Assembly: GCA_035293405.1 (NCBI GenBank)
Contig: DATDOE010000113.1
Span: 28,263-92,262 of the forward strand
Direction: 5' to 3'
Source of the DNA: Vicinamibacterales bacterium
GTDB taxonomy: Bacteria > Acidobacteriota > Vicinamibacteria > Vicinamibacterales > UBA2999
Length of the DNA: 64,000 nucleotides
Shown here: piece after piece, positions 1 to 64,000 of the stretch
Layout of the letters: each line of letters opens with the position of its first letter
How positions within the stretch are numbered: the stretch's first letter is position 1
Made by a program: the position numbers and the translations under genes
The notes under the pieces: generated by a model
Seen by the model: only the letters and a program-made list of their open reading frames with translations
Told to the model about the DNA's origin: nothing
Database searches by the model: none

Positions 1-152
1 AGCCGACCGCATCCACGATTCCGGCACTCGTTGACGCCATTGCCGCGCACGTGGCCAGGGAGAAGGTGGCGAGCCCTTTGTGATCTGTGTGGCCTTTGTG
101 GCCAAGACTTTGTGAACTTCGTGGCCGAAGGGCTTCGTGGCAAGATCGGCGT

Positions 153-1151
153 ATGGCTGTCAGCACCCGCACAAAGCTGTCTCTCACCCGGCGCCCGAGG
201 CGGCTCCGCCGCACCGAAGCCATTCGGTCGCTCGTGCGCGAGACGCGACTCACACCCGACTGCTTCATCTACCCGCTGTTCGTCTGTGAAGGCCAGGGCG
301 TACGACGCGCTATCGGATCGATGCCTGGCGTGTATCAGCTGTCGGTGGACGAGGCGGTCAGGGAAGCGGCAGCGGCACAGGCCGACGGCGTGCCGGCCGT
401 GATCCTCTTCGGCCTTCCCGACGAGAAGGACCTGGAAGGCTCCGGCGCCGCCGATCCCGATGCGCCCGTGCAGTCGGCGGTCCGCGCGCTCAAGCGTGAG
501 GTCCGGGACCTCGTCGTGATGACCGATGTCTGCCTGTGCGAGTACACCTCCCACGGCCACTGCGGCATCGTCGACGGCGACGAGATCGTGAACGATGCCA
601 CGGTCGCCCAGCTCGCGCAGGCGGCGTTGTCTCATGCGGTCGCCGGCGCCGATTTCGTGGCACCGTCCGACATGATGGACGGGCGCGTCGCCGCGATCCG
701 CAAGACGCTCGACGACAAGGGCTTCGAGAACACCGGCATCCTGTCCTACGCGGCGAAGTACTGCTCGGGGTTCTACGGTCCGTTTCGTGAGGCTGCCGAC
801 TCGACGCCACAGTTCGGCGATCGGCGCAGCCACCAGATGGATCCGGCCAACGTCGAGGAAGCGCTGCGCGCGGTGGAGATCGACCTGGCGGAAGGCGCGG
901 ACATCGTGATGGTGAAACCGGCCCTCCCCTATCTCGACGTGCTGGCGAAGGTCAAAGAGCGCTTCGGTCAGCCAACCGCCGCGTATCACGTCAGCGGGGA
1001 ATACGCGATGCTCAAGGCCGCCGCCGAGCGCGGCTGGCTGGACGAGCCGCGGGTGATGATGGAGTCGCTGATCGGCATCAAGCGCGCCGGCGCCGACATG
1101 ATCGTCACCTACTATGCGCGAGAGGCTGCTCGTCTCCTCTCGCGCGTGTAA
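153..1151 (+). CDS. hemB: porphobilinogen synthase (delta-aminolevulinate dehydratase)
   Basis: ORF 87..1151. The ATG at 153 gives the N-terminus '[20 protein letters not shown]'. Cys-rich metal site '[14 protein letters not shown]' and '[12 protein letters not shown]' Lys context. hemL lies next door. Confidence 0.95.
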
Positions 1152-1241
1152 TTCAAAATGCGAAATGCAAAATGCAGGACGCGAGGGCCTTTGACTTGTC
1201 CGCCTGCCGTTTGTTTGCATTTTGAATTTTGAATTTTGAAT
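1151..1241. repeat. heptamer-array inverted repeat, ATGCAAA flavour (4+4 units)
   Basis: Left arm: attcaaa atgcgaa atgcaaa atgcagg (1151-1178). Right arm: tttgcat tttgaat tttgaat tttgaat (1214-1241). G+C-rich 35-nt spacer. Confidence 0.9.
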
Positions 1242-1254
1242 TGACTTCCCGTCC

Positions 1255-2550
1255 ATGAAGAGACCCGTTAACTCCCAGAAGCTCTTCGCCCGCGCGAGCC
1301 AGGTGCTCCCCGGCGGCGTCGACAGCCCGGTTCGCGCATTTCAGGCCGTCGGCGGCTCGCCGCTGTTCATCAAGCGCGCGTCGGGCGCGGTCATCGACGA
1401 CGTGGACGGCAACCGGTTCATCGACTATGTGATGTCGTGGGGGCCGCTGATTCATGGGCACGCGCCGCGCTCGCTGGTCCAGGCCATCGCGGGAGCCGCC
1501 CGCCGCGGCACCAGCTTCGGTGCACCATCGCCGCTCGAGCACGAGCTCGCCGAGCGCGTGCGTGCGCTGGTGCCATCGATGGAGCGCCTTCGCTTCGTCA
1601 GCTCCGGCACCGAAGCTGCGATGAGCGCGATCCGCGTCGCCCGCGCGTTCACGCGCCGCGACCTGATCGTGAAGTTCGAGGGCTGCTACCACGGACACGC
1701 GGATGCGTTCCTGGTGAAAGCAGGGTCAGGCGCGATGACGCTCGGTGTGCCCACCAGCCCCGGTGTTCCGGCGGCCGTCGCCGCGGGCACGCTGCTCGCG
1801 CGATACAACGACCTTCGTTCTGTCGACGCGCTGATCGGCGAGCAGGCGGCGGCGATCGCCGCGATCATCGTCGAGCCCATCGCGGGCAACATCGGCGTCG
1901 TGCCGCCGGCCGACGGATTCCTCGCCGGACTGCGCGAGCGGTGTACGCGCCACGGCATCCTGCTGATCTTCGACGAGGTCATCTCAGGATTCCGCGCATC
2001 CGCGGGAGGCGCCCAGGCGGTCTTCGACGTGCGGCCGGATCTGACCTGCCTCGGGAAGATCATCGGCGGCGGCCTGCCGGTGGGCGCGTATGGGGGCCGC
2101 GCCGCGATCATGGACATGATCGCGCCCGTCGGGCCGGTGTATCAGGCCGGAACGCTGTCGGGCAACCCGGTGGCGATGACCGCCGGCCTGTGGGCGCTCA
2201 GGCGCCTGGTCCCGAAGCTGTATAAGGATCTGGCGTCACGCGGATCGTTGCTGGCCGCCGGTCTGGCGGCGGCGGCGCGCGACGCCGGCGTGGCCGTACA
2301 GGTCAATGCCTTCGGATCGATCCTGACGCCATTCTTCACCGCCGCGCCGGTGCGCGACTACCAATCGGCGCTGGCCGCCAATACGACGGCCTACGCGACG
2401 TTCTTCAGAGGCATGCTGAAGCGGGGGGTCTATCCCCCGCCGTCACAGTTTGAGGCCTGGTTTCTCTCGGCCGCGCACACCGATGCGCACATCAAGAAGA
2501 CCATCGCTGCCGCGCGCGCGGCGATGAAGGACGTGGCCAAGGAAATCTAG
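1255..2550 (+). CDS. hemL: glutamate-1-semialdehyde 2,1-aminomutase
   Basis: 431-aa class III aminotransferase. Motifs 'FDEVISGFR' and 'LGKIIGGGLPVGAYGG'. Adjacent to hemB. Confidence 0.95.
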   Translation: MKRPVNSQKLFARASQVLPGGVDSPVRAFQAVGGSPLFIKRASGAVIDDVDGNRFIDYVMSWGPLIHGHAPRSLVQAIAGAARRGTSFGAPSPLEHELAERVRALVPSMERLRFVSSGTEAAMSAIRVARAFTRRDLIVKFEGCYHGHADAFLVKAGSGAMTLGVPTSPGVPAAVAAGTLLARYNDLRSVDALIGEQAAAIAAIIVEPIAGNIGVVPPADGFLAGLRERCTRHGILLIFDEVISGFRASAGGAQAVFDVRPDLTCLGKIIGGGLPVGAYGGRAAIMDMIAPVGPVYQAGTLSGNPVAMTAGLWALRRLVPKLYKDLASRGSLLAAGLAAAARDAGVAVQVNAFGSILTPFFTAAPVRDYQSALAANTTAYATFFRGMLKRGVYPPPSQFEAWFLSAAHTDAHIKKTIAAARAAMKDVAKEI

Positions 2551-2561
2551 CCACGCGCGTC

Positions 2562-2605
2562 AACTCCCAACTCCCAAAAAGCCAACTCCCAAATGAATCG
2601 GGAGT
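2562..2605. repeat. heptamer array, AACTCCC/GGGAGTT flavour (single arm + short hairpin)
   Basis: aactccc aactccc aaaaagcc aactccc, then ...gggagt. The reverse complement matches 17726-17756 at 30 of 31 nt. Confidence 0.9.
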
Positions 2606-3559
2606 CTACCGCGGTTGAATCTGTACCGGCGAGTCGAAGCGGACGCGCAGCACCGAACCCTGCGGCAGCTCGACTTCCTTGCCTTCCGTCGCGGCGATGG
2701 TGCCGCCGCCACCGATCAGGATCCCGGCGAGGGCGCCCTTGAAGCCGCCGAGGATGCCGCCGATGATCGCGCCGACGCCCGCTCCAGTGGCGGTGCGGCC
2801 GGCCTCTCCCTTGATGCCCTCGCCCTCGATCGCCTGCGTCACCGTGGCGCGGATCGGATACGCACGTCCGTTCACCGTGACCTGATCGAAGCTGATCGTC
2901 AGCTTCGAGGTGCGATTGGTCCGGGTGCCCGCCTCGACGCCGGTGACGATGCCGCGGAGCACTGCGCCAGCGGGGATGACCACGCGATTGCTGACACTGA
3001 CGTCCACGAGCGTCGTGGCCTCGAAGCGATCCTCGACCTGCGCGGTGCCCGAGTTGATGCTGTTCTGGAGGCGCGCGTCGAGCTCGGTACCGGTGGGGAT
3101 CTCCACGGTTCCAGACGCGGCCGTCGTGGTCGCCGGCCGTGATGGTGCCGGTGTCGATGTCGATGTCGATGCGGGTGGGCGCGACGCGGCAGCAGACGAC
3201 GACACTCCGGAAGCCGGCGTGTTCGAGCTCGTCGACTCGCCTCTCGCGCGGGAGCGCACATCGTCGATGCGGTCGCGGACGTCGGCATACTCACTACGAG
3301 CGAGGGTCCGCTCCTTCCGCAGCTTCACTTTCAGGTACACCACTTCGTCGCGCAGATCATCGAGCTCGGCCTGGAGCTGACTGGCGCGCGCCACATCGCG
3401 GCTCCGGAGCTGCGTCACATCACGATCCGCCAGGTAGACGTTGTCCTGGAGCCGTTGAACGTCGGCCTGGGTCACGGTCGTGCTCTGCTGCGCCGCCACA
3501 GGCGCGGCAAGACCGGCGATGACCACGCCCGCCAGCACGATGCGATGAATCACTTTCAT
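2606..3559 (-). CDS. secreted protein of unknown function with coiled-coil, S/T/P-rich linker and C-terminal glycine-zipper
   Basis: Signal-peptide-like N-terminus 'MKVIHRIVLAGVVIAGLAAPVAAQ'. Low-complexity 'PASTSTSTPAPSRPATTTA'. C-terminal 'GVGAIIGGILGGFKGALAGILIGGGG'. No family recognised. Confidence 0.6.
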   Translation of the reverse strand: MKVIHRIVLAGVVIAGLAAPVAAQQSTTVTQADVQRLQDNVYLADRDVTQLRSRDVARASQLQAELDDLRDEVVYLKVKLRKERTLARSEYADVRDRIDDVRSRARGESTSSNTPASGVSSSAAASRPPASTSTSTPAPSRPATTTAASGTVEIPTGTELDARLQNSINSGTAQVEDRFEATTLVDVSVSNRVVIPAGAVLRGIVTGVEAGTRTNRTSKLTISFDQVTVNGRAYPIRATVTQAIEGEGIKGEAGRTATGAGVGAIIGGILGGFKGALAGILIGGGGTIAATEGKEVELPQGSVLRVRFDSPVQIQPR

Positions 3560-3581
3560 AACTGTCTCCTCGCCTGAACTG

Positions 3582-4904
3582 CTAATTGCGCCACGGCATG
3601 AAGCGCTCGATCCAATTGACGCGGGTGAGGTCGTTGTAGATGACCGTCACCATCAACATCATCAACACGACAAAGCCGGCCAGGAGCATCTTCTCCTTGA
3701 CCTGCATGCTGAAGTCCCGCCGGGCGATGCCCTCGAGCGCCATGATGAGGATATGGCCGCCGTCGAGCACCGGCACGGGCATCAGGTTGAGGATGCCCAG
3801 GTTGATGCTGAGCATGGCCATCAGGGAGAGAAGCGAGATGAACCCTTCTTGCGCGGACTCGCCTGAGAGCTGGGCGATGCCCACCGGCCCCTGCAGCTGG
3901 CGCACCGAGGTCGCACCGGTGAACAGCCCGCCGAGCGTCCTGAAGATCAGCCCCGATGACTCGATGTTCTGCTCGACACTGAGCTTGAGAGCCTCGAGCG
4001 GACCCGGCTTGAACGACTTGGTCGGCTCCGAGATGTAGAAGCCCATCATGCCCCGCGCGCCGCGCTGTTCGGGCGTACCGGTCAGGGTCAGCTCCTGCTT
4101 CTCACGACTGATCTTCAACTGAATCGACTTGCCACCGTTGCGCGAAATCGCGTCGATGAGCTGCGCCCGGGTTGCCATGCGCTCGCCGTTCACGGCCAGG
4201 ACGATGTCCCCGGCCATCAGCCCGGCACGTTCCGCGTGATCGCCTGGAATGACCGAGGTGATAAACGGATTGGAATCGGGCAACACGCCGATCTCACTGC
4301 CCTCGTACTGACCCTGCGCCACCGGCCGCACAGTCGTGCTGATGGTCTTGCCGCCTCTGAGCACCGTGAGCTCGATGTCCCGATCGGGTCGGCGAATGCC
4401 GATGCCCAGCAGGAGATCCCGCCACGTGTTCACCTCGCGTCCGGCCACCGTGAGCACCCGGTCGCCTGGCACGAGCCCGACTTTTTCTGCCGGTGAGCCC
4501 GACACGATGGCTCCAATCACCGGAGGCCCGTCCCAGTACGCCGCCCTCTGCACTCCTTGCGCGAGAACGAACGCCAGCACGACGACGGCCAGGATGATAT
4601 TCATCGCCGGGCCGGCGAACAGAATCTGGAACCGCTGCCACTTGGTTTTCGAGAGGAACTCGTCGGGCTGCCCCGACCGTGGATCCTCGGGCGTCTCTCC
4701 GGCCATCTTGACGTAGCCGCCCAGCGGGATTGCGCTGATGCAGTACTCCGTGTCGCCGCGCTTGACCTTCAGGATCTTCGGCCCGAATCCGAGCGAAAAC
4801 GTGAGGACACGTACACCGTGACGCCGAGCCGCCAGGAAGTGCCCCAACTCATGAACGAAGATGAGGACGCCAAGAACGAAGAGGAACGCGAGGAGGGTCG
4901 TCAA
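3582..4904 (-). CDS. rseP: RIP (site-2) zinc metalloprotease RseP
   Basis: 'HELGHF' zinc motif in TM1, two PDZ-like segments and 'NLMPVPVLDGGH'. Sits in the conserved dxr-rseP neighbourhood. Confidence 0.93.
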   Translation of the reverse strand: MTTLLAFLFVLGVLIFVHELGHFLAARRHGVRVLTFSLGFGPKILKVKRGDTEYCISAIPLGGYVKMAGETPEDPRSGQPDEFLSKTKWQRFQILFAGPAMNIILAVVVLAFVLAQGVQRAAYWDGPPVIGAIVSGSPAEKVGLVPGDRVLTVAGREVNTWRDLLLGIGIRRPDRDIELTVLRGGKTISTTVRPVAQGQYEGSEIGVLPDSNPFITSVIPGDHAERAGLMAGDIVLAVNGERMATRAQLIDAISRNGGKSIQLKISREKQELTLTGTPEQRGARGMMGFYISEPTKSFKPGPLEALKLSVEQNIESSGLIFRTLGGLFTGATSVRQLQGPVGIAQLSGESAQEGFISLLSLMAMLSINLGILNLMPVPVLDGGHILIMALEGIARRDFSMQVKEKMLLAGFVVLMMLMVTVIYNDLTRVNWIERFMPWRN

Positions 4905-4914
4905 TACCAGAACC

Positions 4915-6084
4915 TCAGACTGTCAATTCTAACTCGCCGGCCATTGCGCGCGCGTAGGCTCGTCCCCACGCATCGATTCGCCGGACCACGTCTATCGTTG
5001 AGACGCCTTCAACGGTGTGCGCGTTCATCGAACGCTCGATCACGGCGGGAATCGATGTAAAGCCCAGTTTGCCGTCGAGAAAAGCGTCAACGGCCACTTC
5101 ATTGGCGGCGTTGAGCACGACGGCCAGCGAGCCTCCGGTCCGCAGCGCGCGGTAGGCCAGGCCAAGACAGGGGAAGCGATCGTGGTCGGGAGGATGGAAT
5201 TCGAGGCGTCCGGCTCTGTTCAGGTCGAGGGAGGGAAGCGAACCGTCCCATCGCTCTGGATAGGAACAGGCGTACTGAATCGGCAGCCGCATGTCGGTGA
5301 CCCCGAGCTGTGCGATCACCGACCCGTCGACGAGCTCCACCATCGAGTGGACGATCGACTGCGGGTGGATGACGACCTCAATCTGATCGGCCGTGACGCC
5401 GAACAGCCAGTGTGCCTCGATGACCTCGAGGCCCTTGTTCATCAGCGTCGCGGAGTCCACCGTGATCTTGCGGCCCATCTGCCAGGTCGGATGCCGGAGC
5501 GCCTGATCGGGACCGACCTGCTCGAGCGCTGCCGCTGTGAATTCTCGAAACGGGCCGCCAGATGCGGTGAGAATCAGCCGCCGGATCTCCGCACTCGTCC
5601 GGCCGTGCAGGCATTGGTGCACGGCATTGTGCTCGCTATCGACCGGGAGGATCGCGACGCCACGCCGGCGCGCGGCGTCGGTCACGAGCGCCCCCGCCAT
5701 CACGAGCACTTCCTTGTTGGCGAGCGCGATCGTCTTTCCGGCTTCAATCGCGGCGAGCACCGCCTCGAGACCGGCCGTACCGGCCGACGCGCAGATCACC
5801 ATGTCCACCGACGGGTGGGTAGCGACGGCGATCAGCCCCTCCGCGCCGCCGGTCATTTCGGCGCGGCTGTCGGCGCCGCACGCGGCGCGAAGGCGATCGA
5901 CGCCCTCGCTCGTGGCCATGGCGACGATCTCCGGCCGATACCGCCGCACCTGCTCCGCCAGCAGCGCCGCATTGTCACCGGCGGCGAGCGCGACGACCTC
6001 GAGCCGCGTCGGATGCGCCTCGACAACGGCCAGCGCACTGCGGCCGATCGATCCGGTCGAGCCGAGGATGGCCAGGCGCTTCAC
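4915..6084 (-). CDS. dxr: 1-deoxy-D-xylulose 5-phosphate reductoisomerase
   Basis: C-terminal 389 aa of ORF 4915..6750. The GTG at 6084..6082 gives 'VKRLAILGSTGSIGRS' and overlaps the cdsA stop as GTGA. The upstream part of the ORF is out-of-frame read-through over cdsA. Confidence 0.93.
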   Translation of the reverse strand: MKRLAILGSTGSIGRSALAVVEAHPTRLEVVALAAGDNAALLAEQVRRYRPEIVAMATSEGVDRLRAACGADSRAEMTGGAEGLIAVATHPSVDMVICASAGTAGLEAVLAAIEAGKTIALANKEVLVMAGALVTDAARRRGVAILPVDSEHNAVHQCLHGRTSAEIRRLILTASGGPFREFTAAALEQVGPDQALRHPTWQMGRKITVDSATLMNKGLEVIEAHWLFGVTADQIEVVIHPQSIVHSMVELVDGSVIAQLGVTDMRLPIQYACSYPERWDGSLPSLDLNRAGRLEFHPPDHDRFPCLGLAYRALRTGGSLAVVLNAANEVAVDAFLDGKLGFTSIPAVIERSMNAHTVEGVSTIDVVRRIDAWGRAYARAMAGELELTV

Positions 6085-6839
6085 GTCAGGTTTCGTACGT
6101 AGAGGTAGAAGGGCGCGGCCGCGAACAGGAGCGCATCGATCCGATCGAGCACGCCGCCGTGTCCGGGGATGAGCGCCGAGCTGTCTTTCACTCCGGCGGT
6201 TCGCTTGAGTCGCGATTCGAACAGATCGCCACAGATGCCCAGCCCGACGACCAGCACGCCGAGCGTGATCAGCGGGCCGAATCCGGCAAAGGGCAACACT
6301 CGCGCGCCAACAACGGTCATGAACGCGGTGCCGAAAATCACACCGCCAACTGCACCCTCGATCGTCTTCTTTGGACTGATTGCCGGAGCGAGCGGATGGC
6401 GGCCGAAGAGTCGCCCGGTGTAGTACTGCATGGAGTCGCTCACGGCGACCGTGCCGATCAGGAGCAGCGTCGCCGGCCAGTGCCACTGGCTGTGCACCGC
6501 GACCAGCATACCCAGCGGCATGCCAATGTAGACAGCGGCAAAGATGCCGGTGGAAGCCTGCTGGATCGTGTGGTTGGAGATCAAGACCTCGACCGCGACC
6601 CACAACAGGCCCATCGCGAACAGCACATAACTCGACGGCATCACGCCGCCGGACGCCATCCAGCAGAGGGCGACGACGAGCACCACGGCGCGGATCGGCG
6701 AGTCCGCGATCTCCAGGTACTCGCGCGCCGCCAGCGCCGCCACGACGCATGCCAGCACGCGCAGCGCCACGACTGGAAGGAAGAGAATGGCCGCCAGCGT
6801 CACGACAGCGAGGGCGACCCCGCTGATCACGCGCGTCAT
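6081..6839 (-). CDS. cdsA: phosphatidate cytidylyltransferase
   Basis: 252-aa polytopic membrane protein with the C-terminal CDS signature 'SRLKRTAGVKDSSALIPGHGGVLDRID'. Sits between uppS and dxr. Confidence 0.9.
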   Translation of the reverse strand: MTRVISGVALAVVTLAAILFLPVVALRVLACVVAALAAREYLEIADSPIRAVVLVVALCWMASGGVMPSSYVLFAMGLLWVAVEVLISNHTIQQASTGIFAAVYIGMPLGMLVAVHSQWHWPATLLLIGTVAVSDSMQYYTGRLFGRHPLAPAISPKKTIEGAVGGVIFGTAFMTVVGARVLPFAGFGPLITLGVLVVGLGICGDLFESRLKRTAGVKDSSALIPGHGGVLDRIDALLFAAAPFYLYVRNLT

Positions 6840-6882
6840 CCCTCGACTCCGCTCGGGATGACCCCGAGTGACAATCGAGGGG

Positions 6883-7671
6883 TCATTGCGCGCCGATGAC
6901 TGCCGGTGCGCCGATGCCGCCGTACCGCCGCTCGCGCTTCTGATAGGCGAGCACCGCTTCGATCAGGTGCCGGCGGCGGAAGTCCGGCCACAGCGTGTCG
7001 GTCACGTAGATCTCGGAGTACGCGATCTGCCAGAGCAGGTAGTTGCTGACCCGCATCTCGCCGCTCGTACGAATGAGCAGATCCGGATCCGGTTGGCCCG
7101 CCGTGTAGAGGAAGCTGGCGAAGCGCTGCTCGTCGAGATCCTCGGGACGGATGCCGGCCTCGATCGCGCGGCGTGCCGCATCCACGATCTCGGCGCGGCC
7201 GCCATAGTTGAGCGCGATGTTGAAGAGCATGCCGCGGCTCGCGCTGGTGCGCTCGATGGCGACGTTCAACTCGTCCTGAATATCAGGCGGCAGTTCCTCG
7301 ATGCGGCCGATCACGCGGAACCGGATGTCATTCCGCAGAAGGGTGTTCAACTCGGACCGCAGATAGCGCTTCAGCAGCCTCATCAGCGTGCCGACCTCGG
7401 TGGCCGGCCGCTTCCAGTTTTCGATGGAGAAGGCGTAAAGCGTCAGCACGCCAATGCCGAGGCGCGCGGCCGTCTCGACCGAGTCGCGCACGGCATCGAT
7501 GCCGGCCCGATGTCCCTCGACCCTGGGCAGGTGGCGCTGTGCCGCCCAGCGGCCGTTGCCGTCCATGATGATCGCGACGTGCGCCGGCAGCCGGTCGAAG
7601 TGAATCTCGCGGGCCAGCGTTTCATCGGCGTGCCCGGGCGGAATCCACGCCAGGAGATCCTCAAGCGGCAC
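6883..7671 (-). CDS. uppS: di-trans,poly-cis-undecaprenyl-diphosphate synthase
   Basis: 'HVAIIMDGNGRWA' and 'LLIRTSGEMRVSNYLLWQIAYSE' motifs of cis-prenyltransferases. Confidence 0.93.
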   Translation of the reverse strand: MPLEDLLAWIPPGHADETLAREIHFDRLPAHVAIIMDGNGRWAAQRHLPRVEGHRAGIDAVRDSVETAARLGIGVLTLYAFSIENWKRPATEVGTLMRLLKRYLRSELNTLLRNDIRFRVIGRIEELPPDIQDELNVAIERTSASRGMLFNIALNYGGRAEIVDAARRAIEAGIRPEDLDEQRFASFLYTAGQPDPDLLIRTSGEMRVSNYLLWQIAYSEIYVTDTLWPDFRRRHLIEAVLAYQKRERRYGGIGAPAVIGAQ

Positions 7672-7697
7672 GACTCAATCCCTCATTCGACAAGCAG

Positions 7698-8435
7698 TTA
7701 ATGATAATCCACACGGACCAGGAACAGGCCCTGCGGAGGCGCCGTCCTGCCCGCCTGCGCGCGCGTCGAACCCTGCAGCAGGGCGGCCATACCGTCTGCC
7801 TGGCGGAAGCCGCGCCCAACCTCGACGAGTGTGCCCACGACCGCCCGGACCATGTGACGCAGGAACCCGTCCCCCGTGATCTCATACGCGAGACGCCCGC
7901 CTCTATCGCGCAGCTCCGACTGGGTCATCGTCCGGACCGTCCCGCTGACGTGGCTGCCCGCGCTTTGAAACGCGGCGAAGTCGTGTGCACCGGTCAGAAC
8001 GGCGGCGGCCTGCCTCATCGCGTCCACATTCAGCCGCTCCGAAATATGCCAGACAAACGCCCGTTCGAACGGGTCGGCAATCACTCCATGCCGCAGCTCG
8101 TACCGGTAGGTCTTGGAGCGCGCGCTGAAGCGCGCATGGAAGTCCGCGGCCACTTCGTCCACAGCGAGGACGCGGATGTCGTCCGGCAACTGCGCGTTGA
8201 GCCCGCGAGCGAGCGTCACGACGTCGTGACCGCAATTCAGCTGGACGCTCGCCACCTGGCCAAGCGCGTGAACCCCCGCATCAGTTCGACCAGCGCCATG
8301 CACCGTCACCGTGCCGCCCTCGAAACGCGCGAGGGCTTCTTCGAGCAGCCCCTGCACGGACTCGCCATCGGCCTGACGCTGCCAGCCGACAAACCGCGTC
8401 CCGTCGTAGGCGAGGGTGATCTTGAGAGTGCGCAT
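7698..8435 (-). CDS. truA: tRNA pseudouridine(38-40) synthase
   Basis: 'LKITLAYDGTRFVGWQRQ' and the catalytic 'HGAGRTDAGVHA'. The ATG at 8435 is preferred over the TTG at 8444. Confidence 0.92.
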   Translation of the reverse strand: MRTLKITLAYDGTRFVGWQRQADGESVQGLLEEALARFEGGTVTVHGAGRTDAGVHALGQVASVQLNCGHDVVTLARGLNAQLPDDIRVLAVDEVAADFHARFSARSKTYRYELRHGVIADPFERAFVWHISERLNVDAMRQAAAVLTGAHDFAAFQSAGSHVSGTVRTMTQSELRDRGGRLAYEITGDGFLRHMVRAVVGTLVEVGRGFRQADGMAALLQGSTRAQAGRTAPPQGLFLVRVDYH

Positions 8436-8456
8436 CGTGATCAACGCTGATATCGC

Positions 8457-8523
8457 CGTAGGGGCCGGCTTCAGCCGGCCCGTCCACCGGTCCGCCTGAA
8501 GGCGCCTGAAGGCGGACCCTACG
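8457..8523. repeat. G+C-rich REP-like element bounded by CGTAGG/CCTACG
   Basis: cgtagg, then GGCCGGC-ttca-GCCGGCC, then GGTCCGCC-tgaaggcgcctgaa-GGCGGACC, then cctacg. Confidence 0.85.
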
Positions 8524-8580
8524 ACTCGCGTGAAGCCTGCTGGGCGCAGGGTGGGTCCTCTTCCATGGACCCGCCGGCGA

Positions 8581-9159
8581 TCACGTGCGCGAACCGGGTT
8601 TCACCACGGGCTGGCCCGCGGCGCACAGCGGGCACGACTCCGGCGGGTAGGTGGGCAGGGTCACCGTCGCGAGCGAGTGATACGGTACGTCGAGCGCCTG
8701 CTGCCCGCCACTGCGATCGATAATCGAGGCCGCGCCAATCACCTGCGCGCCCGCGGCACGAGCAACCTCGATGGTCTCGCGCGTCGACTTGCCCGTGGTC
8801 ACCACGTCCTCGACGACCAGCACCTTCTCGCCGGGCGCGAGTGAGAACCCGCGACGCAGCATCAGTGTCCCGTCCTGCCTCTCCGCGAAGATGGCGCGAA
8901 CACCCAGTGCCCGGCCGACCTCCTGACCGATGACGATGCCACCGAGTGCCGGCGACAGGACGACCTGGGCACCAAGGGCGCGCACGAGGTCCGCGATCTC
9001 TGCGCCACACGCCTCCGCATCCGCCGGGTGCTGCAGGACGAGGGCACACTGCATGAAGCCCGGGCTGTGCAGCCCGGAGGTCAGCCGGAAGTGCCCTTCG
9101 AGGAGGGCCCCGACGCGTCGGAAGCGATCGAGCACAGAATCCGCAGTAACTGAAGGCAT
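8581..9159 (-). CDS. pyrE: orotate phosphoribosyltransferase
   Basis: 192 aa. PRPP loop 'KVLVVEDVVTTGKST' and C-terminal 'CPLCAAGQPVVKPGSR', typical of the short PyrE type. Confidence 0.9.
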   Translation of the reverse strand: MPSVTADSVLDRFRRVGALLEGHFRLTSGLHSPGFMQCALVLQHPADAEACGAEIADLVRALGAQVVLSPALGGIVIGQEVGRALGVRAIFAERQDGTLMLRRGFSLAPGEKVLVVEDVVTTGKSTRETIEVARAAGAQVIGAASIIDRSGGQQALDVPYHSLATVTLPTYPPESCPLCAAGQPVVKPGSRT

Positions 9160-9256
9160 CTGGGCCGAGTATACCTTTTGCAGGTTGCGAACATCTGGCC
9201 TCGGCCATTCGTCATAGACAAGGCGTAACTGACCTTAAATATTGGAGTTCGGAGAG

Positions 9257-10930
9257 ATGCGTACGATTGTCATTCGGGCCGCCTGCCTCGTCGCCGCCGT
9301 CGCGGCCGCTTCTGGAACGCAGGTGTTCGTTTCCGCACAGGTCCTGTTCCCGGCAGGCGGTGGTATCCAGCAACAGGCCGCCAGAAGTCCTCAGGCTGCC
9401 GCGGCTCAACAGCCCGCAACCGCCGCGCCCCAGGTCAGGCGTCTGACCGCTGACGACGCGGTCAAGCTCGCCGTGGAAAACAACCTTGGCATTCAGATCT
9501 CGCGCTTTGATCCCCGGATCCAGGATTTGAACGTCCTGGGCGCCCGCGGGCTTTGGTCGCCGTCGTTCACCTCGACGTTGCAGACCAACAGCATCCAACG
9601 GCCGTCGGCCAACATCTTCACGGGAAGCCAGGAGACCAATTTCAAACAGGAGTCAGTCACCAGCAATTTCGGCCTGCAGCAGACGCTGCCCTGGGGCGGT
9701 GTGTACGATCTCGGGTGGGACAGCTCACGAACCGACAGCAACCAGGGCGGCAACACGTTCCGGCCGCAGCTCAATTCATCGTTGTCCTTGAACTACCAGC
9801 AGCCGCTGCTGCGTGGCTGGAGCATCGACAACATCCGTCAGCAGCTCCAGGTCAGTCTCAAGAATCGCGAGATCGCGGACGTCGGGCTTCGGCAGACGCT
9901 CGCGTCCACCACGCGCACAGTACGCAACTCGTATTGGAACCTGGCCTACGCCGTGGCCTCGCTGGCCGTGCAGCAGCAGTCGCTCGATCTGGCGCAGGAA
10001 TCGTTACGCAACACTCGCGCGCGCGTCGAGATCGGCACCACTCCCCCAATCGATATCGTCGAGGCCGAATCCGAAGTGGCGGCTCGTGAAGAAGCGGTCA
10101 TCGTCGCCCAGGCCAGCATCGCCACCGCGGAGGACACTCTCCGGGCACTCGTGTTCGACCCCGCGATGCCTGACTTCTGGACCATTCGCATCGAGCCGAC
10201 AGAGTTACCGCCGTTTCAGCCGACGATCGTCGATGTCGATGGCGCCGTTCGAAACGCGCTGGAGCGCAGGACCGATCTTCAGCAGACGGTGAAATCCATG
10301 GAAGCAACGGACGTGAACATCCGCTTCTTCCGGAACCAGACGCTGCCCGACGTGACCGCGAATCTCAACTACGGCCTGGCGGCGCTTGGCGGCACGCGGC
10401 TTCCGAGCTCCGGCGGATTCCCGGGCCTCCCGGTGGATCCGACATTGCCGACTGGTCCCCTGGAGAAGGGTTATCCGAGCGTGCTCCGCGACCTGCTGGG
10501 ACTCAACAGCCCGAGCTGGACGGCGTCCCTGAACATCACCTACCCGATTGGGGCCAGCCAGGCCGACGCCAACCTCGCGCGTGCGCGCTTGCAGCACAGT
10601 CAGGCACAGACACAGCTCAAGAATCAGCAGATGCAGGTGGGGACGCAAGTCCGTCTGCAAGCCCGCAACGTGACCACCAACCAACAACGTGTGCAAAGCA
10701 CTCGCGCCTCGAGAGGGCTCGCTGAGCGGCGGCTGGACGCCGAGCAGCGGAAGTTCCAGGCCGGCACGTCCACCAGCTTCCTGGTCTTCCAGGCGCAGCG
10801 CGATCTCTCCCAGGCCCGCAACAACGAGTTGAGGGCGATCCTCGATTACAACCAGTCGGTCGTCGATTTCGAGACCGTGCAGGAGATTCCGCTCGGAGGC
10901 GGCGGCGTCGCCACCGTCCCCACACAGTAA
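9257..10930 (+). CDS. TolC-family outer membrane efflux protein
   Basis: Signal peptide 'MRTIVIRAACLVAAVAAASG'. Two repeats of the OEP coiled-coil/beta pattern ('LTADDAVKLAVENNLG', 'AVRNALERRTDLQ'). The start at 9257 is chosen inside ORF 9242..10930. Confidence 0.85.
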   Translation: MRTIVIRAACLVAAVAAASGTQVFVSAQVLFPAGGGIQQQAARSPQAAAAQQPATAAPQVRRLTADDAVKLAVENNLGIQISRFDPRIQDLNVLGARGLWSPSFTSTLQTNSIQRPSANIFTGSQETNFKQESVTSNFGLQQTLPWGGVYDLGWDSSRTDSNQGGNTFRPQLNSSLSLNYQQPLLRGWSIDNIRQQLQVSLKNREIADVGLRQTLASTTRTVRNSYWNLAYAVASLAVQQQSLDLAQESLRNTRARVEIGTTPPIDIVEAESEVAAREEAVIVAQASIATAEDTLRALVFDPAMPDFWTIRIEPTELPPFQPTIVDVDGAVRNALERRTDLQQTVKSMEATDVNIRFFRNQTLPDVTANLNYGLAALGGTRLPSSGGFPGLPVDPTLPTGPLEKGYPSVLRDLLGLNSPSWTASLNITYPIGASQADANLARARLQHSQAQTQLKNQQMQVGTQVRLQARNVTTNQQRVQSTRASRGLAERRLDAEQRKFQAGTSTSFLVFQAQRDLSQARNNELRAILDYNQSVVDFETVQEIPLGGGGVATVPTQ

Positions 10931-10956
10931 GGAACCGCTCGGGTAAGATTCAGGCC

Positions 10957-11709
10957 GTGCCGCGCGTCACGGTCACCATCATCACGCTCAACGAAGCGGA
11001 CCACATCGCCGCCGCCATCGACAGCGCTTCCTGGGCCGACGAGATCGTCCTCGTCGACTCCGGGAGCAGCGACGATACTGTTGCCATTGCCCGCGGCAAA
11101 GGCGTTCGGATCGACACGCGCGCCTGGACCAGCTACGTCGATCAGAAGAACTTCGCCGCCGGCCTCGCCTCGAACGACTGGATCCTGTCCCTCGACGCCG
11201 ACGAGCGCATCACGCCACTACTGGCCGCGGAGGTCCGCTCCCTCCTGGGCACCGAACCTCAGTACCGTGGCTACCGTGTGCCTCGCGTCACCCACCACTT
11301 CGGACGATGGGTTCGCACAACGGACTTTTATCCGGACTACCAGACGCGGCTGTACGACCGGCGCGCGGGGCGGTGGAAAGGGCAATACGTGCACGAGTCG
11401 GTGTCGGTCGACGGCGAGACCGGCCGGCTCACCAACGAGCTCGAACACTATTCCTATCGCGACCTGCGCGATCACTTCGACCGCATCAATCACTACACGA
11501 CGCTCGCCGCGCGCCAGATGCACGAGAACGGCCGCCGCTCCGGGCCGCTCCACCTGCTGTTACACCCTCCCGCGGCCTTTCTGAGGAACTACGTACTGCG
11601 GCGCGGCTTTCTGGACGGCACCGCAGGGCTCACGCTCTCGATCGTGAACTCGTACGCCGTGTTCCTGAAGTTTGCGAAGCTTTGGGAGCTTCGCAAAACT
11701 CCCAATTGA
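10957..11709 (+). CDS. family 2 glycosyltransferase
   Basis: GTG start. 'VTVTIITLNEADHI', 'VLVDSGSSDDT' and 'ILSLDADE' (DxD) fit a GT-A fold. Confidence 0.85.
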   Translation: MPRVTVTIITLNEADHIAAAIDSASWADEIVLVDSGSSDDTVAIARGKGVRIDTRAWTSYVDQKNFAAGLASNDWILSLDADERITPLLAAEVRSLLGTEPQYRGYRVPRVTHHFGRWVRTTDFYPDYQTRLYDRRAGRWKGQYVHESVSVDGETGRLTNELEHYSYRDLRDHFDRINHYTTLAARQMHENGRRSGPLHLLLHPPAAFLRNYVLRRGFLDGTAGLTLSIVNSYAVFLKFAKLWELRKTPN

Positions 11710-11712
11710 AGG

Positions 11713-12819
11713 ATGTTCTCCCTCCACATCGACACCGCGCGTACCTGGCGTGGAGGCCAGAACCAGGTGATGCACACCGTCATGGGCCTGCGCGCGCTGA
11801 GGCAGCGGGCCGCCCTTGTCGCGCATCCAGAGGGAGAGCTTTTCCGCCGCATGTCGGAGGGCACCGATCTCATCCCGCTCGCCCCTCGCAACGAAATCGA
11901 CATCGCCGCGGCCTGGCGATTGTCACGTCTCCTCAAACGGCTGAAGCCCGACCTCCTCCACGCGCACGATCCGCATGCCGTCGCGATGGCCGCCACGGCG
12001 CTCTCCATCACGTCCCCCTCGCCGATGCCGGTGCTCGTCGCCTCGCGCCGCATCGAGTTCCGGATCGCCGTGAACTCGTTTTCACGATGGAAGTACGGGC
12101 AGGTGGACTGCTTCATCGCCATCAGCGAGGCGGTTCGTGACCGGCTGGTTGCCGACGGCATTCCCCGCTCCAAGACCACCGTCGTCAACGAAGGCGTCGA
12201 CGTCGAGCGCATCGTTCACCTCACGCCGGCGAACGTGCACGCGGCCTTCTTCCTGCCAACGCACGCACCGGTCGTCGGCAACGTCGGCGCGCTCGTCACG
12301 CAGAAGGGCCAGCATCACCTCATCGACGCGGCCGCGATCGTCGTCAAGCGGATCCCCGACGCGCGGTTCGTCATTCTCGGTGAGGGCGAGCTGCGCCCGC
12401 AGCTCGAAGAGCAGATCCGCCGCAAGCATCTCGAACGTCACGTGTTCCTGGCCGGCTTCCGCCCGGACGCGCTCGAGCTGATCAAGGGATTCGATCTGTT
12501 CGCGCTGAGCTCGCTGCACGAAGGCTTGTGCACGTCGCTGGTGGACGCGATGGCCGCTTCACGAGCCGCCGTCGCGACCGACGTCGGCGGCGTGCCCGAA
12601 GTCATGGTCGATGGCGAAACAGGATTCCTGGTGCCGGCCCGCAATCACGAGGCAATGGCCGAACGGATCGTGGACCTGCTCAAGGACGATGCCCTGCGTG
12701 CGCGGATGGGTGAGGCCGCGCTGCGCCGCGCGCGGGCGCGGTTCACCGTCGAGCGCATGGTGGCGGGCACGGCGGTGACGTATGAGGCGCTGATCTCAGC
12801 CAGGAGGCAGCTCGCGTAG
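11713..12819 (+). CDS. family 4 (GT-B) glycosyltransferase
   Basis: C-terminal 'SSLHEGLCTSLVDAMAASRAAVATDVGGVPEVMVDGETGFLV' (the E-x7-E region of GT4 enzymes). Confidence 0.85.
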   Translation: MFSLHIDTARTWRGGQNQVMHTVMGLRALRQRAALVAHPEGELFRRMSEGTDLIPLAPRNEIDIAAAWRLSRLLKRLKPDLLHAHDPHAVAMAATALSITSPSPMPVLVASRRIEFRIAVNSFSRWKYGQVDCFIAISEAVRDRLVADGIPRSKTTVVNEGVDVERIVHLTPANVHAAFFLPTHAPVVGNVGALVTQKGQHHLIDAAAIVVKRIPDARFVILGEGELRPQLEEQIRRKHLERHVFLAGFRPDALELIKGFDLFALSSLHEGLCTSLVDAMAASRAAVATDVGGVPEVMVDGETGFLVPARNHEAMAERIVDLLKDDALRARMGEAALRRARARFTVERMVAGTAVTYEALISARRQLA

Positions 12820-14067
12820 TCGCCGCTCGAGAAACCGGCGCTGCGGATCCTGCCTGGTGAGTCCGAGCGCACGGACGTACGACGCACGCGCGTCGGCCGT
12901 TCTTCCGAGCCGCCGGCACAGGTCCGCCCGCGCCGAGTGCGCCAGCTGGTAGTCTCCGAGGTCTCCGCGCGCCAGGATCGCATCGACCATCGCGAGGCCG
13001 GCCTCGGGTCCATCACGCATGGCCACTGCCGCCGCCCGGTTGAACTCCACCACGGGCGACGGATCCGCCCGCACGAGCACGTCGTAGAGACCGACGATCT
13101 GGGCCCAGTCGGTCGCGGCAGCGGTTGGGGCTTCGGCGTGGACGGCCGCGATCGCGGCCTGCAGCGTGTAGGGTCCGAACCGGTGTGTCGTGAGGGCGCG
13201 CTCGACCAGTCCACAGCCTTCGGCGATCTGATCGCGATTCCACAACGATCGATCCTGATCGTCGAGCAGGATCAATTCGCCCTGGTGCGTCGCGCGTGCG
13301 GTACGCCGCGACTCGTGGAGCAGCATCAGCGCCAGCAGGCCGATGACTTCGGCCTCCGACAACAGCTCGGCCAGTAAACGTCCCAGCCGGATCGCCTCGG
13401 CCGAGAGGTCGTGTCGAGTCAGTGACGCTCCAGACGAGGCCGAGTACCCCTCGTTGAACACCAGGTAGACGACCTGAAGCACCGAGTCGAGCCGGCCGGG
13501 CAGGTCGGAGCGCGAGGGCACTTGATAGGGAATCCGCGCGTCGCGGATCTTTGCCTTTGCACGCACAATCCGCTGGGCCACGGTGGGGGGCGCGCTGAGG
13601 AACGCGTGCGCGATCTCCTCGGTCGTGAGGCCGCACACTTCGCGCAGCGTGAGCGCGATCTGCGTGTCGGGTGTCAGGGCCGGATGGCAGCAAGTGAAGA
13701 TCAGCCGCAATCGATCGTCTTCCACGCCATCGTCGTCCCATTGCGTCGCGTCGCTGGTGGCCGTCTCGAGTTGCGCGGCGAGCTCCCCGAGGGCCGCGTC
13801 GAACCGGGCCCGCCGCCTCATGCCGTCGATGGCTTTGAAGCGGCCGGTCGAGACGAGCCAGGCCCGGGGATTCTCGGGTACACCGTCCCGTGGCCACCGC
13901 TCGACGGCCGCGATGAAGGCGTCGTGCAGCGCCTCCTCGGCGCGATCGAAGTCGCCGAGCAGGCGGATCAGCGTGGCGAGGACGCGACGCGACTCCGCCC
14001 GGTAGACGGCGTCAACCGTCTCTCGGGCGATGTCGCCTGTGTCGTCCCCGTCCCGTGATGGGCTCAC
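12796..14067 (-). CDS. ECF-type RNA polymerase sigma factor with long C-terminal extension
   Basis: Sigma region 2 ('AEEALHDAFIAAVERWP') and region 4 ('LTLREVCGLTTEEIAHAFLSAPPTVAQRIVRAK') are followed by about 230 aa of helical repeat. Paired with a YCII gene, as is usual for this sigma subgroup. Confidence 0.85.
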   Translation of the reverse strand: MSPSRDGDDTGDIARETVDAVYRAESRRVLATLIRLLGDFDRAEEALHDAFIAAVERWPRDGVPENPRAWLVSTGRFKAIDGMRRRARFDAALGELAAQLETATSDATQWDDDGVEDDRLRLIFTCCHPALTPDTQIALTLREVCGLTTEEIAHAFLSAPPTVAQRIVRAKAKIRDARIPYQVPSRSDLPGRLDSVLQVVYLVFNEGYSASSGASLTRHDLSAEAIRLGRLLAELLSEAEVIGLLALMLLHESRRTARATHQGELILLDDQDRSLWNRDQIAEGCGLVERALTTHRFGPYTLQAAIAAVHAEAPTAAATDWAQIVGLYDVLVRADPSPVVEFNRAAAVAMRDGPEAGLAMVDAILARGDLGDYQLAHSARADLCRRLGRTADARASYVRALGLTRQDPQRRFLERRLRELPPG

Positions 14068-14076
14068 GGTACCGGC

Positions 14077-14427
14077 TTAACCGAACACCTCGATTGGCCG
14101 CACTTCGACGCTGCCGGTGCGGGCCGACGGGATCTTCGAGGCCACTTGAATGGCGTCATTCAGGTCCCGGGCCTCAATGAGGTAGTACCCGCCCAGCTGT
14201 TCCTTGGTTTCCGCGAAGGGCCCGTCGGTCGTGGACAGCTTGCCGTTGCGCATCCGCACGGTCGTGGCCGTACTCACGGGCTTGAACGCTTCGCCGCCCA
14301 CGTAGTGGCCGCTCTTCTTGACGCCTTCGGTGAAGGCGAAATACTCGCCCATGAAGGCGTCGCCCTCCTCCTTGGACATCGTGGCCGCCTTCTTCTCGTC
14401 GTCATAAATCAGGCACAGATACTTCAT
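14077..14427 (-). CDS. YCII-related (DGPF) domain protein
   Basis: 116 aa. 'MKYLCLIY', 'TDGPFAETKEQLGGYYLIEA'. Confidence 0.85.
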   Translation of the reverse strand: MKYLCLIYDDEKKAATMSKEEGDAFMGEYFAFTEGVKKSGHYVGGEAFKPVSTATTVRMRNGKLSTTDGPFAETKEQLGGYYLIEARDLNDAIQVASKIPSARTGSVEVRPIEVFG

Positions 14428-14497
14428 GGCTCCTCCGAATCAGGGGTGAAAACTGCTTGAACAGCGGATAGTCGATCGGGGAGGCCCGAGATCGACA

Positions 14498-15373
14498 TCA
14501 CGTTTTGGCTCTGATTTTGTCGGCTTTGATTTTGGGGAAACACATTCCTCGTAGCGGGCACTGCGTGTCCCGCTGGGCCTTCCCGAACCCACAGGCGTTC
14601 ATCATGCCCACGTGGCAGAGGGCGAAGTCGTAGCGGACGGGGTCACGCGCATCCACGTCCCGCAGCGCGGCCGTAATCTCAGCGGCCATCTTCCATCCCG
14701 GGCTCGTGTAGCGGGTCAGCCGAAGGCAGCGACCCAGGCGAATCACATGTGTGTCCAGGGGGACGATCAGCCTGGATGGAGACACGCGCGTCCAGACGCC
14801 GAGATCGATTTCATCCTTTCTGACCATCCATCGCAGGAACAAATTGAGCCGCTTGCAGGCGCTGCCGGCCGAGGGCCTGGGAAAGAAGTACGACACGCCA
14901 CGCTGCTTTGGTACGTGGCGTCCGTACGCCGGCCGTAAATCGGTGGCGAGCGCGCGTGTGGAGAAGGCATCGAGGGCCGGGCCGACGTGCGACACGCCCG
15001 GATCATCACCCTCCAGGAAGAACGCTTCGATCGACCCGGATTCGCGCAGCATCCGGCGCAGCACCAACAGCAGGGCGACGAGATCGCGGCCGCGAATCCA
15101 GCGATGGACGAGCGGCGCGAGCCGGGCACCGTGACGTGCAGGATCGAAGCCGCGCACAAAGGCCGCCGGATGCGGGCCCATCACCTTCAGGAGCGCCTCG
15201 ATCGACTGCAGCACGCTGGCCACGCGGCCGAACGCCAGGCCGGCGGCGCAGAACCCGACGACCTCGCGATCGTCCGGCGCGGTGTACCGGCGAACGATGT
15301 GCACGGGGTCTGTCGCGGAGGTCACGTGGTCGAAGGACCTGTACAGACCTTCGAGTCGCTCGCCGGCGGTCAT
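14498..15373 (-). CDS. TIGR02757/DUF2400 family protein
   Basis: The ATG at 15373 gives 'MTAGERLEGLY'. Conserved 'SACKRLNLFLRWMVRKD' and 'VPLDTHV'. The rest of ORF 14498..15751 overlaps the upstream gene. Confidence 0.75.
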   Translation of the reverse strand: MTAGERLEGLYRSFDHVTSATDPVHIVRRYTAPDDREVVGFCAAGLAFGRVASVLQSIEALLKVMGPHPAAFVRGFDPARHGARLAPLVHRWIRGRDLVALLLVLRRMLRESGSIEAFFLEGDDPGVSHVGPALDAFSTRALATDLRPAYGRHVPKQRGVSYFFPRPSAGSACKRLNLFLRWMVRKDEIDLGVWTRVSPSRLIVPLDTHVIRLGRCLRLTRYTSPGWKMAAEITAALRDVDARDPVRYDFALCHVGMMNACGFGKAQRDTQCPLRGMCFPKIKADKIRAKT

Positions 15374-15384
15374 CACATCGATGA

Positions 15385-16470
15385 TTATCTGCCGGGCACG
15401 ACGCCGGCCAGCGCAACGAGGGCGAGCAGGCCGCCCACACCGGCCCAGAAGGCGGTCGCGCTCCAGAGATAGATGGGATACGGGTTCGCGGTGCTGACAT
15501 ACGAACGCGGGTCGCCGCCTACCCTGGCCGCCGTATTGGCGCGCTGTTCCGGCGGCCAGCGGGCACCGGACGGCGTCGAGTAGGTCGGGAACGCCAGCAC
15601 GGGGTCGAAGTAGTGCTCGAGGATCAGATTCTCCTTCCACGCGGTCCACGCGTCGCCCTCGTTGCGACGCTGGATGTGCCAGATCCCTTCCGCGAGGTAG
15701 TGATCCTCCATCGACACGCGCCGCAGCCCACGCGGCGGCTCGGCTCGCCACCTCACGGCCCGATCGACTGATGCGGCGGTCAGATCGTCCGCTGAATAGC
15801 GGGAGCGGAATGTCCCGAGGTCGGAGTCCCGTATTTCATGGCCGAGATGCACGGCATGAACGAACAGCGCCAGGGTGACGATGGTCATCGCGGCGAACAC
15901 GGCAAGCGCGCGCCGCCCGTTGCGATCCGGCAGCACGGTCGCACGCGCCGGAGGGTCGAGGCCAAGGCTGAACGTCAGGCCACACGCAATCGCGGCCCCG
16001 TTCAGCAGCACGTCGTGCAGCTCGCCCACGCGGGCCGGAATGAGCCACTGGAAGCCTTCATCGAGTATGCCGACGGTGATGCCGGCGAGAATCGGGAAGA
16101 CGAGCGCGGTGACGTCTCCTTGCGCGCGCCACGCCCGATAGAAGAGCCACGTCAGCACGCCGTACTCGACGAAGTGAAACCGCTCCACGACATCCACGTC
16201 GGCATTGCCGGTCGCGGTCAGGCCGGCGTAGATCACTCCGCCCCCCACAGCCGCAACCAGCGCACCGTACCGCAACAGCCGTCGCTCACGGATTCGCGCC
16301 AGCGCCGTCACCACCGCCGCGGCCACGGCAGCGATCACGATGCCGCCAACGATGTTGCGATACTGGCCGGGAAGAGCGGTCTGAATCGAGGCGCGGATCT
16401 GGCCGACGTACGGGGCGCCGAGGACGACCGTCAGCGATGCGAGGAGCGCGAGGAGCAACCGGGCGCGCAT
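15385..16470 (-). CDS. VanZ-like membrane protein with C-terminal extension
   Basis: 'ERFHFVEYGVLTWLF' and 'DEGFQWLIPARVGELHDVLLNGAAIACG' match the VanZ pattern. Several TM helices. Start taken at 'MRARLLLALL'. Confidence 0.65.
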   Translation of the reverse strand: MRARLLLALLASLTVVLGAPYVGQIRASIQTALPGQYRNIVGGIVIAAVAAAVVTALARIRERRLLRYGALVAAVGGGVIYAGLTATGNADVDVVERFHFVEYGVLTWLFYRAWRAQGDVTALVFPILAGITVGILDEGFQWLIPARVGELHDVLLNGAAIACGLTFSLGLDPPARATVLPDRNGRRALAVFAAMTIVTLALFVHAVHLGHEIRDSDLGTFRSRYSADDLTAASVDRAVRWRAEPPRGLRRVSMEDHYLAEGIWHIQRRNEGDAWTAWKENLILEHYFDPVLAFPTYSTPSGARWPPEQRANTAARVGGDPRSYVSTANPYPIYLWSATAFWAGVGGLLALVALAGVVPGR

Positions 16471-16471
16471 G

Positions 16472-16963
16472 TCATGCGCTGGGTGACGAGGCGGCGCGGT
16501 GGAGCGCATCGCCCGTGAGACGGCAGATCCGCCAGTCGTCCATCACCTGAGCACCCAGCCGCCGGTAGAACACGATGGCGGATTCGTTCCAGTCGAGGAC
16601 GCTCCATTCCATCCGGCCGCAGTGTCTCTGAACCGCGATCGCGGCCACGTGACCGAGCAACTGCCGGCCGACACCTTTGCCGCGCCAGTCCTGGACGACG
16701 AACAGATCCTCGAGGTAGAGACCGGGGCGGCCGAGGAACGTCGAGAAGTTGTGGAAGAAAAGCGCGAAGCCGACGGGCACCTTGCCGGCGTAGGCGAGCA
16801 CCACCTCGGCCGCCGGCTGCGGACCGAACAGGCTGACGCGAAGGTCCTCCTCGGTGGCGGTCACCTCGTGCGAGAGCTGCTCGTACTCGGCCAGGCCCTG
16901 GATCATCTGAAGGATGACCGCCACATCGCCTGCGTGCGCAGGAACGATTCGCACACTCTCCAT
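16472..16963 (-). CDS. GNAT family N-acetyltransferase
   Basis: 'LEDLFVVQDWRGKGVGRQLL' acetyl-CoA motif A. Start taken at 'MESVRIVPA'. Confidence 0.85.
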   Translation of the reverse strand: MESVRIVPAHAGDVAVILQMIQGLAEYEQLSHEVTATEEDLRVSLFGPQPAAEVVLAYAGKVPVGFALFFHNFSTFLGRPGLYLEDLFVVQDWRGKGVGRQLLGHVAAIAVQRHCGRMEWSVLDWNESAIVFYRRLGAQVMDDWRICRLTGDALHRAASSPSA

Positions 16964-17023
16964 TCGACTTTCCCCTCTCACGAGCCACGGAGGCACGAAG
17001 ACACGTTCGTGATCATGATCCTG

Positions 17024-17644
17024 CTAGAAGGTGTTGATGGGAACCCCTGCCTGGCACAACGGGCAGGCATCCGCCGGATGGTTCTCCGGTGCCTTGTACT
17101 CCGCCAGCGGAATGTTCGGCACGCCGACGTCGACGATCGCTTCCATGCGGTCGTAGATCTGCGCCGTCGCGATCACCGTTCCGCCGCCCTCGCGGACGAG
17201 CGCGGCGCATCGCACCAGCGTCTGACCCGTGTTGCGTACATCGTCAACGAGGAGGACGGTGCGTCCCTTGACCTGTGCCTGATAGAAGCGGCTCAGGACG
17301 GGCCCGCTGCCGGGATCGACGGCAAACGGCGCAAACAACGTCGGCTCACGCGTGATCTCGCGCTGGCTGTCGAGCAGCCCGGCGATCGTGTGCGCGAGCA
17401 GAGCGCCGCCGGTCACGGGTCCAGCCACGACCTCGGTCGCGTCGAGAATCGATCGCGGCAGCACGTCGAGCAGATCCTGTGCGAATCGCCAGATGGTCGA
17501 GGGATGCCTGAACAGCTGATGCGGATTCAGATAGACGCGCCCGTGGTAGCCATTGCCGAAGTCGAAATGCCCATTGAGCATCAGGACCGAGTGCTGCTGC
17601 AGGTCCCTCAGCGCCTTCTCGCGGATCTCGTCTCGTCGATTCAT
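17024..17644 (-). CDS. phosphoribosyltransferase-family protein (PyrE-like paralogue)
   Basis: PRPP loop 'TVLLVDDVRNTGQTL' and C-terminal 'CPLCQAGVP', as in the pyrE at 8581..9159. ATG at 17644 ('MNRRDEIREK'). Confidence 0.8.
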   Translation of the reverse strand: MNRRDEIREKALRDLQQHSVLMLNGHFDFGNGYHGRVYLNPHQLFRHPSTIWRFAQDLLDVLPRSILDATEVVAGPVTGGALLAHTIAGLLDSQREITREPTLFAPFAVDPGSGPVLSRFYQAQVKGRTVLLVDDVRNTGQTLVRCAALVREGGGTVIATAQIYDRMEAIVDVGVPNIPLAEYKAPENHPADACPLCQAGVPINTF

Positions 17645-17664
17645 GCTTTGGGTGCACTCATAAC

Positions 17665-17758
17665 AACTCCCAAATGCCCAACTCCCAACTCCCAACTCGG
17701 AATACCCAACTTCGTAGCGCCGATGTTTTGGGAGTTGGCTTTTTGGGAGTTGGTAGTT
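17665..17758. repeat. heptamer-array inverted repeat, GGGAGTT flavour
   Basis: The left arm has about 7 units of aactccc-like sequence (17665-17714). The right arm is 'gggagttggctttttgggagttggtagtt' (17730-17758). Confidence 0.9.
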
Positions 17759-17770
17759 GACAGCGTCATT

Positions 17771-19078
17771 TCAGAGCGCGATGTGGGCGTCAGGGTTCAC
17801 GAAGAGCGTGCGACCACCAACGATGGTCGCCGACACACCGCCACGCAGCTCCCAGCCGTCGAACGGCGTGTTCTTCGAACGCGAACGCAGGGAGGCCGCC
17901 TGGATACGCACGCGCAGGTCCGGGGCAATGACCGTGATGTCCGCCGGTGCTCCCTCAGACAGGGTCCCTCCGGGCACACGCAAGATCCGCGCGGGGTTCG
18001 TAGACATCAGCTCCACCAGCCTGGGCAGACGGATCAGGCCCGAGTGGACCAGCCGGTCGAGCGAGAGCGACACGGCTGTCTCCAGCCCGACGATCCCGAA
18101 CGGCGCGCGGTCGAACTCGACCTTCTTCTCGTCGTAGTGGTGCGGCGCGTGATCGGTGGCGATCGCATCGACCGCGCCGTCGGCGATGCCGGCCAGCATG
18201 GCGTCACGGTCGGCCGCCTCGCGCAGGGGAGGATTCATCTTCACGTTGGTGTCGTAGGGAATCGGCGCGCCCAGCGCCTCGTCGGTCAGCGTGAAGTGAT
18301 GCGGCGCCACCTCACAGGTCACCCGCACCCCGCTCTCCTTGCCCTTGCGCACGGCGCGCAGCGACGCGCGCGCGCTCATGTGCGCCACGTGAAAGGCCGA
18401 TCCGGTCAGCTCGGACAGCAGGACGCCGCGTTCCACGCCCAGCGCTTCGGCGGCCCCGGGCATACCGCGCAGCCCGAGCGACGCGGCGTGGAAACCCTCA
18501 TGGGCAACACCATCGGCCTTGAGCGACTGATCCTCGCAATGCTCGATGACGGGAATACCGAACATGCCCGCGTATTCGAGCGCGCGGCGCAGCAGCATCG
18601 CCGTCGCCACCGGATGCCCGTCGTCGGTAATCGCGACGCAGCCGGCATCCTTCAACTCGGCGATATCCGCGAGGAGCTCACCTCTGGATCCCTTCGACAC
18701 CGCACCAATCGGATACACGCGCGCGAGGCCGGCCTCGGCGGCCTTGGCCAGAATCAGCAACGTGACGTTGGCGTTGTCGTTGACCGGAGAGGTGTTGGGC
18801 ATGCACGCCACCGCCGTGAAACCACCGGCCACGGCCGACGCGGTCCCCGTGGCCACGGTTTCCTTGTGCTCCTGGCCAGGCTCGCGCAGGTGCACGTGCA
18901 TGTCGATGAAGCCCGGACAGATCACGAACCCGGCGGGAATCTCGACGACGGTCGCGCCGTTGACCGGCAGGTCACGGCCGACGCGAGCGATCCGATCGCC
19001 CTCGATCAGCACATCGTGGATGCCGTCGATCCCGTTGGCGGGATCGACCACTCGCCCGCCCTTAAGCAGCTTCTTCAT
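17771..19078 (-). CDS. pyrC: dihydroorotase
   Basis: '[13 protein letters not shown]' metal-binding HxH and 'ATDHAPH'. Overlaps the pyrB 3' end. Confidence 0.93.
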
Positions 19079-20042
19079 GTTCGGCTCCGCCCGCGAGGAG
19101 ATAGAGGACCGCCATCCGCACGGCGACGCCGTTGGCCACCTGGTCGAGAATCACCGAGTAAGGACCATCGGCCACTTCTGATGCGATCTCCACGCCGCGG
19201 TTCATCGGACCTGGGTGCATGATCATCACGTCCGGTTTCGCGAGACGCAGCCGCGCCTCGGTCATGCCGAACACACGAAAATACTCACGGAGCGACGGGA
19301 AGTACGCGCCTTCCATGCGCTCGAGCTGAATCCGCAACAGCATCACGACGTCCGCGCCGGCGACCGCCTCATCCACTGAGCTCGTCGGCGTGACGCCGAA
19401 GCGACGGATGTCGGTCGGGAAGAGCGTCGGCGGTCCACACACCCAGACATCGGCGCCCATCTTGGTCAGCAAATGAATGTTCGACCGGAGCACGCGGCTG
19501 TGCAGCAGGTCGCCGACAATGGCCACTTTCAGGCCGGCCAGCTGCTTCTTCCGCTCCCGGATCGTGAACGCGTCGAGCAGCGCCTGCGTCGGATGCTCGT
19601 GCATCCCGTCGCCGGCGTTGATGATGGCTGATCGGCAGATGCGCGAGAGCAGGTGACACGCACCCGAGGATGAGTGGCGCAACACGATCATGTCCGGGGA
19701 CATCGCCTCCAGATTGAGGGCCGTATCGGCCAGCGTCTCGCCCTTGACGACGCTCGAGGTGCCGATGGCGATGTTGAGCGTGTCGGCGCTGAGCCGCTTC
19801 TCGGCAATCTCGAACGAGGTGCGCGTGCGCGTGCTCGGCTCGTAGAACAGGTTGACGACCGTCTTGCCGCGCAAGGCCGGCACTTTCTTGATCGGCCGGG
19901 TCCCGACTTCCTTCATCGCCTCCGCCGTGTCGAGGATCAGGGCAATCTCGCCGGGCGTCAGGTCGGCGATGCCGAGCAGATCCTTGTGGCGCAGGGCCGT
20001 CACAGCCGGCTGCCGATCGATCTCAGTGCTGGCCGTCGTCAT
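19062..20042 (-). CDS. pyrB: aspartate carbamoyltransferase catalytic subunit
   Basis: '[13 protein letters not shown]', 'HPTQALLD', 'HPGPMNRG'. Confidence 0.95.
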
Positions 20043-20581
20043 GCGCTCCCTCCCTGCTCCACGATCACTTCGTCCTGGCCGTCGATCTCCAGCAAACGCA
20101 CCTGCACGCTCTGCTCGGGAGACGTCGGCAGGTTCTTGCCGACGTAGTCGGCCTTGATCGGCAGCTCCCGATGCCCGCGATCCACCAGCACGATGAGCTG
20201 GATGCCCTTCGGGCGGCCGAAGTCGATGAGCGCGTCGAGCGCGGCCCTCGTGGTTCGTCCCGTGTAGAGCACGTCATCCACGAGCAGAATCTTGCGGTTG
20301 TCGATGGAAAACTGAATCTCGGTCCGGCGCACCTGGGGCTGAAGGCCCACGGTGTGGCGCATCAGATCGTCGCGATACAGCGTGATGTCGAGCGCGCCCG
20401 TGGGCACGTCCTGACCGGTGATCTCGCGCAGCGCGCGGGCGAGACGCTTGGCGATCGGAACGCCGCGCGTGCGCACGCCGACCAGCGCGAGGTCGTCGAC
20501 GCCCTTGTTGCGCTCGACGATTTCGTGGGCGATGCGGGCCAGCGTACGGCCGATCCGATCCGCATCCATGACTACGGGCAT
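20039..20581 (-). CDS. pyrR: bifunctional pyrimidine operon regulator / uracil phosphoribosyltransferase
   Basis: 180 aa. '[21 protein letters not shown]'. First gene of pyrR-pyrB-pyrC, with an ATGA-type 4-nt overlap with pyrB. Confidence 0.93.
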
Positions 20582-20633
20582 GCGGACCTCTCGAGGGGGA
20601 TGTTGTGTGGGAAAACGCGTGTGGGCATGTTCA

Positions 20634-20667
20634 CCTCTTCGCGGCCTCGCGGGACCGCAGTTAAAGA
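20634..20667 (-). promoter_or_regulatory. PyrR-binding RNA leader motif
   Basis: The minus strand reads 'UCUUUAACUGCGGUCCCGCGAGGCCGCGAAGAGG'. This resembles the Bacillus-type binding loop (UUUAA ... GUCCAGAGAGGCU ... GAAGG as I remember it), with a GCGG/CCGC stem around 'UCCCGCGAGG'. Confidence 0.55.
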
Positions 20668-20675
20668 GTGAAGCG

Positions 20676-20684
20676 ATTATATCA
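20676..20684 (-). promoter_or_regulatory. extended -10 promoter element (TGATATAAT) for pyrR operon
   Basis: On the minus strand, 20684..20676 reads TGATATAAT, a perfect TGnTATAAT, about 95 nt upstream of the pyrR ATG and just upstream of the PyrR-binding motif. Confidence 0.6.
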
Positions 20685-20737
20685 GTTCAACAGGTTCGAT
20701 GGGTTCAACGGCTTCCAAAGGTTCAATCGGTTCCCAA
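20684..20737. repeat. six tandem imperfect 9-bp repeats (GGTTCAAYN)
   Basis: agttcaaca ggttcgatg ggttcaacg gcttccaaa ggttcaatc ggttcccaa. Followed by the hairpin CCAAGGGT-aggcga-ACCCTTGG (20734..20755). Confidence 0.85.
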
Positions 20738-21282
20738 GGGTAGGCGAACCCTTGGCGACTAACTCGAGAGTAATCCGATGGTGGGAACGTATCGGCCTCG
20801 CCGTCGATCGATTCCTCTGCGGCTCACCATCTTTTCATCAGCACTCACCTCGCGCCAATTACTTGAAAATGGCGCGGTTGCGGCGGTCCGATTAAATCGA
20901 TTTCCGTCGCAGGGACACCCTCAGGGAACAACAGCTGCTGCGGCCGCTGCTTCTGATTTAGAGACGCCTGCACACACAAGTCCGAGGCGCGAGGTCACAC
21001 CTTCTCAGCGAACGCCAACGATACCCTCTCACACCGAGTTCTTCGATCGAGTCGGCGTGATGGGTCGATCTGCGCAAGCGTCAGCTCCTCGCGGAGTTTA
21101 TCGCGCTACCGTTCAAAACTCGTCAGGTCGATGTCCTGCGCGTAGAGGAACAGTGACCTGTTCTGTCACGGAGCTGCGTTATTCTCTGTTCCTGAGTCGA
21201 TACATTGTCTTGGGGTGTCTCCCCAAGCCAATGCAATATCTTGTATCGAGGCGTCCAACCAGATTACCCTCAATCGATTTTC

Positions 21283-23406
21283 ATGGCTGTCTTGACCCAG
21301 GTCCCTTTTCCGTCGGCTTCTGCAAGGCCATTGACTGCGCACCGGCCTGGACGCTCCCTCGCCGGGGCCGTCCAGGCGCGACAGCAGCCGCTTGTTGAAG
21401 CCAGAGGACTGCTGGTGGATGCGTTGCGGGGCAGCCCGGAAAGTTCGGAAGCATTCGCTGCAATCTTCGCGGTCCGCTCGCCGAACCAATTCACCGACAC
21501 AAATCCAGACTCCATTCCCGAACGGGCAGCGTGGGCACTCGTGAATATGTACTTGCTCGGTGCTGATGCTGGAGCACTGATCTCGGATTCACTGCGCTCC
21601 GCCGAGGCGTGGTTCCTCGGATCTCGGGCGCAGTATCTTCCGTCACTAGCAGAGTGCGTCGATGTCCCAACCGATCGCGCTTGTGCGATGTTGCTGTCCG
21701 TCGTGACGATCGACCGCGAGTTCCGGGGACTTCTTCCGTACGTCCTGGAGCCGTTCGACTTCGCGCACCGTATGAGCGCAATGCGGTGCGCGGAATCAGG
21801 AAAGCAGCGTAGACAAAAGCGCTCGTCAGGTACTTTCTACACGCCTGGCGACGTAGCCACGAGCATCGCGCAGCACGCGGTCGGATCGGTCCTGACAGGC
21901 GGACGGGCGATCGATCCCGCGTGCGGAACCGGTGTCTTCTTGTTGGCGCTCTTGCGCGAGTTACGGAAGGGGGGCGATGCTCGCACGCCCTTCCAGATCT
22001 GCGGTAACAGCCTCTACGGGATCGACGTCTCGGACCTTGCCGTCGAGTCATGCGCGTTCGTCCTTGCGCATGAATGCCTTGACGAGATCGAGCACGTCGA
22101 CCCATGGGCAGTGTGGCAGACGATCCGCCTGAATCTGTGGGCGACCGACACGACACGGATTCGGTTATCGATCAATTCGCCCGATGGGACGGAGAGAGAA
22201 TGCGCCAGAAATGCTCTGTCGGCAAACAATTCAACTCCGGCAGGCTTCGTTGGAAAGAACGACACTGGGGCATCGCTCTGGCGAGAATCTGATCCCACGG
22301 ACCTCTGGAGCGTGTTTCCTGAAGCCGCGGGCGGATTCGAGGCGATCGTCGCTAATCCTCCTTACGTTCGAACCACATCTGAACCTGGCAACCTGTATAT
22401 TCGCTTCGTTGAGCAGATGATCAGGCTTGCGCGACCCGCGCGCAGCTTCATCGGAGCCGTTTTGCCGCTCTCTGTCGCGTTTTCTTCTGACGACGAGACG
22501 AGAAACCTCCGGCTGGCATTGACTCACGCTTCAGGCACTTGTCGTTTCGCTTTTTTTGACCGCGAGCCTCACGGCCTATTCGGGGAGGAAGTGAAGACTC
22601 GATCGGCAATTCTGTTCCGTCAGATCGAGCCGGGTGCTGGGCCCGCGGTTGTCCAAACGACTTCATTGCTACGACTCACAAGTCGATCGCGCGCCACGCT
22701 TCTTGAATGCCTGCCGGCTGTCAGCTTGGGACATCAAGACATTCGCGATGGCGTACCCAAACTCGGAAGCGACGTTGAAGTTGATGCATACAACCGGCTG
22801 ATCACCAGGCGGTTCCGGAACAGCGACCTCAGGTTCTCCGCGGCCCCCTTCACGTCTTGCCTTGGTGACCAGGGCGAGGATTGCATTTACGTGGGTCCGG
22901 TTGCTTACAACTTCATCAACGTCGTCAGACGCCTGGAGCTTGTCCCTCGTCCGGAGGGTACACCGACGAGTTCGAATTTCTTGAGATGCGAATTGACGGA
23001 TTCCGTGACCGCGGACGCCATTTTCGGGCTGTTCTCCAGTAGAGTTTCGTACTGGCTGTGGAATGTTCGCGGAGACGGATTCCACGTGTCCAAACGGTTC
23101 GTTGAAAACATCTCGACCTTCTGGGGCGATTTCCCCGCGAGCGCCCGGGCGACCTTGGCCGGAAAAGGCAAGGAACTATGGGCGGCTGTGTCCCGATCGC
23201 CGATCGTCAGCCGAAACGCGGGTGCATGGAGTGTCGCGTTTTCACCTTTGCCATATCAAACTCTCTTAACTGAGATCGACGCTATCGTATCGACGCACCT
23301 TGAGCTGCCGGAAGACTTCTCGGCTTTGCTGCGACGCGCTGCGGTAGAAAGAATCGTTGTGAATCCAGATGAAAAGAAGAGACGCGAACTTGTCGGCCAC
23401 GAGTAA
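21283..23406 (+). CDS. gamma-class N6-adenine DNA methyltransferase (Eco57I/TaqI-like) with long N- and C-terminal regions
   Basis: Motif X 'GTFYTPGDVA', motif I 'IDPACGTGVFLLALL' and motif IV 'IVANPPYVR', in gamma order. The start is uncertain: TTG 21205 or ATG 21283. Confidence 0.85.
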   Translation: MAVLTQVPFPSASARPLTAHRPGRSLAGAVQARQQPLVEARGLLVDALRGSPESSEAFAAIFAVRSPNQFTDTNPDSIPERAAWALVNMYLLGADAGALISDSLRSAEAWFLGSRAQYLPSLAECVDVPTDRACAMLLSVVTIDREFRGLLPYVLEPFDFAHRMSAMRCAESGKQRRQKRSSGTFYTPGDVATSIAQHAVGSVLTGGRAIDPACGTGVFLLALLRELRKGGDARTPFQICGNSLYGIDVSDLAVESCAFVLAHECLDEIEHVDPWAVWQTIRLNLWATDTTRIRLSINSPDGTERECARNALSANNSTPAGFVGKNDTGASLWRESDPTDLWSVFPEAAGGFEAIVANPPYVRTTSEPGNLYIRFVEQMIRLARPARSFIGAVLPLSVAFSSDDETRNLRLALTHASGTCRFAFFDREPHGLFGEEVKTRSAILFRQIEPGAGPAVVQTTSLLRLTSRSRATLLECLPAVSLGHQDIRDGVPKLGSDVEVDAYNRLITRRFRNSDLRFSAAPFTSCLGDQGEDCIYVGPVAYNFINVVRRLELVPRPEGTPTSSNFLRCELTDSVTADAIFGLFSSRVSYWLWNVRGDGFHVSKRFVENISTFWGDFPASARATLAGKGKELWAAVSRSPIVSRNAGAWSVAFSPLPYQTLLTEIDAIVSTHLELPEDFSALLRRAAVERIVVNPDEKKRRELVGHE

Positions 23407-23440
23407 TGCTGTGAAGAAACCCAAGGGGATGAAGGCTGAG

Positions 23441-24340
23441 ATGACGGACCCGATCCCCAAGGCGATCAAAGCGAAGAGCATCGTCTCCAAAGAGGAATGG
23501 CGAGAGTACACAAAGACCGTCTGGCATATCGCGAATGTCTCAGACCCTGATCACCCAGCCGTGTTTCCGGTTGAGATTCCGCACAGACTGATCAAGCTTT
23601 TTAGCTTTTATGGTGAGGTGGTCTTGGACCCGTTTGCGGGCGTGGGTACCACAGCTCGCGCCGCCATTCCCCTCGGCAGGAGAGTGGTGTGCGTTGACCA
23701 GAATCCGCAGTACATCAGCGCAATCAAGACGCGGTGTGCCGCGTTGAGTAACGGAAGGCCAGCCTCGGAGCTTCTGACTGCGGTGAGAGGCGACAGCAGA
23801 TCATTGTCAGCTCTCGCAGACAATTCCGTCGGGTTGGTTGTAACAAGTCCCCCGTATTGGGACAAGGCAGACTACGGCGACAGTCACTCGAACCTCGGCA
23901 GCATCGGGAACTATTCAGATTTCCTGGGCATGACGAAGCGAGTGTTCGCCGAATGCCTGCGAGTGCTGAGTCCTGGCCGGAAACTCTGCATCGTCACCGC
24001 CAACGTGAACCAGCATACGGATCACGGCCTGCTCACTTTCCCTTTGGCCGCGGATTTTCTTCTGCAGGCCCGAGAACTTGGGTTCGTTCTGATCAACGAA
24101 ATCATTTGGTCGAAAGATGGGACAGGTGGGAAATGGGGATCGTGGGGTTCGCAGCGGCCGATTTTTGGAAGCTACCCCTATCCGCCGAACTTCTTGTTCA
24201 AGAACGTGCATGAGTACGTATTGATTTTAGCCAAGCCGCCACAGAAACGAATCTCTGGCAAGAAGGTTCGGTCCTATTCAGACCTAATGACCTCTGTGAT
24301 CCCGCCTGTTGCTGAAAGGCATCGACGGCGAATGCAGTGA
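23441..24340 (+). CDS. N4/N6 DNA methyltransferase (PF01555-like) with permuted motif order
   Basis: 'HPAVFPVEIPHRLIKLFSFYGEVVLDPFAGVGTTARAA' (motifs X and I) lies N-terminal to 'LVVTSPPYW' (motif IV) and 'IIWSK'. The ATG at 23441 has 'GAAGG' 5 nt upstream. Alternative starts are 23429 and 23369. Confidence 0.85.
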   Translation: MTDPIPKAIKAKSIVSKEEWREYTKTVWHIANVSDPDHPAVFPVEIPHRLIKLFSFYGEVVLDPFAGVGTTARAAIPLGRRVVCVDQNPQYISAIKTRCAALSNGRPASELLTAVRGDSRSLSALADNSVGLVVTSPPYWDKADYGDSHSNLGSIGNYSDFLGMTKRVFAECLRVLSPGRKLCIVTANVNQHTDHGLLTFPLAADFLLQARELGFVLINEIIWSKDGTGGKWGSWGSQRPIFGSYPYPPNFLFKNVHEYVLILAKPPQKRISGKKVRSYSDLMTSVIPPVAERHRRRMQ

Positions 24341-25416
24341 GCTTCCACGTCCAGCCTGACCGGGTCAGATTTTTCGAAGTACTGTCCGTTGGCCTCGAAC
24401 AGGGACCGTGGACCGACTTTGCGATCGCAGTGGCGTGGGCTAGGGAAAACGCGGTCGCCTCAATGACTCCTGTGTTGAGTCAATTCCTTCAGGCCGGGGG
24501 CCGGTTCAAGATTACGGTTGGAATCGAATTGCTGGGCACGTCCCGCGAAGCCCTTGAAAGCCTTCTTGCCTTGGAGAGGTATGGCTTTGCAGAAACATTC
24601 ATCTACCATAATGAAGCGCCCGAGGAAACGTTTCACCCCAAGATCTACCTGTTAAGTGGACGCGGTCGAGCGAGACTCATCGTTGGTTCCAGTAACCTCA
24701 CCGGCGGTGGGCTGGCGACCAACGTAGAAGCTGCACTCGAACTGGAGTCACCGGTCGATGGACCAGCCATCGTAGAGGCCGTTCGCTGCCTCGCAGGGCT
24801 GCGAGATTTGCAAGATCCGAGAGTCAAACGTTTGGACGCGGCCTTTCTCGCTGAACTCGTTGCATCTGGGTACGTGATCTCCGAGGCCGAGATCAGGACG
24901 CGCCGGGCAACGCAAACACGCGCACGGGCGGCAAACGCGCGACCGCGGAACAGACTATTCGGCACGGTTCGTCGTGCGCGTCTCCCAGGCGCGAGGCGGC
25001 CGCAAGTGCAAGTCGTCGAGGCTGCCGTCTTGCTACTGCGACCTCGCCGAGCATCAGCGACCGCGCGTAGAACGCAGGTGCAGGTTCCCATTCGACTGAC
25101 TCGCACACCGTTCTTCACGGGTGTCGCGTCGGTCGTCAGCGCACATGACAACCGTAGGCATGGGCTACGGCGGGCGCGGGCTCGCGGCGGCCTCAACACT
25201 GTGAAGCTCGAACTGCCGGAGACTGACGCAATCGAGAATTTCGTCCTGCGTCTCACGAAACGTGGCGATCGAGTGACCTACGAAGCGTTTTCGACAGACT
25301 CGGAACTGGGGCGGCCGATCGCTGACGCGCTCCAGGCCGGACTGGAAACAGATCCACCGACAACAACTGCCACGATTCCGAACCTCGACCGCGCGACCCT
25401 GTATCGATTCGTCTGA
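24337..25416 (+). CDS. PLD-family (HKD) nuclease, putative BfiI/NgoFVII-like restriction endonuclease
   Basis: A single HKD-type motif 'FHPKIYLLSGRGRARLIVGSSNLTGGG' in the N-terminal half, an Arg-rich linker and a separate C-terminal domain. The GTG start overlaps the methyltransferase stop as GTGA. Confidence 0.75.
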   Translation: MSFHVQPDRVRFFEVLSVGLEQGPWTDFAIAVAWARENAVASMTPVLSQFLQAGGRFKITVGIELLGTSREALESLLALERYGFAETFIYHNEAPEETFHPKIYLLSGRGRARLIVGSSNLTGGGLATNVEAALELESPVDGPAIVEAVRCLAGLRDLQDPRVKRLDAAFLAELVASGYVISEAEIRTRRATQTRARAANARPRNRLFGTVRRARLPGARRPQVQVVEAAVLLLRPRRASATARRTQVQVPIRLTRTPFFTGVASVVSAHDNRRHGLRRARARGGLNTVKLELPETDAIENFVLRLTKRGDRVTYEAFSTDSELGRPIADALQAGLETDPPTTTATIPNLDRATLYRFV

Positions 25417-25490
25417 TTTCGAGAGTCCTGCCGACCTGCTGTGGGGCGCTGTCCACAGCCGGAACGGCGGAGTTACAAGCGGTCTTTCGT

Positions 25491-25997
25491 ATGGACTACG
25501 AGTTCCATGTTCAGGATCCGACGTCGCCAGACACGGTATACCTGTTTGAGGCGATCATCGATGCGGCACAACTCGCCACCGAGTTGCGTGGCATCTTCGC
25601 CTTCGCCAGCCAGTCGCGGCTATCGAAAGGGTTCTCGCCGCACAGGTTCCTGCGGCGGGTGGGCGGTGGCACCAGGTACACTTCAAGGTACATGTTCACC
25701 CAGCGCACGCGCGAGATCGGCGTCCGCATGGCGCTCGGTGCGCGGAACGCCGCGTTGAAGCGAATGTTGCTGAGTCAGATACTGCTGGTCACTGTCATCG
25801 GTGTGACTCTGGGTCTCGCCGGAGCGGCGCTGCTGACGCGGCTCATGGAAACGCTGTTGTTCGGCGTTGGCGCACTCGACGCAACGACCTACGTGACCGT
25901 CTCCGCGATCCTCGTCATCACGGCAGCGCTCGCAGCCTATCTGCCGGCCCGGCGCGTGACACGCATCGACTCGATGCAGGCGCTGCGCGCGGAGTAG
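25491..25997 (+). pseudogene. chimeric remnant: unrelated 5' segment fused to the last FtsX/MacB-type permease segment
   Basis: From about aa 75, 'QRTREIGVRMALGARNAALKRML...LFGVGALDATTY...PARRVTRIDSMQALRAE' is the typical C-terminus of a much longer FtsX-domain permease. The N-terminal 70 aa are unrelated. Confidence 0.7.
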
Positions 25998-26130
25998 GGC
26001 CCTCCGTGGGAAGCCCGATCCGTGGTGTTCTGCCGGTCGTACGTCTTCACTCATCACCAACGCGGTCAGCATCGAGTTACGCGCCAGCGCGGGTTGTTAC
26101 GCACTCTTCGAACCTTTCGAACTGTGAAAC

Positions 26131-27882
26131 CTATGGAACCCCATATGAGGGAATAAAGGTGATCGTGCGTTGTTCGTTGAATGCACGTGTGAAGAGATCG
26201 GTGCGTGCGAAGCCGTCGATGTCGCGGGCCACGGGAAGGCCAAGGAAATACAGGAGCGTGGGCGCCACGTCGACGACCGCGCCGCGCGCCTGCCGCGCCG
26301 GCGCCACGGCCGATCCGTAGGCGATGAGGAAACCGTCGGGCGCGCGCTCATGGGTGCCGGTGAACCGCTCATCGCCCACCGCGCGCTCGAGCAGTCGCTT
26401 GCCGAAGGTCAGCGGCTCCATGCCGAAGCCAGACACGACGAGCAGGAGGTCGTCTTCATCAAGCGTCGCCAGCGCGTCGCCGACGAGCGAATCGACGTAC
26501 GCGTAGTAGTCGTCCAGCACGCGCCCGAACTGTCGGCGCTCCTCGTCGGACACATCACCATAGGCATCGGGCATCGCATAGCGAAGGTAGTAGTGGCCAA
26601 CCGCGTCGAGCCCCGCATACCGCACGGCGAGCAGCCGTACGTGCTCGGCCGGGCCGAGCTGCTGGGCGAGCAGATGATGGAGATGGTCGGCCTCGACCGT
26701 CGAACCGCTTTCACCGGTGCGTGGCAGCAGCTCCAGACGAGCGCGACGCTGGCCAGGCGACTGCACCTGCTCCGCGGCCAGTACTGCACGTGCCACCTCG
26801 TCGAGCCTGGGCGGCGACACGGCCGGCAGCGCATCGAGGACGGCCATGCCGTCGGTCCGGCGATGGAACTGGTCGCTGACGATGAATCCTGCCGGCGAAT
26901 CCGCGGGATGCGTGAGCGGCAGGCCGATGAGACCCGTACGGACGCCGTACCGACTGGCGACACGCCACAACGGCATGGACGCGAGACTCGTGGACGAATA
27001 GGGCTCCTCGATCAGGAGGCCGACACGGATCAAGGCCTGTGAGAACAGGTAGTCGGGCAGCACCTCCAACGCGACATCGCCGTTGAAGGGCCGGTACCGC
27101 GCGGCGCCCCGAACGCCGTGCCGTGACGGCCACGTGCCGGTCATGACCGAGGCCCACACCGGCTCAGGCTGCGTCGGCCGCGTCGTGGCCAGGTGCATCG
27201 ATGCGCCGCGATCGAGCAAACGGCCGAAGTTTGGGAGGCGCCCGGCCGCGACCGCCGGGGAGATCACGTCGAGCGAGGCACCATCGAGGCAGAGGAGCAG
27301 CACGCGTGGTCCGTCAACGGGATCGGCGTCAGCCGGCGCCGCTGCCAGGGCTCTCGCCGGCGGGCGCGCAGCCGGCCCCCTCAACCACACGGGCACGACG
27401 ATCGACCCGATTGTCGCCAGGGTGAACAGGATCGCGACCGTCGCCCGGTGCCGCCGGCGCGCGGCCACCTGAGCGAACCCGAGCAGCAGAAAGACCAGCA
27501 TCGCCGCCGCGAACACCGTCGCCGCGTAGGTAATGGCTGGCATCGCGCGCGGATCGAGTGCGGTGCGCAACCCCGAGGCGTGGAGCCAGGTGACGACGGC
27601 CGCTGTGCCGCTCAGCACGGCCGCGCTCCACGTCAGAAGGCGCAGGCTGATCCAGCCAGGTGACGAGGGCTCGACGATCGCGATCTGACGCAGCACATAC
27701 AACGCATACGACACGACGGCGATGTGGAGGCCGTAAGACAGCATCGCCACCGTGAACACCGGACCAGCGGCATGCGTGGTCAACGCCACCGACGGATTCA
27801 GATGCAGCAGCAGAAGCGTGAGGTACACGGCAGCGAGCAGCCCCGCGAACACCGAGTTGCTGAGCATGCGGAGGTATCTCAT
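26131..27882 (-). CDS. membrane-anchored alkaline phosphatase/phosphodiesterase-superfamily protein
   Basis: About 5 N-terminal TM helices, then 'VLLLCLDGASLDV...TTRPTQPEPVWASVMTGTWPSRHGV' (AlkP-core metal/nucleophile region). Confidence 0.8.
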   Translation of the reverse strand: MRYLRMLSNSVFAGLLAAVYLTLLLLHLNPSVALTTHAAGPVFTVAMLSYGLHIAVVSYALYVLRQIAIVEPSSPGWISLRLLTWSAAVLSGTAAVVTWLHASGLRTALDPRAMPAITYAATVFAAAMLVFLLLGFAQVAARRRHRATVAILFTLATIGSIVVPVWLRGPAARPPARALAAAPADADPVDGPRVLLLCLDGASLDVISPAVAAGRLPNFGRLLDRGASMHLATTRPTQPEPVWASVMTGTWPSRHGVRGAARYRPFNGDVALEVLPDYLFSQALIRVGLLIEEPYSSTSLASMPLWRVASRYGVRTGLIGLPLTHPADSPAGFIVSDQFHRRTDGMAVLDALPAVSPPRLDEVARAVLAAEQVQSPGQRRARLELLPRTGESGSTVEADHLHHLLAQQLGPAEHVRLLAVRYAGLDAVGHYYLRYAMPDAYGDVSDEERRQFGRVLDDYYAYVDSLVGDALATLDEDDLLLVVSGFGMEPLTFGKRLLERAVGDERFTGTHERAPDGFLIAYGSAVAPARQARGAVVDVAPTLLYFLGLPVARDIDGFARTDLFTRAFNEQRTITFIPSYGVP

Positions 27883-27885
27883 GCT

Positions 27886-27966
27886 GGTTCTTGGTTCCTG
27901 GTTGGTGGTTCCTGGAAGATGGTTTGCGTATTTCCTCTACGAACCATGAACCACGAACCACGAACC
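27886..27966. repeat. heptamer-array inverted repeat, GGTTCST flavour
   Basis: Left: ggttctt ggttcct ggttggt ggttcct (27886-27913). Right: acgaacc atgaacc acgaacc acgaacc (27939-27966). Fills the divergent intergenic region. Confidence 0.9.
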
Positions 27967-27985
27967 AACAGGTATACTCACAAGA

Positions 27986-28795
27986 ATGCCCGTCGATGTC
28001 GAGGCAAAGGTCATTCGCAACACGCGCCTCTCCGCTGACTACAACGTCATCGCCCTCGCTGCTCCCGAGATTGCCGCCGCGGTTGCTCCTGGCCAATTCG
28101 TGATGGTCAAGCCGGGCCGCGGCAACGATCCGCTGCTGCGCCGCCCGTTCTCCGTGTTCGAGATCCTGCGCACCAACGGCGGCGTCGAGGGCCTGACACT
28201 GCTCAGCAAGCGCGTCGGCGTGACGACCCGCATGCTGCTTGACGCCGTCGAAGGCGACATCGTGTCCTGCCTGGGCCCATTGGGAAGACCGTTCGTGCCG
28301 GTCGATCCGCCAGAGGAGGCGTGGATAGTGGCGGGAGGCGTGGGGCTCGCTCCGTTTGCGACACTCGCCGAGGCGTTGCGCGAGCGCGGCACACCAACCA
28401 CCTTGTTCTATGGTGCACGGTCGGGACGCGAGCTCTTCTACCTCGATTGGTTTTCGTCCCGCGGTGTCCGGCTGGTACTGGCCACCGAGGATGGAAGCTC
28501 AGGTGAACGCGGGCGTATCACCGTGCCGCTCGAGCGCGCCCTGCAGCAGACAAAGGGCAGCGCCATGATCTACGCCTGCGGTCCTGAACCGATGCTCGAA
28601 GCCGTCGCGCACATCTCAGGCAAGTACGGCCGGCGATCGCAGGTCTCGGTCGAGCGCGTGATGGGATGCGGAATGGGCGGGTGCTATAGCTGCGTCATTC
28701 CGATGAAGGACACCGGGGGCGGCCATCACTACGTCCGTTCGTGCATCGCTGGCCCGGTCTTCAGCGGTACAGATCTGGTATGGGAACATGACTAA
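27986..28795 (+). CDS. pyrK: dihydroorotate dehydrogenase (NAD+) electron-transfer subunit
   Basis: FAD/NAD-binding fold ('RPFSV', 'GGVGLAPF') and a C-terminal 2Fe-2S Cys cluster 'CGMGGCYSCV...VRSCIAGPVF'. Confidence 0.92.
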   Translation: MPVDVEAKVIRNTRLSADYNVIALAAPEIAAAVAPGQFVMVKPGRGNDPLLRRPFSVFEILRTNGGVEGLTLLSKRVGVTTRMLLDAVEGDIVSCLGPLGRPFVPVDPPEEAWIVAGGVGLAPFATLAEALRERGTPTTLFYGARSGRELFYLDWFSSRGVRLVLATEDGSSGERGRITVPLERALQQTKGSAMIYACGPEPMLEAVAHISGKYGRRSQVSVERVMGCGMGGCYSCVIPMKDTGGGHHYVRSCIAGPVFSGTDLVWEHD

Positions 28796-28936
28796 ACTCC
28801 CAACTCCCAATCCCGCTTCGCGCGCGAGCCAACTCCCAAGAAAGACGCAAGAAGGACAATTGGGAATCGGGAATTGGGAGTTGGCCCGGGTTCGGGTTGG
28901 GAGTTGGGAGTTAGATGGGGTTGGGAGTTGGGAATT
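28795..28936. repeat. heptamer-array inverted repeat, GGGAGTT/GGGAATT flavour
   Basis: Left: aactccc aactccc aatcccg ... aactccc. The long right arm is gggaatc gggaatt gggagtt ... gggagtt gggagtt ... gggagtt gggaatt (28862-28936). Confidence 0.9.
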
Positions 28937-28939
28937 GAC

Positions 28940-29878
28940 ATGGATCTCTCGGTAGAGATCGGATCCCTCCGGCTGAATAATCCGCTGATCGCGGCGAGCG
29001 GCTGCTACGGATACGGCGTTGAATACGCAGAGGCCGTCGATCTGTCCTCGCTGGGCGCGATCGTCTCGAAGGGCCTGTTCCTCGAGCCTCGCGAAGGCCA
29101 CCCGCCCGAGCGCATCGTCGAAACGCCGTCGGGGATGCTCAATGCGATCGGCCTGCAAGGCATCGGTGTCCGGCGATACATCAGCGAGAAGCTGCCCGAG
29201 CTGCGCCGCCTCGGCGCGACCAACATCATCAACATCTGCGGCAGCACGCTCGACGAGTACGTGGAGCTGGCCAGGATCCTCTCCGATGAGGAGGGTGTGC
29301 ACGCGCTCGAGCTGAACATCTCGTGCCCCAACATCAAAGAGGGTGGCATCACGTTCGGCTGCAGTCTGCACGGCACCTTCGACGTGGTCAGTGCGGTGAA
29401 GAAGGTCACTCGACTGCCGGTGATTCCCAAGCTGACGCCGAACGTGACCGATGTGGCAGCCATCGCCAAGGCGGCCGAGGAGGCCGGCGCCGATGCGGTC
29501 TCGCTCGTCAACACGTTCCTGGCCATGGCGATCGACGTCGAAACGCGGCGGCCCAGGCTGTCCAACATCGTCGGCGGCCTGAGCGGCCCGGCGATCCGGC
29601 CCATTGCGGTGCGCATGGTGTACGAGTGCCGGCGCGCGGTGAAGATTCCAGTCATCGGCATGGGTGGCATCGCCTGTGCGACCGATGCGCTGGAGTTCAT
29701 GATTGCCGGCGCCGCCGCCGTGCAGGTGGGCACGGCCAACTTCGTTGACCCGTTTATCTGGTCCAAGCTGCTGGACGGCATCCACGACTACATGGAACGG
29801 CATCGCATCACCCGGCTCGCCGACCTGGTTGGTACGATTGACACCACTTCGCGTGACAAGCAGTGGGTAAGCTCCTAG
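28940..29878 (+). CDS. pyrD: dihydroorotate dehydrogenase 1B catalytic subunit
   Basis: The ATG at 28940 gives 'MDLSVEIGSLRLNNPLIAASGCYGYG'. 'LELNISCPN' and 'GGLSGPAIRPIA'. The upstream part of ORF 28874.. is translated repeat. Confidence 0.93.
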   Translation: MDLSVEIGSLRLNNPLIAASGCYGYGVEYAEAVDLSSLGAIVSKGLFLEPREGHPPERIVETPSGMLNAIGLQGIGVRRYISEKLPELRRLGATNIINICGSTLDEYVELARILSDEEGVHALELNISCPNIKEGGITFGCSLHGTFDVVSAVKKVTRLPVIPKLTPNVTDVAAIAKAAEEAGADAVSLVNTFLAMAIDVETRRPRLSNIVGGLSGPAIRPIAVRMVYECRRAVKIPVIGMGGIACATDALEFMIAGAAAVQVGTANFVDPFIWSKLLDGIHDYMERHRITRLADLVGTIDTTSRDKQWVSS

Positions 29879-30576
29879 TCGCGCTCGACGTCGACTCGGG
29901 CGCGCGGGCGCTGGAGCTGGCGACCGAGCTCCGCGGCATCGCCGGCGGGTTCAAGGTCGGCAGCCGGCTGTTCACGCTCGAAGGGCCGGCGCTCGTCAGA
30001 CGGCTCGTCGACGCGGGCGTCAGCGTCTTTCTGGATCTGAAGTATCACGACATCCCGAACACGGTGGCGCAGGCGGTGGACGCCGCCGTGAGCACCGGCG
30101 CCTGGATGGTCAACGTTCACGCATCGGGCGGCGTGCCGATGATGCAGGCCGCGGCGCGCGCGGGCGCCGAGGCCGCCGATCGATTGGGCCGGCCGCGGCC
30201 GATCGTGATCGCGGTAACCGTGCTGACGAGCATGGACGAACCCACGCTGAAGGATCTGGGTGTGCAGCGGCCGCTGCTCGATCAGGTCACGACACTCGCC
30301 CGAATGGCGCAGACCGCGGGACTTGACGGGGTTGTGGCGTCGCCGCAGGAAACCGCCGCAATCCGAGCGGCGTGCGGAGCTGACTTTGCGATCGTGACGC
30401 CCGGGATTCGCGGCGCATCCGCCGCCGCCGACAAGAATGACCAATCGCGGACGATGGGACCGGCTGAGGCCGTCCTGGCCGGCGCGACCTACATCGTCGT
30501 CGGCAGGCCGATTATCGCGGCCGCCAACCCGAAGGCGGCGGCCGCGTCGATTGCCGAGGAATTGGGGGCCGCCTGA
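29863..30576 (+). CDS. pyrF: orotidine 5'-phosphate decarboxylase
   Basis: GTG start. 'LLVALDV', 'VFLDLKYHDIPNTV', 'YIVVGRPI'. Overlaps pyrD by 16 nt. Confidence 0.92.
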   Translation: MGKLLVALDVDSGARALELATELRGIAGGFKVGSRLFTLEGPALVRRLVDAGVSVFLDLKYHDIPNTVAQAVDAAVSTGAWMVNVHASGGVPMMQAAARAGAEAADRLGRPRPIVIAVTVLTSMDEPTLKDLGVQRPLLDQVTTLARMAQTAGLDGVVASPQETAAIRAACGADFAIVTPGIRGASAAADKNDQSRTMGPAEAVLAGATYIVVGRPIIAAANPKAAAASIAEELGAA

Positions 30577-30590
30577 AGGCGGCCCCTACG
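30565..30590. repeat. REP-like hairpin (GGGGCCGCC-tgaa-GGCGGCCCC) + TACG
   Basis: 9-bp perfect stem. The pyrF stop codon TGA sits in the loop. Lies between convergent pyrF and pal. Confidence 0.85.
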
Positions 30591-30592
30591 TG

Positions 30593-31171
30593 TTACTTCG
30601 CGGTGATGATGAAGTGCCCGCGGCGGTTTCTCGCGTAGCACGCCTCGGTCATCTCGGTGCAGAGAGGGCTTTCTTCGCCCTTGCTGATCACCGACATGCG
30701 ATCGGCGGCGATGCCCAGCGTCACGAGGTAGTCCTTCACCACGTTTCCGCGCTTCTCGCCCAGAGCCAGGTTGTATTCGTTCGTGCCGCGAGCGTCCGCG
30801 TGTCCCTCGATGGTGACCCGCGTCGATGACCAGCGGCGGAGCCAGTCCGCGTTCTTCTGCAATCCGGCTCGCTGATCCTCACGGACGGCGGCCTGGTCGT
30901 AGTCGAACATCACGTCGCCCAGCGGCATTTCCGCGTTCAGCTGGTCGAGCGTTTTGCGCGCGAAGGTCTCCTCTTCCGTCAGCGGCTTCGGTGCCGCCGG
31001 TGGAGCAGGCGCGGGAGCGGGCGCTGGTGGAGGTGGAGGCGGCGGAGCAGGCGCCGCTGGAGGCGCTGGCGGAGGCGGTGGAGGCGGCGGGATCTTCTTG
31101 GCGCACGCCGACACCGTCAACACGACCAGTAACACGATCGCGATCAACCAGACGCACCGGCGCAGATTCAT
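30593..31171 (-). CDS. pal: peptidoglycan-associated lipoprotein (OmpA-family C-terminal domain)
   Basis: Lipobox-like 'LTVSAC', an approximately 45-aa Pro/Ala linker, and the OmpA_C region 'VTIEGHADARGTNEYNLALGEKRGNVVKDYL'. Confidence 0.85.
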   Translation of the reverse strand: MNLRRCVWLIAIVLLVVLTVSACAKKIPPPPPPPPAPPAAPAPPPPPPPAPAPAPAPPAAPKPLTEEETFARKTLDQLNAEMPLGDVMFDYDQAAVREDQRAGLQKNADWLRRWSSTRVTIEGHADARGTNEYNLALGEKRGNVVKDYLVTLGIAADRMSVISKGEESPLCTEMTEACYARNRRGHFIITAK

Positions 31172-31244
31172 CGGCACATTCTCCTGCATAGACTTGCCTT
31201 CCGGATACCGGGTCGAGCTTAGCGTCCGATCGATCCCGTGTCAA

Positions 31245-33551
31245 TCAAGGCGCGACAGGATGCACGCGGATCTCGAACAGCCTGAGACCAAGGCGACGGC
31301 GATCCGCAGTACCCTCGGCCTGTCCAGGCATGTAGATCCGATCCGTCTCGATCACGATCGCTCCGCCCCCGTTCCGTACCGCATCGGCGGGCACGGTGAC
31401 ACGTCTCTCGAAATCGGCGTCAGGGCGGAACTCGTCAACGACGCGGCTGTCGGCGCTGACCCGTACTATCGGCGGAACGTCGAAGTACTTCAGGGGCGAT
31501 TCACCACGAAGAGTCACGATCACCGCCTCCGGGGGGGACACCCGAAGCACGGATCGCCCGCTGGTCCAGCGCCACCGGACGCCGGTCACGTTGTCGTATT
31601 CCTCCTCGTGCCACCCTTCTCCGAAGCCGAAAATGAGCGTCCCGGCTGGCTGTATGTCGAACTGACGGATGGCGATCTGCGGCGTGGGACGAGCCGCCGG
31701 CTCGGCCCGCGCGGTGACCGTCAGTCGCGCGTACTCCTCGCTGCCTGGTGGAAGACCCGCCGCAAGATCGGCAAGGCGCAGGAAGCTCGCGCCCCCTGGC
31801 CCCGGGTCAACCTTCCAGGTCTCGATCGCCGTCCCGTCGATCGCAAGCTCGACGATGGCTGGAGGGTCACCGGCGGCGCTGAAATGGCGTCCGCCGATCA
31901 GCAGGTGCAGGGGACCGGATCGGCGCCGCACCCAGGCCTCGATGGGACGGCGATCGACGCCGGTTCCTGAGGCGTGGGCGATGCCGCCGGTTTCCGGGGT
32001 GAGTGCCCACCCCTCTCCCGCGAACCAGCCTGGCCGGTCGAAGCGGTACCAGTCCACGTCCGCAGGCCGCGTGCCGCTCAACTCGGGGCGGTCGACGACG
32101 CTCCAATGGAAGTGCGTCACGTCCCGGCGGCTTTGGGGATCGATCAGCGCAAGATCGGTTCGGCGGGGATCAGCCAGAAACCAGATCGGCGCACGGCCTC
32201 CGCCCCGCCAGTAGTCCACGAGCCCGAGCCACTCGTAGTTCCGGCGCGGCTCGACGACCCGTAGCGATCCGAGGTCAGCAGCCTGCAGCGGCCGGCGCAC
32301 GGCGTAATGAGAGTACACAGCGGCGGGCGGAGCCGCCGTCGCGGAGGTCCGCATCGCATCGATCGCGCGAAACGCGGGATGTGGTTCGCGTCCGTAGGCG
32401 ATGCCCACTGGCACCGCGAGCACGAGGGTGACGAGGACCACGAGACCGTTGATCACCGGCGACAACCGGCCCGCGAGTGACGTGGCACACACCGCGAGCC
32501 ACACCATCGCAGGCAGCGTCGGCACGGCGTATCTCGTGTGAATCGTTTCCTGAAACAGAAGATGGAACACCACGTACGGTGCAAACGCCAGCGTGATCAG
32601 CAGCGCCGCGCGCCGATGCCGAAGGAGCGCCACCACCGCGCCGGCCACTGCCAACCCACCCACGACAATACCCAACACACTCGCATCCCAGGGAAGGACG
32701 AAGGTGTCCCACAACGCAAACACCAGTCGGCGCGGGGTCGGGCTGGTCCACAGCATTCCTGCCCACGCGAAATCTTCGCCGGCCTGCGAACCCAACGCGC
32801 GCAGGTATCCATCCAGGCCACCTGACAGGACAAGCATGGGCACCACCCATGCGACTCCGCCGACAGCCAGAGCCGCCAACGGGCGCGACACCAGCCACCA
32901 CACACCGGCGCGCCGTTCCTCGATCAACGCCAGCACGAGCAGGGGCAGGGTCAGGCAGGCGGTCTGCACGCGAACGCCAGCGGCCAGGCCAGCCACGAGG
33001 GCTCCGGCGACAAGCGACGACCGCTTCGTCGAGCTCCGAAGGATCAGGGCCTGCGCCACCATCGCGATCGCGAGCCCGGGTATGTCGCTCATGGGCCGCG
33101 CGCCTGCGACCCAGAACAACGGGGCCGCTGCAAGGAGCACCGTGGCCCACATCGCCGTCGAACGGAAGCCGGTCATCTGCGCGGCGTCCGACGCGGGCCC
33201 TGCCCGATCGAGCGAGGAGAAAATAGAGAAGGCCGCGAGGAGCGCGATCCCGCCTCCGATCGCAGACCAGATCGCCAGCGCGACGGCTTCGACGCGAATC
33301 ATCCCGAGCGACGGCGCGAGTACCCCGACGACGGCTTTTGAGAGGCGTCCGAGCGCGATGTAGATCGGATATCCCGGCGGGTGCGGCTGATGGCTGGCGA
33401 CGTCGAAGTGGCGAAGACCGAGCGCGAAATTGATCGAGTCGATGTCTTCGAGCGATGGGGCGAGAAACGCGAGGTGCGCCGCGCAATACACAGCGGCGAT
33501 CCCGAGGACCAGGCTCGGGATGCCGGGCTCAGACCGCACGGAGGGGAACAC
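31245..33551 (-). CDS. polytopic ArnT/PMT-like (GT-C, DUF2723-type) glycosyltransferase with large C-terminal soluble domain
   Basis: 'LEDIDSINFALGLRHFDVASHQPHPPGYPIY' in the first loop, more than 10 TM segments, and about 330 aa of non-membrane C-terminus. The exact start is uncertain because it overlaps larE by 23 nt. Confidence 0.7.
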   Translation of the reverse strand: MFPSVRSEPGIPSLVLGIAAVYCAAHLAFLAPSLEDIDSINFALGLRHFDVASHQPHPPGYPIYIALGRLSKAVVGVLAPSLGMIRVEAVALAIWSAIGGGIALLAAFSIFSSLDRAGPASDAAQMTGFRSTAMWATVLLAAAPLFWVAGARPMSDIPGLAIAMVAQALILRSSTKRSSLVAGALVAGLAAGVRVQTACLTLPLLVLALIEERRAGVWWLVSRPLAALAVGGVAWVVPMLVLSGGLDGYLRALGSQAGEDFAWAGMLWTSPTPRRLVFALWDTFVLPWDASVLGIVVGGLAVAGAVVALLRHRRAALLITLAFAPYVVFHLLFQETIHTRYAVPTLPAMVWLAVCATSLAGRLSPVINGLVVLVTLVLAVPVGIAYGREPHPAFRAIDAMRTSATAAPPAAVYSHYAVRRPLQAADLGSLRVVEPRRNYEWLGLVDYWRGGGRAPIWFLADPRRTDLALIDPQSRRDVTHFHWSVVDRPELSGTRPADVDWYRFDRPGWFAGEGWALTPETGGIAHASGTGVDRRPIEAWVRRRSGPLHLLIGGRHFSAAGDPPAIVELAIDGTAIETWKVDPGPGGASFLRLADLAAGLPPGSEEYARLTVTARAEPAARPTPQIAIRQFDIQPAGTLIFGFGEGWHEEEYDNVTGVRWRWTSGRSVLRVSPPEAVIVTLRGESPLKYFDVPPIVRVSADSRVVDEFRPDADFERRVTVPADAVRNGGGAIVIETDRIYMPGQAEGTADRRRLGLRLFEIRVHPVAP

Positions 33552-34416
33552 CTTCGTTCAGGCTGCCCATCCGATACCCCTGTAAATCAATGGTGACGTG
33601 CTGGTACCCGATCGCGCGCAACTCGCGCACGATCTGCTCGCGGATCTCCGGTTCGAGCGCACGCGGCAACTCGTCACGGCCGATCTCGAGGCGGGCCAGC
33701 GCCGTCAGCGGCCCGTTCGAGCCAGATGTTCCCAGATCGTGGTGCCTGACACGGCACACGCGGAATCCGAGAGAGCGAACCGCATCTTCGGCCAGCTCGA
33801 TGATTCGCAACTTCTGCGGTGTCACTTCCGAATGGTAGGGAATGCGCGATGACAGGCACGCTGACGCCGGCTCGTCCCATGTAGGCAGCCCGGCCATGCG
33901 TGACAGCTCGCGGATTTCCTCTTTCGTCAGCCCGGTCTCATCGAGCGGACTGCGGACGCCGAACTCACGCGCCGCCTGCCGGCCGGGGCGATAGTCGCCT
34001 CGATCGTCGGCATTGCTGCCATCAGCAATCACCGCGAAGCCCCGTTCCTCTCCCAGCTTCGTGAGAACGGTATAGAGCTCGTGCTTGCAGTAGTAACAGC
34101 GGTTCGTCGGGTTGGCTCGATACTCGGTGCGATCGAGCTCCGACGTGTGAATGATTTCGTGTCGGAGGCCAAACTCGCGGGCGATGCGAAGCGCGAGCTG
34201 ACGATGATGATCCGGGTAGCTCGGGCTGTCCGCCGTCACGCAGAGAACGGCGGGACCGAGCACTGACGTCGCGGCCCATGCGAGGTACGCGCTGTCGGCG
34301 CCGCCGCTGAACGCCACCAGCAGCGAGTCGTAACCGCCGAGCACGCCCTGCAGCCGTCGCGCTTTTTCCTGCAGACCCGCCTCCACGCCGCCAGGCGGAG
34401 GCGTCGTCTCAATCAA
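33529..34416 (-). CDS. larE: PP-loop ATP-utilising enzyme, LarE-type (TIGR00268) sulfur transferase
   Basis: 'LVAFSGGADSAYLA' PP-loop and 'ASACLSSRIPY' conserved Cys region. The apparent TTG start overlaps the stop of the upstream ORF (TTGA). Confidence 0.8.
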   Translation of the reverse strand: MIETTPPPGGVEAGLQEKARRLQGVLGGYDSLLVAFSGGADSAYLAWAATSVLGPAVLCVTADSPSYPDHHRQLALRIAREFGLRHEIIHTSELDRTEYRANPTNRCYYCKHELYTVLTKLGEERGFAVIADGSNADDRGDYRPGRQAAREFGVRSPLDETGLTKEEIRELSRMAGLPTWDEPASACLSSRIPYHSEVTPQKLRIIELAEDAVRSLGFRVCRVRHHDLGTSGSNGPLTALARLEIGRDELPRALEPEIREQIVRELRAIGYQHVTIDLQGYRMGSLNEGVPLRAV

Positions 34417-34655
34417 TCGTCGAGGTCCTCCTCGTCCTCGACCTCATCCTCGTCATCGAGGTCGTCCTCGTCGTCTTCTTCCTCTTCGTCTTCGAGGTCA
34501 TCGTCATCGAGATCATCGTCGTCGCCGGCGACCTCGACTTCGTCGTTGCTAATCATGACCAGGCTTTTCCCGCACTCCGGACAGCTCAATGTATCCCCCT
34601 CCTCGAAGTCCTCGGTATCAATCTCGTCGAATTCGCACTCAGGGCAGGTCGCCAT
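34413..34655 (-). CDS. LysW-like zinc-ribbon protein with ~45-residue polyacidic tail
   Basis: The ATG at 34655 gives 'MATCPECEFDEIDTEDFEEGDTLSCPECGKSLV' (CxxC...CxxC), followed by an almost pure D/E tail ending 'DEEDLDD'. Translationally coupled to larE. Confidence 0.6.
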   Translation of the reverse strand: MATCPECEFDEIDTEDFEEGDTLSCPECGKSLVMISNDEVEVAGDDDDLDDDDLEDEEEEDDEDDLDDEDEVEDEEDLDD

Positions 34656-34821
34656 ACGGGCTCCATGCAGCGGATCGGCCGCGCTCGAACGTTCCGGGAA
34701 CCGAGCCGCCCCGCCAGCGGACCTGGCACTTCCCGGGCCAAGATTCGAATTATATCGAGCCCCCCCGGATTTGGGCAATGAACCCTACCGCCACTATCCG
34801 CCAGTTCCGATACAGATTTCG

Positions 34822-35544
34822 ATGACCGCCACTCCCAGGGTTGCCGCGAAGACGGTGCTCGTCGCTGACGACACCGCGTTCGTGCGAGACCGCTTCAAGG
34901 TGGCGATCGAGGGTGCGGGTCACAAGGCCGTGACCGTCCAGAACGGCCCAGAACTGCTCGTCCAGGTCCGGTTGACCAGGGCCGCGATCGACCTCATCGT
35001 ACTGGACCTTCGCCTGCCGCAAGGAAACGGCGTGGCTCTGCTGCGTGCGATCCGCAAGATCGACCAGGAGCATCCGCCGATCATGGTCTTCAGCGGAACG
35101 ATCGCCAGCGCGGATGAGGTTCGTGCGCTGGGCACTCTTGGCGTCCGCGGCTACGTGAACGAGTACATGTCGGTCCAGCACATCGTCCCGTCACTCGTGC
35201 CGCATCTCTTTCCCGACAACTCCAACCGGCGGTCGAGCCCGCGCGTGGTGCTGGGGATTCCGGTGGCCTATCGCTTCGGCAACACCATCGCCGCCGCGCT
35301 CACGCTCAACATCAGCCGCGGCGGCCTCGCCATTCGGACGACCAGTCCTCTGGCAGTCGGCACGGCGGTCAAGGTCCGCTTTCGTCTGCCTACCGGCAAG
35401 AGAGAGATCGATACCGAGGCGCTGATCGCCTGGACCGATCGCCGCGTGGGCATGGGACTCCAGTTCACCAAGCTGGCCGCGCCTGATCAGGCCACGATCG
35501 ACGACTACATCCAGGGCCACTTCTTCTCGAACCGGAAAGCGTAG
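34822..35544 (+). CDS. response-regulator receiver domain fused to PilZ domain
   Basis: REC region 'KTVLVADD...IDLIVLDLRLPQGNG'. PilZ region 'RRSSPRV...NISRGGLAI'. Confidence 0.85.
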   Translation: MTATPRVAAKTVLVADDTAFVRDRFKVAIEGAGHKAVTVQNGPELLVQVRLTRAAIDLIVLDLRLPQGNGVALLRAIRKIDQEHPPIMVFSGTIASADEVRALGTLGVRGYVNEYMSVQHIVPSLVPHLFPDNSNRRSSPRVVLGIPVAYRFGNTIAAALTLNISRGGLAIRTTSPLAVGTAVKVRFRLPTGKREIDTEALIAWTDRRVGMGLQFTKLAAPDQATIDDYIQGHFFSNRKA

Positions 35545-35626
35545 GCCCGTCCGCGGGCCGTAGGGCGGGTCTTGCTCGTCAGACCCGCCTGGCCAGCCGG
35601 GTCCACAGAACAGGACCCGGCCTACG
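35540..35626. repeat. composite REP-like element bounded by CGTAGG/CCTACG
   Basis: Contains GGGCGGGTCT-tgctcgtc-AGACCCGCC and CCGGGTCC-acagaaca-GGACCCGG. Confidence 0.85.
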
Positions 35627-35637
35627 CTCTCTGATTT

Positions 35638-37773
35638 CTAACGGGCGCGGAGCAGGCGCAGCGCATTCGCCACGACGATGACCGACGCGCCCGTATCGGC
35701 GAGGACAGCCATCCACAGCGTGGCCGAGCCGGTGATGGCCAGCACCAGAAACGCCGCCTTGAGCAGGAGTGAGACGACGACGTTCGTCTTGACGTTGCGG
35801 ACGGTGGCACGCGACAGGCGCAGCGCGTACGGGATCTTCAAGAGCTCGTCGGACATGAGCGCGACGTCGGCAGTCTCGAGCGCCGCGTCCGATCCGGCGG
35901 CGCCCATCGCCACGCCCACGTCGGCCGCCGCAAGCGCCGGCGCGTCGTTGACGCCGTCCCCGACCATCATCACGGCACCGTTCGGCCCACGCATCGCCAG
36001 GACGCGCGCGTGCTTCTGCTCCGGCAGCAACCCGGAATGGTGCTCGTCCAGAGAGAGCGCGGCCGCAACCGCACTCGCGCTCTCGGCGTGATCACCGGTG
36101 AGCATGGCGACATGCCGGACGCCGTGCGAACGCAGCAGCTCGATCGTTTCGGCCGCGGTCTCGCGAAGCGGATCGGCCACGGCGATTGCGCCGAGCAGCA
36201 CGCGATCGACAGCCACGAACACGAGCGAATGACCCGCGCGCCGAAGAGCGGCCCGATCGAGCTCCTGAGGAATCACGACACTGCGCGAGGCGAGAAGCGC
36301 CTCGTTGCCGATCACGACGGATCGACCATCCACGATCGCCTCGGCACCCATTCCCGGCGCCGAGATGAACGAGGTGACCGCCGGAATGTCGAGGCTCGCT
36401 CGACGGGCGTGGTCGGTGATCGCTCGGGCTATGGGATGCTCGGAGCGCGTCTCCGCGGCGGCGGCATAGCGCAGTACGTCCGCCGAAGACGCCGTGCCGA
36501 CGGGAATCACTTCGCTGACACGAGGCTCACCCCGCGTCAACGTTCCGGTCTTGTCGAACACCACCACACGCACCGCCGCCAGACGCTCCAGATGGGCGCC
36601 GCCTTTGATGAGCACACCGTTGCGGGCGGCGGCCGACAGCGCCGCCACGATGGACACCGGCGTCGAGATGACCAGCGCGCACGGGCACGAGATGACCAGC
36701 AGTACGAGGGACCGGTACAGCCAGGTCGGCACATCGCCACCGGCAACGAGCGGCGGGACGATGGCAACCAGTGCTGCCAATCCGATCACGGCCGGCGTGT
36801 AGATGCGCGCGAAGCGATCGACGAATGACTGCACCGGCGCACGTTTGGATTGTGCCGCCTCGACCAGGTGAATGATGCGCGCCAGGCGCGTGTCCGGGCC
36901 AATGCGCGACACCTGGAGCTCGAGTGCTCCCCGCCCGTTGATCGTGCCGGCGTAGACCTCGTCGCCAGGCTCTTTGTCGACGGGCAGCGATTCGCCGGTC
37001 ATCGGCGCTTCGTTCACGTCGCTGTGCCCAGCCACGATGCGCCCATCCAGCGGCACTTTGTCCCCTGGCCGGACGATGACGATGTCCCCCACGGCAATCG
37101 CCTCGACCGGCAACCGGACTTCCCGGCCGTCTCGCTTGACGATGGCATCACGAGGGGTGAGATCGACAAGCGCCCGAATCGCCTGTCGCGCACGCTCGAG
37201 GGTCCGCGCCTCGAGCCACTGCGCCAGCGCAAATAGAAAGACGACACTCGCGGCCTCGAGCCATTCGCCGAGGGCGAGGGCACCGGCGACGGCGATGACC
37301 ATCAGCACGTTGATGTCGACGGTCCCCGTCCGGAGGGCGGTAACCGCGCGGCGGGCGGGAAAGACGCCGCCGACGAGGGCACCGGCCACGAAGGACAGGG
37401 CCGCGGTCAGGGGGTGCGCGAGGGCACTGGAGACAAGACCCGCCGTCAGGGCGGCACCCGAGGCCACGGTCAGCCAGAGCCGGGCGCGCACGTCGGGGCC
37501 GGACGCGCGGGGTTCCTCATGCTCGAGCCACATGCGCATGCCGGTCTGCCCAACCGCGTCGACCATGGCGGCCGTGGTCAGCTTTGCCGCGTCATATTTC
37601 ACGTGCAGCCGCTGCCCGATGACGTCGGCGGCCACAGCTTCCATGCCGGTCAAAGGCTTCAACCGACGCTCCAGGATGACCACTTCCTCGTGGCAATCCA
37701 TGCCTTCCACGCGGAAGACGGCTTCCGCATGGAGCTCGCACGTCGGGCACGCGACCTTGGCTGGAGTGGCCAT
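35638..37773 (-). CDS. P1B-type heavy-metal (Zn/Cd/Pb-type) translocating ATPase
   Basis: N-terminal HMA-like 'FRVEGMDCHEEV', TM 'SCPCALV' (CPC), 'FDKTGTLT', 'MVGDGVNDAPAL'. Confidence 0.93.
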   Translation of the reverse strand: MATPAKVACPTCELHAEAVFRVEGMDCHEEVVILERRLKPLTGMEAVAADVIGQRLHVKYDAAKLTTAAMVDAVGQTGMRMWLEHEEPRASGPDVRARLWLTVASGAALTAGLVSSALAHPLTAALSFVAGALVGGVFPARRAVTALRTGTVDINVLMVIAVAGALALGEWLEAASVVFLFALAQWLEARTLERARQAIRALVDLTPRDAIVKRDGREVRLPVEAIAVGDIVIVRPGDKVPLDGRIVAGHSDVNEAPMTGESLPVDKEPGDEVYAGTINGRGALELQVSRIGPDTRLARIIHLVEAAQSKRAPVQSFVDRFARIYTPAVIGLAALVAIVPPLVAGGDVPTWLYRSLVLLVISCPCALVISTPVSIVAALSAAARNGVLIKGGAHLERLAAVRVVVFDKTGTLTRGEPRVSEVIPVGTASSADVLRYAAAAETRSEHPIARAITDHARRASLDIPAVTSFISAPGMGAEAIVDGRSVVIGNEALLASRSVVIPQELDRAALRRAGHSLVFVAVDRVLLGAIAVADPLRETAAETIELLRSHGVRHVAMLTGDHAESASAVAAALSLDEHHSGLLPEQKHARVLAMRGPNGAVMMVGDGVNDAPALAAADVGVAMGAAGSDAALETADVALMSDELLKIPYALRLSRATVRNVKTNVVVSLLLKAAFLVLAITGSATLWMAVLADTGASVIVVANALRLLRAR

Positions 37774-37783
37774 GACGGGCGGC

Positions 37784-38083
37784 TTACCGGCCGGCCTCCT
37801 GGACGTGCCTCAGGCCCTGGCGAAACAATGCCAGCACGTGCTTGTCGTCGAGGGCGTAGAAGATCATGCGCCCCTCTCGCCGGGCGCGGACGATGCGGGT
37901 GTTGCGCAGCAGGCGGAGTTGATGCGAAACCGCGGATTCGGTGACCGAGAGCTGACTCGCCAGATCACCGACACAGAGCTCGGACCGCGACAGGGCGTCG
38001 AGAATGCGGACGCGCGTCGGGTCACCGAGCACCCGGAAGATTTCGGTCAGGCCGTCGACGACGTGGGCGTCAAGTTGTGACAT
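37784..38083 (-). CDS. ArsR/SmtB-family metal-responsive repressor
   Basis: 99 aa. 'LGDPTRVRILDAL...ELCVGDLA...SAVSHQLRLLR'. Directly upstream of the ATPase. Confidence 0.9.
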   Translation of the reverse strand: MSQLDAHVVDGLTEIFRVLGDPTRVRILDALSRSELCVGDLASQLSVTESAVSHQLRLLRNTRIVRARREGRMIFYALDDKHVLALFRQGLRHVQEAGR

Positions 38084-38102
38084 ATGAACAACTGTTCATA
38101 TG
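38081..38102. promoter_or_regulatory. ArsR/SmtB-type operator (10-2-10 inverted repeat)
   Basis: 'CATATGAACA ac TGTTCATATG' has perfect 10-bp arms. The TGAACA/TGTTCA core is typical of SmtB/CzrA-type operators. It includes the repressor's own ATG. Confidence 0.7.
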
Positions 38103-38211
38103 TTAACACAATGACTTGCCGATCCCGGCAGCCTTCACGTACTATCGCCGGTTGTGCACCCAGAAGACGTGCCCGCTCTATTAATGACCCGTTAATGATG
38201 GAGGAACCGCG

Positions 38212-39183
38212 GTGATTGAAGTCCAGCATCTCACCAAGCGATACGGTCCGGTGACCGCCGTCGACGACGTCAGCTTCAAGGCTGAGCGCGGGGAGATTCT
38301 CGGGTTCCTCGGGCCCAACGGCGCCGGCAAGACCACCACGATGCGGGTGCTGACCGGCTACATGCCGCCGACCGACGGCAAGGCCATCGTCGCCGGCTAC
38401 GACGTGCTCGAACAGCCGATCGAGGCCAAGCGCCGCACCGGCTATCTGCCCGAGACGCCTCCGCTCTATCCCGACATGACCGTGATCGACTACCTGAGCT
38501 TCTGCGCCCGCATCAAGGGCGTGCCGCGCGCGGAGCGGACGGCGCGGGTGAAAGCCACGATGGAGCGGACGCGTATTGCCGATATGGCCAGGCGCCACTG
38601 CGGAAAGCTGTCCAAGGGGTACCGTCAACGAGTCGGGCTGGCGCAGGCCCTTCTGCACAACCCCGACGTCCTCATTCTCGACGAGCCGACGGCGGGGCTC
38701 GACCCGAAACAGATCATCGAGACCCGACGCCTGATCAAGGAGCTCGGCGGCGACCACACGGTCATCCTGAGCACGCACATCCTGCCCGAAGTCAGCCAGA
38801 CCTGCCATCGTGTGGTCATCATCAACAAAGGACACGTCGTGGCGGTCGATACTCCCGAGAATCTCACGGCGCGACTTGGAGGATCGGGAGCGCTCTATAT
38901 CGAGGTCGACAGCATGGGCGCCGATGCCGGCACGGTTCTCGGTGCCATTCCGGGTGTCACCAGCGTCGCTGTGTCGCAGGCCCGCGGCACCATCTCAGGG
39001 TACGAGGTGGCCGCTGAGGCGGGCCGCGACGTGCGCCGCGAGCTCGCGTCCACCGTGGTCGGCCGCGGCTGGGGCCTGCTCGAGCTGCGGCCCGTGCGTA
39101 TGAGTCTGGAAGAGATCTTCCTGACCTTGACCACCGAAGACGCTGCGGCCTCTGACGCCGCGGGGGAGGCCGCCCATGAATAA
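38212..39183 (+). CDS. ABC transporter ATP-binding protein (ABC-2/GldA-like)
   Basis: Walker A 'GPNGAGKTT', signature 'LSKGYRQRV', Walker B 'ILILDEPT'. GTG start preceded by GGAGGA. Confidence 0.9.
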   Translation: MIEVQHLTKRYGPVTAVDDVSFKAERGEILGFLGPNGAGKTTTMRVLTGYMPPTDGKAIVAGYDVLEQPIEAKRRTGYLPETPPLYPDMTVIDYLSFCARIKGVPRAERTARVKATMERTRIADMARRHCGKLSKGYRQRVGLAQALLHNPDVLILDEPTAGLDPKQIIETRRLIKELGGDHTVILSTHILPEVSQTCHRVVIINKGHVVAVDTPENLTARLGGSGALYIEVDSMGADAGTVLGAIPGVTSVAVSQARGTISGYEVAAEAGRDVRRELASTVVGRGWGLLELRPVRMSLEEIFLTLTTEDAAASDAAGEAAHE

Positions 39184-39946
39184 CATCCTCGCCATCGCGC
39201 AGAAAGAGTTGAAAGGGTACTTCGCGTCGCCGATCGCCTACGTGGTGATCGGCCTGTATGTCTTGCCGTTCGGCTTGATGTTCTATTCGATCGTCTCCTA
39301 CTTCGATCGACAGAGCATGCAGATGGCGAGCATGGGCGCGGGCGTGCCACCGGTCAACATCAACGAGCAGCTCATTCGTCCGGCATTCTTGAACGTCATG
39401 GTCATTTTCCTGTTCGTGCTGCCGATGATCACCATGCGGACCTACTCGGAGGAAAAGCGCTCGGGCACGATCGAGCTGCTGCTGACCTCCCCGCTCACGG
39501 ACTTCCAGATCATCATGGGCAAGTTCCTGGGCGCGATGGGTCTGTACACCGCGATGCTGGCCGTCACGCTCGTGCACGTCGGCCTGCTCTTCTGGGTGGG
39601 CAACCCGGAGTGGATTCCGATCGTCACCACCTATCTCGGCCTCCTGTTGATGGGCGGCTGCTTCATCTCGGTCGGCCTGCTCATCTCGAGTCTCACGAAA
39701 AACCAGATCGTGGCCGTCATGGGGACGTTCACCGTGTTCCTGATGCTGTGGGTGATCAACTGGATCGCCTCGTTCATGGGCCCGACGGCACAGGCGGTGC
39801 TGAACTACCTGTCGATCACCGATCACCTCGACGACTTCACCAGGGGCGTCATCGACACCAAGCACCTCGTCTACTACTTCAGCTTCATCGCCTTCGGCCT
39901 GTTCCTCACGGCCCGGTCGGTGGATACCGAAAGGTGGAGGGGCTGA
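39176..39946 (+). CDS. ABC-2 type permease (GldF-like)
   Basis: Six predicted TM helices and 'EEKRSGTIELLLTSPL'. 8-nt overlap with the ATPase gene. Confidence 0.85.
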   Translation: MNNILAIAQKELKGYFASPIAYVVIGLYVLPFGLMFYSIVSYFDRQSMQMASMGAGVPPVNINEQLIRPAFLNVMVIFLFVLPMITMRTYSEEKRSGTIELLLTSPLTDFQIIMGKFLGAMGLYTAMLAVTLVHVGLLFWVGNPEWIPIVTTYLGLLLMGGCFISVGLLISSLTKNQIVAVMGTFTVFLMLWVINWIASFMGPTAQAVLNYLSITDHLDDFTRGVIDTKHLVYYFSFIAFGLFLTARSVDTERWRG

Positions 39947-39948
39947 GT

Positions 39949-41526
39949 ATGGTGCAGCGGATTCTCGGCATCCTCAGTTGGGTCGGCGTCGCCCTGGTCT
40001 TCGGGGCGCTCGGGGTGAGGTTCGTCAAGCCGGAGTGGGATCAGTACGCGATCTATGCCGCCTGGGCAGGGCTCGCGCTCGTCCTGCTCTACACCATCGG
40101 ACAGTGGCGTGAGATCGTCGCCCACTTCCAGCGGCGGAACACCCGCTACGGCACGATCGCCAGCGTCAGCGTGATCGTCGTGCTCGGCATCGTGGTTGCC
40201 GCGAACTATCTGTCCGTGCGCCGCAACAAGCGGTGGGACCTGACGGAGAACAGGCAATACAGCCTTTCGGATCAGTCCACGAAGCTGTTGCAGGGCCTCC
40301 AGTCGCCGGTGAAGTTCATCGTCTTCGATCAGGATGTGAACTTCGACCGCTTCAGATCGCGGCTCGGCGCCTATCAATACGGCTCGGACAGAGTCGCGAT
40401 CGAGTACATCGACCCGGAGAAGGATCCCTCGAAGGCCGGCCCGTACAAGATCGAGGCGATCCCCACGATCGTGATCGAGTACATGGGCCGGACGCAGCGC
40501 TCGAACACGGACACCGAGCAGGATCTGACGAACGCGCTCATCAAACTGATCAATCCCCAGGAACGGAAGATCTACTTCCTCAGCGGGCATGGCGAGAAGG
40601 ATCCGGCCAACTCGGAGCGCACCGGCTACAGCGGGATCGCAGACGCGCTGAAGCAGGACAACTACCAGTTCGACAAGCTGGTGCTGGCGCAGACCAACGA
40701 GATTCCCAAGGACGCGAGCGTGCTCGTGATCGCCGGGCCGAAAACCGATCTGCTCGAATCGGAGGTGCCGATCCTCACGGAGTACCTGACGTCGCGCACG
40801 GGCAAGCTCCTCGTACTGCTGGACCCGACCGAAGACTTCAAGCCCGTGCCCATGCCGCGCATTATGGGACTGCTGAACGAATGGGGCATCAAAGCGACCG
40901 AGTCGGTGGTCGTCGATCTGAGCGGCCTCACACAGGTGGCCACGGTGCCCGTGGCGGGTCCACCGTACCCGGAGCACGCGATCACCAGGAACTTCGCGCT
41001 CTTCACGATGTTCCCGATGGCGCGTGCCATAACCGCGGAAACGGCCCCTCAGAAGCGGTCCGGTCAGACGTTCCTGCAGACGGCGCAGCGTAGCTGGGGG
41101 GAGATGTCGCTCGACGCACTCGCGAAGAGCCAGGCCACGCCTGAACCGGAGAAGGGCGACGTCCCTGGACCGGTGTCGATTGGCGTCGCCACGGCGGTGC
41201 CGGCGCCCACACCGGAGCCCGCGGCCAGCACGCAGAAGCCGGCGGACGAGGCGCCGAAGCCCGAAACACGTGTCGCGGCCATCGGCGACTCCGACTTCGC
41301 CGCCAACAACTACCTCGGCGTCCAGGGCAACCGCGATCTGTTCATGAACACGATGAACTGGCTGGCGCAGCAGGAAAACCTGATCGCCATCCGGCCACGC
41401 GACGCCTCCGACCGGCGGCTCACGCTCACTGCGAACAAGACTGCCGCCATCTTCTGGATGTCCATCTTCATCATCCCGGCGGCCGTCCTCAGTGCCGGCG
41501 CCTACACCTGGTGGCGGAGGCGATAG
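39949..41526 (+). CDS. GldG-like ABC-transporter auxiliary protein
   Basis: The ATG at 39949 gives 'MVQRILGILSWVG'. 'RWDLTENRQYSLSDQS' and a C-terminal TM. Follows the ABC-2 permease. Confidence 0.8.
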   Translation: MVQRILGILSWVGVALVFGALGVRFVKPEWDQYAIYAAWAGLALVLLYTIGQWREIVAHFQRRNTRYGTIASVSVIVVLGIVVAANYLSVRRNKRWDLTENRQYSLSDQSTKLLQGLQSPVKFIVFDQDVNFDRFRSRLGAYQYGSDRVAIEYIDPEKDPSKAGPYKIEAIPTIVIEYMGRTQRSNTDTEQDLTNALIKLINPQERKIYFLSGHGEKDPANSERTGYSGIADALKQDNYQFDKLVLAQTNEIPKDASVLVIAGPKTDLLESEVPILTEYLTSRTGKLLVLLDPTEDFKPVPMPRIMGLLNEWGIKATESVVVDLSGLTQVATVPVAGPPYPEHAITRNFALFTMFPMARAITAETAPQKRSGQTFLQTAQRSWGEMSLDALAKSQATPEPEKGDVPGPVSIGVATAVPAPTPEPAASTQKPADEAPKPETRVAAIGDSDFAANNYLGVQGNRDLFMNTMNWLAQQENLIAIRPRDASDRRLTLTANKTAAIFWMSIFIIPAAVLSAGAYTWWRRR

Positions 41527-41528
41527 CC

Positions 41529-42848
41529 ATGCGCGGGCTGTGGTCCACTCTCGGCATGGTCGTCGTGCTGGCCGGCCTGGTCGGCTACATCTACTTCGTC
41601 GATTCGAAAGGCGAACCAGGTACGCCCGAGGCCAAGGAGAAGGTTTTCGGCGGCACTCTCTCGACGACCGACATCGAAGAGGTGCAGATCACGCTGGCGA
41701 GCGGCGAGAACAGCCGTCTCCAGAAGATCGACGGCACCTGGCGACTCGTGGCGCCCTCTCCGGCGCCCGCCGACGAGAGCGAGTTGACGTCGATCACGAG
41801 CGGGCTCGCGTCCCTCGAGATGCAGCGCGTGGTCGCCGAGAACGCGAGCGACATGAAGCAGTACGGTCTCGACCCGCCCCGCGTCGACGTGTCCTTCAGG
41901 AGCAAAGGGCAGAAAGAGCTGCGACGAATCGCACTCGGCACGAAGACGCCGACCAGCGGAGACATGTACGCGCGCATTCCCGATCAGCAACGTGTGTTCC
42001 TGGTCTCGTCCTTCCTCGATACGACCCTCAACAAGACGCCGTTCGCGCTGCGCGACAAGACGATCCTGAAATTCGATCGCGAGAAGGTCGATGGCCTCGA
42101 GCTCGCTGCCGGGTCGACGGTCATTCAGCTGGCCAAGCGCGGGCAGGACTGGACGATCGTCAAACCGTTTGCCGCACGCGCGGAGTATGCGGCCGTCGAA
42201 GGCTCGCTCGAGCGACTCGGCTCCGCGCAGATGGTCGGGATCGTCGAGCCAGAAGCCACCGACCTCGCGAAGTACGGGCTGGACAAGCCTGCCGTGACGA
42301 TGACTGTGGCGACGGGCAGCTCGCGCGCGTCGTTGACGCTCGGCAAGACCGACAATGCGCTGGTATTCGCGAAGGACTCGTCGCGACCGATGGTGTTCAC
42401 CGTCGCGCCGACGCTGCGAGAGGACGTCTTCAAGCTGGGCTCGGAGTTCCGCCGCAAGGATCTGTTCGACGGGCGTTCGTTTACGGCCAATCGCGTCGAG
42501 CTCCGGCGCGGCAGTGAAACGATCGTGCTGGACAAGAGCAAGGGCAAGGACGGGAAAGACGTCTGGCGCAACGGGGCCGGCAAGGATGTCGAGGCCATGA
42601 AGGCCGACGACCTGCTGACGAAGCTGACCGGCCTTCGCGCCTCGTCATTCGAAGACCAGCCGCACGCATCGCTCAAGATGCCCGCGCTCGTCGTCACTCT
42701 GCGGTTCAACGACAACCGGATGGAGACGGTGACCTTCGGCCGTGCGGGAACCGATGCGTTCGCCAGCCGCGCGGACGAAACCGGATCGGCGACGATCGAA
42801 GGACCCGGGCTCGACGAGGCGATGAAGGCACTCGATGCCGTAAAGTAA
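41529..42848 (+). CDS. DUF4340-like protein
   Basis: N-terminal TM 'LWSTLGMVVVLAGLVGYIYF' followed by repeated beta-rich modules. This is the position normally held by DUF4340 after GldG-like genes. Confidence 0.7.
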   Translation: MRGLWSTLGMVVVLAGLVGYIYFVDSKGEPGTPEAKEKVFGGTLSTTDIEEVQITLASGENSRLQKIDGTWRLVAPSPAPADESELTSITSGLASLEMQRVVAENASDMKQYGLDPPRVDVSFRSKGQKELRRIALGTKTPTSGDMYARIPDQQRVFLVSSFLDTTLNKTPFALRDKTILKFDREKVDGLELAAGSTVIQLAKRGQDWTIVKPFAARAEYAAVEGSLERLGSAQMVGIVEPEATDLAKYGLDKPAVTMTVATGSSRASLTLGKTDNALVFAKDSSRPMVFTVAPTLREDVFKLGSEFRRKDLFDGRSFTANRVELRRGSETIVLDKSKGKDGKDVWRNGAGKDVEAMKADDLLTKLTGLRASSFEDQPHASLKMPALVVTLRFNDNRMETVTFGRAGTDAFASRADETGSATIEGPGLDEAMKALDAVK

Positions 42849-42946
42849 TGCAAGATTCAAAATGCAAAATGCAAAACGTCAACGTGCAGGCGTCGCGTCG
42901 CCGCGATGGCATGCCGTGTTTGCATTTTGCATTTTGCATTTCGCAT
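42848..42946. repeat. heptamer-array inverted repeat, ATGCAAA flavour (4+4 units)
   Basis: Left: atgcaag attcaaa atgcaaa atgcaaa (42848-42875). Right: tttgcat x3, then ttcgcat (42919-42946). 43-nt G+C-rich spacer. Confidence 0.9.
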
Positions 42947-44403
42947 TACTGAGTTGCGCTAAGGGACCTCCGCGCGTTCCCTCTCCCTCGGCGCGCGGGC
43001 CTTCAGAAGCACGCGCGGATCCTGTCACGCAACTTCAGCGACACATCCTGAGCGCAACGCGAATGGCGGGCGTGACCCGCGCCGCGTGGGGCATCGTGGT
43101 GCAGTCGCTCGATCGGAACGAGCGGCTCTTCGAGTTGAATCCACGAACGCTGCTGGTGCCGGCGTCGTCGGCCAAGCTCGTGGGCGTGGCAACCGCGGCC
43201 GAGGCGGTCGGATGGGACTACCGCTACGTGACGACACTCCTGGCCGCGGGCCCGGTCACAGACGGTGTCCTTCATGGAGATCTCATTGCCGTCGGCTCTG
43301 GCGATCCGTCGATCGGTGGACGGGGCGGTGACGATCTCTCCAGTTGGGTTGAGGCGCTCAGGTCGGCGGGCATCCAGAGGATCGAGGGCCGCATCATCGG
43401 CGACGACGATGCGCTCGAGGAGCCACGACCGCAGCTCTCGTGGGCATGGGACGACCTGGGGTACACGACTGGGGTGCTGTTCGGGGCGCTGAACGTTGCC
43501 GAGAACCGCACGGTGGCTACGATTGCACCCGGCGCGTCCGAGGGCACGCCGGCGACACTCCTCGCGGAGGCGCGGGCGGCCTATCGCGGATTGACGAGTC
43601 GCGTGCTGACCGGCCCGCGAGGCTCGACGCAACTCCTGTGGCCGGAACAGCGGCCCGGCGAGCCGGCCCTCACACTGGCGGGCTCGATCCCGACTGGCGC
43701 CCCGCCGGCTCAGATCGATATCTCGGTCGGCAATCCCACACTCTGGTTTGCGAGCGTGTTGCGGGACCGGCTCGTCCGCGATGGCATCGTGGTCACGGGC
43801 GACGCCTTTGACATCGATGATGTCGCGCCAACACCGGATCGTGCGAGCGCGACGGTGCTCTTCACGCACCGCTCACGCCCGCTGTCGGAGATCGTGCGAG
43901 CCCTGCTCAAGGACAGCATCAACCTGTACGGCGAGGCTGTCATGCGGCTCAATGCCCCACGCGACACGCTCGCGACCAACGATGCCGCGCTCGAGGGCCT
44001 GGGGAAACGGCTGGAATCGTGGGGCATTCCAACCGACAGCATCCAACTCGTCGATGGGTCCGGCCTGTCCCGCCGCGATGCGATCTCTCCGGACGCGCTT
44101 CTGCTGGTGCTTCGGCGGATGCACGATCCCACCGGCAAGTCGCCTTTCATGACCGGCCTGCCGATCGCCGGCGTTGACGGTTCGCTCAGCGGGCGGATGA
44201 ACGGCACGCCCGCGGACGCCAACGTCCGCGCGAAAACCGGCACCATGTCCAATATCCGCTCCCTCGCCGGCTACGCGACAACACGCGACGGGGAGCGGCT
44301 GGCGTTCGTGATCATGGTGAACAATTTCGAGGGGACCGGGCCCAGCGCCAACACCGCAATCGATGCGATCGCCGTGCGCCTTGCCTCATTTAGTCGAGAG
44401 TAG
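42862..44403 (+). CDS. dacB: D-alanyl-D-alanine carboxypeptidase/endopeptidase (PBP4, S13)
   Basis: 'LVPASSAKL' (SxxK), 'DGSGLSR' (SxN-like), 'KTGTM' (KTG). The N-terminus is encoded by the heptamer repeat. An alternative GTG start is at 42916. Confidence 0.85.
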   Translation: MQNAKRQRAGVASPRWHAVFAFCILHFALLSCAKGPPRVPSPSARGPSEARADPVTQLQRHILSATRMAGVTRAAWGIVVQSLDRNERLFELNPRTLLVPASSAKLVGVATAAEAVGWDYRYVTTLLAAGPVTDGVLHGDLIAVGSGDPSIGGRGGDDLSSWVEALRSAGIQRIEGRIIGDDDALEEPRPQLSWAWDDLGYTTGVLFGALNVAENRTVATIAPGASEGTPATLLAEARAAYRGLTSRVLTGPRGSTQLLWPEQRPGEPALTLAGSIPTGAPPAQIDISVGNPTLWFASVLRDRLVRDGIVVTGDAFDIDDVAPTPDRASATVLFTHRSRPLSEIVRALLKDSINLYGEAVMRLNAPRDTLATNDAALEGLGKRLESWGIPTDSIQLVDGSGLSRRDAISPDALLLVLRRMHDPTGKSPFMTGLPIAGVDGSLSGRMNGTPADANVRAKTGTMSNIRSLAGYATTRDGERLAFVIMVNNFEGTGPSANTAIDAIAVRLASFSRE

Positions 44404-44425
44404 CCACGGAGACGATCGGCCAAGG

Positions 44426-44451
44426 CGTACGGAGTGTCCGGCCCGCCTACG
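44426..44451. repeat. REP-like element fragment (CGTAC..GTGTCCGGC..CGCCTACG)
   Basis: Resembles the reverse complement of 44997-45021 ('cgtaggcgggaagccggacactacg'). Confidence 0.6.
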
Positions 44452-44470
44452 CCGAAGGCTCCGGCGAGGA

Positions 44471-44890
44471 CTAGAGTGGCGTCCGAAAATGGTAGGCGTT
44501 GATGGTCAGACCCTCGCGAAAGTAGAAACGATGCGTCTGCTCGCGTTGCACGCCTGAATCGAGATGGAGCTCCCGACAGTCCCTGGCCTTCGCTGCGCGC
44601 TTCAACCAGTCCAACACGGCCTTTCCATGACCCTGTGAACGGAAGGCCTCGTCTGTATTGAGATCGTCGACGTAGAGGGTCCGGCCAGCGTAGAGCGTCT
44701 CCATGAACCGATAGCCGGCAACCGCCCGAACCGTCTCCCCCTCGAAGGCGGCCGCCAGATGATAGCCGTCGGTGCGCATCATCCGTCGCACGGTGTCCAG
44801 ATACGCGTCGGCCGGGATGCCGGGGCGCAGCTGGCGCATGACGTCTCGCGTCGCCAGAATCTCTTCGTCGGTGGTGATCGTACGAACCAC
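44471..44890 (-). CDS. GNAT family N-acetyltransferase
   Basis: 139 aa. 'VDDLNTDEAFRSQGHGKAVLDWL'. Confidence 0.8.
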   Translation of the reverse strand: MVRTITTDEEILATRDVMRQLRPGIPADAYLDTVRRMMRTDGYHLAAAFEGETVRAVAGYRFMETLYAGRTLYVDDLNTDEAFRSQGHGKAVLDWLKRAAKARDCRELHLDSGVQREQTHRFYFREGLTINAYHFRTPL

Positions 44891-44904
44891 GTTGGCTCCC
44901 TCTG

Positions 44905-45022
44905 GTCCGGCCGAAGCCGGAGCGACGTACTCGTCTGGTCCGGCTGCCGCCTTCGCGCGCGAAGCGCGCTACGGCGAGCCTCGCCGTAGCCTTTGGCGTA
45001 GGCGGGAAGCCGGACACTACGT
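44905..45022. repeat. cluster of REP-like hairpins
   Basis: TCCGGC-cgaa-GCCGGA, GCGCGC-gaa-GCGCGC, CTACGGCGAG-cc-TCGCCGTAG, and cgtaggcgggaagccggacactacg. Confidence 0.75.
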
Positions 45023-46213
45023 ACTGAGACTGCGCTCGATGTACGAGCGCGCGGCCGCGAGAATCTCGTTCGAATCGCCTGTCAGTCCTGCACCCTGCGC
45101 CAGATCGGCTTTCCCTCCTCCGCGTCCGCCGTAGCGCGAGAGGAGCTGTTGCAGCACGGCGTTCGCATTGATCGCGGCGTCAGCCGAACGAGCAATGACC
45201 ACCGCCATCGGCGGAGCCGACGAGAAGAGCGCCGCGGCGACCTTCTCCTGAGCAGTCATCGCGGTGGCAACCGCCTTCAACCCCGGCGCATCCCACCCGT
45301 CGAGCACGTGCGCCACCAGACGAATCCCTTCGACCTCTGGCGCTTCAGAGAGCAGGCGCGAGGCCTCGTGCACCGCGAGTGACGCCTGCATCCGGCTGAT
45401 CGTCTTGCGGGCCTGCTTGAAGTCGGCCTGCAGACGGTCAACGGCGGCCGGTAGTTCGTGCGGCAGTACCGACAGCGATCGCACGCTGCCCGCCACCGCA
45501 TCGCGGTAAGTGCGGAAGGCGCGAATGGCCCGGCCACCACAGACGAATGTCAGCCGCGAGCCGCCTTTGAAACGCTCGGCTCCGATCACGACAATCGTGC
45601 CGATCTCGCCGGTTCTCGCGACGTGCGTGCCGCCGCACGCGGACAGGTCGAAATCGCTGACCTCGATCAACCGCAGCGGTCCCTGACGAACCGGTTCTTT
45701 CCGCAACGGCAGCTGCGCGGCTTCCTCCGGCGACGCAAAGCGAATCGTCACCGGCCGGTCCTCCCACACAACTCGGTTCGCCTCATCGACGCACCGCTCG
45801 AGATCGGCCGGTGACACATCGCGTGCGAGATCGATCGTCGCGGTTTCGGCCCCCATGTGAAAGCTCATCGTGCGGTTGTCGAGCAGACGATCAAAGGCTG
45901 CCGACAATATGTGCTGCCCGGTGTGCTGCTGCATGTGATCGAATCGTCTTGTCCAATCGACCTCTCCGTGCAGCCGGGAGCCCTCTGGAATCGGCGCGCT
46001 CACGACGTGCCAGATCTCATCGTCCCGATCGATGGTCTCGAGGACGTCGTACGGACCGAGGCGTCCGGTGTCGAAGGGCTGCCCACCCGACGTCGGGTAA
46101 AACGCCGTGCGATCGAGCAGCACGGCTGGCCGGCCCTCGTCCTGGACGAGGCGGGTCACCACTGCGTCAAAGGCGCGGCAGGCCGGCTCGAGGTAGTAGA
46201 TGCGATCGGTCAT
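45017..46213 (-). CDS. alaX: alanyl-tRNA editing protein (AlaX-L type: editing domain + DHHA1)
   Basis: The ATG at 46213 gives '[10 protein letters not shown]'. '[10 protein letters not shown]', 'CGGTHV' and C-terminal '[15 protein letters not shown]'. The start overlaps the queC stop (ATGA). Confidence 0.85.
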
Positions 46214-46908
46214 GGATGTCGCGCGGGATCGACGATGCCGACTTCGGCGAAGCCAGCCGCGCGCAGGACGCAGCTGTCGCAGCGGCCACATGCCGCTCCG
46301 CCGGGCCCTGGATCGTAGCAACTGTGTGTCAGGCCGTAGTCGAGACCGAGATCGATGCCGCGCTTGATGATGTCGGCCTTGGTCATCATCTGCAGCGGCG
46401 CGTGAATCCGAAACCGTTCGCCCTGCACGCCTCTAGCCGTCGCCAGTGAGGCCAGCTCCTCGAAGGCCCGAATGAACTCCGGCCGGCAGTCCGGGTATCC
46501 CGAGTAATCCAGCGCGTTCACGCCGATGACGATGTCGTGAGCGCCGAGCACCTCGGCCCAGCCGAGTGCCAGCGCCAGGAAGATGGTGTTTCTGGCAGGA
46601 ACGTACGTCGACGGGATCTCCGAGTCCCGAGTCCCGAGTCCCGAGTCCCGAGCCATGGGCCGGTCCTTCGGCACCGGCGCGTCCGTCGTCAGAGAAGAGC
46701 CGCCAAACGCCGACAGGTCGACGTCGAGCTCGATGTGCCGCGCGGTGCCCAGCCGCTTCGCAAGGACACGGGCGGCCTCGATTTCAGCCGCATGCCGTTG
46801 CCCATAGCGGATGGTCAGGGCGAAGAGACGGAATCCCTCCTCGCGCACGATGGCCGCGGCCGTGTAGGAATCGAGCCCTCCGCTCAATAGGACCACTGCG
46901 TCAGACAT
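46210..46908 (-). CDS. queC: 7-cyano-7-deazaguanine synthase
   Basis: PP-loop 'VLLSGGLDS', '[10 protein letters not shown]', and the Zn site '[21 protein letters not shown]'. Contains an in-frame heptamer array. Confidence 0.92.
46621..46648. repeat. four perfect tandem heptamers (CGAGTCC) inside queC coding sequence
   Basis: cgagtcc x4 followed by cgagcca. It is translated in frame as '[12 protein letters not shown]'. Confidence 0.9.
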
Positions 46909-46981
46909 ACGGATTGGTGACTAGAGATTATGGACTATCGATTGGTTGGCGATTGCTGACGTGTGATCGGCGGTTGCTGGG

Positions 46982-47623
46982 TCAGACACCGCGTGCGGTG
47001 GGACTCCAGATGTACTTGTGGAGTTGGAGCTGCACGCGCACGGGAAGGCTGTCGGCCAGGACCCACTCGGACAGGGTCTTCGGATCGAGTACGCCGTGCA
47101 CCGGAGAGAAGTGGATGGCGGCTGCCCGGCCAGGCAGCTCGTGTCGGGTGATCACGTCGCGGGCGAAGTCGTAGTCGGTGCGATCCGCGATGACGAACTT
47201 GACCTCGTCGTGCGGCCGGAGCCGGCTCAGGTTGTCCCAGTCGTTGTGTGCGACCTCTCCGCTGCCTGGACACTTGACGTCGAGGATGGTCACCACGTCC
47301 GCGGGCACGCGCGCGGTGCTGCGATGCCCTCCGGTTTCGAGCAGCACGGTCTTGCCGCGCTCGAGCAGCCCGTGCATCAGCGGATAGACGTCCTCCTGCA
47401 GGAGCGGTTCACCGCCCGTGACCTCGACCAGGGGACAGCCGAACCGATCGACCTCACCGAGCACCTCCTCGAGCGACCGCTTGCTGCCCTCGTGAAACGC
47501 GTACGGGGTATCACACCAGGTGCAGCGCAGATCGCAGGCGGTCAACCGCACGAACACGCACGGCCGGCCCGCGTAGGTCGACTCTCCCTGCACTGAGTAG
47601 AAGATCTCGTTGATGGTGATCAT
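46982..47623 (-). CDS. queE: 7-carboxy-7-deazaguanine synthase (radical SAM)
   Basis: The ATG at 47623 gives 'MITINEIFYSVQGESTYAGRPCVFVRLTACDLRCTWCDT'. The rest of the 520-aa ORF is antisense to the DUF72 gene. Confidence 0.92.
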   Translation of the reverse strand: MITINEIFYSVQGESTYAGRPCVFVRLTACDLRCTWCDTPYAFHEGSKRSLEEVLGEVDRFGCPLVEVTGGEPLLQEDVYPLMHGLLERGKTVLLETGGHRSTARVPADVVTILDVKCPGSGEVAHNDWDNLSRLRPHDEVKFVIADRTDYDFARDVITRHELPGRAAAIHFSPVHGVLDPKTLSEWVLADSLPVRVQLQLHKYIWSPTARGV

Positions 47624-47626
47624 TTC

Positions 47627-47709
47627 CGGGATTCGGGATCCGGGACTCGGGATCCGGCGGATTCGGTCGTTCACATTTCGAATCCCGAATCCCGAATCCC
47701 GAGTCCCGG
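47627..47709. repeat. heptamer-array inverted repeat, CGGGATT flavour
   Basis: Left: cgggatt cgggatc cgggact cgggatc cggcggatt cgg. Right: cgaatcc x3, then cgagtcc (47679-47706). Loop of about 12 nt. Confidence 0.9.
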
Positions 47710-47722
47710 CTATTGTACCGGC

Positions 47723-48703
47723 GTGGGCCTTCACATCGGCACGTCCGGGTGGAACTACCCGTCCGGCAAGGGCACATGGAACGGCCTCTTCTACCCGGCC
47801 ACCCGCTCCAAGCGGGCTGGGACCGCCGACTTCGACGAATTGCGCTTCTACGCCGAGCACTTCCGCACAGTGGAAGTGAACTCGACTTTCTACGGTCAGC
47901 CACGGCCTGAGGTGTCGCGCACGTGGGTCGAACGCACGCCTCCGGGATTCGAGCTCTCGCTGAAGCTCTATCAGAAATTCTCCCACCCGAAGATGTTCCG
48001 GGAGACCGCGCTGAAGCGGGCGCCAGGATCGGAGGGACCCCTGCTCGACCTGCTCGCCGAGGTCACACAGAGCGATATCGACGAGTTCCGCGCCGGCATC
48101 GAGCCGCTGGCATCGTCGGGCCGGCTCGGCGCGCTGCTCGCGCAGTTTCCCGCCAGCTTCAAGGACAGCCCGGCGTCCCGCGATTACCTCGCGCAACTCC
48201 TGCGCGCGTTCGGCGACTACCCGACCGCCGTGGAGCTGCGGCACAAGAGCTGGAGCGATGCCATCGGCGACACGCTGGCGATGCTGAACGCCTTCGGCAC
48301 GGCCTGGGTCCAGATCGACGAGCCGAAGTTTCGTTTCTCGATTCGGCAGAACTATCTGCCCAACGTGACCGGCTTCTACTACATGCGCCTCCACGGCCGG
48401 AACGCAGCGCAGTGGTGGCGGCACGACGCGAGTGAAGACCGCTACAACTATCTCTATTCGGGACGGGAGTTGAAGGAGTTCTCCGACATTGCCGGGGCCG
48501 CGAAGGCGCTCGTGAAGAAATCGTATCTCTACACGAACAACCACTTCGCCGCGAAGTCAGTGGTGAACGCCGTGATGATCAAAGCGCAGCTCGGAGAACC
48601 GATTGAAGGGGAGTATCCGCCCGAGCTCGTCGAACGCTATCCGGATATCGCCGACCTCGTGACTACTTCGCCGCGGTCTCCTTCACGGTTGCCCGTCGAA
48701 TGA
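47723..48703 (+). CDS. DUF72 (YecE/UPF0759) family protein
   Basis: GTG start. 'IGTSGWNYPSGKGTWNGLFYP', 'FRTVEVNSTFY'. Confidence 0.85.
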   Translation: MGLHIGTSGWNYPSGKGTWNGLFYPATRSKRAGTADFDELRFYAEHFRTVEVNSTFYGQPRPEVSRTWVERTPPGFELSLKLYQKFSHPKMFRETALKRAPGSEGPLLDLLAEVTQSDIDEFRAGIEPLASSGRLGALLAQFPASFKDSPASRDYLAQLLRAFGDYPTAVELRHKSWSDAIGDTLAMLNAFGTAWVQIDEPKFRFSIRQNYLPNVTGFYYMRLHGRNAAQWWRHDASEDRYNYLYSGRELKEFSDIAGAAKALVKKSYLYTNNHFAAKSVVNAVMIKAQLGEPIEGEYPPELVERYPDIADLVTTSPRSPSRLPVE

Positions 48704-49307
48704 CGTCGTTGATGCGCAGCTTCTCGACCACGTCCATCCCGGAGATCACCTGGCCGAGGACGGTGTAGCGGCTATTGAGCTGCGGCTGCGGTGAGAGCAC
48801 CACGTAGATCTGACTGTCTGCGGTCTTGGGATCGTTGGCCCAGGCCGCGGCCACAGCGCCGGTCTTGTGCGGACGCTTCGGATTGACTTCGGACACGCCG
48901 ATCACGCGGCCACTGCCGCCTGTTCCCCAATCCGCCTTCTTCGTCATGTCGCGCGTCTGCGGATCGCCAAACTGCACAACGAACCCCGGTTCGAAGCGAT
49001 GAACGCGAAGGCCGTTATAGAAGTTTCTCTTCACGAGCGCGAGGATCTGCGCCACGGTCTTCGGCGCTTCGTTCGGATACGTTTCGATCTCGAACGTACC
49101 CTTGACGGTCTCGAACACGATGACCGGGCCCGCGCCGGGAGACCGCCTCGGTGCCGTGGCGGCAGGAGCCGCCGGAGCCGGCTTCGGCGGCACGGTTCCT
49201 CTTGCACGCTGGCCCGTCCCGGTTTGCCCGGCCGATGCCCCCGAAGCCACAGTCGCCATCTCGAGCGCCATCACGAACGTCGTCACCAGAGCCCACTGAA
49301 CCCTCAT
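48663..49307 (-). CDS. secreted cyclophilin-type peptidyl-prolyl isomerase
   Basis: Signal peptide 'MRVQWALVTTFVMALEMATVASGASA'. 'VHRFEPGFVVQFGDP'. The start overlaps the nth stop (ATGA). Confidence 0.88.
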   Translation of the reverse strand: MRVQWALVTTFVMALEMATVASGASAGQTGTGQRARGTVPPKPAPAAPAATAPRRSPGAGPVIVFETVKGTFEIETYPNEAPKTVAQILALVKRNFYNGLRVHRFEPGFVVQFGDPQTRDMTKKADWGTGGSGRVIGVSEVNPKRPHKTGAVAAAWANDPKTADSQIYVVLSPQPQLNSRYTVLGQVISGMDVVEKLRINDVIRRATVKETAAK

Positions 49308-49978
49308 CGCGCCCTCCCGGGAACTCCAATTCTTCGACAATCATCGGCGATGACGCAATCCCCGCAGCGCGGATAGACCGGTCGGCACACGTTCTGTCCC
49401 CACGTGACGAGGTACAGATTGATGTATGGCCACCAGCGCCGATCGGTTGACTGGTACAGCGCCTGCTCGGTCTCGTCCGGCTCTCTGGTCCGGACCCATC
49501 CGAGCCGGTTCGAAATCCGGTGCACATGCGTGTCCACGCAGATGTTCTGAAGGCTCTTGAACGCGAGGATCAGCACGAGATTGGCCGTCTTGCGCCCCAC
49601 GCCCGGCAGCGTCACCAACTCCTCCATCGTCGATGGCACCCGTCCTCTGAAGCGCTCAACGAGCATCTGGCAGCAGGCTTGGACGTGCTCGGCCTTGTTG
49701 CGATAGAAGCTGACCGGATAGATCAGCTTTTCGATCTCCCGGACCGACAGGCGGGCCATCGTGCGCGGCGTCCGGGCGCGCTTGAACAGCCGGGTCGAGG
49801 CCGCGTGCGTGGTGGCATCCTGAGTCCGGGCCGACAGCAGCGTAGCAATGAGGATCTGGAACGGGTCTTCTGCTTGCGATTCCGAGATCTTCTCGACCGC
49901 GGGAAGCTCCATGCCGGTAATGGCCTGCGCCAGCTGGCGCATGACCTTCTCGACCTTCTGGTGACCGGGCTGCCTCAT
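49304..49978 (-). CDS. nth: endonuclease III
   Basis: HhH-GPD 'LPGVGRKTANLVL', 'VDTHVHRISNRLG', and the 4Fe-4S cluster 'CRPVYPRCGDCVIADDC'. Confidence 0.92.
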   Translation of the reverse strand: MRQPGHQKVEKVMRQLAQAITGMELPAVEKISESQAEDPFQILIATLLSARTQDATTHAASTRLFKRARTPRTMARLSVREIEKLIYPVSFYRNKAEHVQACCQMLVERFRGRVPSTMEELVTLPGVGRKTANLVLILAFKSLQNICVDTHVHRISNRLGWVRTREPDETEQALYQSTDRRWWPYINLYLVTWGQNVCRPVYPRCGDCVIADDCRRIGVPGRAR

Positions 49979-50008
49979 AGTGCTATCCGCAGCCTGATGC
50001 TAGCATTC

Positions 50009-50029
50009 CGGGATTCGGGATTCGGGATT
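50009..50029. repeat. three tandem heptamers (CGGGATT), single arm
   Basis: cgggatt cgggatt cgggatt, between nth and the M28 peptidase gene. Confidence 0.85.
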
Positions 50030-50043
50030 CGCCAGAGCGAAAC

Positions 50044-51426
50044 ATGAAAAAGGCATCCGCCTTACTGCTCCTTGCAGTCGTCACGTGTCCGCTCGGCGCC
50101 CGGGCGCAGTCGACGGTCCGACCCGATGCGGACCCTCGGGTCGAGGCGCTCGTGGCGAGCGTCTCCGAGGAGCGACTGGCGAAGATCGTGGAAACGCTGG
50201 CAGGGTTTCGCACCCGGAACACGCTGTCGGACACGACCTCGCCCACGCGCGGCATCGGCGCCGCGCGCCAATGGATCTTCAACGAGCTCTCGGCGTCGAG
50301 CCCGAAGCTTCAGGTCAGCTTCGAGACGTTCCATCTGGCGCAACAGGGCCGCATCACGCGCCCCGTCGAGCTGCGCAACGTCATCGCCGTGCTTCCGGGC
50401 CGGAGCCCGCGCCGGATCTACATCACGGCTCACTACGACACGGTGAACATCGGATCGGGTGGCCAGATCGGAGCGAATACACGGGCGCCAGGCACGACGA
50501 CGCCGCCCGACGTGCAGCTCCGTGCGGACCAGGACTACAACGTGGATGCTCCAGGCGCCAACGACAACGGCAGCGGCTCGGCACTGACGATCGAGCTGGC
50601 CCGGGTGTTTGCGGCCAGCGGCCTGGATTTCGACGCCACGATCGTCTTCGCGCTGTGGGCAGGAGAAGAACAAGGGCTGGTCGGGTCGCGCGCGCACGCT
50701 GCCGCGCTCGTCAAGAACAAGACCCCGGTCGATGCGGACTTCAACAACGACATCGTCGGCAACTCACGCGGAGGCAACGGCGTCGTGGACGCCGAGTCCG
50801 TACGGCTCTACTCCGAAGGGCCCGAGGATTCGCTGTCGCGCTCGCTGGCGCGATACACCGCGCGTGTGGCAGCGCTCTATGTGCCTTCGCATCACGTCCG
50901 GCTCCTGGCACGGCCGGATCGATTCAGCCGCGGCAGCGACCACAGCGGGTTCACGCAGCATGGCTTCCCTGCCGTCGCATTCCGTGAGTCCAACGAGAAC
51001 TTCAGCAAGCAGCACGAAGCCACCGATACGGTGGATGGCGTGGACTTCCGGTATCTGGCGCAGAACACGCGCGTGAATGCAGCCGGCGTCGCCTCGCTCG
51101 CCCTCGCGCCGGCGGCGCCAGTGGTGGTGGCCGGCGAGCGTGCCCTGGCCACGATCGGCAGGCAGCCGTCCGGCTACGACGCCAATCTCAGATGGACACG
51201 CGCGGCCGGTGCCGTCGCCTATCGCATCTACTGGCGAACAGCCTGGACCAACGACTGGGAGCACACGCAGCTGGTCGGCGACGTGACTCAGTTCGTTCTC
51301 GCCGGCGTGTCCATCGACGACTTCGTGTTCGGTGTGGCCACCGTGGGGCCCGACGGTCACGAAAGCCTCGTCAGCGCATACGTCGTGGCCGTGCGGCGTG
51401 ATCCCGAGGTCAAGCTCTTACCGTAA
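50044..51426 (+). CDS. M28-family metallopeptidase with C-terminal beta-sandwich domain
   Basis: Signal peptide. 'ITAHYDTV', 'GANDNGSGSALTIELARVF', 'FALWAGEEQGLVGS'. Confidence 0.85.
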   Translation: MKKASALLLLAVVTCPLGARAQSTVRPDADPRVEALVASVSEERLAKIVETLAGFRTRNTLSDTTSPTRGIGAARQWIFNELSASSPKLQVSFETFHLAQQGRITRPVELRNVIAVLPGRSPRRIYITAHYDTVNIGSGGQIGANTRAPGTTTPPDVQLRADQDYNVDAPGANDNGSGSALTIELARVFAASGLDFDATIVFALWAGEEQGLVGSRAHAAALVKNKTPVDADFNNDIVGNSRGGNGVVDAESVRLYSEGPEDSLSRSLARYTARVAALYVPSHHVRLLARPDRFSRGSDHSGFTQHGFPAVAFRESNENFSKQHEATDTVDGVDFRYLAQNTRVNAAGVASLALAPAAPVVVAGERALATIGRQPSGYDANLRWTRAAGAVAYRIYWRTAWTNDWEHTQLVGDVTQFVLAGVSIDDFVFGVATVGPDGHESLVSAYVVAVRRDPEVKLLP

Positions 51427-51644
51427 CGGTCACTCCGGATCCCGGTGCACCGTCTCCATCGAAAACGCCGGTAGACACACCGCGATGTATTCTGCGCCGC
51501 CCAGAGGCGTGCTGTAGCGCACCCATTCTCCAGCCGCGGTCAACTACTGCCTGACCGGCGACCTGCGTATTCCTCGATGCGCTTCGGAGGCGTACCCGCA
51601 GCCTGAACAATGGTCGGAGTTTGAATAAGTCGGGGCATTCTTCT

Positions 51645-51722
51645 GGTTCCTGGTTCGTGGTTCGTGGTTGAAAAGTCGGGAGTTGGGAGTTGGGAGTTGG
51701 CTCGGAGATCGAGTTGGGAGTT
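51645..51722. repeat. two adjacent heptamer arrays of different flavour (GGTTCGT then GGGAGTT)
   Basis: ggttcct ggttcgt ggttcgt ggttgaa, then gggagtt x3, ggctcggagatcga, gttgggagtt. Confidence 0.9.
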
Positions 51723-51724
51723 GA

Positions 51725-52108
51725 TCAGTGCACTCCAGCGCGACGCGGTGCCGCGACGATCGTGCCGGCCGCGTGGCCCCGTGACAGGTGCATCCGGCCC
51801 CAGCGCCACAACGACTCGAACACATTGCTGAGGGTGCGGCCGTACGGCGTGAGCTGATACCGCACGCCCAGGTGGGCTGGCGTCAGCTCCCGGCGGGCGA
51901 TCAAGTCATCCGCAATCATCTGACGAAGCTGCTCGCGCAGGACTTTCGTCGTCACGCTCGGCATGGCGCGGCGCAGGTCACCAAAACCGTGCGGGCGGCT
52001 CGCGAGGCGCTGATAGATCATCGGCTTCCATCGCCCGTCGATGACCGCGATTGCGGTGTACAGCGGGCACCCGGCGCGCTCGTCGTAGCTGTCTCGTGGC
52101 TTGCGCAT
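51725..52108 (-). CDS. HxlR-family winged-helix transcriptional regulator
   Basis: The ATG at 52108. 'CPLYTAIAVIDGRWKPMIYQRL' and 'FGDLRRAMPSVTTKVLREQLRQM'. Divergent from a VOC gene. Confidence 0.85.
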   Translation of the reverse strand: MRKPRDSYDERAGCPLYTAIAVIDGRWKPMIYQRLASRPHGFGDLRRAMPSVTTKVLREQLRQMIADDLIARRELTPAHLGVRYQLTPYGRTLSNVFESLWRWGRMHLSRGHAAGTIVAAPRRAGVH

Positions 52109-52183
52109 GATCTGACCCTCGGCGGGCAGGGTACTTCGAAGTGCCGTCTTGCCGGCGCCATGGCGGCCGACTACAGTGCGGCA

Positions 52184-52564
52184 ATGGCTCAATTGTTTCG
52201 AGTGATTCTACCGGTCGGCAACATCGAGCGCGCCAGGGACTTCTACGGCGCCCTGCTCGAGGCAAAGGGAGTGCAGGTGTCGCCGGGACGCCACTATTTC
52301 GGGTGCGGAGGCGTCATCCTCGCCTGCTTCGATCCGCGTGCCGATGGCGACCCGTGGGACGCCAAGCCCAATCCGGGCCACGTCTACTTCGCGGTGCCCG
52401 ATCTCGAAGGCGCGCTGCGGCGCGCCGAGACCGCTGGAGCAGAGATTTCGAAGCCCATCGAAACTCAACCCTGGGGCGAGCGCAGCTTCTACTGCGCCGA
52501 TCCGTTCGGCAACAAGATCTGTTTCGTCGACGACAAGACGCTCTTCACGGCCGGACTGATTTAG
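52184..52564 (+). CDS. VOC/glyoxalase-family protein
   Basis: 'FRVILPVGNIERARDFY...HVYFAVPDLE...PWGERSFYCADPFGNKICF'. An alternative ATG is at 52160. Confidence 0.8.
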   Translation: MAQLFRVILPVGNIERARDFYGALLEAKGVQVSPGRHYFGCGGVILACFDPRADGDPWDAKPNPGHVYFAVPDLEGALRRAETAGAEISKPIETQPWGERSFYCADPFGNKICFVDDKTLFTAGLI

Positions 52565-52570
52565 GCTCTC

Positions 52571-52673
52571 GGCTTTGGGCCTTGGGGAGTTGGCGAAGCC
52601 GCGCCGAAGCGCGCTGGACTCATGCGCGAAGGCGGGGGAGTTGGCTAGGAGATCTGGTTGGGAGTTGGGAGTT
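52571..52673. repeat. heptamer arrays, GGGAGTT flavour, flanking a G+C-rich hairpin
   Basis: 'ggctttg ggccttg gggagtt ggcgaag', then GCGCGC-cgaa-GCGCGC, then 'gggagttggctaggagatctggttgggagttgggagtt'. About 30 nt are shared with 51692-51722. Confidence 0.85.
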
Positions 52674-53618
52674 TCAGGCGATGGGCGTGAGCGGGGGCTC
52701 GCCCGACAGTACGGCCACGACGTTCTGCACCGCGAGTTGAATCATCGTTGTTCGCGTCTCGATCGCGGAGCTGCCGAGATGCGGCGAGAGCACGACGTTC
52801 TCCAGCGAGAGCAAACCCTTCTGAATCTCCGGCTCACGTTCGTACACGTCGAGCGCGGCGCCGGCGAGGATGCGGTTCTCGAGCGCCCAGACGAGGGCGG
52901 CCTCGTCGACGATTGGACCGCGGGCGGCGCTGATCAAATACGCGCTCCGCTTCATCCTCATGAGCGTCGTCTGGTTGATGAGATGTTTCGTCTCGGGTGT
53001 CAGCGGACAGTGGAGTGACACGACGTCCGATGTCGACAGCAGCCGATCGAGCGGCATGAACTCGCCGGCGACACCCGATTGCGCGCTGCGCCCGGTATAG
53101 GCCAGCCGCATCCCGAAGGCTGGCGCCCGAGCCGCGACGGCCTTGCCGATCCGCCCAAGCCCGACGATCCCGAGCTGCTTGCCGCGGAGATCGCTCCCCA
53201 GCATGAAGTCGAGGGTAAATCCCTTCCACTGACCTCGGCGCACGAGGCGATCGCCCTCGACGATGCGACGCGTGATGCCCAGGATCAGCGCCCACGTGAG
53301 GTCGGCCGTCGACTCTGTCAACACGTCCGGCGTGTTGGTGACGACGACTCCGCGCTCGCGAGCCGCGGGAACGTCGATGTTGTTGTAGCCAACGGCGATC
53401 GTGGAGATCACCCTGAGATCGGTCCCGGCGTCGAGGACGGCACGATCAATCGCGTCGGTGACCACGGACACGAGCCCCTGTTTTCCCACGATGCGTTTCA
53501 ACAGCTCGTCATGCGGGAGATCGCCGCGATCGTAGAGCTCGACGTCGCAGGCAGCCTCGAGGCGAGTGAGCGCGGACGAAGGGATTCGGCGGGTGACCAG
53601 GACTAGGGGTTTAGACAC
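52674..53618 (-). CDS. D-isomer-specific 2-hydroxyacid dehydrogenase (glyoxylate/hydroxypyruvate reductase-like)
   Basis: GTG start. NAD fold 'LGIVGLGRIGKAVA', with catalytic-region signatures 'ISAARG' and 'SPHLGS'. Confidence 0.88.
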   Translation of the reverse strand: MSKPLVLVTRRIPSSALTRLEAACDVELYDRGDLPHDELLKRIVGKQGLVSVVTDAIDRAVLDAGTDLRVISTIAVGYNNIDVPAARERGVVVTNTPDVLTESTADLTWALILGITRRIVEGDRLVRRGQWKGFTLDFMLGSDLRGKQLGIVGLGRIGKAVAARAPAFGMRLAYTGRSAQSGVAGEFMPLDRLLSTSDVVSLHCPLTPETKHLINQTTLMRMKRSAYLISAARGPIVDEAALVWALENRILAGAALDVYEREPEIQKGLLSLENVVLSPHLGSSAIETRTTMIQLAVQNVVAVLSGEPPLTPIA

Positions 53619-53622
53619 ACCA

Positions 53623-53657
53623 ACTTTCTACTTTACACTTCGCACTTTGCACTTGTT
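53623..53657. repeat. five tandem heptamers (ACTTNNN), single arm
   Basis: actttct actttac acttcgc actttgc acttgtt. Fills the gap between the small Cys protein gene and the dehydrogenase gene. Confidence 0.85.
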
Positions 53658-53879
53658 CTAGTGTCCAAGCGATTTGCAGTATCCGCAGTGATTGCACGTC
53701 ACGGCGGGCTCGATGATGCACAGGCCCTCGCCCTCGGCGCCAGCGGGCACTGAGAACGTCGAGTGGCTCGCATGCATGCGCGCGGACGCGACGGGGGTCG
53801 TGGAGGGCTCGCTGAACCGCCCCGCGCCCTGCCGGGCGATGACATCTCGCACGAGCGCGCGCAGTTCCTGTTCCGTCAT
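53658..53879 (-). CDS. small BMC-associated protein: N-terminal amphipathic helix + C-terminal 4-Cys motif
   Basis: 73 aa. 'MTEQELRALVRDVIARQ' is followed by a linker and 'CIIEPAVTCNHCGYCKSLGH'. ATGA overlap with the upstream BMC-P gene. Confidence 0.55.
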   Translation of the reverse strand: MTEQELRALVRDVIARQGAGRFSEPSTTPVASARMHASHSTFSVPAGAEGEGLCIIEPAVTCNHCGYCKSLGH

Positions 53880-54148
53880 TCGACTGTGTCCACCTGATCG
53901 ACGATGCCGATGATGGCGGCATCCACCGGCGCCGCTTTCCGCCCGAGCGCCTCGCCGGCGGCGCGGCCTTCGATGACGACCAGCACCTTCTCGTCGATTC
54001 CGGCGCCGACGGAGTCAACTGCCAGCAGCACGGTGCCCCTCGGGGCGTCGTCCAGGCCGATCGGCTGGACGAGCAGCAGCTTCGCGCCTTCGAACTTGGC
54101 GTGCTTCTGTGTCGAGACGACGGTGCCGACAACGCGTGCGAGTTGCAT
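53876..54148 (-). CDS. BMC-P (EutN/CcmL pentamer) shell vertex protein, paralogue 3
   Basis: 'MQLARVVGTVVSTQKHAKFEGAKLLLVQP...AVDSVGAG...VDAAIIGIVD'. Confidence 0.9.
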   Translation of the reverse strand: MQLARVVGTVVSTQKHAKFEGAKLLLVQPIGLDDAPRGTVLLAVDSVGAGIDEKVLVVIEGRAAGEALGRKAAPVDAAIIGIVDQVDTVE

Positions 54149-54156
54149 GGTCCTCT

Positions 54157-54205
54157 GGGCCGCCTAAAGGCGGCCCCTACGTGACGACTGAAGGCGGCTC
54201 CTACG
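54157..54205. repeat. REP-like hairpin + half copy inside BMC operon
   Basis: GGGCCGCC-taaa-GGCGGCCC ctacg, then tgaaggcggctcctacg. Confidence 0.85.
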
Positions 54206-54467
54206 CGACATCGATCTCGTCGACGATGCCGACGATGCCGGCGTCGGTTGGCACTTCCGTCGGGTAGAACGGAAACGAGGCTTCCTTGCCGCGCACGAAA
54301 AACACCGTTTCACCCACACCCGCTCCAACCGCGTCGACGGCGACCAGCGTTCGGCCGACGGCGCGGCCGTCAGGCGCCAGCGGCTGCAGCACCATCAGCT
54401 TGAGGCCGTGCAGATTGTCGTCCTTGATGGTGACGACGACGTCGCCGATGACCCTGGCCAGTTGCAC
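54201..54467 (-). CDS. BMC-P (EutN/CcmL) shell vertex protein, paralogue 2
   Basis: The GTG at 54467 gives 'VQLARVIGDVVVTIKDDNLHGLKLMVLQP...AVDAVGAG...DAGIVGIVD'. Confidence 0.85.
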   Translation of the reverse strand: MQLARVIGDVVVTIKDDNLHGLKLMVLQPLAPDGRAVGRTLVAVDAVGAGVGETVFFVRGKEASFPFYPTEVPTDAGIVGIVDEIDVA

Positions 54468-54471
54468 GAGA

Positions 54472-54747
54472 TCAGTCGCCCGCGGCGACCTCCACGTGGT
54501 CGACGATCCCGACAATGGCGGCATCGACCGGACAATCTTTCAGACCCGACGCCATGCGCGCCGAGCTGCCACTCACAATCAACACGGTCTCGCCAACGCC
54601 GGCGTCGACGGTGTCGATGGCCACGAGATAGTTGCCTTCGGCCTTGCCGTGGGGATCCATGGGGCGGGCGACGAGCAGCTTGCTGCTGACCAGACGCGGG
54701 TCCTTCCGCGTAGCGACAACCGTCCCGACGATGCGGGCCAGGATCAT
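54472..54747 (-). CDS. BMC-P (EutN/CcmL) shell vertex protein, paralogue 1
   Basis: 'MILARIVGTVVATRKDPRLVSSKLLVARP...AIDTVDAG...VDAAIVGIVD'. Confidence 0.9.
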   Translation of the reverse strand: MILARIVGTVVATRKDPRLVSSKLLVARPMDPHGKAEGNYLVAIDTVDAGVGETVLIVSGSSARMASGLKDCPVDAAIVGIVDHVEVAAGD

Positions 54748-54762
54748 GCGGGGTACGACAGG

Positions 54763-55059
54763 TTATGCCTTTATGCCGGCGGTAGACTTGCCAATCGGGA
54801 GCGCGTCCTCGAGGTTGGCATGAGGCCGTGGGATGACGTGCACGGACACCAGCTCGCCCACGCGGCGAGCCGCCGCCGCGCCAGCATCAGTGGCGGCCTT
54901 GACCGCGGCCACGTCGCCACGGACGATCGCCGTCACGTACCCGGCGCCGATCTTCTCCCAGCCGACCAGCGTGACCTTCGCGGCTTTGACCATGGCGTCG
55001 GCCGCTTCGATCATCGCGACCAGGCCCTTGGTCTCCACCATTCCGAGCGCCTCTCCCAT
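54763..55059 (-). CDS. BMC-H (PduA/CcmK-type hexamer) shell protein
   Basis: '[54 protein letters not shown]'. Confidence 0.92.
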
Positions 55060-55078
55060 TCGCTGTCTCCACTAACAC

Positions 55079-55151
55079 GGCGGGTCCACAAACCAGGACC
55101 CGCCCTACGTAACTTGCGTTCGTAGGCCGGGTCTTGTTCTTCAGACCCGGC
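55079..55151. repeat. pair of REP-like hairpins inside BMC operon
   Basis: GGCGGGTCC-acaaacca-GGACCCGCC ctacg ... cgtag GCCGGGTCT-tgttcttc-AGACCCGGC. These are the same two hairpin types as 35540-35626, in swapped order. Confidence 0.85.
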
Positions 55152-55157
55152 GGGTCC

Positions 55158-56018
55158 TCAATCCCGAAGGTTCTTCACGGCGTCGGTGATGAGCGCCGTG
55201 AGCTCGCCGTATGTTAGCCGAATTTCCCCGTCTCTGCTCGCCTGTCGCAGCGCACTCGAGACGTCGGGCACCAGCCGCGCGGTGCTCGACTCCGGCGCTT
55301 CGAGCACCTGGCACAGCACCTGATCGTCGGACGCCGGATCAGAGGGATCGGCACAGAGCGGCGCCGGCGACGCGATGCCGTACATGCCGCGAAGCCCCTG
55401 CAATCGCCCCACTTCCTCACGCGAAATCAGGTTCTCGCCTCCGAGCAGCCGGGCCACGAGACTGATTTTGGCGAAGTGCTCGATCGTTTCCATCTTGTAG
55501 TACGCCGACATGACCGTTCGGCAGCAGGTCACCGCGCCATGGTTGGCGAGCAGCAGACCGTCATGCGCCTTGATGTACTTGCGGACGGCGGCGGGCAGTT
55601 CGGCCGTGGACGGCGTGCCGTATTCCGCGATCGGGATGCTGCCGAGCGTGGTGACAACCTCGGCGAGCACGGCTCTCGTGAGCGGAATCCCGGCCACCGC
55701 GAACCCGGTGGCGTTCGGCGGATGCGCATGGACGACGGCGTTGACGTCCGGCCGATTGCTGTAGATCTCGAGGTGCATCGGCAGTTCGGAGGACGGATCC
55801 CGATCGCCCGACACCTTCTTCCCCTGGTAGTCCACGACGACCATCATGTCGGGCGTCATGAACCCCTTGGACACGCTCTTCGGCGTGGTCAGGATCCGCG
55901 TGTCGTCGAGCCGCGCGCTGATGTTGCCGTCATTGGAGGCGACGAACCCGCGCGCGTACATGCGCCGCCCGGCTTCGACGATCTCGGCACGCGTCTGCTC
56001 TTCGAGGCGTGTGCTCAT
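55158..56018 (-). CDS. class II (FucA/RhaD-type) aldolase with ~70-aa C-terminal extension
   Basis: The ATG at 56018 gives 'MSTRLEEQ'. 'SNDGNISAR' and 'VHAHPPNATGFA' (Zn His). The extension ends 'EIRLTYGELTALITDAVKNLRD'. Confidence 0.88.
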   Translation of the reverse strand: MSTRLEEQTRAEIVEAGRRMYARGFVASNDGNISARLDDTRILTTPKSVSKGFMTPDMMVVVDYQGKKVSGDRDPSSELPMHLEIYSNRPDVNAVVHAHPPNATGFAVAGIPLTRAVLAEVVTTLGSIPIAEYGTPSTAELPAAVRKYIKAHDGLLLANHGAVTCCRTVMSAYYKMETIEHFAKISLVARLLGGENLISREEVGRLQGLRGMYGIASPAPLCADPSDPASDDQVLCQVLEAPESSTARLVPDVSSALRQASRDGEIRLTYGELTALITDAVKNLRD

Positions 56019-56269
56019 CAACGGTTCTTTCGAAACTGATCCCGGCACCGATCCGAACAGAAATAGTGGGTAACGCTGCCGGCGCGCAGTCCGAGGGATT
56101 CGTGCGGGGACACCCAGGTGCCACAGACCGGATCGCGCACGAGCTTCACGGCCGCTTTCGACCGCTTGCTCGGCAGCCCGCCAAACGATTCGATGATCCC
56201 GTCAACGAGTCGCCAGAACGCCCATGCGACCATGAGCAGCAGCAGCGCAATGAGGACGAGCCGTGTCAC
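56018..56269 (-). CDS. membrane-anchored YHS/TRASH-domain protein
   Basis: GTG start overlapping the upstream stop (GTGA). TM 'LVLIALLLLMVAWAFW'. 'DPVCGTWVSPHE...HYFCSDRCRDQF'. Confidence 0.7.
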   Translation of the reverse strand: MTRLVLIALLLLMVAWAFWRLVDGIIESFGGLPSKRSKAAVKLVRDPVCGTWVSPHESLGLRAGSVTHYFCSDRCRDQFRKNR

Positions 56270-56889
56270 TGATTGCTCGTCGCGGCGCCACCACCGGCGT
56301 GAGCCGCCGCGATCCCTTCAAGCGCGCGTCGCGCCGCCTGGCCTTCGGGACTGTCAGGCGCGAGCGTCACCACCTTCTCCCACTCAGCCGCGGCGGCACG
56401 CAGGTCCTGCTTCCCGAAGGCGAGGACGATCCCTTTGTTCAGCAGCGTCTTCGTGTGATTCGGGCTGATCGCCAGCGAGTGCTCGAACTGCTTGAGCGCC
56501 TCGTCGGCTTTGTTGCTGTAGTACAGGCTCACCCCAAGATCGGTACTGGCGTCGGCGTTCTTCGGGTCGATCTGAACCGCCCGCGTGTACCACTGAATCG
56601 CGTCATCCCACTGCTCGGCATCGAAGTAGGTGTTGCCGAGCTGAATGACGGCGTCGAGGTTCTTCGGGTCGCTCTTGAGGATCGTCGTCAGCGCCTGCAC
56701 GCGGCCCTGGTCGAGCGCGGGCGCCTGTCGTGCGGTGTTACCGGCACCGGCGGCCTGTCCGTCGGTCGCAGCGGCCTGCGCAGCGGGTGCCGGGGCCTGG
56801 CGGCGAGCCTGCTGGGTGCCGATCACCCAGCCCAGGATCACGCCGAAACACATACCGGCGATGACGTACGCGATGGAGTCTGATTTCAT
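56266..56889 (-). CDS. membrane-anchored TPR-repeat protein
   Basis: N-terminal TM 'IAYVIAGMCFGVILGWVIG', an Ala/Gln-rich linker, and 3-4 TPR units ('LGNTYFDAEQWDDAIQWYTRAVQIDPKN'). Confidence 0.75.
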   Translation of the reverse strand: MKSDSIAYVIAGMCFGVILGWVIGTQQARRQAPAPAAQAAATDGQAAGAGNTARQAPALDQGRVQALTTILKSDPKNLDAVIQLGNTYFDAEQWDDAIQWYTRAVQIDPKNADASTDLGVSLYYSNKADEALKQFEHSLAISPNHTKTLLNKGIVLAFGKQDLRAAAAEWEKVVTLAPDSPEGQAARRALEGIAAAHAGGGAATSNQ

Positions 56890-56905
56890 CCCTGAAAACC
56901 CGATC

Positions 56906-57646
56906 TTAGTTCACCCCCAGGACATCCAGGTAGTCACGGACGCTGCGATCGAGGCCCACAAACAGCGCGTGGCTGACCAGCGCATGACCGATCGACACCT
57001 CGTCCAGGTAGGGAAGGTCACGGAACATGACGAGATTCTCGAGGTCGAGGTCGTGGCCCGCGTTGACACCGAGGCCAAGCGATTTCGCCAGCGTCGCCGA
57101 GCGCCCGTAGTTGGCAAAGGAGTCGCGGGCCCGGGTCTCGCCGCGTTCGAAGGCTCGGGCGAACGGCTCCGTGTAGAGCTCCACTCTGTCGGCGCCGATC
57201 GCGGCGGCCCAGCGAATCGCGTCGTCTTCGGGGTCCACGAACAGGCTGACGCGGATACCACCGGCGCGCAGGCCGTGGACCGCATGCTCGAGCCCGTCGT
57301 GCGGGACATAGGGAGACCAGCCGGCCTGGCTGGTAATCTCTCCCACCCGCACCGGGACGAGCGTGCATTGGGTGGGTTTCACCTCACGAACGAGCGCGAG
57401 CAGGTCCGGTCGCGGATCGCCCTCGATGTTGAACTCGACGCGGCTGCCCAGCGTTCGCAGCCACACCGCGACATCCCGTACGTCAGCGGCCGTAATGTGG
57501 CGCTCATCAGCGCGAGGATGCACGGTGATCCCTGGCGCGCCGGCGGCGACACACACCCGCACGGCGTCGAGCACCGACGGAATCCTGCCGCCTCGCGAGT
57601 TGCGAACGGTCGCGATCTTGTTGACGTTGACGGAGAGGCGGACCAT
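56906..57646 (-). CDS. pdxJ: pyridoxine 5'-phosphate synthase
   Basis: The ATG at 57646 gives 'MVRLSVNVNKIATVRNSRGG'. 'ITVHPRADERHI' and 'EVSIGHALV'. Confidence 0.92.
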   Translation of the reverse strand: MVRLSVNVNKIATVRNSRGGRIPSVLDAVRVCVAAGAPGITVHPRADERHITAADVRDVAVWLRTLGSRVEFNIEGDPRPDLLALVREVKPTQCTLVPVRVGEITSQAGWSPYVPHDGLEHAVHGLRAGGIRVSLFVDPEDDAIRWAAAIGADRVELYTEPFARAFERGETRARDSFANYGRSATLAKSLGLGVNAGHDLDLENLVMFRDLPYLDEVSIGHALVSHALFVGLDRSVRDYLDVLGVN

Positions 57647-57657
57647 GAACCTCTGAA

Positions 57658-57783
57658 ATTCAAAATGCAAAATGCAAAATGCAAACATCACGTCGTCGGC
57701 AGCAACGAGGCACAAGCGGATCGCTTGTCACACAAATGCTGCGAATGACTTTCTGTTTGAATTTTGAATTTTGCATTTTGAAT
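57658..57783. repeat. heptamer-array inverted repeat, ATGCAAA flavour (4+4 units)
   Basis: Left: attcaaa, then atgcaaa x3 (57658-57685). Right: tttgaat tttgaat tttgcat tttgaat (57756-57783). The 70-nt spacer holds its own hairpin, ACAAGCG-gat-CGCTTGT. Confidence 0.9.
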
Positions 57784-59144
57784 TACCCCATGGTCTCTTT
57801 GACCGCGTCGATAATCTCCTGGCCCCATCGTCGAATCTCGCCTTCGTCCTGGCCTTCGAGCATCACCCGGAGCAGAGGCTCGGTGCCGGAGTAGCGAACC
57901 AGCAGTCGTCCGCTCCCCGCCAGCCGCGCCTCGACCGATGACATCACGGCGGCGACTCTGGGGATGGTCTGGAGATCGACCTTCTGCGGCACGCGCAGGT
58001 TCATCAGTACCTGCGGGTAGGTCGTGAGGTCCGACGCCAGGTCGGCGAGCTCGCGGCCGGTCGCAGCCATGGTCCTCAGGACGTTCAGAGAGGTGGCCAG
58101 ACCGTCGCCGGTGAACAGGTAGTCCGAGAAGATGATGTGTCCCGATTGCTCGCCGCCGAGCGAGAGATCGCGGCGCATCATTTCTTCCATCACGTACTTG
58201 TCGCCGACGGACGTACGAAGCATTGCGATACCGGCCTTGTGCAGCGCGAGCTCCAGGCCGATGTTGCTCATGACCGTGGCCACGATGGCGTTGCCCTTCA
58301 GTCGTCCCTCGGCCTTCATGCGCAAGGCGCACATGAGCATCACGGCATCGCCGTCCACGACCGCGCCGTTCGCGTCGATGAAGATCGCGCGATCGCCATC
58401 TCCGTCGAACGCCACGCCGAGCGGGTACCGACCCTCGACGACAACTTTCGAGAGCAGCGTGGGATCGGTCGAGCCACAGCCCAGGTTGATGTTCCGGCCG
58501 TCCGGCTGACTCCCGATGTGATGCACGTCGAACCCGAGATCCTGGAACAGTCGCGGCGCCACCGTGGTGGTGGCGCCGTTGGCGCAGTCCACGGCGATGC
58601 GCATGCTGGCGGTCCGTGCGCCCTGGGGCAGGATCTCGCGCAAGTGTCCGATGTACTCGGACCGCAGATCGACTTGCTCGACCGCATCCGCGTCGCCGGC
58701 GGCAACGCTCCACGACCCGTCAGCGACGATCGCTTCGACACGCTGCTCGAGGGTTTCGGTGAACTTTTCGCCGGCGCCCGAGAACACTTTGATGCCGTTG
58801 TCCTCGAACGGATTGTGTGACGCCGAGAGGACCACGCCAGCCGTATAGCCCATGCGCGGTGTGAGGTAGGCGACGGCGGGCGTCGGAATGATCCCGGCGC
58901 TCGTGAGCGTTCCGCCCTGGCTCCGGATTCCAACGGCCAACTCGCGCTCGATCCACGTGCCGGACTCGCGCGTGTCACGGCCGGCCAGAAGCCTGATGAC
59001 GGGACGTGCACCGTCTCCTGAAGGCACCTCGTCATGCCGCAGCACGCGCACGAGCGCGGCGCCAAGCCGCCGGATGGTTGGAACATCCAGCGGAGGGTCT
59101 CCCGCCCTGCCGCGCACTCCGTCCGTGCCGAACAACCGCGCCAT
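57783..59144 (-). CDS. glmM: phosphoglucosamine mutase
   Basis: 'LFGTDGVRG', 'GVVLSASHNPFEDNGIK', 'AFDGDGDR', 'GGEQSGH'. Confidence 0.95.
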   Translation of the reverse strand: MARLFGTDGVRGRAGDPPLDVPTIRRLGAALVRVLRHDEVPSGDGARPVIRLLAGRDTRESGTWIERELAVGIRSQGGTLTSAGIIPTPAVAYLTPRMGYTAGVVLSASHNPFEDNGIKVFSGAGEKFTETLEQRVEAIVADGSWSVAAGDADAVEQVDLRSEYIGHLREILPQGARTASMRIAVDCANGATTTVAPRLFQDLGFDVHHIGSQPDGRNINLGCGSTDPTLLSKVVVEGRYPLGVAFDGDGDRAIFIDANGAVVDGDAVMLMCALRMKAEGRLKGNAIVATVMSNIGLELALHKAGIAMLRTSVGDKYVMEEMMRRDLSLGGEQSGHIIFSDYLFTGDGLATSLNVLRTMAATGRELADLASDLTTYPQVLMNLRVPQKVDLQTIPRVAAVMSSVEARLAGSGRLLVRYSGTEPLLRVMLEGQDEGEIRRWGQEIIDAVKETMG

Positions 59145-59153
59145 CTCTCGATT

Positions 59154-59801
59154 CTACTGGGCGCGGACGATGGCGACGCTGACCCGCACGGTCTGCTGGC
59201 CACGAAGTCGGACTGTCGGGTCGGCGACGCCGACGGTGACCGTCTCGGTGACGGTGCTGGTGGCCCCCGCCACCGACACCGCCTCGGTCACGGCCTTGGT
59301 GAGCCCCTTGAGCGCGCTGGCCGGACCGGCAATCTCCACGCGGGCCGGATCGGCCGTCACTTTCCCCACGACGAAGCCGTCCGCGGGCCGACCTTCCACC
59401 TCCGGCTCCACCGGCACGGACTTCGCCGACGACAACTCGAACAGCAGGGACAACGACGTCGGCGTCACTTGTACGACCTCGACGCCAAATGGTGCACGCA
59501 CTTCCGTTCCGGTCAGGTGAAACAGTCGCGTCCCGGTGCGGGCTTGCCGGACATCCAGCACGGCGACCAGCTCGCCGGCGGCAATGCGACTGAGCGCGCC
59601 GGAGGAGCCTCTCACGCGCACATCAACAACGGTGGGCGGCTCGCCCACCAGTTCGAGCTGGGTCGGGATGTTGGTGAACTCCAGCGGGATACGAAGCGCC
59701 CGTTCCACCGTCTGCTCACCGGACACGATCAGCCAGAGCAGCGCCGCCAATATCACCGACACGATCTTGAGGCCGGGATGACGAAGGAGCCGGACGGCCA
59801 T
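59154..59801 (-). CDS. cdaR: YbbR-domain protein (CdaR-like regulator of diadenylate cyclase)
   Basis: N-terminal TM followed by YbbR-like repeats. Sits between cdaA and glmM. Confidence 0.8.
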   Translation of the reverse strand: MAVRLLRHPGLKIVSVILAALLWLIVSGEQTVERALRIPLEFTNIPTQLELVGEPPTVVDVRVRGSSGALSRIAAGELVAVLDVRQARTGTRLFHLTGTEVRAPFGVEVVQVTPTSLSLLFELSSAKSVPVEPEVEGRPADGFVVGKVTADPARVEIAGPASALKGLTKAVTEAVSVAGATSTVTETVTVGVADPTVRLRGQQTVRVSVAIVRAQ

Positions 59802-60619
59802 CAGGCAACCGAGCTCCGCGCCTCGGGTCGCCGCGTCTGTGCCCGTCCTCGTACGCCGAGCAGCGCTTGCAGCCGCACCTGGAGCGCGCTGGCGTCGAGC
59901 CCCCGCTCCAGGTCGCCCCCAATCGCCAGCGAGATCGATCCGGTCTCCTCTGACACGACGATCGCCACCGCGTCGTTCTCTTCCGTCAGTCCGAGCGCGG
60001 CACGATGCCGCGTACCCAGATCGCGGCTCACGCGCGGGCTCACGGACAAGGGAAGAAAGCAGGCCGCGGCGGCGATGCGGTCACCCTGCACGATGACGGC
60101 GCCGTCATGGAGAGGCGAGCCGGTGTGAAAAATGCTGGCCAGCAGGTCGTAGGTCACCATCGCATCGAGCGGTATCCCACCCTCGATATAGTTGCGAAGC
60201 CCGATCTGCCGCTCGATCGCGATGATCGCGCCGATGCGGCGCGCGGACAGCGTGGTGGCGGCGATGACCAGCTCCTCGAGGGTCTCATCGTCGCTCGACG
60301 CCCGCTCGAAGTACTTGAAGAACTGTGCGCGGCCGAAGTGCGCCAGGGCGCGGCGGATGTCAGCCTGAAACAGCACGATGATCGCAAACACGACGTAGGT
60401 CGCGAGGTTGCGGATCACCCAGTTGACCGTCTCCAACCCGAGCCACTGCGAGACGAAGAAGAGTCCGATCAGGAAGCCGCCGCTGAGCGCCATCTGCATC
60501 GCGCGTGTGCCGCGGATGAGGAGCAGCAGCTCGTAGACGAGAATCGAGACGAGCGCGATGTCGAGCAGGTCCCACCACGACACCGCGGGCCGACGCAGCA
60601 GTTCCGAGAGGTATTCCAT
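59801..60619 (-). CDS. cdaA: diadenylate cyclase
   Basis: Three N-terminal TM helices. DAC domain 'GAIIAIER', 'PLHDGAVIV', 'GTRHRAALGLTEE'. Confidence 0.9.
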   Translation of the reverse strand: MEYLSELLRRPAVSWWDLLDIALVSILVYELLLLIRGTRAMQMALSGGFLIGLFFVSQWLGLETVNWVIRNLATYVVFAIIVLFQADIRRALAHFGRAQFFKYFERASSDDETLEELVIAATTLSARRIGAIIAIERQIGLRNYIEGGIPLDAMVTYDLLASIFHTGSPLHDGAVIVQGDRIAAAACFLPLSVSPRVSRDLGTRHRAALGLTEENDAVAIVVSEETGSISLAIGGDLERGLDASALQVRLQALLGVRGRAQTRRPEARSSVA

Positions 60620-60628
60620 GCAGCGGGC

Positions 60629-61510
60629 TCACTCGACCGATGCGCGATGATACTTCCGAATCTCATCGGCGACGCGCACGACCTCCGCCATCTCCCGGAC
60701 GGCGTGCACGCGGACGATATGAGCGCCGGACAGGACCGCCGCCGTGACGGCAGCCGTGGTCGGCCAGTCTCGCGCGGCAGCCTGTACGTCGCGGCGCGCG
60801 AGAGGGCGGGTCAGGAAAGTTTTTCGCGACGGCCCGACGACCACAGGGCGTCCAAGCTCGCTGAACTGCTGAAGGCGCGCGAGGACCTCGAAGCTGTGGG
60901 GCGCCTCCTTGGCGAACCCGAGCCCAGGGTCGACGAGCATGAGCTCCTTGGCGATACCGGCGCCGCCGGCAAATGCCATGCTCTCGCGGAGCTCGTCGAG
61001 CACTTCATCCACCACCTCCGAGTAGACCGCCTGCCGATACATGTCGCGCGAGCGTCCACGGGTGTGCATCAGCACGATCGGGACGCCGTGCCTGGCGACG
61101 ACCGCCGCGAGGTCCGGCTCGTATCTGAGGCCGCTGACGTCGTTGACGAGCGACGCGCCAGACTTGAGCGCGGCGTCGGCCGTGGAGGCTTTGTAGGTGT
61201 CGATGGATATTGGCACCTGCACACGCGCGGCCAGTGCTTCAATCACCGGCAGCACACGGCGGAGCTCTTCAGCCGCGGGGGTCGGCTGCGCTCCGGGCCT
61301 GGTTGACTCGCCGCCGATGTCGAGCAGATCGGCGCCCTCGTCCACCATCCTCACCCCGGCATCGATCGCCTGCCGCGCATCGAGCAGCTCGCCGCCGTCG
61401 GAGAACGAGTCGGGCGTGACGTTGATGATCCCCATCACCAACGTGCGATCTCCCAACGCGAGCGACCGGCCGCCAGGGAGCGACAGGACAAAGCGACGAC
61501 GGGGGAACAC
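60629..61510 (-). CDS. folP: dihydropteroate synthase
   Basis: GTG start. 'MGIINVTPDSFSDGG', 'DIGGESTRPG', 'VNDVSG'. Confidence 0.92.
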   Translation of the reverse strand: MFPRRRFVLSLPGGRSLALGDRTLVMGIINVTPDSFSDGGELLDARQAIDAGVRMVDEGADLLDIGGESTRPGAQPTPAAEELRRVLPVIEALAARVQVPISIDTYKASTADAALKSGASLVNDVSGLRYEPDLAAVVARHGVPIVLMHTRGRSRDMYRQAVYSEVVDEVLDELRESMAFAGGAGIAKELMLVDPGLGFAKEAPHSFEVLARLQQFSELGRPVVVGPSRKTFLTRPLARRDVQAAARDWPTTAAVTAAVLSGAHIVRVHAVREMAEVVRVADEIRKYHRASVE

Positions 61511-61528
61511 GAAGGAACACTACACCAA

Positions 61529-61632
61529 GTGCAAAGTGCAAAGTGGAAAGTGCAAAGTCCGTGAAAAGTCAAAAGTGCGAAGCAAGTGAGTACTTCTCAC
61601 TTACTTCGCACTTCACACTTCGTACTTCAAAC
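61529..61632. repeat. heptamer-array inverted repeat, GTGCAAA/TTCGCAC flavour
   Basis: Left: gtgcaaa gtgcaaa gtggaaa gtgcaaa (gtcc) gtgaaaa gtcaaaa gtgcgaa gcaagtgag. Loop: tact. Right: tctcac ttac ttcgcac ttcacac ttcgtac ttcaaac. Confidence 0.9.
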
Positions 61633-63564
<1,932 letters not shown>

Positions 63565-63608
63565 CCCAGTCGTTTCCGGGAAAAAACCGGGCCTGCTTTA
63601 CAAGAGTA

Positions 63609-64000
63609 TCACTTCGTCGACGGTCCCTGCTCTAGTAAGACCAGTTTTCCGCGCCGAAGTTCCGCGCGTCCTCCGGGGAGGTCGGCACCCCCCGACAGCC
63701 CCGCTGCTACCCCGAGCGCGGCCTCCACATGGTCGAGGCCGATTTCCCGGTCAGTGGCCAGCATCCGGAGGGCTTTCAACAGAATGCGGCGCTGAATGGG
63801 CGCCGGCTCGTCGTCGAGAGCCGCGGCATCGATCTCGAGCCCATGTGCACACGGCCGCACCAGCGCCTCGAACCGGCTCTTGCTCAACTCGTCCAGCCAC
63901 TGACCGTCCTCGCGCACAAGCCCGGCCGCGCGGGCAATGGCAGAACTCGTATCGGCACCAGCGGCCAGGTTCAGCTCAGGCAAAACGCGGTGACGGATCC
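63609..64000 (-). CDS. tilS: probable tRNA(Ile)-lysidine synthase, C-terminal part (5' end outside window)
   Basis: The reading frame is open to the window edge. The helical substrate-binding-like region 'PAPIQRRILLKALRML' and the position upstream of ftsH fit tilS. The N-terminal PP-loop is not visible. Confidence 0.55.
   Translation of the reverse strand, partial: IRHRVLPELNLAAGADTSSAIARAAGLVREDGQWLDELSKSRFEALVRPCAHGLEIDAAALDDEPAPIQRRILLKALRMLATDREIGLDHVEAALGVAAGLSGGADLPGGRAELRRGKLVLLEQGPSTK

Follow-up and report, generated by a model that had tools for sequence, protein, structure and literature searches.

Palindromic heptanucleotide repeat arrays between the genes of a Vicinamibacterales genome belong to a known class of bacterial repeats

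Hairpin-forming tandem arrays of 7-nt units are real and very abundant between the genes of the 64,000-nt stretch of DNA analysed here (the window). They belong to a known and still unexplained class of bacterial heptanucleotide repeats rather than to a new kind of element, and what is new is the lineage, Vicinamibacterales. More likely than not, they are palindromic heptanucleotide microsatellites that change size by slippage, 7 nt at a time, and that persist in places where forming a hairpin is harmless. The period stays at 7 while the unit sequence varies freely, the usual anatomy is two reverse-complement arms around a unique spacer that often holds a GC hairpin, and in related lineages elements at the same junction are gained, eroded, resized and re-flavoured.

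Scanning for three units with at most two mismatches returned 18 period-7 arrays at 14 loci (Table 1), where 30 dinucleotide-preserving shuffles averaged 0.47 and never exceeded 2; TRF agreed, and the same scan of the whole window gave no arrays at periods 8–12. A sequence-only reading had named 14 such loci, and inspection of each found it at the coordinates given, dispersed and non-random as claimed, richer in A/T than the genome and, we agree, not CRISPR. Its five flavours can be grouped into three families (GGGANTN, TKCAAAA/AARTGCA and TGGTTCN). All arrays except one, in queC, are intergenic; the density of exact heptamers in intergenic DNA is 70- to 380-fold that in coding DNA, and arrays occur in 10 of the ∼34 spacers that measure 40 bp or more, with three weaker loci in addition.

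Table 1. The 14 heptamer array loci of the window, with strand, fold or scan result and units.
Position	Strand	Location	Fold or other result	Units and remarks
1149..1244	.	hemB-hemL	MFE -33.2, z -4.0	First arm (1149-1177) TAA-TTCAAAA-TGCGAAA-TGCAAAA, then 35-nt GC-rich spacer; second arm TTTGCAT/TTTGAAT x4 (1213-1244); hemL ATG at 1255
2561..2604	.	Convergent spacer, hemL / ORF 2606-3559	No significant hairpin, z -0.9	AACTCCC units at 2561-2577 and 2583-2593; single inverted unit CGGGAG
17664..17757	.	pyrC (amidohydrolase/DHOase) / phosphoribosyltransferase gene junction, both - strand	z -4.1	AACTCCC-type arm 17664-17711; GGGAGTT-type arm 17726-17757
27884..27970	.	Divergent spacer, phosphodiesterase gene (-) / pyrK (+)	z -5.1	TGGTTCN x4 (27884-27915); NGAACCA x4 (27939-27970); 87 of 103 bp of spacer
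28793..28937	.	pyrK-pyrD junction	MFE -67.6, z -5.1	First arm TAA-ACTCCC-AACTCCC (28793-28814, plus 28827-28838); long GGGAATT/GGGAGTT second arm (28858-28937), terminating GGGAATTGAC-ATG
42846..42950	.	DUF4340 gene / S13 D-Ala-D-Ala carboxypeptidase gene junction	MFE -49.4, z -5.9	TAA-TGCAAGA-TTCAAAA-TGCAAAA x2; 37-nt GC hairpin spacer; TTTGCAT x3-TTCGCAT-TAC
46618..46655	-	queC-internal	Pfam QueC 2e-69 over entire ORF	(CGGGACT) x4
47625..47709	.	Divergent spacer, queE (-) / DUF72 gene (+)	z -4.05	CGGGATT/CGGGATC/CGGGACT (47625-47657); GAATCCC x3-GAGTCCC (47675-47709)
50006..50034	+	Divergent spacer, HhH-GPD glycosylase gene (-) / M28 peptidase gene (+)	Array scan	Single array (CGGGATT) x3.3; ATG 12 nt downstream
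51641..51724	+	Convergent spacer, M28 peptidase gene / hxlR	z -1.5	Tandem of two flavours, (TGGTTCN) x4 followed by at least (GGGAGTT) x3; no inverted partner; ends 2 nt from hxlR stop
52583..52673	+	Convergent spacer, glyoxalase gene / 2-hydroxyacid dehydrogenase gene	z -2.8	GGGAGTT units end at dehydrogenase stop
53623..53655	-	73-aa ORF / dehydrogenase gene junction (- strand)	z -1.2	Single degenerate AAGTGCA-type array, starts 2 nt past stop
57655..57785	.	glmM-pdxJ junction (- strand genes)	MFE -55.3, z -6.6	First arm TAA-TTCAAAA-TGCAAAA-TTCAAAA x2; 67-nt spacer with own hairpin; second arm TTTGCAT x3-TTTGAAT, then AGAGGTTC-ATG
61524..61635	.	ftsH-folP junction (- strand genes)	z -5.5	AAGTGCA-type arm and complement, beginning at ftsH stop codon

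That most of the arrays form inverted pairs able to fold is borne out. Long imperfect stems occur at eight loci (1149, 17645, 27883, 28793, 42846, 47624, 57647 and 61511), with z from -4.0 to -6.6 and none of 200 shuffles equally stable; no significant hairpin was found on folding 2561, 51641 and 53623. The fold at 52583 is weak, its GGGAGTT units lying in direct rather than inverted orientation around a central GC hairpin. Folding covered these 12 loci; 46618 and 50006 each hold one array and lack a complete reverse-complement arm.

Position relative to genes is also regular. Judged on gene calls, JGI calls and Pfam, nine arrays lie 0–2 nt from a stop codon (hemB, the 317-aa ORF 2606-3559, pyrK, DUF4340, hxlR, the 2-hydroxyacid dehydrogenase, the 73-aa ORF, glmM and ftsH), as had been claimed, and pyrC is the tenth with a wider gap of 7–12 nt; Pfam gave no confirmation of the labels 'gly-zipper' and 'small BMC protein' that had been attached to two of the genes. 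The loci 27886, 47627 and 50009 require correction, being in divergent spacers beside start codons and not stop codons. A TACAAT box stands immediately right of the queE/DUF72 element (47711-47716, - strand). The second arm typically stops 3–19 nt short of the next start codon.

The host is a metagenome-assembled Vicinamibacterales (Acidobacteriota) genome, a soil/groundwater acidobacterium. Array activity is lineage-specific: density per 10 kb is 2.8 in the window, 1.5–2.1 in close relatives and 0.24 in other phyla (∼10 times rarer than in the host clade), and 92 kb scanned from distant Vicinamibacterales held no arrays. Across 721 kb from the host clade there are 126 arrays with 55 different canonical units, and 68 per cent of the arrays have a reverse-complement partner at most 200 nt away as against 10 per cent in the control. 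In relatives 94 arrays have period 7; period 8 gives 15, period 9 gives 2 and period 10 none.

The sequence-only reading could place the loci in no known repeat family, a claim not supported on comparison with published heptanucleotide repeats (Mrazek LSSRs, STRR, TTCAAAA, Xanthomonas, Geobacter): these match, and so the loci belong, at the level of kind, to an already described family. Among long simple repeats, tandem heptanucleotides form the commonest class in the majority of bacterial genomes (Mrazek 2007, in the summaries of PMC4679880 and PMC4692102), and Mrazek et al. propose replication slippage for the general heptamer excess. Xanthomonas carries ∼185 (GGGANTN)n arrays, 89–93 per cent intergenic and at a mean distance of 28 nt from the adjacent ORF (there termed the 5' ORF), with 70–75 convergent inverted pairs. 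In Nostoc there are GGGGAYT arrays as well as TTCAAAA/TTTTGAA arrays adjoining start codons, and in Geobacter metallireducens tandem hepta- and octanucleotide arrays are paired on opposite strands at varying spacing. Every anatomical feature of the window elements has published precedent, and the best explanation is that the Vicinamibacterales arrays are the counterpart of the heptameric repeats of cyanobacteria (STRR, GGGGAYT, TTCAAAA), Xanthomonas and Geobacter. No paper describing these repeats was found in the literature on Acidobacteria.

Orthologous junctions document the turnover. Among 47 relatives the glmM-pdxJ junction is empty or tight in ∼27 (TAATG, TGATG, TAAATG; abutting or overlapping genes), while ∼11 carry TGCARAA, six AACTCCC or AAATCCC and one a period-8 pair; L104, L106 and L155 keep eroded relics. 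Since the same genes abut or overlap where the element is missing, the element is the entire spacer, and the arrays therefore touch both stop and start codons. At ftsH-folP 17 of 19 relatives have arrays, often flanking a conserved GC hairpin, with units that drift (GGTCAAA, AAGTTCA, AAGTGCA, AACTCAA). Orthologous elements also occur at hemB-hemL (L001, shorter, of the same flavour), at the DUF4340 junction (L164) and at queE/DUF72 (the same element in L112, L121 and L163). Judging from the aligned glmM-pdxJ arms, the two arms co-vary between lineages: pair 8-33 is GC in five sequences and AU in three, pair 15-26 is AU in three, GC in three and GU in two, neither is ever unpaired, and the covariation score of 0.181 (0.122 in shuffles) was reached by 9 of 500 shuffles.

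An array can even occupy a protein loop. The array listed at 46621 exists as described but sits in frame within queC, where it adds 8 aa as an extra loop, seen as a 9-residue gap in comparison with PDB 2pg3. Relatives have at this loop either no insert (the empty site PIDPNEIP, at ten loci) or a full two-arm hairpin, as in L163 and L164, where the two arms together lengthen queC by 29 aa and the stems are predicted at -77 and -89 kcal/mol.

The elements might instead be selected RNA stem-loops, in which the inverted arrays lengthen terminator or intercistronic hairpins and serve to terminate transcription (in one or both directions), to stabilise 3' ends, to offer RNase III sites or to couple translation, with the heptads being only the way in which stems are built; this is conceivable but to us rather doubtful. 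The placement of arms just past stops and just before starts, the co-varying arms and the retention at ftsH-folP fit such a role, as do the GC hairpins of many spacers, conserved at ftsH-folP in L084, L088, L091, L094, L100 and L109. At co-directional junctions an A-rich arm precedes the T-rich one in 38 cases and follows it in 12, the former order being that of bidirectional intrinsic terminators; the sole terminator-like site that the terminator scan placed inside any array element is in the ftsH-folP element, at 61614-61572, and has a 19-bp stem and a T-rich tail. The last unit of the GGGAGTT family also supplies a GGAG/GGGA Shine-Dalgarno-like motif 5–7 nt before ATG or GTG (GGGAATTGAC-ATG, GGGAGTTGAC-GTG). 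However, both strands fold equally: over 63 co-directional junctions mean MFE is -49.54 for sense and -49.52 for antisense, 33 favour sense and 30 antisense (p 0.63), and G-U counts are alike, so that a sense-strand folding signature is absent. Terminator-like sites in 20 kb are in no excess over shuffles (7 vs 9.9), more than half of the glmM-pdxJ relatives do without the element, the G/T unit polymorphism (TGC/TTC) is uncompensated between arms, and the same elements occupy divergent promoter spacers and the queC frame, where termination would do damage. It seems improbable that the arrays are binding sites for one or more proteins that read nucleic acid in 7-nt register and that they jointly make up a global network for regulation or nucleoid organisation. 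By analogy, such a reader might resemble, on DNA, ribbon-helix-helix ParB/omega on the pSM19035 heptads, with dimers that read at least four contiguous 7-bp heptads, direct or inverted, or, on RNA, cold-shock, S1 or CsrA-type proteins. The strict register, the conserved and degenerate positions of each family (GGGANTN, TKCARAA, TGGTTCN), the frequent array size of four units and the recurrence of the same units in Nostoc and Xanthomonas all accord with it, and heptamer-binding proteins have been proposed by the Nostoc and Beggiatoaceae authors. A sequence-specific reader would nevertheless have to track all 55 clade units, at least three families coexisting in 64 kb and the replacement of units between lineages at one junction; in-frame coding copies also speak against it, and no candidate gene was found.

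Non-autonomous mobile elements, MITE- or foldback-like with heptamer-built terminal inverted repeats and comparable to Rickettsia palindromic elements, would land between a stop and the next start codon and now and then, still in frame, within a gene, and queC looks like such an insertion. Termini of the form GTAAT...ATTAC and GTCAAC...GTTGAC recur at unrelated loci and in different lineages, the filled/empty contrast is clean (TAA|TTAC in L084, TAA-[element]-TTAC in L099 and L101), different flavours occupy one junction in different lineages, and loci share sequence, namely an exact inverted 27-nt match between the 2561-2604 locus (from 2567) and 17727-17753 and a 31-nt composite with three substitutions at 51692 and 52636 (52636-52666). 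We still rate mobility as having little chance of being correct: spacers are unrelated among loci of one genome, arms differ in length from one element to another and also inside a single element, some arrays have only one arm or lie in direct orientation, orthologues change by unit number and erosion rather than all-or-none, no target-site duplication was seen at glmM-pdxJ, and no transposase is linked within the window. GGGANTN arrays that contain four or more G-tracts could act through G-quadruplexes or i-motifs in DNA or RNA, a role suggested in Xanthomonas and Nostoc; eleven window arrays match (GGGANTN)n, several with at least four GGG tracts, and Rehm et al. observed G4 formation in vitro by such oligonucleotides. 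The same authors found no regulatory role, the complementary arm would compete by duplex stem, and the TKCAAAA, AAGTGCA and TGGTTCN arrays, like the majority of the 55 clade units, lack G-tracts but have the same anatomy and genomic behaviour, which makes this account very implausible.

If the elements are slippage-driven microsatellites, arrays would lengthen and shorten in 7-nt (also 14-nt) steps, having nucleated on small palindromes already present, for example a terminator-like hairpin, the TAATTA of a stop/start junction or the GATCCCG of queC. Arm complementarity may be maintained at the DNA level, either because inserts that do not fold are selected against or through intramolecular template switching. 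Coupled junctions, we propose, would tolerate a palindromic insert because folding rejoins the stop and the next start codon at the stem base, and this would account for arrays that begin at the stop and end just before the next start. The elements would then not be sequence-specific regulatory sites, and when transcribed, as long imperfect stem-loops, they may incidentally influence termination, mRNA stability or translational coupling. Several observations sit uneasily with slippage. Pure slippage starting from random seeds gives no reason why a handful of unit families should reappear at many loci within a genome and in different phyla (GGGANTN in Xanthomonas and Nostoc, TTCAAAA in Nostoc); termini are family-specific and common to different loci (GTAAT...ATTAC in the TGCAAAA family, GTCAAC...GTTGAC in the GGGAGTT family); the exact 27-mer includes non-unit bases in two loci 15 kb apart; and the 7-nt step size is not accounted for by the tests run. 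The near-universal retention at ftsH-folP and the excess of junctions with the A-rich arm first hint at selection, for example for a bidirectional-terminator-like geometry.

The period-7 arrays of the window belong to a known kind of bacterial heptanucleotide repeat, of which they are a new occurrence with very high density and many flavours. Tandem Repeats Finder recovers them at each of the 14 loci named in the sequence-only reading, they are visible in the raw sequence, and a scan that asked for 3 units, tolerated up to 2 mismatches and excluded shorter periods finds 18 in the window; 30 dinucleotide-preserving shuffles gave 0.47 on average and never more than 2. The same scan finds none at periods 8–12. 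Gene boundaries were drawn from a codon-usage gene caller, JGI gene calls on identical contigs and Pfam. By these boundaries 17 of the 18 arrays are intergenic, 10 of the ∼34 spacers of at least 40 bp are occupied (with three weaker loci besides), and the density of exact heptamers in intergenic DNA is 70 to 380 times that in coding DNA. The two JGI contigs (metagenome 3300002124), located with the GlmM and ABC-2 proteins, are 100 per cent identical to the window and so add no variation.

The distances to stop codons in the sequence-only reading are correct, but its picture of arrays mostly abutting stops needs qualifying, as loci 27884, 47625 and 50006 lie in divergent spacers on the start-codon side and locus 46621 is within a gene (queC). 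The second arm normally stops 3–19 nt ahead of the next start codon. A CRISPR array, with direct repeats of ∼23–50 bp and unique spacers of similar length, was rightly set aside there: the units are 7 bp and contiguous, with one unique spacer between two inverted arms.

Window features discussed in the text, with their coordinates
Feature	Position	Strand	Remark
hemB-hemL element	1149
Exact 27-mer common to two loci	2567-2593; 17727-17753		includes the non-unit bases AAAAAGCC
Low-GC island	20582-25416		57-61% GC against 65%
queC ORF	46210-46896	-	QueC over whole length, Pfam 2e-69
queC array	46618		(CGGGACT)x4
queE-side array	47625-47709
-10-like box (TACAAT)	47710-47722	-	GGTACAATA, adjoins queE-side array
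End of short-read JGI contig L081	47783		74 nt past queE-side array
31-nt composite common to two loci	51692; 52636		3 substitutions
Microcompartment cluster	53658-56018		one BMC-H gene, three EutN/CcmL genes, class II aldolase gene
TPR protein gene	56266-56889		query of metagenome scan
glmM-pdxJ element	57655-57785
folP start, JGI call	61435
folP start, probable	61510		GTG
ftsH-folP site	61511-61632		equivalent to relatives' GC-hairpin spacers
Terminator match within element	61614-61572		one clear match

The arrays are not peculiar to this contig. A metagenome scan with the TPR protein gathered 80 related loci (61–97 per cent identity, 510 kb) holding 94 period-7 arrays against 15, 2 and 0 at periods 8, 9 and 10. 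Window and clade loci pooled (721 kb) contain 126 arrays built from 55 canonical units, and 68 per cent of these arrays have a reverse-complement partner within 200 nt, as against 10 per cent in a complement-only control. The window averages 2.8 arrays per 10 kb and close relatives 1.5–2.1; 92 kb of more distant Vicinamibacterales contained 0 arrays, and none appeared in 21 kb of the 7.9-Mb Vicinamibacterales chromosome OZ244976. By its HemL relatives (best match 84 per cent amino-acid identity) the window belongs to Vicinamibacterales, Acidobacteriota, and its QueC is 100 per cent identical to that of a Vicinamibacterales MAG in NCBI, encoded on a 120-kb contig. The relatives of HemL come mostly from other phyla, hemL being highly conserved, and served as a control set: 1.05 Mb from other phyla carries 0.24 arrays per 10 kb and still favours period 7 (25 arrays against 6, 5, 3 and 1 at periods 8–11). 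Given these densities by lineage, and given that period 7 is favoured in other phyla too, the phenomenon is general yet strongly amplified in this clade.

Comparison of orthologous spacers, as the sequence-only reading had proposed, reveals presence, absence and unit-number variation alike. Among 47 relatives at the glmM-pdxJ junction, ∼27 lack an element, their genes adjoining or overlapping (TAATG, TGATG, TAAATG, TAATTACATCGTCATG), ∼11 carry a TGCA[A/G]AA / TT[T/C]TGCA hairpin, 6 carry AACTCCC/GGGAGTT or AAATCCC/GGGATTT, and the sites in L104, L106 and L155 look like eroded relics. Where present, the element starts at or in the stop codon and stops a few nucleotides ahead of the ATG; it is the spacer, which explains the stop-codon regularity noted earlier. 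One relative of the 47, L103 (7412-7599), has a period-8 inverted pair, (GGAAAAGT)x5-6 and (ACTTTTCC)x4, and because of this pair and the 15 period-8 arrays of the clade sample the 7-nt rule is strong, not absolute. L001, the closest genome relative, carries the same flavour at hemB-hemL in a shorter element, and L002–L004 have no element there. Unit number differs between orthologous elements at hemB-hemL, glmM-pdxJ, ftsH-folP and the queC loop. The array of ∼17 units at L099 735-930, which has a complementary arm downstream, switches midway from GGCCCAA to ATGCCCA and is an example of unit replacement within a single array.

At ftsH-folP, 17 of 19 relatives have arrays, their unit drifting among GGTCAAA, GGGCAAA, AAGTTCA, AAGTGCA and AACTCAA and the arrays often surrounding a conserved GC hairpin, ACGCCCACC-N4-GGTGGGCGT. 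This hairpin, followed by TGT..GCGTAC, sits mid-spacer with heptamer arms on either side in L084, L088, L091, L094, L100 and L109, and could represent a conserved terminator or small RNA element. The start of folP probably lies 25 codons upstream of the JGI call, since those codons are conserved as protein in all relatives.

The array within queC is translated in a loop of QueC where alignment to PDB 2pg3 leaves a gap. The loop is empty (PIDPNEIP) at ten related loci, and L121 carries a different G-rich flavour at the same position. The homologues P0002 (on L164, 90 per cent identity) and P0007 (on L163) have both arms in frame, as (CGGGACT)x7-8, a 7-nt loop and (CGGATCC/CGGGTCC)x4-5, adding 29 residues; the stems are predicted at −77 and −89 kcal/mol. 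In such a place neither a terminator nor a regulator site is plausible, and the simplest reading is that of a tolerated expansion. A second variable, repeat-encoded region of the QueC family is the C-terminal extension of PKPSGDGG-like repeats (1–2 copies) in homologues P0011, P0029, P0045, P0062, P0094 and P0100. Upstream, the −10-like box beside the queE-side array, kept in L112, L121 and L163, would place the whole of that hairpin in the queE-queC 5′ leader.

The two arms of an element change jointly between lineages. TGCAAAA is paired with TTTTGCA in the window, L105 and L122, and TGCAGAA with TTCTGCA in L092, L099, L101, L109 and L124. In a self-built alignment covering 18 outer nt per arm, pair 8-33 is GC in 5 sequences and AU in 3, pair 15-26 is AU in 3, GC in 3 and GU in 2, and neither is unpaired in any; cells changed on both sides number 10 against 5.1 in shuffles, and 5 of 500 shuffles reach 10. 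The TGC/TTC unit polymorphism is uncompensated between arms, and mirrored variant order, which would be a sign of arm-to-arm copying, was sought for this polymorphism and not seen. The supposition that each locus folds into a long hairpin proved true at eight loci (z −4.0 to −6.6, 0 of 200 shuffles equally good), but loci 2561, 51641 and 53623 gave no significant hairpin and locus 52583, whose GGGAGTT units stand in direct orientation around a central GC hairpin, folds weakly (z −2.8). Single arrays without a full reverse-complement arm occur at 46618 and 50006.

These elements are probably palindromic microsatellites, the explanation we prefer. Arrays would expand and contract in 7-nt steps after nucleating on small palindromes at gene ends, the self-complementarity of the arms would be kept at the level of DNA, and the insert would be tolerated because folding restores the proximity of stop and start or because a harmless protein loop results. 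Selection for stem-loops in RNA might instead have shaped the arms, in which case sense transcripts should fold better, G-U pairs becoming C-A on the opposite strand. Across 63 co-directional junctions, however, mean folding energies are −49.54 (sense) and −49.52 (antisense; Wilcoxon p 0.63), the more stable strand is sense in 33 and antisense in 30, and G-U pairs make up 244 of 2540 and 212 of 2504 pairs, respectively. Sense and antisense fold equally well, and the palindromy is therefore strand-symmetric. What speaks for RNA selection is an excess of co-directional junctions with the A-rich arm first and the T-rich arm second (38 against 12, the cases not being independent), which is the geometry of bidirectional terminators; terminator-like sites, though, show no excess in a consensus terminator and promoter scan (7 against 9.9 in shuffles), which gave a single clear match within an element and weak ones at 57708. 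An intrinsic terminator is a GC-rich stem-loop with a U-tract directly behind it, downstream of a gene; elements are found in 5′ regions and, in frame, inside queC as well. RNA selection appears rather unlikely. The Rfam check proposed for these loci was run over the whole window and gave no match to a covariance model at gathering score; a tRNA/tmRNA scan of the window likewise returned 0 genes.

There are signs of copying between loci that might be read as foldback- or MITE-like mobility. The TGCAAAA family has termini GTAAT...ATTAC and the GGGAGTT family GTCAAC...GTTGAC, each at unrelated loci and in different lineages, and an exact 27-mer and a 31-nt composite are each common to two separate loci. 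Rickettsia palindromic elements (RPEs) and REP/BIME are likewise palindromic hairpin DNA at gene ends, RPEs can stand in frame within genes, and in eukaryotic foldback transposons a variable centre lies between arms of short tandem repeats. All of these have a conserved full-length consensus, and REP and foldback elements have dedicated transposases, whereas the present copies share just their units and short termini. REP/BIME are imperfect palindromes of 20–40 nt with a GTAG or CGTC head and a RAYT transposase in the genome; the termini observed here are GTAAT and GTCAAC. A MITE or foldback element would have terminal inverted repeats, a target-site duplication and internal sequence common to its copies. 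The elements here do have inverted arms, but their spacers are unrelated from locus to locus, the arms differ in length, some stand singly, and no target-site duplication was seen between filled and empty glmM-pdxJ sites, so mobility of this kind is very improbable. We give about as little credence to heptad arrays bound by a protein, for which the precedent is the parS site of plasmid pSM19035, where ω (ParB) requires at least 4 contiguous 7-bp heptads, direct and inverted (PMC9499535). A protein can evidently read a 7-bp register in either orientation, and contiguous units in both orientations are seen here also; pSM19035 nevertheless has one plasmid locus type, one consensus, a known binding protein and no unique spacer between arms, and is no genome-wide, multi-flavour set. 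G-quadruplexes, proposed for one family only, are hardly credible: several window arrays hold 4 or more GGG tracts, but most flavours are without G-tracts, which rejects a single unifying explanation of this type.

Slippage alone does not explain the common termini, the 27-mer with its non-unit bases, the on/off distribution in Vicinamibacterales or the recurrence of identical units (GGGANTN, TTCAAAA) across unrelated phyla. An active, lineage-specific and sequence-independent ‘7-nt ruler’, rather than generic slippage, is an unlikely maker of the arrays in our judgment. Such a process might be a foldback-like mobile or self-copying palindrome with arms of tandem heptamers, or else depend on a dedicated enzyme or nucleic-acid-binding protein by which 7-nt units are added or read. 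Under it the same unit families would be seeded at many junctions, including in-frame sites within genes, and all four of these observations would be explained.

First knowledge of heptanucleotide repeats came from cyanobacterial STRR work, the classic units being CCCCAGT, TTGGTCA and CAACAGT in heterocystous cyanobacteria. No consensus unit here is a rotation or complement of these and the host belongs to Vicinamibacterales, so membership is rejected. Published accounts of Nostoc describe GGGGAYT arrays and TTTTGAA/TTCAAAA arrays near start codons, and TTCAAAA is literally among the window units; several flavours per genome and intergenic placement at starts and between cistrons are further likenesses. 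Cyanobacterial arrays are often far longer (to 26 or more units) and mostly direct, inverted pairing around a unique spacer not being their hallmark.

As summarised in later papers, no long simple repeat is more abundant in most genomes than the heptanucleotide class, for which slippage linked to the footprint of the polymerase was suggested (Mrazek, Guo and Shah 2007, via PMC4679880, PMC4692102). The excess of 7-nt units over other sizes, the non-coding bias and the sporadic phylogenetic distribution described there all recur here, as does copy-number variation among relatives; inverted pairing, junction turnover and in-frame copies are not treated in those summaries. That the loci belong to no known repeat family is accordingly not upheld, heptanucleotide repeats of kindred anatomy having been published in several bacteria. 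Two Xanthomonas genomes have ∼185 (GGGANTN)n arrays each, commonly of ∼4 units, 89–93 per cent intergenic and 7–11 per cent intragenic, at a mean of 28 nt from the nearer ORF, with 70–75 convergent inverted pairs able to form stem-loops; they vary between species and no function was found (Rehm et al. 2015, PMC4692102). The same units, ORF-adjacent intergenic arrays, inverted pairs and some intragenic copies are found here, in a different phylum (Acidobacteriota). With a Xanthomonas genome at roughly 5 Mb, density in this clade (∼2–3 arrays per 10 kb) is ∼4–7 times higher, and GGGANTN is just one of at least three window families and one of 55 clade units (11 runs of at least 2 units in the window, 43 in window and relatives). 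Convergent inverted pairs close to ORF ends are frequent, but GGGAATC, at least one copy of which defines the arrays of Rehm et al., occurs in an array only at 28862, GGGAGTT, GGGATTC, GGGACTC or GGGAATT being used elsewhere.

Geobacter metallireducens has families of 3–5 tandem hepta- or octanucleotide units that come in pairs, one on either strand, at varying distance; one such family, of four heptanucleotide repeats, is present at 49 sites, some between and some within genes (Aklujkar et al. 2009, PMC2700814). That arrangement matches the present one, but the units (GGACCGG, MTYCTGA, GTTGCTYN) do not, some are tied to IS elements, and the authors took them for binding sites of global regulators or for RNA elements (PMC2700814). 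Marine Beggiatoaceae likewise have abundant intergenic arrays, 2–6 copies of TAACTGA a few nucleotides from start codons, the genes on either side following no functional pattern, although this is a single unit, nearly always direct (one inverted case), without a hairpin (MacGregor 2015, PMC4679880). A literature search on repeats in Vicinamibacteria found nothing relevant.

The 2007 survey showed heptamers to dominate among the long simple repeats of many bacteria. This clade offers an unusually rich natural experiment, with ∼2–3 arrays per 10 kb, dozens of flavours, none in sister lineages, and one gene junction that can be observed empty, filled, eroded or re-flavoured across many metagenomic relatives. 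The translated two-arm copy in queC speaks for mutation and tolerance, rather than regulation, as the source of much of the phenomenon. Practically, the loci mislead start-codon calls, create variable protein loops and probably break short-read assemblies, and they would serve as high-resolution strain markers for an abundant, poorly cultured soil group. That arrays fragment short-read assemblies is probable from the contig that ends just past the queE-side array.

Two other parts of the window deserve mention. The low-GC island, skipped by the codon-usage gene caller and without heptamer arrays, has ORFs matching an Eco57I-type/N6 DNA methylase, an N6_N4 methylase and a PLD-like nuclease domain, and looks by these matches like a horizontally acquired restriction-modification system. 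The bacterial microcompartment cluster adjoins a 2-hydroxyacid dehydrogenase gene and appears kept in the relatives fetched.

What the first reader, a model, noticed from the sequence alone, without database searches (positions are those of the whole stretch)
1151..1241. ATGCAAA-flavour elements share a strict 4+4 architecture and start on the upstream gene's TAA
The three copies (1151-1241, 42848-42946, 57658-57783) each have exactly four left units (ATKCAAA) and four right units (TTTGMAT) around a G+C-rich spacer of 35, 43 or 70 nt. In each copy the TAA stop codon of the upstream gene (hemB, the DUF4340 gene, glmM) is contiguous with or overlaps the first unit ('gTAAttcaaaatgc', 'gTAAtgcaagattcaaaatgc'). 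Either the element inserts at or next to TAA, or it supplies the stop codon. The fixed unit number argues for a copied element rather than random slippage.
Basis: seen in the sequence. Interest (0 to 1): 0.6.

Follow-up and report, generated by a model that had tools for sequence, protein, structure and literature searches.

The report
Gene-less copies of heptamer-armed hairpin element
The three sites are short, gene-less copies of a hairpin element built from two opposed runs of four 7-base words, and a sister copy in the same genome carries a small four-helix-bundle gene like the inserts known from ribosomal RNA genes, which ties an unexplained class of bacterial repeats to a candidate partner protein.

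Summary
All three sites have four ATKCARA units, a G+C-rich spacer of 35, 43 or 70 nt, then four TYTGMAT units. In each, a neighbouring gene's TAA overlaps the outermost unit.

Genome-wide there are 157 such arms, and 73% have exactly four units. They form 66 pairs, all facing inward and none facing outward. Each arm is a polar module, GTA-(ATKCARA)4-CAS. The smallest elements are 67-nt palindromes, and extra DNA accumulates only at the centre.

The TAA belongs to the terminal GTAAT motif. That motif is present whichever kind of gene end, or none, lies outside the arm. It serves as the stop codon for 25 arms. I found no sign that the element targets TAA stops.

One pair, outside the window, holds a PF05635/TIGR02436 four-helix-bundle gene in its loop. 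At least six of the eleven such genes in the genome are bracketed by inverted tandem arrays, each with its own word. Across the genus the protein clade follows the word.

Relatives show presence/absence, swaps between words, and CAAA/CAGA make-up specific to each genome.

Best reading: these are gene-less members of an element family built like 23S rRNA intervening sequences. How they spread is unknown. Copy 2 also encodes the DacB signal peptide.

The parts
1148..1178 (+). Copy 1, left arm: terminal GTA plus four units ATTCAAA ATGCGAA ATGCAAA ATGCAGG. The hemB stop TAA (1149-1151) lies inside the GTAAT terminus.
1179..1213 (.). Copy 1, spacer (loop), 35 nt, unrelated to the other spacers.
1214..1241 (+). 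Copy 1, right arm: TTTGCAT TTTGAAT TTTGAAT TTTGAAT. The hemL ATG at 1255 follows 13 nt later.
42845..42875 (+). Copy 2, left arm: GTA plus ATGCAAG ATTCAAA ATGCAAA ATGCAAA. The DUF4340 stop TAA (42846-42848) lies inside GTAAT. The ATG at 42862 is the likely dacB start.
42876..42918 (.). Copy 2, spacer, 43 nt. It is open in the dacB frame and would encode the arginine-rich start of the signal peptide.
42919..42949 (+). Copy 2, right arm: TTTGCAT x3, TTCGCAT, then TAC. Read as FAFCILHFAL, it forms the hydrophobic core of the DacB lipoprotein signal peptide. The lipobox Cys codon is at 42955-42957.
57655..57685 (+). Copy 3, arm next to pdxJ: ATTCAAA ATGCAAA x3, with GAA rather than GTA as outer triplet. 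The pdxJ ATG (57646-57644, minus strand) is 11 nt away.
57686..57755 (.). Copy 3, spacer, 70 nt.
57756..57786 (-). Copy 3, arm next to glmM. On the minus strand it reads GTA plus ATTCAAA ATGCAAA ATTCAAA ATTCAAA. The glmM stop TAA (57785-57783) lies inside GTAAT.

Best explanation
The three loci are gene-less members of a genus-wide family of heptamer-armed hairpin elements.

Architecture. The conserved, copied unit is the arm, a polar 34-nt module 5'-GTA-(ATKCARA)4-CAS-3'. Two arms always sit with their GTA ends pointing outward. The minimal element is a 67-nt palindrome. All further length is unrelated DNA that has built up at the centre (the loop).

Gene-bearing member. At one conserved locus (G000 contig C133:36483-37060, outside the window) the loop holds a four-helix-bundle gene of the 23S rRNA intervening-sequence family (PF05635/TIGR02436, Avd-like). 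That copy has the same design as the Coxiella 23S IVS: a 28-bp stem made of about four heptamers, with the ORF in the loop.

Location and tolerance. The elements live in transcribed gaps, always with at least one gene's 3' end next to them. They tolerate being pressed against coding sequence for three reasons:
- the terminus carries a TAA;
- ATG-type units offer a start codon in all three frames;
- TGA-type units offer a stop codon in all three frames.
So an arm can supply a stop codon (hemB, DUF4340, glmM) or be absorbed into a gene (the DacB signal peptide).

Inferred, not shown. Arms are repeatedly rewritten or newly laid down from a genome-specific template. The cognate four-helix-bundle protein recognises its 7-nt word, in an RNA or DNA hairpin, and takes part in this. 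The enzyme and the insertion chemistry are unknown.
For: Architecture and polarity:
- 157 arms, 73% with exactly 4 units; 66 convergent pairs, 0 divergent, 1 direct. The chance of 66/66 by luck is about 1e-20.
- The outer boundary is sharp, GTA with random sequence beyond -3; the inner boundary is CAS.
- Five elements have a 5-nt spacer CASTG, which makes them 67-nt palindromes.
- Spacers are unrelated to each other and unstructured.

Context:
- 74 of 80 arms that face a gene's 3' end lie 0-30 nt from the stop.
- Of 43 classifiable pairs, 30 lie between co-directional genes, 13 between convergent genes and 0 between divergent genes (P = 4e-4).

Copying:
- A rare arm variant is shared by 6 loci whose partner arms differ.
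- The CAAA/CAGA make-up is genome-specific: G014 0/71, G013 7/105, G022 96/0. It also holds at old orthologous sites such as dacB and hemB.
- G008 has 76 CAGA windows. Its relative G009, 95-96% identical, has 11.

Turnover:
- At the hemB-hemL and glmM-pdxJ junctions, genus members are empty, filled, or filled with another word.
- G008 against G009: one site is present versus absent, and another has swapped from ATKCAAA to GGGTTCA inside identical flanks.

Link to the four-helix-bundle gene:
- The only long-spacer ATKCAAA pair encloses a PF05635/TIGR02436 gene (PDB 2RLD, E = 3e-17).
- At least 6 of the 11 PF05635 genes in G000 have inverted tandem arrays on both sides, each with a different word, and 2 more have arrays on one side. 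The background rate is 0.0004.
- All 8 homologues with at least 53% identity across the genus carry ATKCARA arms. None of 18 more distant ones does (Fisher 6e-7).
- In the protein tree, members cluster by word. Median identity is 51% for the same word and 27% for different words.
- Genomes with this gene clade hold more arms: median 94 against 21, P = 9e-4.
- At the syntenic locus, G010 has a short gene-less ATKCAAA hairpin where 8 species have the gene-bearing form.

Design match: the Coxiella IVS has a 28-bp stem, 3-4 tandem heptamers, an S23p ORF in the loop and RNase III cleavage (PMC4990558).
Against: - No movement was observed directly.
- No target-site duplication was found. T at -2 is only 68% conserved, less than G at -3.
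- No catalytic protein is linked to the arms. Four-helix-bundle proteins have no known enzymatic activity.
- The gene-bearing copy sits at the same locus in at least 8 species, so it is itself not mobile.
- G022 (71 arms) and G014 (83 arms) show no intact gene of the ATKCARA clade, and the G024 copy is a pseudogene. Arms therefore persist without the gene.
- Spacers of the gene-less copies show no remnant of the gene.
- The link between arm count and gene presence is confounded by phylogeny and by incomplete draft genomes.
- My gene calls are home-made, using longest ORFs and a codon-usage score.
- The excess of mismatches between partner arms at the K position (101 of 160 cells against 78 expected, P = 5e-5) and the conserved arms at dacB point to selection on structure or coding. 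Such selection could act without any mobility.
Confidence: 0.6

Rival explanations
1. Host-selected functional sites. The arm pairs would be kept because the hairpin does something for the cell. It might stabilise or process the mRNA between cistrons, as REP elements or RNase III sites do. Or it might be a paired binding site for a nucleoid or global regulator protein, as proposed for the Geobacter class 1-3 sites. Under this view spread and turnover are secondary.
For: - The pairs are never found between divergent genes and always lie next to a gene's 3' end.
- All three copies fold strongly.
- Partner arms mismatch at K more often than random partners do (P = 5e-5), while they match far better elsewhere. 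That looks like selection for an interrupted stem.
- Arms at dacB are kept in 13 genus members.
- Aklujkar 2009 read near-identical paired MTYCTGA arrays as regulator sites.
Against: - At housekeeping junctions (hemB-hemL, glmM-pdxJ) close relatives are empty, filled, or filled with a different, non-homologous word.
- Ancestral junctions had overlapping stop and start codons (TAATG, ATGA) with no room for a site.
- Arm numbers range from 1 to 240 within one genus.
- Conservation at dacB is explained by coding, since the right arm is the signal-peptide core.
Confidence: 0.2
2. Ordinary non-autonomous transposon: a MITE with a TA duplication, or a REPIN mobilised by a RAYT. A conventional transposase encoded elsewhere would recognise the 34-nt arms as terminal inverted repeats.
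For: - The ends-out polarity is strict.
- The termini are sharp, G-TA-AT...AT-TA-C.
- A paralogous gene junction in G000 has the bare octamer GTAATTAC where its paralogue has a full element, and that octamer occurs only 3 times in the genome.
- Copy number is lineage-specific.
Against: - The interior is not conserved among copies.
- Partner arms of one element do not share a subfamily, so the arm rather than the element is what is copied.
- T at -2 is less conserved than G at -3, which does not fit a TA duplication.
- The four Y1_Tnp (RAYT-type) genes of G000 have no heptamer arrays within 2.5 kb, and their number does not follow arm number across 19 genomes.
- No arm pair encloses a transposase, either in G000 or in two Nostoc loci with arms 1.9 and 4.3 kb apart.
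- GTAATTAC can also arise by slippage between the AATT repeats at the two ends of a hairpin.
Confidence: 0.1
3. Slippage-born simple repeats. Each array would arise and grow locally by replication slippage, and the inverted partner by local template switching. Nothing would be copied between loci.
For: - Unit numbers change between close relatives in other flavours (G022 against G024, 4 against 6 units).
- GC-rich flavours have long tails of unit number.
- Heptamer repeats are over-represented in many large genomes (Rehm 2015).
Against: - Unit number peaks sharply at 4 and falls off on both sides.
- The same word, the same GTA terminus and the same CAS inner end recur at about 70 loci.
- A rare variant is shared by several loci.
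- The CAAA/CAGA flavour shifts genome-wide, including at orthologous sites.
- Polarity is absolute.
Confidence: 0.05

Closest known systems
ORF-bearing intervening sequences (IVS) of 23S rRNA genes (Coxiella burnetii helix 45, Leptospira; Warrier et al. 2016, PMC4990558)
   Same: [quoted passage not shown]
- The 5' part of the stem is 3-4 tandem heptamers (GACAGAT in Coxiella).
- A PF05635 four-helix-bundle ORF sits in the loop.
- The element lies inside a transcribed region.
The G000 C133 copy has all of these features with the word ATKCAAA.
   Different: - It lies at protein-gene junctions, not in rRNA helices.
- It has about 70 gene-less copies per genome, with loops of 5-80 nt.
- RNase III cleavage was not tested here.
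- The three window copies carry no ORF.
Convergent GGGAATC heptamer repeat pairs of Xanthomonas (Rehm et al. 2015, PMC4692102)
   Same: - Intergenic tandem heptamers, most often four units.
- 70-75 pairs per genome in convergent orientation.
- Close to ORF ends, some overlapping stop codons.
- Poorly conserved between species.
   Different: - The Xanthomonas word is G-rich and was read as quadruplex-forming. ATKCARA has no G-tracts, so the four-unit rule cannot come from quadruplexes.
- No protein partner or defined terminus was described there.
Class 3 paired 'global regulator binding sites' of Geobacter metallireducens (Aklujkar et al. 2009, PMC2700814, Fig. S5)
   Same: - Inverted pairs of tandem heptamers at a variable distance, between genes.
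- The word MTYCTGA (ATTCTGA/CTCCTGA) is nearly the TCTGAAT word found here.
- The strand arrangement is the same.
   Different: - Five units rather than four, and only 8 pairs.
- They were read as IHF/HU or regulator sites.
- No terminal GTA, and no link to a four-helix-bundle gene was reported.
REP/BIME and REPIN-RAYT systems
   Same: - Dispersed hairpin-forming repeats in 3' UTRs and between cistrons, absent from divergent promoter regions.
- Species-specific sequence at orthologous sites.
- One vertically inherited gene flanked by its own repeat type, alongside many gene-less copies.
   Different: - A single arm is not itself a palindrome.
- The partner gene is a four-helix-bundle protein, not a Y1 HUH transposase.
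- RAYT-type genes in G000 are not flanked by these arms.
- The interior of a pair is not conserved.
TAACTGA intergenic heptamer direct repeats of Beggiatoaceae, Cyanobacteria and Bacteroidetes (MacGregor 2015, PMC4679880)
   Same: - A heptamer word containing stop codons, repeated 2-6 times, within a few nt of gene boundaries.
- A patchy distribution across several phyla.
   Different: - Those are direct repeats without an inverted partner.
- They lie mostly just upstream of start codons.
- They were proposed as binding sites for a translational regulator.

Membership tests
23S rRNA IVS-type element (S23p/PF05635-bearing) | Terminal inverted repeats forming a stem of about 28 bp that contains tandem heptamers | tested here: met
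   Arms are 4 x 7 nt in 73% of cases. The three window copies fold arm to arm.
23S rRNA IVS-type element (S23p/PF05635-bearing) | PF05635 four-helix-bundle ORF in the loop | tested here: not met
   The three window copies have 35-70 nt loops without an ORF. The feature is met only by the sister copy at G000 C133:36483-37060.
23S rRNA IVS-type element (S23p/PF05635-bearing) | Inserted in a helix of the 23S rRNA gene | tested here: not met
   All three lie between protein-coding genes. No rRNA family matched in the window.
23S rRNA IVS-type element (S23p/PF05635-bearing) | Stem cut by RNase III in the transcript | not testable with these tools
MITE (non-autonomous DNA transposon) | Terminal inverted repeats | tested here: met
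   34-nt arms with an outward GTA terminus; 66 of 66 pairs are convergent.
MITE (non-autonomous DNA transposon) | Target-site duplication | tested here: inconclusive
   A TA or AT next to the arms cannot be told apart from the palindromic terminus. T at -2 is only 68% conserved. Filled and empty orthologous sites do not differ by a simple insertion. One paralogous site reads GTAATTAC.
MITE (non-autonomous DNA transposon) | Internal sequence shared among copies and with an autonomous transposase-bearing element | tested here: not met
   Spacers are unrelated. No arm pair encloses a transposase.
REPIN-RAYT | Cognate Y1 (HUH) transposase gene flanked by the repeat | tested here: not met
   The four PF01797 genes in G000 have no heptamer arrays within 2.5 kb.
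REPIN-RAYT | Each repeat unit is itself a short palindrome | tested here: not met
   (ATKCARA)4 is not self-complementary. Only the two arms together pair.
Convergent heptamer SSR pairs (Xanthomonas type) | Tandem heptamers, typically four units, in convergent pairs near ORF ends | tested here: met
   compared
Convergent heptamer SSR pairs (Xanthomonas type) | G-tracts able to form a quadruplex | tested here: not met
   The unit ATKCARA has at most one G.
Intrinsic (bidirectional) terminator | G+C-rich stem-loop followed by a U-run, at the end of a transcription unit | tested here: not met
   Spacers are no more structured than shuffles (mean z -0.27). 30 of 43 classifiable pairs lie between co-directional genes, often where relatives have overlapping stop and start codons.

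The most novel reading that the evidence does not exclude
Four-helix-bundle (PF05635) proteins and period-7 tandem arrays would be two halves of one self-maintaining system.
- Each protein lineage reads its own 7-nt word.
- The gene sits in the loop of one 'home' hairpin that is inherited vertically.
- The protein drives, or is required for, the writing of 34-nt arms of the same word in opposed pairs at transcribed gene junctions elsewhere in the genome.

Under this reading the ATKCARA hairpins in this window are its non-autonomous offspring. 23S rRNA intervening sequences would be the same system settled in rRNA. The unexplained excess of heptamer repeats in large bacterial genomes would be its footprint.
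Probability: 0.35. Interest if true: 0.85.

Novelty: new variant of a known kind. Interest (0 to 1): 0.68.

Why it matters
Tandem heptamer repeats, often in opposed pairs, have been reported since 1990 in cyanobacteria and later in Xanthomonas and Geobacter. No mechanism or partner protein has been given for them. Separately, 23S rRNA intervening sequences and their four-helix-bundle ORF have had no known function since 1993.

Here one genome shows both forms of a single word: about 70 gene-less hairpins and one gene-bearing hairpin. Within the genus the protein clade tracks the word. Close relatives differ by presence, absence and word swaps.

That makes a concrete question testable: does the four-helix-bundle protein bind its heptamer word and maintain or spread the arms?

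The finding also matters for annotation. These elements supply stop codons, and in dacB they supply a start codon and a signal peptide. Gene boundaries next to them are therefore easy to call wrongly.

Tried and rejected
- RAYT/REPIN link: Y1_Tnp genes are present in all 19 genomes tested. They are not flanked by heptamer arrays in G000, and their number does not follow arm number.
- TA target duplication: not supported by base conservation or by filled and empty orthologous sites.
- Shared interior: an all-against-all comparison of spacers, and spacers against the genome, gave only short motifs and one local duplicate.
- Structured spacers or terminators: spacer folding is no better than shuffles.
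- Known RNA family: no Rfam match in the window at gathering thresholds.
- Empty sites within the genome: joined flanks of 66 pairs gave one paralogous hit, which led to GTAATTAC.
- Autonomous copy in other phyla: two Nostoc loci with arms 1.9 and 4.3 kb apart hold ordinary genes. Two Clostridia loci hold no four-helix-bundle gene.
- Strain-level variants: the exact PdxJ protein is not on record elsewhere. The first attempt had a frame error.
- Literature search for the literal repeat strings: no paper.
- TAA targeting: the stop-codon usage of neighbouring genes does not support it.
Full report
**1. Observation**

A two-unit pattern with one mismatch allowed hits 17 times in the window. All hits fall in these three places, against 0.02 expected.

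The upstream genes are ALAD/hemB, a DUF4340 gene and a glmM-type phosphomutase. The downstream genes are hemL, a Peptidase_S13 (DacB/PBP4) gene and pdxJ. In each copy a TAA stop shares its last A with the outermost unit. In copy 3 this happens on the minus strand at the right end.

A few units are degenerate: ATGCAGG, ATGCAAG and TTCGCAT. All three copies fold arm to arm, with z-scores of -4.3 to -7.5. No Rfam family matches.

**2. The family in this genome**

The window is C113:28263-92262 of a 7.58-Mb assembly with 65% G+C. That assembly holds more than 500 period-7 arrays of many words.

For the word ATKCARA, which covers the CAAA and CAGA flavours, I found 157 arms:

| Units per arm | Arms |
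|---|---|
| 3 | 20 |
| 4 | 114 |
| 5 | 16 |
| 6 | 4 |
| 7 | 3 |

- They form 66 inverted pairs, 40 of them 4+4.
- All 66 pairs are convergent, with none divergent and one direct neighbour.
- When the four-unit arms are aligned, the outer boundary is sharp: G at -3 (84%), T at -2 (68%), A at -1 (96%), with random sequence beyond. The inner end is C/A, A, G/C.
- Five pairs have a 5-nt spacer reading CASTG. The minimal element is therefore a 67-nt palindrome, and longer elements differ only by DNA at the centre.
- Spacers are unrelated to one another and to the rest of the genome. They are no more structured than shuffles.

**3. The TAA question**

I made my own gene calls from the longest ORFs, scored by codon usage. 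This gave 5596 genes and 82% coding density.

- 80 arms face a gene's 3' end. In 25 the arm's TAA is the stop codon. In 49 the stop lies 1-30 nt upstream.
- 47 arms face a gene start, usually within about 18 nt.
- The GTA terminus is equally common on arms that face starts (27/47) and on arms behind a separate stop (29/55). The TAA therefore belongs to the element.
- Genes ending just before an arm use TAA in 12 of 49 cases, against 15% genome-wide. That is no real sign of targeting.
- At orthologous sites in the genus, the distance from stop to element runs from overlap to about 10 nt, and the stop can be TAA, TGA or TAG.

'Inserts at TAA' is not supported.

**4. Context**

Of 43 pairs with both neighbours assigned, 30 lie between co-directional genes, 13 between convergent genes and none between divergent genes. 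The genome-wide share of divergent gaps is 17%, giving P = 4e-4.

The elements fill the gap almost completely.

**5. Fine structure of the arms**

- The R position (A or G) agrees between partner arms in 147 of 160 cells.
- The K position (G or T) disagrees in 101 of 160 cells, against 78 expected from random partners (P = 5e-5).
- No 4+4 element has fully matching arms. The stem is therefore interrupted about every 7 bp by a G-A or U-C mismatch.
- All 16 K patterns occur.
- One arm with a rare change (ATGCGAA in unit 2) recurs at six loci whose partner arms differ. This points to the arm, not the whole element, as the copied unit.

Other words in the genome also have a fixed polarity. Every flavour with complementary pairs shows one orientation only, for example 24:0, 14:0 and 11:0. 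Six heterologous pairs that cannot base-pair still obey it.

**6. Relatives**

All 24 genomes of the same genus have such arms, from 1 to 240 per genome. Genomes of other genera in the order have almost none. I built a tree from six genes to place the genus members.

*hemB-hemL junction*
- Eight species carry an ATKCARA element, with unrelated spacers.
- G007 and G011 have ctGTAATGaaa, where the TAA overlaps the ATG. G009 and G003 have TGA/ATG overlaps.
- G015 has another palindrome and G024 has another repeat word.
- Filled and empty states are scattered across the tree.

*glmM-pdxJ junction*
- The same gap holds ATKCARA, ACKCAAA, CAATGCC, AACTCCC, AATCCCA or GGCTCAA hairpins, or nothing, depending on the species.

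*Close pairs*
- G008 and G009 are 95-96% identical over 20 kb. They differ by presence versus absence at glmM-pdxJ. At another gap, with identical flanks, an ATKCAAA element in one is replaced by a GGGTTCA element in the other.
- G022 and G024 have about 92% identical flanks. They show a swap at hemB-hemL, and at another site one arm has been replaced by another word while the partner arm is unchanged.

*Flavour make-up, CAAA/CAGA three-unit windows*

| Genome | CAAA | CAGA |
|---|---|---|
| G014 | 0 | 71 |
| G013 | 7 | 105 |
| G022 | 96 | 0 |
| G024 | 63 | 0 |
| G000 | 98 | 64 |
| G008 | 84 | 76 |
| G009 | 90 | 11 |

The old dacB site and the hemB site carry the flavour of their genome. Arms are therefore overwritten or replaced in concert. 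G008 appears to have gained many CAGA arms recently.

**7. The gene-bearing copy**

The only ATKCAAA pair with a long spacer (510 nt; C133:36483-37060) encloses a 140-aa ORF on the minus strand.
- It matches PF05635 at 65 bits, TIGR02436 at 77 bits and PDB 2RLD at E = 3e-17.
- The ORF runs into the arm and ends at the arm's TGA.

G000 has 11 PF05635 genes. At least six have inverted tandem arrays on both sides, each with a different word:
- GGCTTTG
- the 9-mer GGATCGTTC
- AATTCAAA
- AGTAGGC
- CGGGACC
- the 8-mer AAAGTGGA

Two more have arrays on one side: CAATGCC at C138 and AAGTGTG/CACTTTC at C65. Random 400-nt windows have arrays on both sides at a rate of 0.0004.

Across 25 genus genomes:
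- All eight homologues with at least 53% identity carry ATKCARA arms.
- None of 18 more distant homologues does. They carry AACTCCC, CAAAGGG, CAATGCC, AAATCCC and other words (Fisher 6e-7).
- In a protein tree, members cluster by word. Median identity is 51% for the same word and 27% for different words.
- The G008 gene has CAGA arms and the G009 gene has CAAA arms, matching the gene-less hairpin populations of the two genomes.
- Genomes with this gene clade hold more arms, median 94 against 21, P = 9e-4.

The gene-bearing copy lies between the same two flanking genes in at least eight species. At that locus G010 has a short gene-less ATKCAAA hairpin, and G013 has an AACTCCC-armed paralogue.

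I reached this link from the sequence before looking up earlier notes. Those notes report the same gene-plus-arms module in many other genomes.

**8. Comparison with the literature**

- The Coxiella 23S IVS has a 28-bp stem from terminal inverted repeats, three to four tandem heptamers at its 5' side and the S23p ORF in the loop. RNase III cuts it. Earlier authors suggested it may once have been mobile (PMC4990558).
- Rehm et al. described 70-75 convergent GGGAATC pairs per Xanthomonas genome, mostly of four units and near ORF ends (PMC4692102).
- Aklujkar et al. listed eight inverted pairs of five MTYCTGA heptamers in Geobacter metallireducens. That is almost the word found here, with the same strand arrangement (PMC2700814).
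- MacGregor described TAACTGA direct repeats in three phyla (PMC4679880).
- None of these papers links gene-less arrays to the four-helix-bundle gene.
- An exact four-unit ATKCARA pattern also occurs in many phyla. Sixteen of 80 fetched loci carry inverted pairs, often 4+4. They come from Clostridia, Bacteroidales, Nostocaceae, Planctomycetota and other Acidobacteria.

**9. What is shown and what is inferred**

Shown:
- architecture, polarity, unit number and terminus;
- gene context;
- turnover among relatives;
- genome-specific flavour;
- the nesting of four-helix-bundle genes in arrays, and covariation of protein clade with word.

Inferred:
- that arms are copied between loci;
- that the protein recognises the word and takes part in copying;
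- that the stem is processed in RNA.

I saw no movement, no duplication and no enzyme. Arms persist in genomes without an intact gene. Relatives are draft genomes of uneven completeness.

**10. Verdict**

The reading is partly right.

The three sites are gene-less members of an IVS-like, heptamer-armed hairpin family that has a candidate partner protein. I rate this a new variant of known kinds. Interest is moderately high, because it makes the protein-word hypothesis testable.

Noticed in passing
window 42862-42957: Copy 2 is probably translated as the start of DacB/PBP4. An ATG in the left arm opens a frame that runs through the spacer and the right arm to a lipobox (MQNAKRQRAGVASPRWHAVFAFCILHFALLSC|AK). 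The right arm encodes the hydrophobic core. The same open frame and the (F/L)AFCILHFALL(S/G)C core are found in about ten genus members, despite quite different spacers.
   Followed up: partly
G000 contig C133:36483-37060 (outside the window; locus L216:1488-2065): This ATKCAAA arm pair has a 510-nt loop holding a 140-aa PF05635/TIGR02436 four-helix-bundle gene. The ORF's last residues (..LSAFLNFEF) and its TGA stop are encoded by the arm. The G012 orthologue does the same (..FAFCILNLAF*).
   Followed up: yes
G000 contigs C99, C64, C89, C33, C138, C108, C65: Other PF05635 genes of the genome are each nested in or next to inverted tandem arrays of a different word, including one 8-mer and one 9-mer. 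Several of these words (CGGGAYC, AGGCAGT, GGCTTTG) also have many gene-less arrays in the genome.
   Followed up: partly
G000 contig C81:86222 and C25:1954: The octamer GTAATTAC consists of the two element termini joined directly, and it occurs only 3 times in the genome. At C81 it sits exactly where the paralogous gene pair on C127 has a full ATKCAAA element, and its TAA is the upstream gene's stop. At C25 it sits 1 nt before a start codon. It could be a deletion footprint (slippage between the AATT repeats at the hairpin base) or a target.
   Followed up: partly
all 4+4 pairs of G000: Partner arms disagree at the G/T position of the unit more often than random partners do (101 of 160 cells against 78 expected), while agreeing much better everywhere else. 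The stems therefore carry a mismatch about every 7 bp. The cause is unknown. It could be selection against perfect palindromes or against RNase III cleavage.
   Followed up: partly
window 51643-51700 (C113:79905-79962) and five other G000 loci: Neighbouring arrays of two different, non-complementary words still follow the left-form/right-form polarity learned from complementary pairs (24 left-right, 0 right-left). Polarity therefore does not depend on the two arms being able to pair.
   Followed up: partly
G013:C5:152888-154593; G010:C152:10140-10260 (L253): The chromosomal slot that holds the ATKCARA-armed four-helix-bundle gene in eight species holds an AACTCCC-armed paralogue in G013 and a short gene-less ATKCAAA hairpin in G010.
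   Followed up: partly
L049, L057, L060, L072, L080, L103, L109, L112, L117, L128: Inverted 4+4 ATKCARA pairs with variable loops also occur in Clostridia, Bacteroidales, Planctomycetota and Nostocaceae genomes, often flanked by TAA...TTA. Two Faecousia copies share a loop hairpin (tgtcggc.ttgccgaca).
   Followed up: partly
dacB-site loops of G006, G015 and G019 (L181, L188, L184): The loops of orthologous elements have taken up other small palindromes (GGGCCGACCTTAAGGTCGGCCC; terminator-like GGGGTGAA...TTCACCCC). In G019 there is a tandem duplicate of arm plus loop. The centre of the hairpin is a hot spot for insertions.
   Followed up: no
window 2561-61634 (many places): The window holds at least ten further heptamer arrays of other words (CAACTCC, CTGGTTC/ACGAACC, GTTGGGA, CCGAGTC inside queC, TCCGGGA/CGAATCC, AAGTGCA/ACTTCGC). 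They were not studied here.
   Followed up: no

Follow-up and report, generated by a model that had tools for sequence, protein, structure and literature searches.

A horizontally acquired methyltransferase-nuclease cassette beside pyrR in an acidobacterium, probably a restriction-modification system of the BfiI kind

The chromosome of a soil Vicinamibacterales bacterium (Acidobacteriota) carries, within the 64,000-nucleotide stretch analysed here (the window), a block of horizontally acquired foreign DNA with genes for two DNA methyltransferases (M1 and M2) and a PLD nuclease (R). With a probability of about three in four, we regard the region as a self-contained cassette for Type II restriction-modification, of the BfiI kind, that works as follows. 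M1 and M2 would act jointly, possibly as a complex, to protect host DNA by methylation, each probably modifying a different strand of an asymmetric recognition sequence; two methylase activities for one asymmetric site are the norm in Type IIA/IIS systems (PMC4081073). The C-terminal beta-rich domain of R would read the same sequence when it is unmethylated. R would work as a dimer held together by the N-terminal PLD domains, with a single HxK active site shared between the two chains; this site may cut both strands near the recognition sequence, at a shifted position. Cleavage would be metal-independent and would pass through a covalent phospho-histidine intermediate as in BfiI. By analogy, R is expected to cleave in the Type IIS manner, at an asymmetric site, and to resist EDTA.

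Table 1. Features of the inserted block and its native flanks (window positions)
Feature	Position	Strand	Evidence
pyrR, native left flank	20039..20581	-	ORF list, conservation
Left-junction array, about six 9-bp GGTTCNNNN units	20684..20739	+	repeat analysis
Inserted block (island) relative to closest relatives	20708..26130	.	blastn, right-junction alignment, 80 related loci, G+C
Cassette leader, non-coding	20750..21282	+	ORF, family and promoter scans
M1, gamma-class N6-adenine DNA methyltransferase, 707 aa	21283..23406	+	motifs, Pfam, NCBIfam, PADLOC
M2, N6_N4-family DNA methyltransferase, ~303 aa	23429..24340	+	motifs, Pfam, PDB, PADLOC
R, N-terminal PLD nuclease domain, residues 1-185	24337..24891	+	invariant columns, profiles, Foldseek
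R, inter-domain linker, residues ~185-228	24889..25020	+	pLDDT, charge counts
R, C-terminal beta-rich domain, residues 226-359	25012..25416	+	predicted model, fold search
Chimeric ORF inside the insert	25491..25997	+	Pfam, NCBIfam, GC3
Right-junction array, about four GGTTCNNNN units in reverse orientation to the left array	26103..26140	-	repeat analysis, right-junction alignment
583-aa gene, native right flank	26131..27882	-	ORF list, synteny, blastn

An insertion beside pyrR

The insert measures 5.4 kb (window 20.7-26.1 kb). Homology to the closest relative (L008) stops at 20707 and restarts at 26144: by blastn, 19002-20707 matches 11577-9876 of L008 and 26144-28498 matches 9858-7548, and in that genome 18 bp separate the two junctions. 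M1, M2 and R are found at the pyrR locus in 0 of 80 related Vicinamibacterales/Acidobacteriota reference genomes, and in the closest relatives the 583-aa gene directly adjoins pyrR. The G+C content of the inserted block is 0.586 versus 0.655. Positions 20750-25420 have a G+C of 0.580 and the remainder of the window 0.655; of 493 windows of that length taken outside the insert, none has a value under 0.635. The third-codon-position G+C (GC3) is 0.65, 0.66 and 0.62 in the three cassette genes and 0.77-0.86 in pyrC, pyrB, pyrR, the 583-aa gene, pyrK and pyrD. The absence from all 80 loci, the 18-bp gap between breakpoints and the foreign G+C and GC3 together establish an insertion. An earlier note on this DNA had described a low-G+C island at 20760-25720; its hand counts are exact (32/60 G+C in 23401-23460 and 38/60 in 19801-19860) and synteny bears out the insertion, but the right border has to be moved, as the inserted block reaches ~26130. 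On the left, a GGTTC repeat array allows the edge to be placed anywhere from ~20708 to ~20750.

The insert is bracketed by a 22-nt imperfect inverted repeat (82% complementary) made of 9-bp GGTTCNNNN units, whose arms lie at 20683-20704 in the left array and 26103-26124 in the right array. The conserved leader/promoter region of pyrR extends to ~20690, and the right array overlaps the stop codon of the 583-aa gene. The empty site of L008 holds 3-4 GGTTCNNNN-type units in a single orientation. As the earlier note had stated, no integrase or recombinase was found among the ORFs of the insert and no convincing direct repeat at its flanks; a search of the insert for tRNA genes also found none.

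The permease remnant, taken in the same note for the native right border, sits inside the insert according to synteny. It is part of a chimeric ORF in which 66 aa of unknown origin (25491-25688) are followed by the C-terminal ~102 aa of a permease of the ADOP/FtsX type (25689-25997; Pfam FtsX 4.4e-14; NCBIfam ADOP positions 702-803 of 803). The permease part has a host-like GC3 of 0.83, and no copy of it was found elsewhere in the window or beside pyrR in close relatives. At the left end, ~520-530 bp contain no ORF with family support, in agreement with the note. The leader showed no match to the sigma-70 consensus and no similarity to upstream regions of other cassettes. Around the operon, no promoter-like or terminator-like signals were found, the promoter scan covering sigma-70 consensus sites only.

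These features could mark the cassette as a decaying remnant, the scar of an old insertion that has lost restriction and retains orphan methylases and a silent nuclease: part of the insert is non-coding (~530 bp), its permease ORF is chimeric and truncated, mobility genes are missing, and the sigma-70 scan yielded no promoter-like site. We hold this to be very improbable. The three ORFs are full-length relative to their homologues, every catalytic motif is intact, and an independent sample yielded an identical copy of the cassette (L003); the consensus scanned was that of sigma-70, and the host is an acidobacterium.

The methyltransferases and their linkage to the nuclease

The three linked plus-strand genes carry all the motifs that the earlier note had named. 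The M1 ORF spans 21205/21283-23406, with the start placed at the ATG at 21283 from homology to a related cassette (L006). It contains motif X FYTP (GTFYTPGDVA), motif I DPACGTG (IDPACGTGVF) and motif IV NPPY (ANPPYV), and matches Pfam Eco57I (2.6e-8) and N6_Mtase (7.3e-7) as well as PADLOC MTase_II. Its N-terminal methylase core also matches TIGR02987, the NCBIfam model of the Alw26I/Eco31I/Esp3I adenine methylases, although the score of 32 bits falls short of the model's cutoff of 353. M1 has an N-terminal extension of ~175 aa and a C-terminal region of ~300 aa, which is presumed to be its target-recognition part.

The M2 ORF spans 23369/23429-24340 and could also start at 23411 or 23441. Motif I (DPFAGVGTT) stands before motif IV SPPY (TSPPYW), an order circularly permuted from that of the Pfam model and PDB 2zie. 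Pfam N6_N4_Mtase is matched as two swapped stretches (7.8e-38); the matches to PDB 2zie and PADLOC MTase_II reach 2e-44 and 8e-57. Judged by its sequence, M2 may be either an N4-cytosine or an N6-adenine methylase. Both BfiI methylases are reportedly N4-cytosine enzymes, so that the present pair of a gamma-class N6-adenine and a permuted N6_N4 enzyme would be of different make-up. M2 is 62-84% identical among cassettes and varies far less than M1 and R do, which is a poor simple fit to three proteins co-evolving on one site.

M2 and R share a GTGA start/stop overlap of 4 nt, and the same overlap occurs in three homologous cassettes; the coupling reported in the earlier note is real. The M1-M2-R trio is present in 8/8 independent homologous contexts examined, with unrelated flanks and varying neighbours (GmrSD, a PLD-helicase-DUF3427 protein, a Rep gene), and is arranged convergently in one of them. 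Salipiger profundus carries, on its conjugative plasmid pTPRO3, an R homologue next to a gene for an 832-aa fusion of M1 and M2. The recurrence of the trio in unrelated contexts and the fusion support the view that M1, M2 and R form one module, the layout of two methyltransferases and a PLD nuclease proposed earlier.

A BfiI-like nuclease

R (ORF 24337-25416) has one HKD motif per chain (FHPKIYLL...GSSNLT). Its predicted catalytic residues H100, K102, N120 and E131 are invariant alignment columns, and their spacing (+2/+20/+31) is identical to that of the BfiI catalytic residues H105/K107/N125/E136 (PMC4267654). Pfam PLDc_2 is matched at 25.4 bits, the curated cutoff being 27. BfiI is the top PDB match in the sequence search; with a profile of the PLD domain, SauUSI scores 7e-7 and BfiI 4e-5. 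Foldseek places BfiI first (1e-11, full-length alignment), followed by SauUSI (6e-8) and R.NgoAVII (4e-7, 382 columns). Sequence and predicted structure thus support a BfiI-like nuclease. BfiI ranks above phospholipases, NucT and Tdp1, so R does not group with lipid synthases or Nuc, the outcome that the earlier note had named as refuting its reading.

R shares its overall plan with the Type IIS enzymes BfiI/BmrI of Bacillus (PDB 2C1L): within ~360 aa, an N-terminal PLD domain with a single HKD motif is connected by a linker to a C-terminal domain, and the system includes two methyltransferase genes and no ATPase partner. Unlike them, R belongs to an acidobacterium; it is only 14% identical to BfiI, and no B3-like pseudobarrel could be demonstrated for its C-terminal domain. 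Its linker, modelled with low confidence (pLDDT <50 at residues 194-201 and 214-228), is strongly basic (13 K/R, 2 D/E), whereas that of BfiI and NgoAVII is acidic (PMC4267654), so auto-inhibition via a DNA-mimicking linker may not apply. Other Type IIS systems (FokI, Alw26I/Eco31I/Esp3I, BpuSI) similarly have two methylase activities, separate or fused, for one asymmetric site (PMC4081073), but their nucleases are PD-(D/E)xK or related and Mg2+-dependent.

R might instead be an R-protein of the ATP-dependent NgoAVII/CglI type: inactive alone, it would need NTP hydrolysis and a DEAD-family ATPase (N/H-protein) from a gene elsewhere in order to cut. R.NgoAVII (PDB 4RCT) aligns with R over its full length and has the same layout of a PLD and a C-terminal DNA-binding domain, and the structures leave unexplained why R.NgoAVII, unlike BfiI, does not act alone (PMC4267654). 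In one context (L001), moreover, a PLD-ResIII-helicase-DUF3427 gene lies 1 kb from the homologous cassette. That protein, however, has its own PLD domain and is encoded on the other strand; it seems to be a SauUSI-like enzyme in its own right. No helicase/ATPase gene was found in the cassette in any of nine contexts (the window, 7 other metagenomic contexts and the Salipiger plasmid), whereas NgoAVII/CglI systems have such a partner and one methylase rather than two (PMC4267653). R also scores higher with BfiI than with NgoAVII, by sequence and structure. We therefore consider this explanation very improbable. Since there is no conserved helicase partner, R most likely works alone in the BfiI mode. 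The label "BfiI/NgoFVII-like" in the earlier note holds for its first half: "NgoFVII-like" and "BfiI-like" are distinct things, and R has no match to the NgoFVII family (PF09565), although its Salipiger homologue nearly reaches the RE_NgoFVII cutoff (22.8 versus 23.8 bits).

PADLOC matches of R to ZacB (2.7e-9) and DrmC (4.9e-6), weak matches of M1 to mad2, DrmMI and PglX and a match of M2 to mad2 could suggest another methylation-linked defence (DISARM-, MADS- or Zorya-accessory-like), with R as its effector and the methylases in another role. Alternatively, R might be a modification-dependent (Type IV) nuclease; SauUSI (PDB 7CLG), the best profile-level match of its PLD domain, is such an enzyme, and one near PLD relative of R bears a methyl-reading DpnI_C domain. 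Either possibility seems to us quite unlikely. The PADLOC matches span generic PLD or methylase cores only, and the partners that define such systems (DrmA/DrmB helicase-DUF1998, PglZ/BrxC and Zor proteins) are absent in all contexts. SauUSI also contains helicase and modification-reading domains in its single chain of ~950 aa and lacks a cognate methylase, and its alignment with R is limited to a PLD core of ~165 residues. A Type IV nuclease in an operon with two methylases would attack its own host; a methylase-protected nuclease fits the three-gene linkage, the translational coupling of M2 and R, and the M1-M2 fusion beside R.

The C-terminal domain of R

This domain is predicted with confidence (pLDDT 91.5, pTM 0.85). 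Pfam has no match for it, and sequence comparison did not connect it with BfiI-C, EcoRII-N or B3. The best PDB fold match of the model, the plant B3 domain VRN1, is not significant (E=0.31), so that a B3-like fold is weakly indicated. Its context suggests that it is presumably a DNA-binding module for sequence recognition: it occurs elsewhere fused to TnsA-like and T5orf172/MUG113 nuclease domains, being portable among nucleases, and the nearest PLD relatives of R bear other DNA-binding domains (DpnI_C, HTH) in its place. While the cassette type is fairly ordinary for defence, this putative DNA-reading domain is rare and undescribed, with 160 clusters among 1.84 billion proteins.

Insertion of a low-G+C cassette beside pyrR

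The DNA between pyrR and the 583-aa gene differs in composition from its surroundings. Over positions 20750-25420 the G+C content is 0.580, compared with 0.655 in the remainder of the 64-kb window, and none of 493 equally long windows outside the insert falls below 0.635. The G+C counts for single lines in the earlier note (32/60 and 38/60) were matched exactly on recounting. The shift is strongest at third codon positions, with GC3 values of 0.65, 0.66, and 0.62 for the three cassette genes and 0.77-0.86 for pyrC, pyrB, pyrR, the 583-aa neighbour, pyrK, and pyrD.

In the 80 closest reference genomes, which are without exception Vicinamibacterales/Acidobacteriota MAGs with a PyrR identity of 76-94%, we searched the DNA up to 10 kb from pyrR by tblastn, using ten proteins encoded in the window. 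M1, M2, or R was detected within this distance in none of the 80 relatives. Their gene order is pyrD-pyrK-(583-aa gene)-pyrR-pyrB-pyrC, and pyrR is directly adjoined by the 583-aa gene or pyrK. The window matches the DNA of the closest relative (locus L008) over 19002-20707 and 26144-28498. Because the two break points are only 18 bp apart in L008, the insert can be delimited to 5.4 kb. The right border had previously been placed at a permease remnant; the L008 alignment moves it to about 26130, so that the remnant falls inside the insert. The locus is thus empty in close relatives and the composition of the insert is deviant (G+C and GC3), which identifies it as a genomic island, in line with the earlier proposal.

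As had also been reported from the sequence, there is neither an integrase or recombinase gene in the insert nor a convincing flanking direct repeat. A tRNA was likewise not found. An Rfam search of 19800-26600 for a PyrR element or any other RNA returned nothing at E ≤ 0.1. A scan for sigma-70-type promoters gave no promoter-like sites, and shuffled sequence contained terminator-like sites just as often. At the genome level, a defence cassette that lacks a recognisable mobility gene has been inserted cleanly and recently between pyrR and the adjoining gene, in a lineage of soil acidobacteria that is uncultured.

Table. Features of the insert and its surroundings (window positions)
Feature	Position	Strand	Size	Remarks
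Insert	~20708/20750-26130		5.4 kb
M1	21283-23406	plus	707 aa	start by homology; Pfam Eco57I + N6_Mtase; FYTP, DPACGTG, NPPY
M2	23429-24340	plus		Pfam N6_N4_Mtase 7.8e-38, as two swapped stretches
R	24337-25416	plus	359 aa	PLDc_2 25.4 bits, cutoff 27
ORF 25491, N-terminal part	25491-25688		66 codons	in frame with permease fragment
Permease fragment	25689-25997			GC3 0.83
Inverted repeat, left arm	20683-20704		22 nt	arms 82% complementary
Inverted repeat, right arm	26103-26124		22 nt	arms 82% complementary
GGTTCNNNN array, left	20684-20739			9-bp unit
GGTTCNNNN array, right	26103-26140			9-bp unit, opposite orientation
pyrR leader segment	20630-20690	minus		upstream of pyrR
Paired heptamer arrays	1150-1242
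Paired heptamer arrays	17664-17711
Paired heptamer arrays	27884-27967
Paired heptamer arrays	28795-28937
Paired heptamer arrays	42847-42947
Paired heptamer arrays	47625-47708
Paired heptamer arrays	51643-51700
Paired heptamer arrays	57656-57784
Paired heptamer arrays	61527-61634

Two methyltransferase genes linked to a nuclease gene

The three plus-strand ORFs described in the earlier note were recovered with every motif it quoted, including the overlap of the M2 stop codon with the R start codon as GTGA. M1 is predicted to be a gamma-class N6-adenine methyltransferase and has long extensions at both termini. The best PDB relative of M2 is a Thermus methylase (2zie, 2e-44), which, like the Pfam model, is matched in two swapped segments. 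With motif I (DPFAGVGTT) ahead of motif IV (SPPY), M2 is a circular permutant of the beta-class arrangement. It may make either m4C or m6A, and its PDB neighbours include enzymes of both kinds. The methylase pair of BfiI, the PLD-fold Type IIS restriction endonuclease to which the system had been likened, is reportedly of a different type from M1/M2.

The proposal that two methyltransferases and a PLD nuclease form one module is borne out by gene context. Inspection of the contigs of six homologues and of R itself showed M1-like and M2-like genes beside R every time, and overall the trio is conserved in 8 of 8 contexts. The nuclease gene is convergent with the methylase genes at one of these loci. 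The flanks vary from context to context, comprising GmrSD, a PLD-helicase-DUF3427 protein, toxin-antitoxin genes, a Rep protein, or metabolic genes. In locus L001, the cassette lies beside a SauUSI-like HIT-PLD-ResIII-helicase-DUF3427 protein of 1182 aa (4532-8080), and on the contig of P0006 beside a 1067-aa Mrr_N-GmrSD protein (6830-10033). Since further defence genes adjoin it, the cassette is part of defence islands in these two genomes. The conjugative MOBQ plasmid pTPRO3 of Salipiger profundus JLT2016, an alphaproteobacterium in culture, encodes M1 and M2 as a single fusion protein of 832 aa, whose M1 and M2 parts are 32% and 72% identical to the window proteins, respectively. A full-length R homologue (38% identity) directly follows the fusion gene.

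The window, 7 metagenomic contexts, and pTPRO3 were also checked for a conserved helicase or ATPase gene beside R, and none was found. From its gene context, R would therefore act as a stand-alone enzyme without an ATPase or helicase subunit. The NgoAVII/CglI enzymes require an N/H protein and have a single methylase (PMC4267653). In contrast, no cassette includes a DEAD-family N/H ATPase gene, and there are two methylases; the lack of a conserved helicase/ATPase gene in any context sets the R family apart from NgoAVII/CglI. PADLOC suggested DISARM, BREX, MADS, or Zorya through matches to generic cores only. We rejected these readings because the partner genes are missing: DrmA with DrmB, PglZ with BrxC, and other Mad proteins are absent from all contexts. 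One or two linked methyltransferases are expected of a Type IIA/IIS system, and the gene content and linkage of the cassette are consistent with this class. Two methylases, one per strand, are typical for enzymes with asymmetric sites (PMC4081073).

The three proteins differ in conservation. Across cassettes from Acidobacteriota to Alphaproteobacteria, M2 is 62-84% identical, far above its partners M1 (31-59%) and R (35-72%). Two explanations can be offered: the specificity is the same in all cassettes, or M2 is targeted with the help of M1. The near-invariance of M2, its lack of an obvious variable recognition region, and its occasional fusion to M1 suggest that it may be a catalytic module targeted through M1. 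If M2 does depend on M1 in this way, the two proteins would make up one heteromeric methylase and would not act as separate enzymes, each specific for one strand.

The PLD nuclease R and its C-terminal domain

A database search returned 13 full-length relatives of R, a small family whose members are all metagenomic. Residues H100, K102, S118, N120, and E131 are invariant in an alignment of 11 family members. The active site of BfiI comprises H105, K107, N125, and E136 (PMC4267654), and the invariant catalytic residues of R have identical spacing. As in BfiI, the HxK(x)4D(x)6GSxN-type motif with catalytic H, K, N/D, and E occurs once in each R chain. With one such motif per chain, a dimer would be required for a complete PLD active site, as in Nuc and BfiI (PMC4081073).

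R was compared with the PDB at three levels. With the single sequence, BfiI (2c1l) was the best PDB match (E = 0.038). The family profile matched SauUSI (7e-7), BfiI (4e-5), and R.NgoAVII (0.47), in the N-terminal domain only. An AlphaFold model of R (pLDDT 78) retrieved BfiI as the top Foldseek match (E = 1e-11, 396 aligned columns, full length), followed by SauUSI (6e-8, 165 columns) and R.NgoAVII (4e-7, 382 columns); the alignments to BfiI and R.NgoAVII span both domains. Phospholipase D, NucT, polyphosphate kinase, and Tdp1 ranked lower and aligned over 127-190 columns only. With BfiI first in the single-sequence and Foldseek searches and the catalytic spacing identical, R groups with restriction-type PLD nucleases and not with lipid enzymes or Nuc. 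The BfiI-like reading of the earlier note is upheld in this respect, and the grouping with lipid synthases or Nuc that it had named as counter-evidence did not emerge.

R also differs from BfiI. The proteins are only 14% identical, and the linker of R (residues 185-228), with 13 K/R against 2 D/E, is strongly basic; a basic linker is shared by all 11 family members. The linkers of BfiI and NgoAVII are, in contrast, Asp/Glu-rich and thought to mimic DNA (PMC4267654). R therefore lacks an acidic, DNA-mimicking, auto-inhibitory linker, which has been proposed for BfiI but does not strictly define the family.

The C-terminal domain of R gave no Pfam match at E ≤ 10, and a 41-sequence profile searched against the PDB revealed no sequence link to BfiI-C, EcoRII-N, or B3. 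Recurrent weak profile matches to levivirus (MS2/fr) coat proteins (E 0.005-0.2) were unsupported by Foldseek and are taken as chance. Modelled alone, the domain is predicted with a pLDDT of 91.5 and a pTM of 0.85. No PDB match is significant; the best is the plant B3 domain VRN1 (E = 0.31, probability 0.57, TM 0.39-0.43), and the first 50 Foldseek matches of the isolated domain do not include BfiI-C. The order of its elements, beta-beta-alpha-beta-beta-beta-alpha-beta-beta, is compatible with the helix-capped 7-stranded barrel of the B3-like fold, whose members have no sequence similarity to one another (PMC3973309).

In an exhaustive profile search of 1.84 billion proteins, the domain occurs in only 160 clusters (50% identity). 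R-like proteins 350-400 aa long that carry the domain C-terminally form the majority, with R-type clusters numbering ~100, and in others it is N-terminal. A 1609-aa protein with five apparent copies proved to be a plectin-repeat protein and was discarded as spurious. On the phage contig L089 (4569-6960; IMG/VR IMGVR_UViG_3300020172_002285), the domain is N-terminal and fused to a TnsA-like endonuclease (Pfam 23.5 bits); hhalign relates this protein to the R C-terminal domain with a probability of 99.2% (E = 7e-20). The gene, with a product of 319 aa, directly follows a truncated DNA polymerase III alpha gene, which extends through the PHP domain into the first part of the NTPase domain. The arrangement resembles a homing-endonuclease-type insertion that has split the polymerase gene. 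In proteins of 267-307 aa, the N-terminal domain is fused to T5orf172/MUG113 domains, which belong to the GIY-YIG clan. The domain is thus found with at least three nuclease types: PLD, TnsA-like PD-(D/E)xK, and T5orf172/MUG113 GIY-YIG-like. The nearest PLD relatives outside the R family carry other DNA-binding domains (DpnI_C, HTH). Given this exchange among unrelated nuclease domains, the C-terminal domain of R is most simply a target-recognition module, and exchangeable recognition modules are an established design principle for BfiI (PMC4081073). We also considered that the module might be common to R and the methylases, but rejected this because the hhalign probability was 0.1% for both M1 and M2. 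As R has no domain in common with M1 or M2, nuclease and methylases must read the site independently. The domain may represent an undescribed portable recognition module, perhaps a very divergent bacterial and phage branch of the B3-like pseudobarrel. The joint claim that it is a new portable recognition fold and that M1 and M2 form a heteromeric methylase is tentative, at roughly three chances in ten.

In the proposed mechanism, M1 and M2 would act together to methylate an asymmetric site on both strands, and R would bind unmethylated sites via its C-terminal domain. R would dimerise via its PLD domains to form one active site and cut close to the bound site in a metal-independent reaction that proceeds through a phospho-histidine intermediate. 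No restriction endonucleases other than the PLD type are known to be metal-independent, and few of this type have been characterised: BfiI/BmrI, and in part NgoFVII/AspCNI. Putative members in REBASE are reported to number at least 40 (PMC4081073), and the BmrI PLD domain has already been used in chimeric nucleases (PMC2094064). R is a putative new, divergent enzyme of this known type with an undescribed recognition domain; it fills a known category and does not overturn current understanding. A sequence-divergent, stand-alone family with another recognition domain would add a specificity and a cleavage module for enzyme engineering, and the plasmid-borne member in cultured Salipiger profundus makes the R family directly testable.

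Junction repeats, permease fragment, and intergenic repeats

An imperfect inverted repeat surrounds the insert, and both arms are part of arrays of the 9-bp unit GGTTCNNNN. Of the 11 matches to this motif in the window, 7 fall at the junctions, compared with 3.8 expected by chance. At the unoccupied site of L008 (9850-9900), 3-4 units are present, all in the same orientation. The arrays could be ends of the element or a feature of the target site.

The permease fragment corresponds to the final ~102 residues of an 803-position ADOP-family permease model, and no paralogue of it was found elsewhere in the window. As it lies inside the insert and has a host-like GC3, the insert is a composite of the low-G+C cassette and ~0.7 kb of acidobacterial-type DNA, perhaps brought along from an earlier acidobacterial location. 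The 66 codons joined to the fragment might be the remains of a truncated second R-like PLD gene, a reading prompted by the resemblance of 'FHVQDP...FAFAS' in ORF 25491 to 'FHVQPD...AVAWA' of R. It was rejected, as the N-terminal 66 aa gave an hhalign probability of 0.3%, no Pfam match, and no homologue in any of the loci compared.

The leader segment upstream of pyrR is conserved across five relatives; it contains CACCTCTTCGCGGCCTCGCGGGACCGCAGTTAAAGAG and, after it, a TATAAT-like box on the strand of pyrR. The segment gave no Rfam match at E ≤ 0.1; it can fold as a hairpin whose loop, GGUCCCGCGAGGCC, resembles a PyrR-binding box. Elsewhere, tandem arrays of about four heptamer copies recur as pairs 25-80 bp apart in intergenic regions of the genome. 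Within a pair, one array is often the reverse complement of the other, as in AATGCAA x4 / TTTGCAT x4 and CTGGTTC x4.6 / ACGAACC x4.1, and the arrays look like a family of structured intergenic repeats.
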